DNA of 32,000 nt, from positions 420,001 through 452,000 of the forward strand of contig NW_008806276.1 of NCBI RefSeq assembly GCF_000400465.1, written 5' to 3'. The notes beneath the pieces are model-generated. The model saw only the letters and a list, made by a program, of their open reading frames with translations, was not told the DNA's origin and ran no database searches. Made by a program: the position numbers and the translations under genes. This DNA is from Wallemia ichthyophaga EXF-994 (taxonomy: Eukaryota; Fungi; Basidiomycota). Shown piece by piece: positions 1-32,000 of this stretch (positions are counted from its first letter, which is position 1; each line of letters begins with the position of its first letter).

Positions 1-2619
1 CTCAGATACAGCATGAACGAGCAATTCACCCTTGTGGGCAACAGCATCGACATCGATTTCTTGAGCACTATCAATAAATTGAGAAACAACAACAGGGTGG
101 TCTGGTGATACATTTGCTGCTGCAGAAAGGTTGTGCTCGAGAGTTGTTTCATCATATACAACATTCATCGCTGCACCTGATAAAACGTACGATGGTCTAA
201 TCAGCACTGGGTAACCAACCTTAGAGGCAAATGCCTTGGCGTCGTTAAGTGTAGCTGCCTCAACCCATGCTGGTTGGTCGACATTGATTGAATCCAAAAC
301 ACTCGAGAATTTGTGACGATCCTCTGCCATATCAATGTCTTCTGGGGCAGTACCAAGGACGTTGACGCCTGATTGCTTAAGACGAAGAGCAATGTTTTGT
401 GGGAGTTGACCACCGACAGATATGATGACACCCTCTGCCTTTTCGAGTTCGTAGATATCCATCACACGCTCCCATCCAAGTTCTTCAAAGTAGAGACGGT
501 CAGCTTCGTCGAAGTCAGTAGAGACAGTTTCTGGGTTATACTGTGCAAAGTGTAAGAAAGGATAAAATAAAAACCAACACACTCACGTTAATCATGATGG
601 TCTTCTTGTCCATACCGCGGACTGCACGAGCACAAGTAACAGCGCACCAATCGAACTCAACAGACGAGCCGATTCTGTAGACACCAGATCCAAGAACCAT
701 AGTACCGTTGTCGTTGAACTCGAGATCGTGTGATTGGGCATTGTATGTCGTGTAGAGGTAGTTAGTGTGAGCAGGGAACTCAGCAGCCAGAGTATCGATT
801 CTCTTGACGAATGGTGTGATTCCAAGATCTTTTCTGGTCTTTCTAACATCACCTTCGGTGGACTTGGTGAGAGAGGCAATCTGAGTGTCGGCGAAACCAG
901 CTCTCTTTGATTGGTATAAAAGCTCCCTGTTAACAGCATCAAGTCCAGAAAGGGAAGAGAGATGCTTGTGGATTTGAACAATGTTGTCGAGCTTGTAGAG
1001 ATACCAGCGATCAATCTTGGTGAGATTATGGAGCATTTCGACTGTGTAACCCTTATTGATCATAGCGTGTGCAATAGCAAACAGTCTACGGTCATTAGGT
1101 TGGATGAGCTGAGCATCGAGATCTTCTGGTTGCCAATAAGCTTCGAATCCATGGTAATTTGGATCGACTTGACGAACAGCCTTTTGAAGAGATTCTTCGA
1201 ATGTACGACCGATAGCCATAACTTCACCAACTGATTTCATAGACGATCCAGTATCACGTTGGACATGTTGGAACTTGGCCAAATCCCACTTTGGAATTTT
1301 GGTAACGATGTAGTCAAGAGATGGCTCGAAACATGCAGTTGTCGTCTTAGTCACGGCGTTTGGAAGCTCAGGGAGAGTATGGCCGAGACCAATCTTTGCA
1401 GCCGTGTACGCGAGAGGGTAACCGGTAGCTTTTGAAGCGAGAGCGGATGAACGCGAGAGACGTGCATTCATTTCAATGACCATGTACTGCTTGCTGTGTG
1501 GATCAAGGGCGTATTGAACGTTACACTCACCAACGACACCGACGTGACGAACAATCTTCGCAGCAGCTGAACGGAGCATGTGATATTCAGCATCAGTGAG
1601 CGTTTGGGATGGAGCTACGACGATAGAGTCACCAGTGTGGACACCGAGTGGGTCAAAATTCTCCATATTGCAGCAAATGATGACATTGTCTGCCGCATCT
1701 CTCACTACTTCATACTCAACTTCTTTCCAACCCTTCAAAGACTTTTCGATAAGAACTTGAGGACTTAAGCTGAGAGATTTAGCTGAGAGATCGCGCAGTT
1801 CGTCTTCGTTGTTGGCGAAACCAGAACCAAGACCACCGAGGGAGAAGGCGGAACGGAGGATGACAGGGTAACCGATCTTCTGAGCGGCATCAAGGGCGGC
1901 AGGAACGGTACCGACAGCTGTAGATTGAGCAGCTGGAATGTCGATTTCATTTAAAGCCTGTACGAACAAGTCCCTGTCCTCGGAAACTTCCAAAGTTCTA
2001 ATTGGGGTACCGAGAACTTGAACGCCCAATCTTTCAAACAAACCCATTTTATCGAGAGCTACACCGACGTTGAGTGCCGACTGACCGCCGAAAGTCAAAA
2101 AGATACCGTCTGGGCGTTCTTTCTCGAGAATAGCAGCAACGTAATCAGGAGTAACGGGAAGGAAGTAAATCTGATGAGCCAACTCATGGGATGTTTGAAT
2201 TGTAGCGATATTTGGGTTTACGAGGAGTACTTCGATACCAGATTCTCTAAGGGCTTTGATAGCTTGGGATCCTGAACAACTGTAAGCGAAAACAAAACCA
2301 ATTGTATGTGTAGGTGCTCACCAGAATAATCGAATTCACCTGCTTGTCCAATTGACAAACCGCCAGAGCCGACGACTAAAACTCTCTTAACGTTTGGCTT
2401 GTCGATCTTTGGGAGGACAGCAGCTGAGATTTTTCTAGCGAGCTCAGAAGGACTATTCATCTCACCGCCGCCGCTATCTCCGCCTCCGAGGACAGAAGAC
2501 TGTGCAACGGCAGATCTAGTGGTGGTGGTACCAAGAGATCTCTTAGCTAAGCTTGTTGGGTGTATATATGTAGGCTTATTCAAGCTTGAGAATGTCCTTA
2601 TTGAACGCCTGGTCAGCAT
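1..2619 (-). CDS. CPA2: Carbamoyl-phosphate synthase arginine-specific large chain, probably mitochondrial; 3' end runs off the window
   Basis: Arg/Ser/Thr-rich N-terminal presequence followed directly by CarB motifs ([79 protein letters not shown]). There is no N-terminal glutaminase domain. Introns at 2272-2321 (GTGAGC..CAG) and 541-586 (GTGAGT..CAG) restore the frame (SG|SQAIKAL; MIN|YNPETVSTD). Confidence 0.95.
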
Positions 2620-2655
2620 CTTTCGGTGGTCTCGTCGTCGTTGAGTAAGAAGAGT

Positions 2656-2663
2656 TGAGTCAT
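2656..2663. promoter_or_regulatory. Gcn4/Cpc1 (general amino-acid control)-type site TGAGTCAT upstream of CPA2
   Basis: Exact ATGACTCA on the minus strand, 36 bp upstream of the CPA2 ATG, inside the 69-bp DOA1-CPA2 gap. Fungal arginine biosynthesis genes are known Gcn4/Cpc1 targets. Confidence 0.55.
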
Positions 2664-2688
2664 TAGATATAAAATTTATTCTTTATTC

Positions 2689-5425
2689 TTAGTACAATGT
2701 GAAAGCATTGCTTAGATCTTTTATACGCTGTGGTTGCTGAGTGATGCTCACAACGTCGACTATCTCTTGCATCCCGCCCACCGTTGCTTTGTCTAGCGTT
2801 GATTTGTGCTTACATAGCTAGCGCAAGTCAGTCTTATCTGATAAGCCTAAGGCAACACCCACAAGATTCCCATATGCTGCAAATAACCTGTATATCGTTT
2901 CTTCGTCGTTTGATCCATTTTCTAATGTCTTCTTCTTTTAGATAACGTTTCGCAAAATAAGTCCGATGACTCACTTTGGAAATTACCCTTAGTATTCTGT
3001 TATATGTTGGTGTAGCTAGATCCGTCGATAGCGATAACACAGTCATACTTTGGTTTGTTAGATGTTTCGACGTGAGTGCATCCCCTCACTTGAACAATAA
3101 GGACGAGAGCGCAATCTTGGCAAGCTTGTTTAAGGTGCCAAAAGGTATGCCGTCGAGGTATTTAAGGAGCTGCAGGAATTACGAGTTAGATTGATTCCTT
3201 CTATCCTTCGATCCTTCTTCGTGACCCACCTCGTCCGCTGTAACACCTCTTGTCTTGCGACCTGCTTCATTGCCGAACGTGTTAGCAAGTGCTCTCAACG
3301 ACAACATCTGCCGTGTCTGAAGAGACTTGATGTTGCTCTCATCAGTTGAACTCGTTTGCTGGACGAATTCGGCCGCGTCGAGCAGAGTTGCTGTGACGTC
3401 ATTACTCGAAGCAACAAGACCAGAACGCGAAGCGAGAGCTCTGAGCAAGTCGAGCACTGATTTTAGTCAGTAGAATTCTGGAAGTGTGCATTATGACAAC
3501 AGCAAACTCACATGGGAAGATATCGCTCTTTGGCCAGGTACGGAGAGCGTGTAACAAGACACTTAAATCAGATACATCTACTTCCGCTGCTGGATTTGAT
3601 TCCATGACATACTTACCCAGTCTCTCTATACTGCCTAACTGGGTATTATCGAGTGGGTGTTTAGCACCGCCGTTGAGCTGACGGAGCTTGTCGAGCATAG
3701 CGGGAACATTGGCCTGGATGAATGTCAAGTAAGGACCTTTGATTGGGAGGGGAGAGTTATTAGATGTTGATGCACTTGCACCTGCGTTCGAGCCAGTGTA
3801 TGGATCTTGCAAATTGGTGGATGATGGCGGTGGAGCTGGGTTGCTTTGGTATCTGGAAGTGCCTAAATTAGCCGCGTCAGCTATTACGTTTCCCATTTTC
3901 CTTCTCTAACACGAACACGCACCTGTGTAAGGATCGACATACTCCGCAGAGCCCTGACCGAGTTGGACACCTGAGGTATTCGACTCTATGAATTTGACAG
4001 TCTCGTCCAAGTACGTAAGAGGGAGGAGGTTCTTTTCGAGGAAACGTTGTGCAGCGATGTAAGGATTTTCGCTGACGTTGTAGGGTAGTTTTAGGGGTGG
4101 TTTACCGTCTTCGATGTCTACATCAAACACGTAATCGTAATCCTTCCCATCAGTGTGTTTAACTCTGTTGGATGGATCGACGCCGCCAGCTGCGTCGACG
4201 ACCTCTCCGATCTTCTTCCATGTCTGCTCGCCAGCTGACCATGAATGCGCGGATACTGTCTGCGCATCCTTAACCAGCATCACGTGGCCGTCGCGCTTGC
4301 CGGGCTGCTGTAGGGATTCTGGGCTTTTGACGTCGTTCGCGTTAATGCCGTTCGACGAGCGGCTGTGAATGTGTGAGACGAATCTGTGTGAGATAATCGA
4401 CGTACGAGCTTATCGTGGATCCAGCCACAAGATTATCGTATGTCTAAGTGTGAGCGGTGCGTGTGAGTGTGAGTGTGGATGCAAAGAAGAAGGCAACCCA
4501 CCTTGAGAGCGTCTTGGTGTGCGATTCTCGCAGGATCCACCGACCACACACGCACAATGCCGTCACTAGATGCGCTCGCAATGTCGCCATTTTCTGCCGC
4601 AGCGACAGACCAAACGGAGGTGGAAGGATGTATGATTGTCTGGACGCATTCACCATCTTGCCACACCTTTACAGAGCGGTCTTCGCCAGCAGAGACGATT
4701 CCACCAGAGGGGAGAGTGGCGAGAGCGTAGATAAACTCCGTGTGTCCATGCATAGACATGATATTCTCGCCGTCGAAAGTCCAAAGTTTGATCTGGAGGT
4801 CGTTGGAAGCGGAAGCGAAGCCTATGGCATGGTTGAGGATGGTGAGTGAACGTACAGCGTCATCGTGTGCGTTCTGAATGGAGTGTACAGGCTTAGCACT
4901 GTCTAAATCCCAGATGACGATGGATTTGTCGGCGGAGGCTGTGATGACGTGTTTGTTATCGGGGGTGAATTTCACAGACCAGACTGCTTGAGAGTGAGCA
5001 GCTAAGCAGGCAACTTGGACGCCCTGATTCCATATGCGCGCTGTAGTGTCCCAGCTTCCAGTGGCTACGAGGCCAGTAGCGGAGGTGTCTATTGAGCATA
5101 CGTTGGCAGAGTGGCCGAGGAGGGTGTAAGCGGGGACAGATATGTGGTTACTGGTGGTGTTATGCTCGTATTTGTGGAGGTTTACGAGACTGTCTTGACT
5201 ACCGGTGGCCACGAGATCAGCAGCTGCAAGCCAACCAACGCTGTTGACGTAGTTGTCGTGTGTGCTGATCGTCGCCGTGGCTGACCAATCAGAATCCTCG
5301 CCACGCTTCCAAACGATCGCAGTATTATCTCTCGACCCGGAGATGAGCGTGTTCCTGTCGATGAAGCTAACAGCCTTCACATCTTGGCTGTGGCCTATAA
5401 GCTCCTGCGATAATTTGTAGTTCAT
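2689..5425 (-). CDS. DOA1: Phospholipase A2-activating protein / Doa1-Ufd3 (WD40 + PFU + PUL), about 8 introns
   Basis: N-terminal WD40 repeats (ELIGHSQDVKAV, GSWDTTARIW, GEDRSVKVW), a PFU domain (DYDYVFDVDIEDGKPPLKLPYNVSENPYIAAQRFL) and PUL-like helical exons. Canonical introns join the pieces through ..AAYGNL|LCKHK..RIKDLSNAFTLY* with the stop at 2689-2691. Confidence 0.93.
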
Positions 5426-5464
5426 TTCACGTTTTTATGTCTTGGTCGTTCTTGTTCAAGGACC

Positions 5465-7152
5465 ATGACGTCGAAGCGCCAGAGATCTTCTCCACCGGGC
5501 AGATTGCATAACAAGAAATCACGCGTGGCTGTGGCTGTGTCAGATGACACCGACGACGCCGAAGACGCTGACTACTCAGCCCCCTTGCGCCATCTCCAGC
5601 GATCTCTTCTCGCTACTTTCTACGGCTGGCACGCGCAGCCTGGCGATGGCGACGACGGCAGTGAGACGGCTGGTACGATCAGCGACCTGACCGGTGTGTT
5701 ACGTGGGAGTGTAGAGCACGGCGAAGGCAACAGCGTTCTTGTCGTTGGTGGCCGAGGAACCGGCAAGACGTTAGCAGTGCGCAGTGCACTCGCAGCTGTC
5801 CCCACCCGCCGCTTTATTCCCATCCACCTCCACGGCAGTGTCCACACGACCGATAAGATGGCTCTGCGCGAGATGGCGCGGCAGATACGCGCGCAGGGCG
5901 GCACCGTAACCTCGCTCGATGCGCTCCAGTTGCAGGTGGACGAGAACGGGGAGGGCGGAGAGAGCACAGAGCACCCAGAACACACTATCGATATCGGCCA
6001 GAGCACCCTTACCGCTTTGCTCACCCTTCTCGCCGCTTCCGCTCTCCCTATAGTCGTCGTGCTCGATGAATTCGATCTCTTCGCGGCACACGCTAGGCAG
6101 GCTCTGCTTTACTGCCTCCTCGACTGCGCTCAGGGTGGTCGCCGCAGAGGTGGCCTAGCTGTCGTCGGCACGACGTGTAGATTCGTGGGTTGTCTCACCT
6201 TTTCTTTTAGTTTCTTGCTCATTGATTTTTGCGTTGCTCACTCAGGACGCCGTTGATATGCTCGAGAAGAGGGTCAAAAGTCGTTTCTCGCAGCGAATCC
6301 TACACGTATCGAGTCCGCGTACGTGGACAGCGTGGTGCACTCTCGCCCGAAAATCCCTATCTTACCCGCACGTCGAGGATGTAGCCCACGCGAAGCAGTT
6401 GGACAAGTTCAAGACACAGTGGGATGCACACGTAGAGCGACTTTTCGACGATACGCAGTTCGAGCTCGTGCTCAAGATGCTTTTTGACATGCTAGCCGAT
6501 ATCCCAGCGCTGTACCGAGTGTTTGTAGGTGAATGCGGAGAGCGTTTAACGAAATAACTAACAAACACACACCCCATACACTCCAGGCTATACCCATCGC
6601 TAATGCTACACCGGAGAAGGCATTTCCACCTGCGAAAGAATTCCTTGGCGCATACGCTTCGCAGCGTCCCACAGATACATTCTACCTACTCGACACACTC
6701 CCTTTGCCGGCAATCGCGCTCGTGATTGCCGCGAAACAGATCAGCGCACGCGATATGCACACATTTACATTTGAGTTGGTCAATAAGGAATACGACGACT
6801 GGGCGAGAAGGACTATATACGCACCGACAGCCGCCAGTGTGGATATGAACGCGATGACCAACCCTCGCATAGCAATCAGTGTTTGGCCGCGACATATACT
6901 GATGGGGGTGAGTGGTGTTTAGGTACTTTTTTCTGACTGACTTGCTCATACATCACTCTACAGGCATTCGACACACTCGTCCTCCTCAACCTCTTCATCC
7001 CCGTCTCTTCTGCTAGCGCTCTCGCAAGCGGGGAAATGCGCGAGTATGCCACCCACAGATGCGCGCTCGAGAACGGGGAGATAAGACAAGCTGTGGAGAA
7101 ACGGAGGGATCTGCCGACGTCGCTGTATAAATGGGGCCATAGTTGGAATTGA
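5465..7152 (+). CDS. ORC4: Origin recognition complex subunit 4 (AAA+), 3 introns
   Basis: Walker A GGRGTGKT, Walker B plus the ORC4 motif VVLDEFDLFAAHARQALLY, and TCRF|DAVDMLEKRVKSRFSQR across intron 6185-6245. The C-terminal winged-helix exon ends ..LPTSLYKWGHSWN* at 7152. Confidence 0.93.
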
Positions 7153-7299
7153 AGCGTGTATTACTGTAACATAATTTATTTATTTCCTTTTCCGTACAAG
7201 GATTAAACGGGTTAGCGTGTTAGTCTTGTCGCGTCATAACGTAGATTGCCTCTGGGAGCAACGACCACGACGAAGAAATAAGAATTAAAGATAAATAAA

Positions 7300-8355
7300 A
7301 TGCTTGGCACGCGACAGACGTTTAGAGTAGCGATGGGGGACGGAGATGGAGATGGCAGCAGCGCTGGAGTGAACAAGTCATTCAAGACGCCTGCCAAAGG
7401 TGGTGGGCGAGGGGGCAAGGAGAATGCGATAGCGATGAGCATGAGCATGGGAAAGCCAGGTAGTACAAACCCGCTCAAAACACCACTGCCATCGAAAAAG
7501 CCGCAGCTATTCGGTGAAGTACCCACCACGGTTAAATCCAAGAAGACAATGACCGGTCTGACTCCGGCCCCACCCAAGACTGTACTGAGGCCTGCAGCTG
7601 GACAGAATGTGCAAAATGTGCACAAGGGGCAGAGTGGTCAAAAGAATAAGGATAAGGATCCCAGTCCTCGTCCGTCGACTCTGCGCAAGTCAATGCGCGT
7701 GCCTACACACCAAACACAGGCGCAGAACATCAAGGCGACACCGGCACCCACTTTCATTCCCCTCCACCACCACGAAGACGATGTCGGCCCCACTCTTGGC
7801 GAAATGAAGCAGGAGGAGAAGGAGCAGGCGATGCTGGAGTTGGAGCTGGAAGAGGAGGCATATCATGAATCTGATTGGAGTGATTTCGAAGTGGAGTATG
7901 CACCCGGTAAGGAGACTCAGATTGAGTTGCCATCGAGACCACTCGAGAGTGAAAGTGAGTCGGAGGTTACAAATTACAGGGAATTGGGCCGTCAGTTGAG
8001 AATAGCTTCACCAAGATTCAGCGTTTACGAGTCGGATGACAGTGATGGTTCGTACGCGTCGGATCAAATCGCAGACTTGAAAACACGCGGTGGATTCGGT
8101 GAGGAGGTGAAGATGGACTATGACAGTGGCAGTGAGGAGGATATCGGGATTAGAGTGAAGAAGAAGCAGAAAGGAGTTGTGGGGAGGGGAGGTACAGTGG
8201 CTAATACTCGCGTTACAACCCAGAGAAGACCGGTCAAGAAACAGGCACAGACACAGCCACCGAAGCACACGCAGACCCACACCCACACACGCAAGATCAA
8301 ATTGGATGATATCCGAGTGGAATTGGATCTAGAGAGTTGTTTGTTGGACTTGTAA
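7300..8355 (+). CDS. Low-complexity protein, candidate securin-like (Pds1/Cut2-type) APC/C substrate; single exon
   Basis: 351-aa ORF with a basic, disordered N-half carrying a KEN box (GKENA), a D-box-like RVAMGD and several TP sites. The acidic C-half contains DFEVEYAP, which resembles the E/D-I-E-Y-x-P separase-binding motif of fungal securins. The ORF is well supported; the family call is inference. Confidence 0.45.
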   Translation: MLGTRQTFRVAMGDGDGDGSSAGVNKSFKTPAKGGGRGGKENAIAMSMSMGKPGSTNPLKTPLPSKKPQLFGEVPTTVKSKKTMTGLTPAPPKTVLRPAAGQNVQNVHKGQSGQKNKDKDPSPRPSTLRKSMRVPTHQTQAQNIKATPAPTFIPLHHHEDDVGPTLGEMKQEEKEQAMLELELEEEAYHESDWSDFEVEYAPGKETQIELPSRPLESESESEVTNYRELGRQLRIASPRFSVYESDDSDGSYASDQIADLKTRGGFGEEVKMDYDSGSEEDIGIRVKKKQKGVVGRGGTVANTRVTTQRRPVKKQAQTQPPKHTQTHTHTRKIKLDDIRVELDLESCLLDL

Positions 8356-8392
8356 GCGTTATGAATAATCATTAGCCATTGTCAGTGTCGTC

Positions 8393-8825
8393 ATGGCTCA
8401 AGTAGAAGTGGATGTGAGTATACTGGGTATAGTTTATAGACAGGTGTGTATGTATGTGTATGTATTCTCTTTTAAATAGCTTAACACCGCTATAGCTCCT
8501 AGTCGACGTGGCTACAAGCCTGAAGAATCCAGAGGACAGAGAGACCGCGGATATTCTAAAAAGGCGTCTGTTATCATTTGAAGCGATGGCAGAGAGTTTG
8601 GATACGCGTATACGCCGTTGTAGGGATGTAATAGCGCGGGATTTGAAGAAGCCAGAGATACAGCCAGAAGAGACACAAGAGATACAGCCACAGCAACCAC
8701 AGCAACCACAGCAACCACAGCAACCACCACAACCACCACAACCACCACCAAACGATCCACTCACTCTCGACACGCTCCTCGATAAGGATGACTTTGACTT
8801 ATTCGGGGACGGATATCTTCAATAA
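8393..8825 (+). CDS. Small hypothetical protein: amphipathic helices, Q/P repeat and acidic-hydrophobic tail; 1 intron
   Basis: ATG at 8393. A donor at 8414 (GTGAGT) or 8444 (GTGTGT) splices in frame to the TAG acceptor at 8495 (CTTAAC branch-like site), giving LLVDVATSLKN..LDKDDFDLFGDGYLQ*. Confidence 0.65.
8685..8750 (+). repeat. Coding 9-bp tandem repeat (CAACCACAG/CAACCACCA) encoding QPQ/QPP
   Basis: About 7 consecutive units are directly visible. Confidence 0.9.
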
Positions 8826-8920
8826 GGCGTGGACGGATACCTCTCCGATGAGCCAAATAAGCTGTAAATAGAAATACAAGATTATTATACAAGGCATAAA
8901 AAGAAATTCAAAGTCATAGC

Positions 8921-9608
8921 CTAATTCCTGGTGTTCGTGTGAGGGCTATGGATCCATTGAGCCAAGTCGACGTTGTTGAGCTTGTTGTACGCGTTTGACT
9001 TGTGCTTATCTGGTTTAGCTGGCGAAGGGGAAGTAGCTAGGAAGAGCATCAGCTGAGCATCTGCTTCGTCTGGATGTTGAGTATTTGTGGGTGTTGAAGT
9101 GTGTGTGGGCGTCGCAGTTGCCGTGGGCGTGGAATTCGCCGTAGATAAATGCCTGAGAGACTGTCCCCTGTTATAGCCCGGTGAATGGAATAGACTTGTT
9201 AAAGCACTTGCCGCGTTCATTGATTCGCTGTCGTGGGACGTGGCCGTTGACACGGGTAGACCGGGTGACGCGTTATTACAGCTAATTCTACGCGTATTTA
9301 CACTCCTCTTAGGTGACTTGGGTGATTTAAAGGTATTTGAAGCGTTTACACCGTTTGGCGATCTCAATGAATTCGGCGGTGGCATTTGACTGGTGCTGAG
9401 TATAGAATCCACAGGCGTATTCACCAGTCCATTACGAGCTTTGTAAGACGCCAGCTTGAGTCTTGTTTGCAGCTGCCTTGAAGCCTGGAACAGCGTGGAT
9501 TAGACAGTGTGTTGCGTGCTGTGCCATCGACAAAGCTACACGCACCTTGCTCACGTGTACCCTATTCAATATCGCGTTCACAGATTTATTACGCGTGTCG
9601 TTCGTCAT
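8921..9608 (-). CDS. Whi5-like domain protein (Whi5/Nrm1 family G1/S transcriptional repressor candidate); 1 intron
   Basis: Splicing 9485-9545 (GTGCGT..CTAAT..CAG) gives ..HVSK|ASRQLQTRLKLASYKARNGLVNTPVDSI, which matches the Whi5-like motif L(R/K)TRL.YA..K...GW. The SP/TP-rich tail includes KSPKSPKR and AQLMLFLATSPSP. The supplied ORF track splits this gene into two ORFs. Confidence 0.7.
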
Positions 9609-9659
9609 CGATCCCTTCACGATGGTTGCTGTAAACGTCGATTATCTACAGATCAGTCG

Positions 9660-10946
9660 ATGAGAATTTACAACTTGAATTTGGATGTTTTCGGTGGCAT
9701 TGGCGCGTACCTGGATGCCCGCGATATCCTCAACCTGAGATTCACCTGCAGATTCCTACGCGGTGTGGCTGACCATGTTCTTATACCGAATAAGCTCAAT
9801 GATCTCCAGAGAAAGGTCTTGTACAATACGAGCATCTCTCCAATTCAGAAACTGCGTCAAATCCCACTTACAGACGACAACTGGAGCACTTGCACCTTCC
9901 ACCCCACCCAACTCGTACACACCCACTCTAGCATCCCCGTTCTTAACACACACAACCACCTTCTCATCCTCGCCAGTCGTTCTGCAGTCTTTGTCTGGGA
10001 TAGATGCTATTCCCCGTGGCGGTACACACGCTTCGTAATTTTCAACCACTCCTCTGCTAGCATGGATATTACTGGCTTGGTTGTCGTCGAGTGTGTGGGC
10101 GATTCTGTCTCTCTCATCGCCTCCCACTTCTCTGGCCTCGTTCAGCGCGTTATTCTCAACTTGCACTCCAAAAAATCTTCTCAAACGGCCATATACTGCG
10201 GTAGTAGCCGTACTAGCAGTGCTATAAGTAGTTCTATTAGAACACCTAACCTCACTTCTCTCACAGGCACATCCAATGTCGTCATAAGCGCTGCTCAAAT
10301 GGGTCAACTACGCCTTCTCTCCCCAAACGCCCCTTGGATTGAACATCCTCCGATAAACGTAGAGACCAATAGACTTTGGGGTGTCGATTACAATTCCTAC
10401 AATGGCTCGCTGTCCGCCTCTCACAACTACACCCCTTCCACTCTCTCCGCTGTTTCTCTCTTTCACCTCCGCGAGAGCAATATCCAATCCACCGGCTCGC
10501 TCAAAACACCCCCACACATCTCCTCCTTCACAGCTACGAACGGTTCATCTACAAACGGTGTTCTGGCATCGCCCGACATCATCATAGCTGGTTTCTATGA
10601 CTCGGGGGTTCGCGTGTACGATTGCAGGTGCGGATATGCACCAGTTAAACAGTATCAAGACGCGCTCGATCCACAGCCCGTTTACTCAGTCGATGTCGGT
10701 GGAGCGTATGACTCCCTCATCTGCGCTGGCTCTGCTCTCTATTCGCGCCTACGGATTATTGACGCTCGCATGCACTCGGATCGCGCCCATCATGTGTATG
10801 CCGCCGAAAGCGGCGATAGGTCCTCACCCGTCTACCAGCTACAAACGGATCACTCACACTGCTTCCTCGCAACTGAGTCTAATGTCTACGACTTGGACTT
10901 TAGCTCCGCTTCTCCTAATCACCGCTTCCCAACTGTTACAGTGTGA
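9660..10946 (+). CDS. F-box protein with C-terminal WD40-like beta-propeller; single exon
   Basis: From ATG 9660 the N-terminus reads as an F-box (LNLDVFGGIGAYLDARDILNLRFTCRFLRGVA). WD-like blades follow (IIAGFYDSGVRVYDCR, ICAGSALYSRLRIIDAR, SSPVYQL). Confidence 0.75.
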   Translation: MRIYNLNLDVFGGIGAYLDARDILNLRFTCRFLRGVADHVLIPNKLNDLQRKVLYNTSISPIQKLRQIPLTDDNWSTCTFHPTQLVHTHSSIPVLNTHNHLLILASRSAVFVWDRCYSPWRYTRFVIFNHSSASMDITGLVVVECVGDSVSLIASHFSGLVQRVILNLHSKKSSQTAIYCGSSRTSSAISSSIRTPNLTSLTGTSNVVISAAQMGQLRLLSPNAPWIEHPPINVETNRLWGVDYNSYNGSLSASHNYTPSTLSAVSLFHLRESNIQSTGSLKTPPHISSFTATNGSSTNGVLASPDIIIAGFYDSGVRVYDCRCGYAPVKQYQDALDPQPVYSVDVGGAYDSLICAGSALYSRLRIIDARMHSDRAHHVYAAESGDRSSPVYQLQTDHSHCFLATESNVYDLDFSSASPNHRFPTVTV

Positions 10947-11013
10947 ATTAAAGGTTATGCTATTTATGCAAGGCTGAGGCTGAGACTATTTATCGTCGTC
11001 TTGTCAAATCAAT

Positions 11014-12635
11014 TCACATCAGGTAATCGTTTAGTCTCCTCAACGACACCCGTGAGGGGTTCGTCGTTGGGTAGGCATTGATCAGCCACTGAAGCCGCGT
11101 ATTGATTGTCGCTTTCGTTATCTCTACTGGCTGGTTAGTGGGTGTATTGCAGTGGTGTGTTTTTCTACTCACCCCCCGCTTTACACTGGCGCTCCCCGTT
11201 CTCGTCGAAAAATAGCGTCGCAGCAGCCACGCACACGGCCGAAGCGAGATCAGTACCACCGCTAGCATCGCTGACAGCTATACGGCGGCCATTATCAAGC
11301 TGCTGCCTCACAAACAACATGACATGGGGAAGTTGTCCCAAAAACTGTTTCTGCGCCTGCTTGGATGATCTGGGGAGCTGGACATGGAGAGTGTGAGTGG
11401 AGCGCGGCGGAGGCTGTGGTGTAAGAGCGACGAGAGCGATATCCGATGGCAACGATGAAGCCGCATCGCACTCAGCAGGGAAGATAGCACCTGCGAGAAA
11501 GGCGCGCGTGTCGTTACTGTCTCCTACACGGACGCTGTGGGTGGATGTGGAAGTGCTGCGCGCGAGATGCTCAGCTGCAACGGCAGCCACTCGCTCGTCG
11601 AGCAATTCTCTCGGACAGTTGAGAAGCTCATGGCGATTTGCCCAGAAACACTCCGGTGTCAAACCGCCCGACCACAGCTCATGATCGTCGCCGCTGCCCT
11701 GCACATACTCACCCCACTCAAGGCTCTCTGTCTCGTCGGGAACGTAACGCGATGCCGAGACACAGATGAGCGGGTAGAAGTCGAGAGTGGCCTTGTTGAA
11801 ATCGGGTAGTTGCTCAGTCGCAGGATGAACGAATATCGGCCGTATGGGCTTGTCGAGGTGGTGAGTGAGCTGTAAAGCTGAGTCTCGTAGATTGTTAGTC
11901 CATGTGCGTAGCTGGTCGCGGATGCACTGCTGCTCTGAATCGCTTACAGCCTGCGCGGGCGTGTGCAGAAGCGTTTCGGGTGGCGTACCTAGCATCGCCG
12001 CACTCACTACCGCACACCAAATGGGGATCGTCTTGGATATAGCATCCGGGTACCGCTGCTGGCGTTGTCATGTAAAGTGATGGAGATAAAATTTTAACCC
12101 ACCTTGCCCCTGCGCGTTGAATCAACAATGACGAGTCTGTTGAGAGAGAAAGTGAGTTGGGTGTTAAATCCTGCCACAACACATACCCCCCGCTAGCCAC
12201 TATATGATTCACGAGATGCAAATTGGGACGCCTGAGGGAGAAGGACCATGCGTGGGTGTGTCCGTCCGTGGACTTGAAGTAGGCGTATATGTCAGCTCTG
12301 TAGGAGTCCTGAGAAAGCACGTGTGTGTGAGCGTATGAAAGTATCAGCTGCGACTGCGATTACCACAGCACTAACCATGCTCGGATCCATGTACCACACT
12401 CCGCAACGCTGATTGGCTGGCTGGGGTGAGCCGATGGCGTGCGTGATGCCGTACACACCCACCAATGGCAGGATACGCTTTATATGTTGCTGTGACCATG
12501 CGCACGAACTGTGCATCGCTGTACTCAGCGTCAGCGGTGGAGCAGCCCAATGCACCCGAAACTCAACTGGAAAATAGAGTGCAGCCTGTTGTAACACGTA
12601 TTTTGATATTTGATCAATTCTCGCCCGGAAATCAT
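11014..12635 (-). CDS. RIT1: Initiator tRNA A64 2'-O-ribosylphosphate transferase, 6 introns
   Basis: Spliced motifs YNRLHSI, ANQRCGVWY, AYFKSTDGHTHAWSFSLRRPNLHL, IVDSTRRGK|RYPDAISKTIPIWCAV and the C-terminal NPSRVSLRRLNDYLM*. The start could alternatively be the in-frame ATG at 12665. Confidence 0.9.
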
Positions 12636-12663
12636 GAAAATTTCTTGGTATTTTGCAATCAAC

Positions 12664-15546
12664 ATGTCGAGCTGGCAGCCACAGCCTGAGGGATTAGAGC
12701 AATTGCTCAGTCTGCTGAGAGACTCGCTCAGTCCAAATACGCAAGTGCAGCAAGCCGTTACGCAGGTGAGAGGGATTGGTGGTTGGTCGATAGACGCACG
12801 CTCACTCACCCATCACGCCAGCGACTGGAAACATTCAACGCTATCCCAGACTACAACAGCTACCTCGCTCACGTACTCATCAAACAGCCCCAACAAGAAG
12901 AACGCGTTAGATCAGTTGCTGGTCTCATTCTCAAGAACAACATCAAATTTGGGTGGAAATCTTGGCCAGGCGACAGCCAGGAATACGTTAAATCTATCCT
13001 CGTCGATGGTATCAGTGATCCCGCTGTCATGGTCAGGTCTACCACTGGTACGGCTATCGTGGCAATCCTCGAAGAATGCGGCCCTGAGAACTGGCCTTTA
13101 GCCCTCTCACGCTTAATGGCGTCCATTGACTCATCCAGTATCCAAGAGCAGGAGGGTGCTTTCAGCACGCTGGCCAAAGTTTGCGAGGATATGTACAAAA
13201 AGCTTGACTGCGAAATAGCTGGTGTGAGACCACTTGACTTTATGATTCCGAAATTCATCCAGATGCTCAATCATCAGTCGGCTAAAGTTAGGATACACGC
13301 TTTGTCGTGTTTGAACAGTTTCATACCGACCCAGTCAGCTAGCTTTCTCGCCAGTATCGATCACTTCATTGCTGCCCTCTTCCAAAGAGCGTCTGACGGT
13401 GTGCCCGAAGTTAGGCAGCATGTTTGCTCGGCACTCGTTCGCTTGCTTGCGTCTCGCCCAGACAAACTCACCCCTGAGATGAACAATGTCGCCACTTTTA
13501 TGCTCTACTCGACTCAGGACAAGAATGAGGAAGTTGCACTCGAGGCTTGCGAGTTCTGGCTCACTTTTGCTGAAGAAAATCACCTTATTGATCATCTTAG
13601 ACCTCTGCTCGACAGAGTCGCACCAGTTTTGCTCAACACTATGGTGTATTCTGATACGGAACTTGTCATTCTTCAGGCAGACGAAGACGACGACGATGCC
13701 GCTGTTCCTGACAAAGACTCGGACATTAAACCTCACATCTACGGGGGCAAAACACACACGCAATCGTCTGAAAATGACAATCAGCATCAGAAAATGGGCA
13801 GAGATGCAGAGATTCCATCAGATGAAGAAGATGAAGAAGACTTTGATGAACTTGACGATGATGAACTCACATCGGAATGGACTTTGAGAAAGTGCTCAGC
13901 AGCTGCCTTAGATATCCTTTCAATCAACTTTCCAGTAGAACTGCTTAACATCCTGCTTCCATATTTGAAAGAAAGGCTCTTTTCTCAGGATTGGCTACAG
14001 AAGGAGTCAGCTATTCTTGCACTCGGTGCTATAGCAGAAGGATGTATCGAAGGCATACAACCACACCTCCCACAACTCGTCCCATACTTGGTTAACTCAC
14101 TTAATGACTCAAAGCCTCTGATCCGCTCTATCTCGTGTTGGGCTCTGGCTCGCTATTCTAGCTGGTCAGTACAACCCATCTCTGTTGAACACAGAAACAA
14201 CTATTTCGTGCCAACGATGGAGGGATTGTTGAGAATGGTCCATGACAAAAACAAGCGTGTACAGGAAGCTGGTTGCTCCGCTTTCGCTACTCTCGAAGAA
14301 GAGGCAGGTAAGGAGTTGGAGCCGTTCCTCAAACCTATTATAGAACACCTAGTTTATGCATTTCAAAAGTATCAGAGGAAGAATTTACTCATACTTTATG
14401 ATGCGATTGGTACACTTGCAGATGCGGTGACAAGCGCACTCGATAATGAAGAATACGTGACGTTGTTGATGCAACCACTTATTGATAAATGGCAAAATCT
14501 AGCCGATGATGATGAAGACATTATTCCTCTCTTCGAGGTGAGTTTTTGGTGTTATTAACTGACGCCTTTGTTAAGACCCTCTTCAGTGCTTATCTTCATT
14601 AACTGTGGCCGCTGGTTCTAGTTTCATTAAATTCGCTCAGCCGGTTTACGAGAGATGCTCACGGATAGTGCATGGAAATCTCATGCAATTTCAAACAGCC
14701 GTAGAACAAAATGACGAAGACAATATACCTGATAGAACATTTATTATAGTCGCATTGGATTTAATTTCAGGTATGATTCAAGGATTGGGTAGTAATGCTC
14801 AGGAGTTGATAATAGCCAATCAATCCACATCATCAACACCATCATTACTTAATCTATTATTATTCTGTTTGAAGCATCCAGACAGTGCTGTTAAACAATC
14901 AGCATATGCTTTAGTTGGAGATTTGGCGGTTAGTTGCTTCCCAATACTAATTCCAGTCCTTGGTACACTACTTCCTGATCTTATTCAACAAATTGAGATT
15001 GCACCAACGACGGATGCTATTTCAGTTTGTAATAATGCTGCATGGGCAGCAGGAGAGATAGCGACATCGTACACCAACTACCCAGACCTCAACAAGGATG
15101 ATTTTATCAAGTATGTTCCATCGTTGACTGAAAGATTGGTACCAATACTATTACATCCAAAGTCTGTCAAGTCTTTAGCGGAAAATGCGGCTGTTACAAT
15201 TGGTAGAATTGGATTGGTTTGTCCAGAGATTGTAGCTCCACATTTGCAAGTATTTGCAGCGCAATGGTGTGAGTCATTGTGGGAGATAAAAGATAATGAA
15301 GAGAAAGATAGTGCGTTTCGAGGATTTTGTAAGCTAGTTCAACTCAATCCATCAGGATTAGCGACTAGCTTCCAATTCTTCTGTAATGCAGTAGTAAGAT
15401 GGACATCACCATCGGCCGTGTTGAATGAGCAATTTAACGCACTACTCCATTCATTCAAGGCTGCTGCAGGTGTTAGTTGGGACGCACAAATGACAGCTTT
15501 GCCTCAACCTATCTCGACGAGACTGAGGGAGCGTTACGGTTTGTAG
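12664..15546 (+). CDS. KAP104: Transportin-1 / karyopherin beta-2, 2 introns
   Basis: MSSWQPQPEGLEQL, RSVAGLILKNNIK, VALEACEFW, the acidic H8 loop, WTLRKCSAAALD and ENAAVTIGRIGLVCP. Introns are at 12766-12821 and from about 14538 (GTGAGT..CAG). Confidence 0.95.
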
Positions 15547-15780
15547 ACACAGCAAAACCGCGCTACTATTGCATTTCGTTTGAATCTTTTCATTCTTTTG
15601 GATACCCTGAGACGCACATGAAGATTTGAATCATTTTAAACATGTCAACCTCTTTGACGTTAAGGTAACGATGTGATTGAACTCATTGACACTCTTTTAA
15701 AAAGTCAACCAAGTGATGAGACAAATCTAAAACATTTTTCAATTTTTCATGAGAATACATTATCTTTAAACTACACGCTG

Positions 15781-16524
15781 ATGACGATGAGTGAAGGGAA
15801 TATGAGGAGCGTTGGGAGTGGAAAGGAAGGAGTGATTAGGAAGACAGCGTACAACACACGGTACACACTGGCAGAGATAGCGAGGCTTTTGAGAGAACTA
15901 CTTGTCACGCCCAGTCCACGTATGAACATGCTCGGGATAAGTGTGGAGATGCTCGAGCACACGAATGTGCTGCGTTGTTACCTGACAGGGGTGTGTGAGG
16001 AGATAAACAAAGTAAACGGGATCGACGACGAGCAACGCGCGGCAATTGACGAGATAATTACGACGCACAGGGATCACAAATACGCATCCAAGTATAACAT
16101 AGCAGTCAAGGCGATCAAAATGCTGGTGAGTGGGGTGTATGAGGATAACATTCACCCAGCTCACAGCACACAGCACATACACGAGACGAACCTCACCGAA
16201 CTGACACCTAAACGGCCTGAAACGGTCAAGCTGCGCGACAAGTACCTCCCGCACAAAGACGAGAATGGCGCAGAAAGGAACGAGATATACTACTACGCTA
16301 TCAAGGCTAAGAAGATGGTGAATGAGTGCAGGAGAGTGGGTTTGGGAGACAAGGAAGTCCTGGAGAGGCTGTATGGGAATGAAGAGCTGTCGCGGCGGAA
16401 GAGGGAGATTATCGATATCGCACTGCCTTTCTTGCAGAAGTACCTCGATCGATGTGAGCATGATTGGGTGTATGTCACTTCGAGATTCAATCTGATCGAG
16501 AGGGGGAATGGAGAGAGCGATTGA
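15781..16524 (+). CDS. Intronless orphan protein of unknown function (247 aa from the first ATG)
   Basis: Stop-free frame 15673-16524 with the first ATG at 15781. Codons are purine-rich, the sequence is normal-complexity and helical-looking, and I recognise no family. Confidence 0.7.
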   Translation: MTMSEGNMRSVGSGKEGVIRKTAYNTRYTLAEIARLLRELLVTPSPRMNMLGISVEMLEHTNVLRCYLTGVCEEINKVNGIDDEQRAAIDEIITTHRDHKYASKYNIAVKAIKMLVSGVYEDNIHPAHSTQHIHETNLTELTPKRPETVKLRDKYLPHKDENGAERNEIYYYAIKAKKMVNECRRVGLGDKEVLERLYGNEELSRRKREIIDIALPFLQKYLDRCEHDWVYVTSRFNLIERGNGESD

Positions 16525-16737
16525 AGATATAGACAGCACCAGCATGAAGCTTGAGAGTTGAAGCTCGAGGGTATTTCTGTGTTTGTGTCTGTCTATTTCC
16601 ATATCCCTATCCATGTCTTAGTCAGGCGATACCTCACCAAATCCCTCTGTTTGCTGTAATTTAACTGTATTTAGCTGTAAATGTATAATGCGAGCCGATT
16701 CTGTGGTTTTGTGCACCTTTTCTATCCAAACCATCAA

Positions 16738-17676
16738 ATGGATCTCAGCACGACAATTAACTTCACCCACCCGCAGTATGCACCAGTAGATGAGAAATGC
16801 AGGCGATTTGCCCATGTAACTTGGTTAGACAGCGGCAGGGATATGTATTTGCGACCGGAGAGGGTAACGGTGCATGACCTCACACCGCGACTGGGAGAGC
16901 TGCGAGCGACGCCGGCTAGCACACAGCTAGATGATCGTGGCTATGCGGTTGTGCAGTCAGCCCCGCGCGCCAGTCTCGAGCCACTAGACGAGCAGGGATG
17001 TATAGCGGAAGTGCGAGAGTGCGTATCTATTACGTTACAAGCCACACTCTAACAAACTCCCGTAGACTCCTCATGCATCAATTGCAAGCTGAGCAAGTCC
17101 TCGTATGGAATCTGCAGCATAGGTGGGTGTCATGGGCAGGTTTTCAATAATTGGTAATTGATAATTGGAAATAGGGACGGTAGTGGACATAATGATGCTG
17201 AAGGCACACTGGGCACTGACGCTGCACCTACTGATCCCGTTCCGGCTTACAGAGCTCACGTCGATCAGGACGCGAAGCGCGCGTGGGAACATATACAGCG
17301 CGAGCTGGGAGAGCTCCCCGATAATGCTACCCGGCGAGTGCAAATTATAAATGTTTGGAGACCCTGCTTCGACGGCGTCGTAGACGTCCCGCTCGCGGTG
17401 TGCGATGGTAACACAGTCTCACACTCTGATCTGGGCCATACTACGGATTTCTTCGGTAGCCATTATAGTATTCTCCACAATAGCTCTCAGAGGTGGAGCT
17501 ATATTCGCGATCAGAACAGCCACGACGTCTTCTTTCTGCGCTGTTTTGATAGCCTCGATGGAGATGGCGGGAGAGCGAGGTTTGTGCCACACACAGCTGT
17601 CGAGGATAGGAGCAGAGAGTGTTTCAAGTCACGTCAAAGTGTGGAATTGAGGTGTATTGTTGTTACAAGAATGTAG
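16738..17676 (+). CDS. AsaB/NvfI/CmcJ-like (GA4-desaturase family) putative Fe(II)/2-oxoglutarate oxygenase, 2 introns
   Basis: Family motifs RAHVDQ (HxD), RVQIINVWRP, DVPLAVCD, RCFDS, VPHTAV (distal His) and RQSVELR. Two canonical introns (EVRE|LLMHQ; LQHR|DGSG) join the three supplied ORF pieces. Confidence 0.8.
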
Positions 17677-17681
17677 ATAAT

Positions 17682-18598
17682 CTAGTTTTTGGAGTTGTAT
17701 CTCACTTTCCTGCCCATATCAAAGGGGATGTAACGGTACTTTATCATGTGTCTGTGGAGGTGCTGTGAGTAAATGTTTGTACTGCCAAACTCGTCACCCA
17801 CTCAATCTGTCTCCTCATGGTGAGAGAAAAGAGGATAAAGAAGTAAAGAAGGAGGATTGGCCAGTATACAGGGATATCAGTTGCTTGGGTAGTGGTGCAG
17901 AGAAGTGATACTACTATGGCGCGTGTGGCAGAGTACCTGGAAGAGTATTTAGAAATGTCTCAGAGCCGACTAACGCGAAACTAACCAAAATTTGAACTCA
18001 GGAAGACGACGTATGAAAGGTCTGAACTCCTCGTCTTGATCCATAACACCACCTGCGCCAAGACCGTAACCACCGCCGCCGCCGTACGAGTTTGAATGAG
18101 AATCCTCAGCTCCGCCTTCGATATTGTCCATCTGCTCATCTTCTTCGATAGAAGGATCGAATTTGGGTGTGAGGAAGGCTAAGAAAAGGTTGAGCCTGTG
18201 GATGAGTGTCAGTGTCAGAATGTGTCAGAGTGTGTCAATGTAGCTTACAAGTACTGACAAGGTGTAAGTGGGTGTAAGCTATAGAAAATAAACTCACGAT
18301 GAATAAAGCGCTATAAGAAACACCAAGTCAGCCATTAACACGAATCAAAAGACATCAACTAACTAGCAAATGATGTACCATCCGTGCGTTAATAGGATTC
18401 TAGAGCAGAACAAGAATATAATAATTCCAGTTGCAATCCATCTGTGTACAGTGAAAGGGGTGATGATATCCAGATTCCGTTGTATCTGCATTTGTATCTG
18501 ATGTAAATTTACATCGAATTGCTTTTTAAATGTGGATTCTAAGGCTATTTTAGATATGATTTTATTTGTTCAAATATCTCACCTTGAGTTTGATCCAT
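17682..18598 (-). CDS. RER1: ER retrieval receptor Rer1, 6 introns including two micro-exons; not listed in the supplied ORF track
   Basis: Spliced translation gives TPFTVHRW..GWYIICYALFIYLLNLFLAFLTPKFDPS..EEFRPFIRRLPEFKFW..DIPVYWPILLLYFFILFSLTMRRQI|.HMIKYRYIPFDMGRK, with the stop at 17682-17684. Confidence 0.93.
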
Positions 18599-18642
18599 CG
18601 TGCTGGCTGTCACTGACCAAAGAAGACCAATAAGCCGCGTAA

Positions 18643-19199
18643 ATGGATTGGAGTATATTAAAACCTCCATTATCTGTGACACCTACAACGCGTAGAAGAG
18701 GCGTTGCTTTATCACGAGCCAAGGCCAATTTCGCTGCGATTGCTGTGTGGTATGTGATTAGCTGTAGTGAATATTATTATCTATTTATGCTATGGATGAG
18801 GAGTGGTAGAGGTGAATGGGTTGCTGGTGTTTGTAGGTGTATCGTATGGCTTATATAAACCCAACTAAACTTAATCAAGTAACTCTTATTCCCTTCATAC
18901 TAACTTTCAACCTCCTGCAAGCTTTAAGTGTTTTGTTCGACAAGCCAGCTACTAAAACTGAGCCAGCTAAATTATCTCAAGAACAGAAGCACTCTCTCAC
19001 TCCCCGTAAGAACACCAAAATAGATAACTTCAATGGCGATATCCCGTTGACTCCTGGTGATTCTTACAAGCCCAATTTAAATAACAGTTTAAATAGCAGC
19101 TTCAATAGCGCCACTTTCAATCGCAGTACCACAAACTCAAACACTCTAGATACTCCTCAAAAACTCTATCAGCAGCGACATAGAAATGTTAATTTATAA
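18643..19199 (+). CDS. Small two-TM membrane protein with S/T/N/P-rich tail; candidate Pom34-like nuclear pore membrane protein; 1 intron
   Basis: ATG at 18643. A 47-nt GTAGGT..CAAG intron joins two ORFs, giving two hydrophobic segments, then LSQEQKHSL (similar to the LT/SPxQRxLL motif of the Pom34 family) and IPLTP. The family call is tentative. Confidence 0.5.
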
Positions 19200-19274
19200 T
19201 TTATTTATTTTTTCACCCTTATTTTTCATCGAGTATCTTTTTACTTGAACTATTTCCCTATAACCGATAAAGTT

Positions 19275-20231
19275 ATGCTAAGACGTACTGTTATAAACAG
19301 AAGTAATCTGTTATCACATCCACTATCTTTCAATGCTACACGTCGATTTGCATCCAATAACAACAAATCGAACAATTCCTCCGTTACCTCTTCTCAAGAT
19401 GTAGACAGCGCTTCTACACGCCTACAAGCAAAGCAATTACTCGATAGACTTGAATCCTCACGCAGTAGAGGCAATACTGCTGGTCCCTTTGGAGCTGCTA
19501 GCGTTTCTGATGATGACGTGCCCCCAGAGAAGTCCTTTTCTCAACAAAAGTCCTTCAAAGGCAAAGTCGGAAGGGCTACTCAGCAATCATCCAGATTCAC
19601 TGTTATTCTCATTGGTGCATCTGTTACTGGTTTATTGGCCTATACAATGGGTACTGAGTTATTCTCTCCAAACTCTCCTACTAGGATTTATAACCGCGCT
19701 TGCACTTTAATTAGCCAATCAGAAGATATCAGGAAATGGATGGGTGATTCAAAGCTTGGTTTTGCACAAGGTCATGACTCTAGACGGCGGAACCATTCAA
19801 TACAACATGCTACAGCATTTGATGCTTTTGGAAAGGAGCACTTGATAATGAAATTCTTCGTTCACTCCCATCTTCATAGTGAAGACAAGCAGACTTGGAC
19901 CGAGTGGATTGAATCACTTACAGTCACAGATCTAGCCAAGAATGCAAAGAGAAGTGTGCAAACGCTTATTAACCCCGATTTGAGATTCGAAAGCGATGAA
20001 ATTAAGCAAATCGACCAACAACCGCGTAGTACCTGGTTTGGTGCACTCGGTAGTGGCATTAATAGGCTTGGACATCGCCAGAAAGTTGACAAGTCGCAAA
20101 TGTATGATCAAGGACAAGTTTATGCAGATTTAGTCAAGGAAAATGGCTACTTTGAGTGGAATCTACTTTACGTGGATGTTCCACATAGCAGCGCATTCGG
20201 GAGAAAGAGAATATATATAAAACCTACTTAA
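19275..20231 (+). CDS. TIM21: Mitochondrial import inner membrane translocase subunit Tim21; single exon
   Basis: Presequence MLRRTVINRS.., one TM segment (FTVILIGASVTGLLAYTMG), then ELFSPNSPTRIYNRA, GKEHLIMKFFV and LLYVDVP. Confidence 0.9.
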   Translation: MLRRTVINRSNLLSHPLSFNATRRFASNNNKSNNSSVTSSQDVDSASTRLQAKQLLDRLESSRSRGNTAGPFGAASVSDDDVPPEKSFSQQKSFKGKVGRATQQSSRFTVILIGASVTGLLAYTMGTELFSPNSPTRIYNRACTLISQSEDIRKWMGDSKLGFAQGHDSRRRNHSIQHATAFDAFGKEHLIMKFFVHSHLHSEDKQTWTEWIESLTVTDLAKNAKRSVQTLINPDLRFESDEIKQIDQQPRSTWFGALGSGINRLGHRQKVDKSQMYDQGQVYADLVKENGYFEWNLLYVDVPHSSAFGRKRIYIKPT

Positions 20232-20360
20232 AGAGTAATTTTTACAAATACATTGAATACATCATTGCAATTAAATTAATTGATTTTACAGCTTCTTCGT
20301 TATCTCCCTTCATCACCACCCACATACAGGGACGAAACAGAGCGACAACGTTATTTTGAA

Positions 20361-23300
20361 ATGGTAGCAACACGTAGAGCAGGTCGTATATCTGCATCTG
20401 CTCAGGACTCTTCCACAACTCAACAAGGTGACACGGAGCAGCCTGAACACCAAGAGCATCTTGAATCTTCCACTCCATCTCAATTAGAACATCAGCGCGT
20501 CATCGACCAACTTGAGCACTACAAAGTTCTCTTAGAGACTGAGAAATCTGCCTCGTTGCGGCACAATATTGACACTGAGCAGTCACTTAGCGAACAAGAG
20601 AGTAAGATTAATGAGTTAGAAACTCAATTAAAGCAGAGTATCGACAGTCACAATGATATTATGAAGGAACGCGATCTGTCTCGTGAGTTGTAGTCATTAT
20701 GACTCTTGTGGCTTTTACAGCTCACAAAGCTGACGTGCTTTACAGGCGAGCAAGTTATTAAACTTAAAATCCAACAATCATCTCAAAACACCGCTGACTC
20801 ACCGGAAACTCTCCAAAAGATTAAAGAGTTGGAAGAGTTGAACGCTAAAAGCGCAGAAGAGAAGAGCGATCTTATCAAGTTTGTTGAGAGACTCTCTTCC
20901 GATATTGAAAGACTGGGTGAAGAAGTTGACAGTCTACGTACACGTCTCACTGAATCTCGTGAGGAGAATTCAAAGTTGAACAAGGATCTTCAAGATGTTA
21001 AGTCGTTTGAGACTACAAACAAGGTGTGTAGAGCGCGTCATCAACCACATTATCTCACAAGATACAGTACAAGATTCAATCACTTGAACAGGAGAATCAA
21101 CTTCTCAAGAGTAATGAGAATTGGCTCAACTCTGAACTTAACAAAAAGGCGGAGGAGTTTAGTATATACCGTCGTGAAAAGCATACAGAGTTGACTGAAT
21201 CCCAATCTCAGCTCGATGTTTTGCAATCCCAGCTCAACTCACAAACCACACAATTATCAGCCCTTCAATCCACTTACGACAATCAAGCCAAGAAGCTTTC
21301 CGATGTTCTTGCTAAGTCGGCCCAACTCGAGACCTCTTTGGCTACCACACACGAGGAATACAAAGCTGAAATCAACACCCAAAAGCGAGTTGTAGAGTTA
21401 CTCGAGTCACGTGAAAGTGAATCTAGAAAACGAGTCGAGGAGGTAAACAAAGAGTTCGATGTCCTTGTAGCCAAGTCTGAGTCTGAGACTTTGTCACATA
21501 ACGAGGAGCTGGCCAGGGAGCGTCATAGGAATTTAGAGTTAGATACTGAGTTGAATGAGTTACGAGCTCATGGATTTAACACAGCTCTTAACACGGGCAA
21601 CGGTACACCAATCCCGTCAACACCACAAACTGGACAATTTGACACTTCATTCGCACTCTCACCAACAGCTTCGATTGCCTCAAAATTCAACAAAGGTAGT
21701 AAATCATTTACTGAAATTTACTCCGACTATGCCAAACTCGAGAATGAGTTTAACCGCGAAAGAGCTGAGAGACGAAGACTGGAGAGTTGTTTAGCGGATG
21801 TAGTCAGTGAGATTGAAGAGCGTGCTCCAATCCTTCAAGAACAACGTAAAGAGTATGAAAGAAGAAACAATGAAGCAAATGGTCTTGCCACCCAACTTGC
21901 AGAATCTATGGAAGAGAGAGATGCACTTAAGGCTACAGAAATGGAAGCTAGATTGGTGGCTGAAAACGCACAACGCGAATCAGAATTACAATCACAATCT
22001 CTTGTCGATTTATCCAGACAAGTGTCCTACCTCACAAGACAAATTGCAGCTATTGAAGATCCATCACTGCCCACAGACGCCGAACAGGTCGCTCCTGCCT
22101 CCGAGCATCAGTTGGCTGTCGACCAGGCTATTTCAGACAGACTCGTTCTGTTCGCTTCGACTGAAGAGCTCGTAAAGCAGAACCAAAACCTCTTGAGAGT
22201 GTCGAGAGAACTCGGACATAAACTCGAGCAAGCCGATTCAGCACATGAAGCTAAAGTTAAGGAGAATGAAAATGAGTCACTGCAAGAGGCTTATGAATTA
22301 ATTCAGCAGCTCAAGGATGAAATGGAATCTAGTCGTGAGAAAGCCGGTAGCTATGTCCGAGAGAGAGACATGTTCAGAAGATTACTAGCTCAGTCGGGTA
22401 AGAACGTTACAAATATTGGTCAAGAGGATGTTGGCAGTGAGAATCTCAGTCAATCACAACAAAAAACTCCAGATTATGCCGCTCTCATGGCAGATCTCCA
22501 AGCCAACTTTGATGCATACAGGACTGAGATGGGTTTAGATACCAAGTCACTGAGAGACGCACTTGCTGCTGCACAACGTGAGACTAGTAGTTTGAAAGTT
22601 CAGTTAGCACAATCCAACGCTCAGAATAATTTCCTCAACGAGCGCCACGAGATGACAATTGAGAATCATAACATGTCCAAGATGGAGATCTCTCATCTTA
22701 GCGCCAACAACCAGAAACTACAGTCTAGTTTAATTCACGAGCAAATTAATATAAATAGAGTACAGGAGGAGCTGATTGGATTGAAGGGTACGCTCGATAG
22801 AACAGCAAACGAAAATAGTCAATTAAGGACTGAAAAGGAAGTGCATAAGGGTATAGAAAGTAGATTACTGGCTGATAATGAGTCACTGTCACGCGACAGA
22901 GTGCACCTGAATGACTTGATGAGGAACCTTCAATCAATGCAGTCAGAGTTGGAGAGGTCCTCGAGAGATAGCAGGAGCAGATACGACACGCAGATCGCCA
23001 ATCTCGAAGAAAACATCAAAACGCTTAAAGAGGATCTCACACATGAGTCTGATCAACACAAGCAACTGTCGCTCAGAAGAGAGATTGAGTCTAAGGAGTA
23101 TCAAAATAGGATTGATAAACTCACGAATGAGCTGCACACGTCCAAAGAGAATGTCGTGGAGTATCGAACCACCCGCGACCACCTCCATGTGCGCGTTGAA
23201 GATCTCACTCAACAGCTCAAGAATAAGGAGGAGCGTCTGGCGGTTTTTGAGAATAGGAATGGTGACTCTACAGATCTATCAACTGAACAACAATTGCAAA

Positions 23301-26259
23301 TTGAGATTGCTGAGTTGAGGTGGGTTGATTTATTCGCTATCTTCGTTTCTCGTTTCGCTCACAGAATTTAAAACAGATCCGAACTCGAAACTACAAAAGC
23401 TGAGGTCGGTAAATCAAATACACACATTGAGCAATTCAAGCAGATTGCGCAGGCGAATGAGAATGCTCTCCAGGAAATGAATGAGTCATACGACAGCTAC
23501 AAGATATCTCAAGATAAATTATTGTCAGAAAAAGAGGCTATGATTCGTCAATTGGAAAACAGAATGGAGGGATTAACAGCGCAAATTGAGCAAGTGCAGG
23601 GCGAAAATGATGAGTTGCACCAGAAGCTCACTAGTGAAAGATCTGAATACGCACACGAGAAGAAGACATTGGAGGATCTGCTCGCGGATCTCAACAACGC
23701 ACAGGGAGAACAAGAGTCTAGATTCTCCAAGCTGCGCGATGATCGCGACAAACAGACAACCACAGCAAATGAGAACCACGAGAAATACCAACGCGAGGTT
23801 TTATTACACGCACAAACGGTCAATCAGTTGCAGGACACCAAGAAGCAGATCACCAATCATCTCACACAAGCCAAGGAAGCTAAAGAGGGTAGACAAACGG
23901 CTGAGGAAGCATTGAAGCAAGGCGAAGCTAGCTGGGAGTCACAGAAATCGTTGCTAAGTGTGGAGCAAAGCGAGTTGCGCAAGCGCTACGATGAGATAGT
24001 CGGGCAGAACGAAGTCTTGCACAAGCACTTAGAAAGTGTGAACAAGAAGGTATCGGAGGCGTCGAGTGCAACAGCCACAACAGGTGACGCGCAAGTGAAT
24101 GTGAATGTATCCGAGGGTGAGTCATCCGGAGACTTACAATCGGTGATCAATTACCTCCGCAATGAGCGCGAATACATCGATTTACAACTCTCACTCGCCA
24201 AGCAGGAGAACACTCGATTTAAGACTCAGCTTGAGCGTCTTAATGAGAGCTTGGATGAGACGAGAGCATTGCTGACTGAGGAACGCAACAAGAATGCCCG
24301 CGGTGATGTTTCAGCTGTCCAGCACCAGGAATTGCTCAGCAAGATCGATCAACTTAATTTACTCAGAGAAAGCAACTCCACACTTCGATTTGAGAGTCAT
24401 AGAAATAGGAATAAGGTGCTCGAATTAGAAACTGCTTTGCAAGCATCCCAGAATGTGATTCAGCCGATCGAAGAAACAATTCGTAATCTACAAGCTGAGC
24501 TTTCTGTGTCGAAGAAAGAGGTTGAGCATTGGAAAGAAGATGCGGAGAGATGGCAGAAGCGTAACCAGCAGATTCTGTCCAAGTATGAGCGCATCGATCC
24601 TGCCGAGTTGCAAAAATACAAAGATGATGCGGAGAAGTTGACAACCAGTCTCGACCAAGTTAAAAAGGAGTTGGAAGAAAGCAATACTAAGGTGGGTATT
24701 TTGACTTTGAGCAATTTTAAACTGACAGATTACAGGTTCACAAGTTGGAGGAAGACCTTGCCAAGGCCAAAGAACAACACTCAGATGTCGTACGGAGGTC
24801 GAATGAAAACACTAAAAAGCAAAAAGCTACGACGGACCGTCTCAAAGGCCAAATTAACGACTTAAACAATCAGATGAATGGTGCCAATGAGAAGAATGCC
24901 CAATTCGACAAAATTACTGAGGAGCTCAACAAACTCAAGACTGAATATGGAACTATCGAAGTTTCTAAAAAAGAGCTTGAGAAGAAGTTGGAGGAGACCG
25001 ACAAGAGTACTGCAGATTCTGCAATGCATGTTGATGACGGTGTCGAGAAGGCAAATCTCGAAAAGGAGCTGACTGAAGTTCGTACCAAGGCCACTGAGGG
25101 CGAAAAGTTGGTTGAGGCATTAAAACTGCAAATTGCCACTAAAGAAGAGGAGATTGCAAAGGTTAGAAGCGAGTCGAGCGAGGTAGCTGCAAGTACTTCT
25201 GCTGCTGCGGTGCCAGCAGAGAATGTTGAAAGTGCTGTCGAGACAACTGTTGTTCAATCTACAGACGCCCATGCAGCAAGCGGTGAAGTCCAGCAACTGA
25301 AGCAAAAGTTGGGCGCTGTTGAGAGTGAGCTTGCCGATCACAAGGCCAAGGTATTGTCTTTGCAAGTGACTATCAAAGAAAAAGAAGGGCAAATTAAGAA
25401 GCAGGTAGAACAAATTAAAAGACTTGAAATGAATAGCAAAGTCAAAGATAGATCTTTGGCTGGAATGAGGGAGCAAGTGGAAAAAGAAAGGCAGAAAAAT
25501 ACTGGTCAGCCTGTCCAAAAAGAAGCACCAAAAGCACCAAAGCAGCCACAAAAAAAGAATCAGAATGAAAAACAGCCTGAGCAGACTGAACATCAGTCGG
25601 AGAAGCAGAATGAGAAAGTGGCGGTCTACGACAGTAAAGGTGTTGATGCTAATGGTAGCGCGGATGCACAACGAGTTACCCAAACACCGCAGCCAGCACA
25701 GCCAGCTCCAGCCTCTCAACCTGCTCAAGCAAATCCAGCAACTCCAGCAGCTCAAACTAGTCAGCCAGTACAAGCTACGCCGACGCCTGCTCCTGCAGTG
25801 ACACCTGAGCATCAGCAAGCACCAGCTGAGAACATAGGTGAGATTTTTTTATATAAAAAGATTATTCTAACGGCACCTTAGAGTATCAAGACAATCAAGA
25901 CAAAGGCAAGCAGGAGCCAAGCAATGAAAATCAAGACACGGCACAGACTACAAAATCTGCACCTTCTGGACCTAGTCAGATCAGCATAGCAGGAGCAGCT
26001 GGTAAGAAGGCTCCAATCAAAAAGCTAGAGAGGCATACCCCTGGCGATGGGTCGAGTGAGTACGACTAGATATCACCAGCTAACCTAACAAACCGCCTCA
26101 GGGAAAGCAAAAGTAGGACTGTCAGGCCTGGCCGGGAAAATCTTGCCTACGCAGGGTGGCAGCGGTGCGACACCCCAAAAAAGACAGAGAGATGAAGAGA
26201 CTGCGGAGAAGTCTATAAAAGGCAGCGCCAAAAAAAGTAAAGAGAACGACAAAGAGTAG
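20361..26259 (+). CDS. MLP1: Nuclear basket coiled-coil nucleoporin Mlp1/TPR, 6 introns
   Basis: Long coiled coil with TPR/Mlp signatures (LSPTASIAS..FTEIYSDY, EIEERAPILQEQRKEYER, LVLFASTEELVKQNQNLL, ERDMFRRLL, VINYLRNERE, LNLLRESNSTLR, RNQQILSKYERIDP). Canonical introns link the ORF pieces to the stop at 26257-26259. Confidence 0.92.
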
Positions 26260-26728
26260 GAAAGTGTGATAAGAGAATCGTGTATTTATGTAAATGAATT
26301 ATGAATTATTTCTTTCTAATACAAGATGTCCCTAGCTTTGTTAAGTTTTACTCAGAGTGAATGGGGCTCTGCAACTAAAAAGAGCTAATGAAAGATATGC
26401 ATATATTTTGTGACGTGGTAAGATACATGCCAGAATGGTAGATAAAATGATGAATGTAAAATGCCCTGTAGAATGACATGAAATAAGTCGGGCGCGTTTA
26501 TAAGCTGGATAAGAGTTAATAAAAGATATGAAAGTGGTATAGATAGCGTGATTTGTTTCGTGTTTGATCTGAAGTCTTTTGAAAACAGTGAACCAATTAT
26601 CTAACCGTAAATGGGTGTATAGAAGTGTGTCAAATGAATATAAAACCCGATTTTTGAATAATGTGGAAGAGAATAAATAAAAATTGAAGTCCATTCCATG
26701 TTATGCTCTTGTCTTTGCCAGTTGCACT

Positions 26729-26788
26729 TGCCTATGCTCATGCTCATGCTCATGCTTATGCTTATGCCTATGTCTATGCCTATGCTTT
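26729..26788 (+). repeat. Degenerate hexanucleotide microsatellite (TGCYYA-like) x10 in the MLP1-DUF1765 gap
   Basis: TGCCTA TGCTCA x3 TGCTTA x2 TGCCTA TGTCTA TGCCTA TGCTTT is directly visible. Confidence 0.9.
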
Positions 26789-26924
26789 TCCAAAGTCATT
26801 TCCCTTGTCGTTTCACGTAATCATTTAAATCATGTAATAATCTATTCACGTTATCATATCGTTAATTTTGTACTGCTTTGAAGTCCAAATGCCGTCAAAA
26901 TAGTGCACCTACATTGACAGCGCG

Positions 26925-29900
26925 TCAATCAAACGTAAAAGCAGCGGGCCATTGCACGGTTAATCTCGGTACCAACTTGGACTGCCAGTCCTGGTACTGA
27001 TATTCGACGTTGAGGATGTTGATATACTCGTTAAGGGCCTTTGAAGCGTATGTGTGGAGAGATGGATCGTAGGCGAGACTATCTGTGGGAGAAAGCGCCG
27101 TTTGCGTGTTGAATGTGTTGCCTGTGTTGATTAGCAGCTTGGCTGCTGGTTCAGGGAGGAAAGCAGTGTGTATTGCTGCGGCAGTTCTTGTAGTCTCCTC
27201 TTCTGCACTTGATCCACAGTTCGTTTCTACCCTGTTAGCCGAGTGCTCACTATCAACCTTCTCGCCCTTCTCATACTTTTCAACTTCCTCACACTTTTCA
27301 CCACTCTGCGGCGACGAGCTGGGTGATGAGGATGACGACGTAGGTGACTGCAATTCAAAGCTGAAGGTTTTTTTGGGTGTGCGAGGGGGAGTAGTAGGTT
27401 GGTTAAGTTGTTCATGTAACTGAGGTGAATGTACTGATGTCGATGCACCATCAAACTCTAATCCTAGTCCTGTCGCTGCTGAAGGGGTACGTATAGTTGT
27501 TGGTGGGGTATTACCTCCTTTTCCACCACCGTTACCAATCTCACTTTCACTCCCATTCTCGCGCGTGTCACTCGACGACTCAATTATAGAGTTACGCTTA
27601 TTCTCCTGCTTGAACTCATTCTCCGAATCGTGCTCGCGTTCGTGCTCAGCCTCACTCACCCCATCCGGCTCAAGCTGCTCATGTCGTCGATGAATTTTGT
27701 TGAGGAGGGTGTTAAGAGTGAGGAGGATGGAGAGTGTGAGCGAGTGAGATTGTGAGAGTGTGTTAGAATGTGAGCAGTCCTTATCTTTATCCTCATCATT
27801 GTCCTTATTATTGTTCTTGTTACTGCTACGATCCACCTCATTTCTGCCGTTGTGATTGAGTGCGGTATCATCAAACCTCTTCACATTTTCATCCTCCCTT
27901 ACACTCCCACCTCCAAACGCGTCGTCGCGCTCTGTCGCACCCTGAACGTGTCCAATTCTGAACACAAGCAGACGGAGCCAGTACGACCTTACACTCTGCG
28001 ACCAGAAGAGTGTGAGGCGTGTGAAAAGCGCCTGGTCGAGGAGGATATCGATGCACAGTGCGCGCCTTGTCTCGAGTGTGCAGCACAGCGAGTCGAAGTG
28101 GGTGAATATGAATGATCTGCCATGTGTCAGCGAGTTTTGTTACGAGTAACGAGGTGAGAAAGGGAGTGTGATGCACTAATGCACAAATGCAATAGCACAC
28201 TCCGTACTCCTCTTTACACTCACATGGTTCGTATCAGCGTCAGGACGTGATCGCACTGCTTAAGGATGATAGCGAGGAAATGGAGGATGAAAGGTAAATC
28301 GAGTTTGTCAACACTGCGCTGCTCGTAAACTCCCGCAATAATCCCATCAAGTGCATCCAATAGACAGAACACCTGGGGTGCGCTATAAAGGTTAGTAGAG
28401 TGTACAGCGACCATAAGGTGATAATCTACAACATTCACATAACCAGCCTGGATCAAATCTTGCATCGTACTAACTACTCTCCGATTAGCCTGGTCTAGCA
28501 GCTTCGGTTTGCCACTGGTAGGTGCGAGGACATTGGCAGTTTCCGCCACTTCATTAGACCCTCCTTTTAGACTATTGGTGGTGCCTGTGGTGACGCTGTA
28601 TATGTCGCCTTTGAGAAGAGAGAGCATTTTTGAATGAAGAACATAGCTTAGGTGGGCGTAACCAGGTAGGGAGAAGAGGGTGGGTGTGGATGTGGTGCAG
28701 TTACCAACACTCTCACAACCCTCACCATCTTTATCATGCCCACCCGACATAGGATGCATTAGTCGATGGTAGGCTCTCACGAAGCTGAAGAAAAGCTCCG
28801 AGTCGTCAGAAGTCCATCTACGTAGCCAGTTGTCGGGTTCGAGCGTAATGTATGAGGAAGAGGAAGTGCTGGGAGAGTAGCTGTGCAAGGCGTTGATGTA
28901 CGCCTTGGTCTCCTCGTGGCAGGCTATTTCGATAGCGCTCGTTTTGTGTGAAGTGGGAATGGGGGTAAGAGTGAGTGGTTTGAGATGGTCTGGGAAATTA
29001 GAGGCGAGACTGGCACCACACCACCCAGAATCCTTGACTAGCTTTGCTAGTATCCTGCTTGATACGTCTAGTGGCTGCAACAGCTGATATGCCACCCCAG
29101 GCACTCTGAAAAAGGCTATGGCAAAATATCTGCCGCAGTAGAAGATGGTGTTCTGGAATACACCGCGACTGTTAAGTTTTGAGAGAGAGTAGCGTATGAC
29201 GTCGGAGAGTACATTGCAGACGGTATGCTCATCGTGTGGGATATGAGCAGCGATGGAGAGAGGAGAGAGGAATTTGCTGTTTGGGGGGTTAGAGGGGGTG
29301 GGGATGGAGTATACAACAAACCTCTCTAAAATAACTGCCAATGAATCAAGGCATGCGCTGCGTTCAGGAGCGACTTGGTGAGTGTTGAGGTCGTCAATAA
29401 GAGCGTAGACCCAGTCGAAGAGGAGTTGACGTCTGTACTTAGTGTGGAGATTGTATTGGTTGCAAGTAGAGTAGACGCTGTCGATATTCTTAAAAGCGTT
29501 GAAGGTTTCGCGTATAAAGATGGCTTTGTTTGGGGAAAGGGAGGACTTGTTGGAGGTGAAGGAGGCGTAGTTGTGAGATAAGGAAGACCAGATTCTGGAG
29601 AGGTGTGGGGGTTCCTGGGGAGGATCTTGGGCGTGTTGGGTGTTTCGCATATTTTGGGTGTCTTGGATGTCTTGGATGTCTTGTGTGTCTTGTGTGCCCA
29701 GTGTGTCTTGACTATTGAGATTGTCTTGGTGTTTCTTTGAGAGCAAAATAGAATCACTGCTTACAGGAATTGGAGAGTAAGAGCGTCTAGAGTTGGCGAT
29801 GTTGTTTATAAGCTTGAATACGGGACTCGGAGGGTTTTCATGGGTGAAAGAGTGGTTCGGGGGGCTGTTGGAGAGACTACTCGATGGACTTGGTGGGGGA

Positions 29901-30235
29901 GGATCCGGGGTTGGATAGAAATAGATATTGCGCTGGGAGTCTGTGTACGACAGAGCTTTATCGATTTCGAATACCAAGTTATCACCAAAGTCCAAGTCGA
30001 TGGGGTGGAGAGTCGGGTGTGTGGGAGAGTGTTTGGGTGAATGTGGCTGTGAATATGCTTCTGCCTCTGCTTTTGCCTCCGCCTCCGCCTGATTACCTCT
30101 ACTTGCACGCCGGCTACGTCTAAATCGCCTTAAACGACGTCTAAAAGAGAGGAAAAAGCGGGAGAAGGAAGAATTTTTATTGTTTGGGCTGTCAGAGGTA
30201 GAAGAAGGACGACATAGGATGGATATAAAATGCAT
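26925..30235 (-). CDS. DUF1765 (UPF0592, yeast YDL073W/Ahk1-like) family protein, probably 2 introns
   Basis: Conserved blocks YCGRYFAIAFFRVPGVA, WLRRWTSDDSELFFSF, TNLYSAPQVFCLLD and, after intron 28117-28223, SFIFTHF..RRALCIDILL..LFWSQSVRSYWLRLLVFRI. The termini are low-complexity and the ATG at 30235 is uncertain. Confidence 0.75.
29654..29698 (-). repeat. Coding 9-bp tandem repeat (TQD/IQD units) in the DUF1765 N-terminal region
   Basis: Five TTG(G/T)(A/G)TG(T/C)C units are visible on the + strand. Confidence 0.85.
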
Positions 30236-30301
30236 TAGAGCATTTGAGTTGGTGGAAGTACAACAAGAACCAACAATAAGGAAACAAGGAAACAAGGTCA
30301 A

Positions 30302-30872
30302 TTACTCATTTATGAGGGCTACAATCAATTTGTATAAGTAGAAAAAGAAAGAAATCAAGTAGAAAGCAAGCTTGATAAAGCTCTCCTTCTTGTGGGTGGA
30401 AAGAGTTCTAAATATCTCTGTTGCGTCGTACGAGTAGTTTGAGTGATATACTTTACGGGCGTTGTGTATAGCTAGAGGTGTATTGATTAGGAGTGTAATC
30501 CACTGCCCAGATACCAAGAATAACGCCGTCAAAAAGCCATGGAATCCAATCTCTGGTTTAATGAATTTATTCAATTTGTTGCATAAGTCTATTGGGTTTA
30601 TATAATCGCACTCTAAATCACTGAACATGATTATCTGGATTTTTATTAGTATGAACTACTAGTGATTTACTAGTATCTATGGTTAGGATTTACTAGTGTT
30701 GATTGCTAGTAATTTACTAATAACCATGACTAGTAATACCTTAATCAAACTCACAAAGAATACCATGGTAAACAACAACCCAGCCGCTGCTAGCACACTA
30801 AACAAATATAACCAGGCTAATAATTCATTAGCTTCACCCTTGAAATATTCAACGCGCACCTTCTCCACCCAT
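30302..30872 (-). CDS. ERV14: Cornichon family ER cargo receptor Erv14, 2 introns
   Basis: MGGE|AWLYLFSVLAAAGLLFTMVFF|IIMFSDLECDYINPIDLCNKLN..DATEIFRTL..KLAFYLISFFFYLY. Confidence 0.95.
30635..30754 (-). repeat. ERV14 intron 2 (120 nt) containing degenerate repeats of GATTTACTAGT / the palindrome ACTAGT
   Basis: ACTAGT at 30658, 30669, 30692 and 30729, GCTAGT at 30705, and GATTTACTAGT twice. Confidence 0.75.
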
Positions 30873-30907
30873 TTCTGACGTTGACCGTTTATTCAAAACC
30901 CTTGAAA

Positions 30908-31314
30908 ATGAATAGAACTCCTATAATTCAAATTATACTGCGAGTTGATTTATTGGATGTGAGTCGATGGCTCTTGTGGATACCCCTCTAACTCACCCCC
31001 TGCGCTCCTGGACTCACGGGATGCTCGCCGCTCAAGCCGCACACGCAGCAACTGCAATTATACAGAGTACAAATCAAGACATTCTCACTCAACAGTACAC
31101 GAACCCTGATAACATTCCTAACATGCGTAAAGTCGTTTTGAAGACATTGGACCAAGACTCCCTCATTTCCCTCCACTCGCACCTATCTCAGCACGTCAAG
31201 ACGTTTTTGTGGACAGAGCAGCCAGAGAATATACCCACTGCCATAGCAACTGCACCCAACAATTCAAGTCACGTAAAGAATGTATTGAGATTACACAACT
31301 GTGATTTCTATTGA
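30908..31314 (+). CDS. PTRHD1: Peptidyl-tRNA hydrolase PTRHD1 (PTH2 fold); intron 1 lacks a canonical AG acceptor
   Basis: Exon 1 reads MNRTPIIQIILRVDLLD up to a GTGAGT donor at 30959. The downstream frame reads SWTHGMLAAQAAHAATA..MRKVVL..LWTEQPENIPTAIATAP, which are clear PTRHD1 motifs. Confidence 0.85.
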
Positions 31315-31330
31315 TGTTGCCATCACCTTA

Positions 31331-32000
31331 TCAATATCCAGCTGCTCCAGGTGCTCTATCACCCTGCTTACGTAATCCCATCAACACCTCCTTAAACCTA
31401 TACATGTCCTTGCGATTGAGTTGTTTGTTGTGCGGATTATCCACATCCAACAAGCCACAAATACCTGTGCCGTATGTATTAGTATGAGGTATATGCACGC
31501 AAACACCCCAACCCACGCTCCCAGGTTGTCCCCTTTCCGAGTCCATCAGTCCTCTCGTTCATAAACTTCTCCTCCTCTTGCTTGTTTTCCTTAATTTTAG
31601 TCTCTTTGCGCGTATTGTAGTCCTTGTAAAAGCTGTCAATTGCACGCTCTGCCTTGAGACGTATGTCCTCCTTCTCTTTCTCCGATGCTGCGTCACGCGT
31701 AGCTATTTCAGAAGCACGTTTCTCGCCCCACTCGCGCACTGCTTCTGACTCTGGTTCACTATCTTGCTTAGCGGAGAATAATGGTGCGGAGACGGGTGTT
31801 TTTGGAGCAGTTGCAGCGTGTACGGAGAGCGCAGAGGGTGCGGAAGATATAGCAGGTTCAGTAGGCTCAGCAGGTGCAGCAAGCACACCACTATCCACCT
31901 CCTCACCTTCCAACGCCGGGAATGAGGATTCAAACTGAGTTATTTCATCCGGTTGTGCTCCAGATGGTGATATACCCCGTGTGCTGCTATCCATTTGGGT
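31331..32000 (-). CDS. CLC1: Clathrin light chain; the 5' end probably lies outside the window; 1 intron seen
   Basis: QFESSFPAL, EPESEAVREW..EIATRDAASE, KAERAIDSFYKDYN, GTTWER|ICGLLD and RFKEVLMGLRKQGDRAPGAAGY*. Confidence 0.93.

Follow-up and report, generated by a model that had tools for sequence, protein, structure and literature searches.

Five divergent gene pairs and their start codons

The window, that is, the whole 32-kb stretch of DNA of the halophilic fungus Wallemia ichthyophaga EXF-994 analysed here, which was placed at 410001–442000 of scaffold KE007226.1, contains five head-to-head gene pairs, namely DOA1/ORC4, Whi5-family/F-box, RIT1/KAP104, RER1/small membrane-protein gene and ERV14/PTRHD1 (Table 1). 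In a script check of the five divergent spacers, CAT and ATG triplets were found exactly at both borders, which confirmed the coordinates and lengths given for them in an earlier note. The two genes of each pair lie on opposite strands and point outward with their 5′ ends less than 1 kb apart, as is usual for bidirectional pairs, and their verified starts are 28–51 bp apart. No further head-to-head pair was found in the gene map of the window, and no structured RNA or tRNA was found within its 32 kb. The small membrane-protein gene had been named Pom34-like in that note and showed no Pom34 family match; the other gene names agreed with Pfam.

Table 1. Genes, head-to-head spacers and candidate motif in the 32-kb window (positions within the window)
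Feature	Position	Strand	Details
DOA1/PLAA-type gene, first exon (WD40 propeller)	4433..5425	-	start codon 5425-5423; Pfam WD40; Met conserved in four species
Spacer 1, DOA1/ORC4	5426..5464		39 bp; W. mellicola 25, W. hederae 21, Wallemia sp. 31 bp
9-mer TTGGTCGTT, candidate promoter motif	5442..5450	+	within spacer 1
ORC4	5465..7152	+	deposited 502 aa model with AAA_16 and ORC4_C; PDB ORC4 matches; N-terminus conserved
Whi5-family gene	8921..9608	-	PF08528 on deposited product; N-terminus conserved in four species
Spacer 2, Whi5-family/F-box	9609..9659		51 bp; other three species 37, 41, 62 bp
F-box protein gene, single exon	9660..10946	+	identical protein recorded as F-box domain-containing; residues 16-39 match F-box-like weakly
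RIT1 (initiator tRNA phosphoribosyl transferase)	11014..12635	-	Rit1 domains; start 12635
Spacer 3, RIT1/KAP104	12636..12663		28 bp; other species 38, 46 bp
KAP104/transportin	12664..15546	+	IBN_N and HEAT repeats; exon 1 91-94% identical in two species
RER1	17744..18598	-	PF03248; first exon 16 coding nt (18598-18583), intron 18582-18545
Spacer 4, RER1/small membrane-protein gene	18599..18642		44 bp; W. hederae 57 bp; W. mellicola CATG overlap
Small membrane-protein gene	18643..19199	+	exon 1 shares 86% identity with W. hederae; W. mellicola orthologue read
ERV14/cornichon	30302..30872	-	cornichon family; first exon 13 coding nt (30872-30860), intron 30859-30817
Spacer 5, ERV14/PTRHD1	30873..30907		35 bp; other three species 84, 26, 37 bp
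PTRHD1 (PTH2 family)	30908..31314	+	exon 1 30908-30958, which matches the first strand, conserved in this family

Spliced gene models were compared one exon at a time, and all ten start calls held against three other Wallemia species, including those of RIT1 and RER1, which contradict the deposited ab initio annotation. For DOA1, ORC4, Whi5, F-box and KAP104, the initiator Met was aligned in 3–4 Wallemia species and the N-termini were conserved; in the yeast Doa1 structure 3odt, chain residues 7–306 aligned to residues 2–308 of the DOA1 query, with DOA1 residue 2 corresponding to yeast residue 7. RIT1 carries two short 5′ introns (about 12519–12567 and 12417–12462). Its first-exon peptide shows 82–83% identity to those of W. 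mellicola and W. hederae, and in all three species an ATG precedes it by four codons; the exon 2 peptide is conserved in both relatives too. The deposited start at 12516 was rejected because its reading frame is not conserved. RER1 begins in all three species with a tiny first exon (16, 19 or 10 coding nt), after which comes a short intron, and the deposited 202-aa model of W. mellicola employs this exon. Two other RER1 starts were rejected, namely the sole internal in-frame ATG at 18491, which is an Ile in other species, and the deposited start at 18335, which falls within intron 2. The 13-nt first exon of ERV14 is common to three other species and is present in the deposited models P0042 and P0045. 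The PTRHD1 intron (30959–31002) has an unusual CTG 3′ end. Tiny first exons are readily overlooked in annotation, and the practical lesson is that, in compact genomes, ab initio annotation puts starts in the wrong place and merges neighbouring genes, which happened in three of the models examined.

Spacer length and sequence across the genus

Across the genus, 17 verified head-to-head spacers measured 21–84 bp, and in W. mellicola the start codons of RER1 and its partner overlap in a shared CATG. When orthologous spacers in relatives were compared, a check proposed in the earlier note, the layout was found to be conserved in three other species; the lengths drift, and orthologous spacer sequences were no more similar than unrelated ones (0.68 vs 0.68, P = 0.42). 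Spacer shortness is kept across the genus, and spacer sequence is not. The layout, present in 5 of 5 window pairs and in these relatives, thus deserves, for this region, the word systematic used for it earlier. Under an exponential model with the genome-wide mean CDS-to-CDS gap, which Table 1 of PMC3849046 puts by calculation at ~373 bp, the probability that all five window spacers would be ≤51 bp is ~3e-5, the sample being one 32-kb region plus its syntenic copies. A nearby exception is the W. hederae mitochondrial-carrier/eIF4E pair, which lies 256 bp apart. A 41-bp Whi5-family/F-box spacer was also read on a W. hederae-like metagenome contig. In a deeper Wallemia lineage, represented by metagenome contigs L012 and L013, the spacer is ~87 bp and was left out of the count because only six Whi5 codons are visible. 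Outside the genus, the ERV14–PTRHD1 adjacency is absent in Mrakia frigida, in which the nearest upstream gene is 4 kb off, and this species therefore provides no outgroup spacer for comparison.

Spacer lengths in the window differed with gene orientation, the medians being 39 bp for 5′5′, 129 bp for 5′3′ and 67 bp for 3′3′ spacers (5′5′ vs 5′3′, P = 0.018); the 3′3′ spacers ranged from 1 to 95 bp, with stop-to-stop gaps down to 16, 11 and 1 bp. Coding sequence occupies 73.6% of the W. ichthyophaga genome, with 2.41 introns per gene (PMC3849046). This high coding density, together with ATG–ATG distances of −2 to 84 bp across four Wallemia species, which are below the needs of promoter plus UTR, is what defines a compacted genome, and the ultra-short head-to-head pairs are genuine and a further instance of genome-compaction architecture. 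The genome has shed most of its non-coding DNA. Opposite-strand neighbours may be squeezed together both where their 5′ ends meet and where their 3′ ends meet; same-strand neighbours overlap less easily, which would account for the longer head-to-tail spacers.

Composition and signals around the starts

Between positions −100 and +75 relative to each ATG, the GC content was 0.41–0.44 vs 0.46–0.50 outside, a dip ~175 bp wide that extends into the coding regions on both sides of the spacer; the spacers themselves range from 0.29 to 0.59. Upstream ATGs occur at 0.73 per 100 nt (−1 to −125), vs ~1.5 farther out and 1.31 when interior exons are read in antisense, and this depletion passes beyond the spacers into the coding region of the partner. 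Synonymous codon identity was 0.58 for codons 1–15 vs 0.37 for codons 16–30, a difference seen in 5 of 5 genes tested. Low GC, ATG depletion and synonymous conservation are also general to 5′ coding ends, and these values stand without a matched non-divergent control.

TATA(A/T)A was found in none of the spacers and almost nowhere in the 100 nt preceding the 34 starts, which are not independent because they belong to only five orthologous groups. CCAAT or its complement occurs in only 2 of 17 spacers, so that these are not CCAAT-box promoters. In a search for an initiator-like element beside the ATGs, no k-mer was common to most spacers, the best 5-mer occurring in 7 of 17 (P 0.07–0.22). One copy of the 7-mer core of TTGGTCGTT stands 32 nt before the ATG at 7300. 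Exact-protein look-ups and searches with ERV14 and PTRHD1 returned genomic contigs only and no RNA-derived W. ichthyophaga contigs or spliced products, and no Wallemia study of transcription start sites, UTRs or bidirectional promoters was found in the literature search.

Promoter geometry and comparison with known systems

At the verified ATG–ATG distances, two separate promoters with ordinary leaders cannot fit, and therefore the only options are that the leaders are very short, that the 5′ ends overlap or that promoter DNA lies within the partner gene. The earlier note had drawn the same three options, and to this extent its reading is supported by the spacing; its ‘minimal’ promoter housed within the spacer is not upheld, given that orthologous spacers are not conserved, their lengths drift, TATA is lacking and the low-GC zone is ~175 bp wide. 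The geometry that we infer, and to which we give somewhat better than even chances, is that of genuine compacted pairs sharing a TATA-less zone of ordinary width over both 5′ ends, most likely with overlapping mRNAs. Each pair would possess one common zone of this kind, about 150–200 bp wide and centred on the spacer; on either side it would extend ~75–100 bp into coding sequence or, next to a tiny first exon, into the first intron. The ~175-bp GC dip, the scarcity of upstream ATGs out to about −125 and the lack of TATA boxes point to such a zone, and the higher synonymous identity of codons 1–15 agrees with it; the dip is the sole hint that the two genes of a pair share one regulatory region. 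Because such a zone would overlie both 5′ coding ends, the machinery of each gene would assemble on the first codons of its partner. Transcription of each gene most likely starts at or past the ATG of the partner, so that the two mRNAs would overlap head to head, antisense, by tens of bases; at W. mellicola RER1 and its partner, with their shared CATG, any leader overlaps partner coding sequence, and the upstream-ATG depletion beyond the spacers lends the overlap further indirect support. Very short first exons would require some leader for sufficient exon length, and the first exons of RER1 and ERV14, with 10–19 coding nt before the intron, argue for some leader. Several upstream ATGs are found immediately beyond the spacer on the start codon of the partner, where pairs 1 and 3 have CATG palindromes, and two more, at 5437 (ORC4) and 9622 (F-box), fall within spacers. 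Long leaders would be burdened by such ATGs, which count against overlapping mRNAs.

The same upstream ATGs favour back-to-back initiation inside the 21–84 bp spacer, with outward starts, leaders of a few to ~25 nt like those of microsporidia or Giardia, and non-overlapping mRNAs, since they would be harmless only if the leaders are shorter than those distances. Leaders of the intracellular stage of Encephalitozoon cuniculi are among the shortest known (PMC3629993), and the purine at −3 in 23 of the 34 starts is an ordinary scanning context. However, the CATG overlap in W. mellicola allows no leader without overlap, coding first exons of 10–19 nt would leave the entire first exon very short, the depletion of upstream ATGs reaches past the spacers, and no conserved initiator-like sequence was found beside the ATGs. 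We regard such initiation as possible, at clearly less than an even chance; even then, each pre-initiation complex would still cover the first codons of the partner. It is very improbable that the short spacers are an annotation artefact, with the true start codons well downstream and real spacers of ordinary length. In its favour, EXF-994 was annotated ab initio (GeneMark-ES), the deposited starts of RIT1 and RER1 being 119 and 263 bp deeper inside the genes, and 3 of the 10 starts depend on very short or unusual first exons. Nevertheless, the ten N-termini are conserved at the protein level from their first residues in 2–4 species, which also share the position of the ATG, the in-frame ATG that follows is either distant or unconserved, the DOA1 and PTRHD1 N-termini match distant homologues, and the deposited RIT1 and RER1 starts fall in an unconserved frame and in an intron, respectively. 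True starts well downstream, which the earlier note had named as fatal to its reading, are thus largely excluded.

Sequence recurrence in the spacers bears on a dedicated minimal bidirectional core promoter, in which a spacer element on the TTGGT core, extended to TTGGTCGTT, would fire both ways. Only three exact copies of TTGGTCGTT occur in 146 kb, each in a non-orthologous divergent spacer of a different species (shuffle P = 0.002), its 7-mer core is at chance overall (18 copies vs 16 expected) yet has four copies in divergent spacers, and TTGGTM has 4 copies in the 197 nt of window spacers vs 37 in the 32 kb, all motif tests being post hoc. On the other hand, only 3 of the 17 spacers contain TTGGTCGTT, and 7 of the 17 its 5-mer core; the element is missing from orthologous positions, varies in orientation and distance, and is not a CCAAT box. 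The TTGGT(C/A) motif of the earlier note is present where it had been reported, but as a 5–6-mer it is not significant over the 17 spacers (P 0.07–0.22). We consider this promoter quite unlikely. Also unlikely, if very slightly less so, is a distinct and very small Wallemia bidirectional core promoter that would combine a TTGGTCGTT-related element in a 20–80 bp spacer with very short or overlapping leaders and with selection holding 5′5′ spacers below the length of every other spacer class; if true, a tiny core promoter of the TTGGTCGTT type would be a Pol II promoter geometry undescribed for free-living fungi.

The shared zone favoured here resembles the bidirectional promoters of yeast, plants and mammals, in which opposite-strand pairs with 5′ ends less than 1 kb apart share one nucleosome-free, often TATA-less region. 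In classical bidirectional promoters, the start sites are 100 bp or more apart, to which the leaders are added, whereas in Wallemia no more than −2 to 84 bp separate the two start codons, and therefore the shared region must include coding sequence. Initiator-driven, near-leaderless promoters like those of Giardia, Entamoeba and Trichomonas would permit a start codon a few bases from the start site; unlike in these organisms, no conserved A/T-rich initiator was found beside the Wallemia ATGs, and the tiny first exons argue for some leader. In Theileria, and reportedly in fungi, spacers of compact genomes follow the order 5′5′ > 5′3′ > 3′3′ (PMC4761415). Spacer length in Wallemia likewise varies with the orientation of the flanking genes, but the order in the window, a small sample, is reversed with 5′5′ shortest. 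In the microsporidia E. cuniculi and Antonospora locustae, transcripts reportedly begin in upstream or end in downstream genes, and very short leaders are possible (PMC3629993). Like them, Wallemia packs its genes very densely, with spacers that could not hold separate promoters and UTRs; unlike them, it is a free-living, intron-rich basidiomycete and not a reduced parasite, its squeeze is strongest at the head-to-head junctions, and its transcript overlap is predicted from the spacing. Wallemia is thus free-living, culturable and intron-rich, and yet its divergent start codons are packed as tightly as in reduced parasites. With its ordinary transcription and splicing, questions usually confined to microsporidia and nucleomorphs therefore become testable, such as two initiation complexes sharing ~40 bp, the overlap of 5′ ends and coding sequence doubling as promoter.

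Head-to-head spacing across Wallemia

The tight head-to-head layout of the five divergent gene pairs in the window is real and conserved across the Wallemia loci compared. A script check of the sequence returned the five CAT...ATG spacers at the lengths given in the earlier note (W. ichthyophaga column of the table), and no additional head-to-head pair in the window emerged from the listed ORFs, the Pfam scans or the deposited gene calls. The syntenic loci were those of W. mellicola (L002, L009), W. hederae (L003, L010), Wallemia sp. (L004, L005) and three more W. ichthyophaga assemblies (L006-L008). The orthologous pairs are similarly close, and in W. mellicola the starts of RER1 and its orthologous partner overlap in the palindrome CATG (L002 18544-18547). 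The Whi5/F-box spacer is also 41 bp in a W. hederae-like metagenome contig, and about 87 bp in a more distant lineage, also from a metagenome, as judged from six visible codons only. The spacer sequence itself is not conserved, with orthologous and unrelated spacers aligning equally well (0.68 vs 0.68, P = 0.42). An exception is the mitochondrial carrier/eIF4E pair of W. hederae, the divergent pair that comes next on the chromosome, whose 256-bp spacer (L010 998-1253) has stops in both upstream frames; tight spacing is therefore common, not absolute. In Mrakia frigida, ERV14 does not adjoin PTRHD1, and the ERV14 neighbours lie kilobases off.

Spacer lengths (bp) of the divergent gene pairs in four Wallemia species, and positions of RIT1, RER1 and the RER1 partner
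Feature	Window position	Strand	W. ichthyophaga	W. mellicola	W. hederae	Wallemia sp.	Remark
DOA1/ORC4 spacer			39	25	21	31	
Whi5/F-box spacer			51	37	41	62	
RIT1/KAP104 spacer			28	38	46		
RER1/partner spacer			44	start codons overlapping (CATG)	57		
ERV14/PTRHD1 spacer			35	84	26	37	
RIT1	11014-12635	-					deposited ab initio model wrong: start in non-conserved frame
RER1	17744-18598	-					deposited ab initio model wrong: start intronic
RER1 partner	18643-19199	+					small membrane-protein gene

Start codons and gene models

The W. ichthyophaga genome (9.6 Mb) contains 4884 genes, with 2.41 introns each on average, and is 73.6% coding sequence; its deposited gene models are ab initio GeneMark-ES predictions (PMC3849046). 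Start codons were checked by exon-by-exon tblastn and direct reading of the syntenic loci, and spliced models were tested per exon. For DOA1, ORC4, Whi5, F-box and KAP104, the ATG position is common to three to four species and the N-terminal protein sequence is conserved; residue 2 of DOA1 corresponds to residue 7 of yeast Doa1 (alignment to 3odt), and the alignment of ORC4 with chains of known ORC4 structures shows a similar N-terminal offset. The RIT1 first-exon peptide read from 12635 is 82-83% identical in two species, an ATG precedes it in all three, and a second small exon is likewise conserved. On this comparison the RIT1 start is placed at 12635, as the earlier note had called it; the deposited start at 12516 was rejected, as it opens a frame without conservation. 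The RER1 first exon holds 16, 19 and 10 coding nt in W. ichthyophaga, W. mellicola and W. hederae, respectively, followed in all three by a short intron; the tiny exon is included in the deposited 202-aa model of W. mellicola, and the deposited W. ichthyophaga RER1 has 146 aa. At 18491, the sole internal in-frame ATG in W. ichthyophaga, the two other species carry isoleucine, and the deposited start at 18335 falls within the second intron. The 13-nt first exon of ERV14 is common to three other species and present in their deposited models, and PTRHD1 exon 1 encodes the first strand conserved in PTH2-family proteins of the fungi and animals compared. A purine occupies -3 in 23 of 34 starts. Since the start codons are conserved across Wallemia species, the objection that the true starts lie downstream fails.

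The PTRHD1 intron at 30959-31002, the only one whose removal joins exon 1 in frame to the second, conserved exon, has CTG in place of CAG at its 3′ end. The base is identical in four independent W. ichthyophaga assemblies, and the intron has an ordinary AG end in W. mellicola, W. hederae and Wallemia sp.; the CTG would represent either a non-canonical 3′ splice site or an impaired gene in W. ichthyophaga. In the deposited ab initio models, CPA2 and DOA1 are fused to one 1900-aa product (about 1-5425), and in other strains the ORC4 model runs on into the following gene (5465-8355; products of about 870 aa).

Proposed promoter zone and candidate element

The earlier note had reasoned that such spacers demand near-leaderless mRNAs, 5′-overlapping transcripts or promoters inside the partner's coding sequence, which would be a systematic minimal bidirectional promoter architecture; the logic is sound, but a minimal promoter confined to the spacer is not supported. 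TATA(A/T)A is absent from every spacer. Around each ATG, mean GC drops to 0.41-0.44 between about -100 and +75, as against 0.46-0.50 outside, giving a low-GC zone ~175 bp wide that takes in the spacer and the 5′ ends of both coding regions. Between -1 and -125, upstream ATGs on the sense strand number 0.73 per 100 nt, compared with about 1.5 farther out and 1.31 antisense to interior exons. Where amino acids are identical, codon identity is 0.58 over codons 1-15 and 0.37 over codons 16-30, a contrast shown by all five genes compared. These signals are no more than suggestive of a promoter zone, because general properties of 5′ coding ends could produce each of them and the data come from five orthologous groups. 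Upstream ATGs lie inside the DOA1/ORC4 and Whi5/F-box spacers (5437-5439, 9622-9624), opening short frames that cross the ORC4 and F-box starts, respectively. Both start codons of RIT1/KAP104 stand within CATG palindromes (12633-12666), which puts an in-frame ATG 30 nt ahead of each gene's start, on the partner's start codon, with no stop in between.

The pairs are best explained by a TATA-less promoter zone of ordinary width overlain by both coding regions, which would have encroached on it during genome compaction; the two genes' transcripts probably overlap at their 5′ ends. The chief alternative is that very short leaders arise from back-to-back start sites. The strongest single argument for 5′ overlap is the W. 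mellicola CATG case, in which a leader of any length runs into coding sequence of the partner. First exons with just 10-19 coding nt, moreover, probably need some leader for splicing. The literature searched gave no report of transcription starts in Wallemia and no RNA-derived contigs were found, so the initiation geometry is inferred.

Three of the window's five spacers do contain TTGGT(C/A), as noticed earlier (4 of 37 window copies fall within the 197 nt of spacer), but the 5- and 6-mers are not significant over the 17 spacers verified in the four species (P 0.07-0.22). A 9-mer extending it (5442-5450, in the DOA1/ORC4 spacer) recurs in the W. hederae Whi5/F-box and W. mellicola ERV14/PTRHD1 spacers, and these three are its only exact copies in 146 kb (shuffle P = 0.002). 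Overall, the 7-mer core of this 9-mer occurs about as often as expected by chance, yet 4 of its 18 copies lie in divergent spacers. The 9-mer is a candidate element, recognized post hoc and present in a minority of spacers; its identity as a CCAAT box was rejected, CCAAT occurring in 2 of 17 spacers. A further core copy, here as a one-mismatch 9-mer in opposite orientation (7260-7268), stands in a head-to-tail spacer, 32 nt before the ATG of the single-exon gene at 7300.

Gap lengths by orientation

Calculated from Table 1 of PMC3849046, the genome-wide mean CDS-to-CDS gap is ~373 bp. In the window, head-to-head gaps have a median of 39 bp, head-to-tail gaps (147, 37, 240, 213, 75, 129 and 66 bp) a median of 129 bp (P = 0.018 between the two), and tail-to-tail gaps (95, 67, 67 and 16 bp) a median of 67 bp. 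The 16 bp separate the stop codons of convergent PTRHD1 and clathrin light chain (31315-31330), and the F-box and RIT1 stop codons are 1 bp apart in W. mellicola (L002 11266-11268) and 11 bp apart in W. hederae (L003 11284-11296); at such distances 3′ ends must also overlap the neighbour. Between the convergent Mlp1/TPR-like and DUF1765 genes lies ~1 kb without a convincing gene (25882-26924), containing a hexamer microsatellite (26729-26787), and this junction is unusually wide in L005 and L010 too.

Head-to-head gaps are likely shortest because opposite-strand neighbours can share DNA, and head-to-tail gaps likely longer because same-strand neighbours require a terminator ahead of the next promoter. 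Work on Theileria reports the rule 5′5′ > 5′3′ > 3′3′ and cites it for fungi too (PMC4761415); head-to-head (5′5′) gaps are thus the longest class in that order, whereas they are the shortest in the W. ichthyophaga window.
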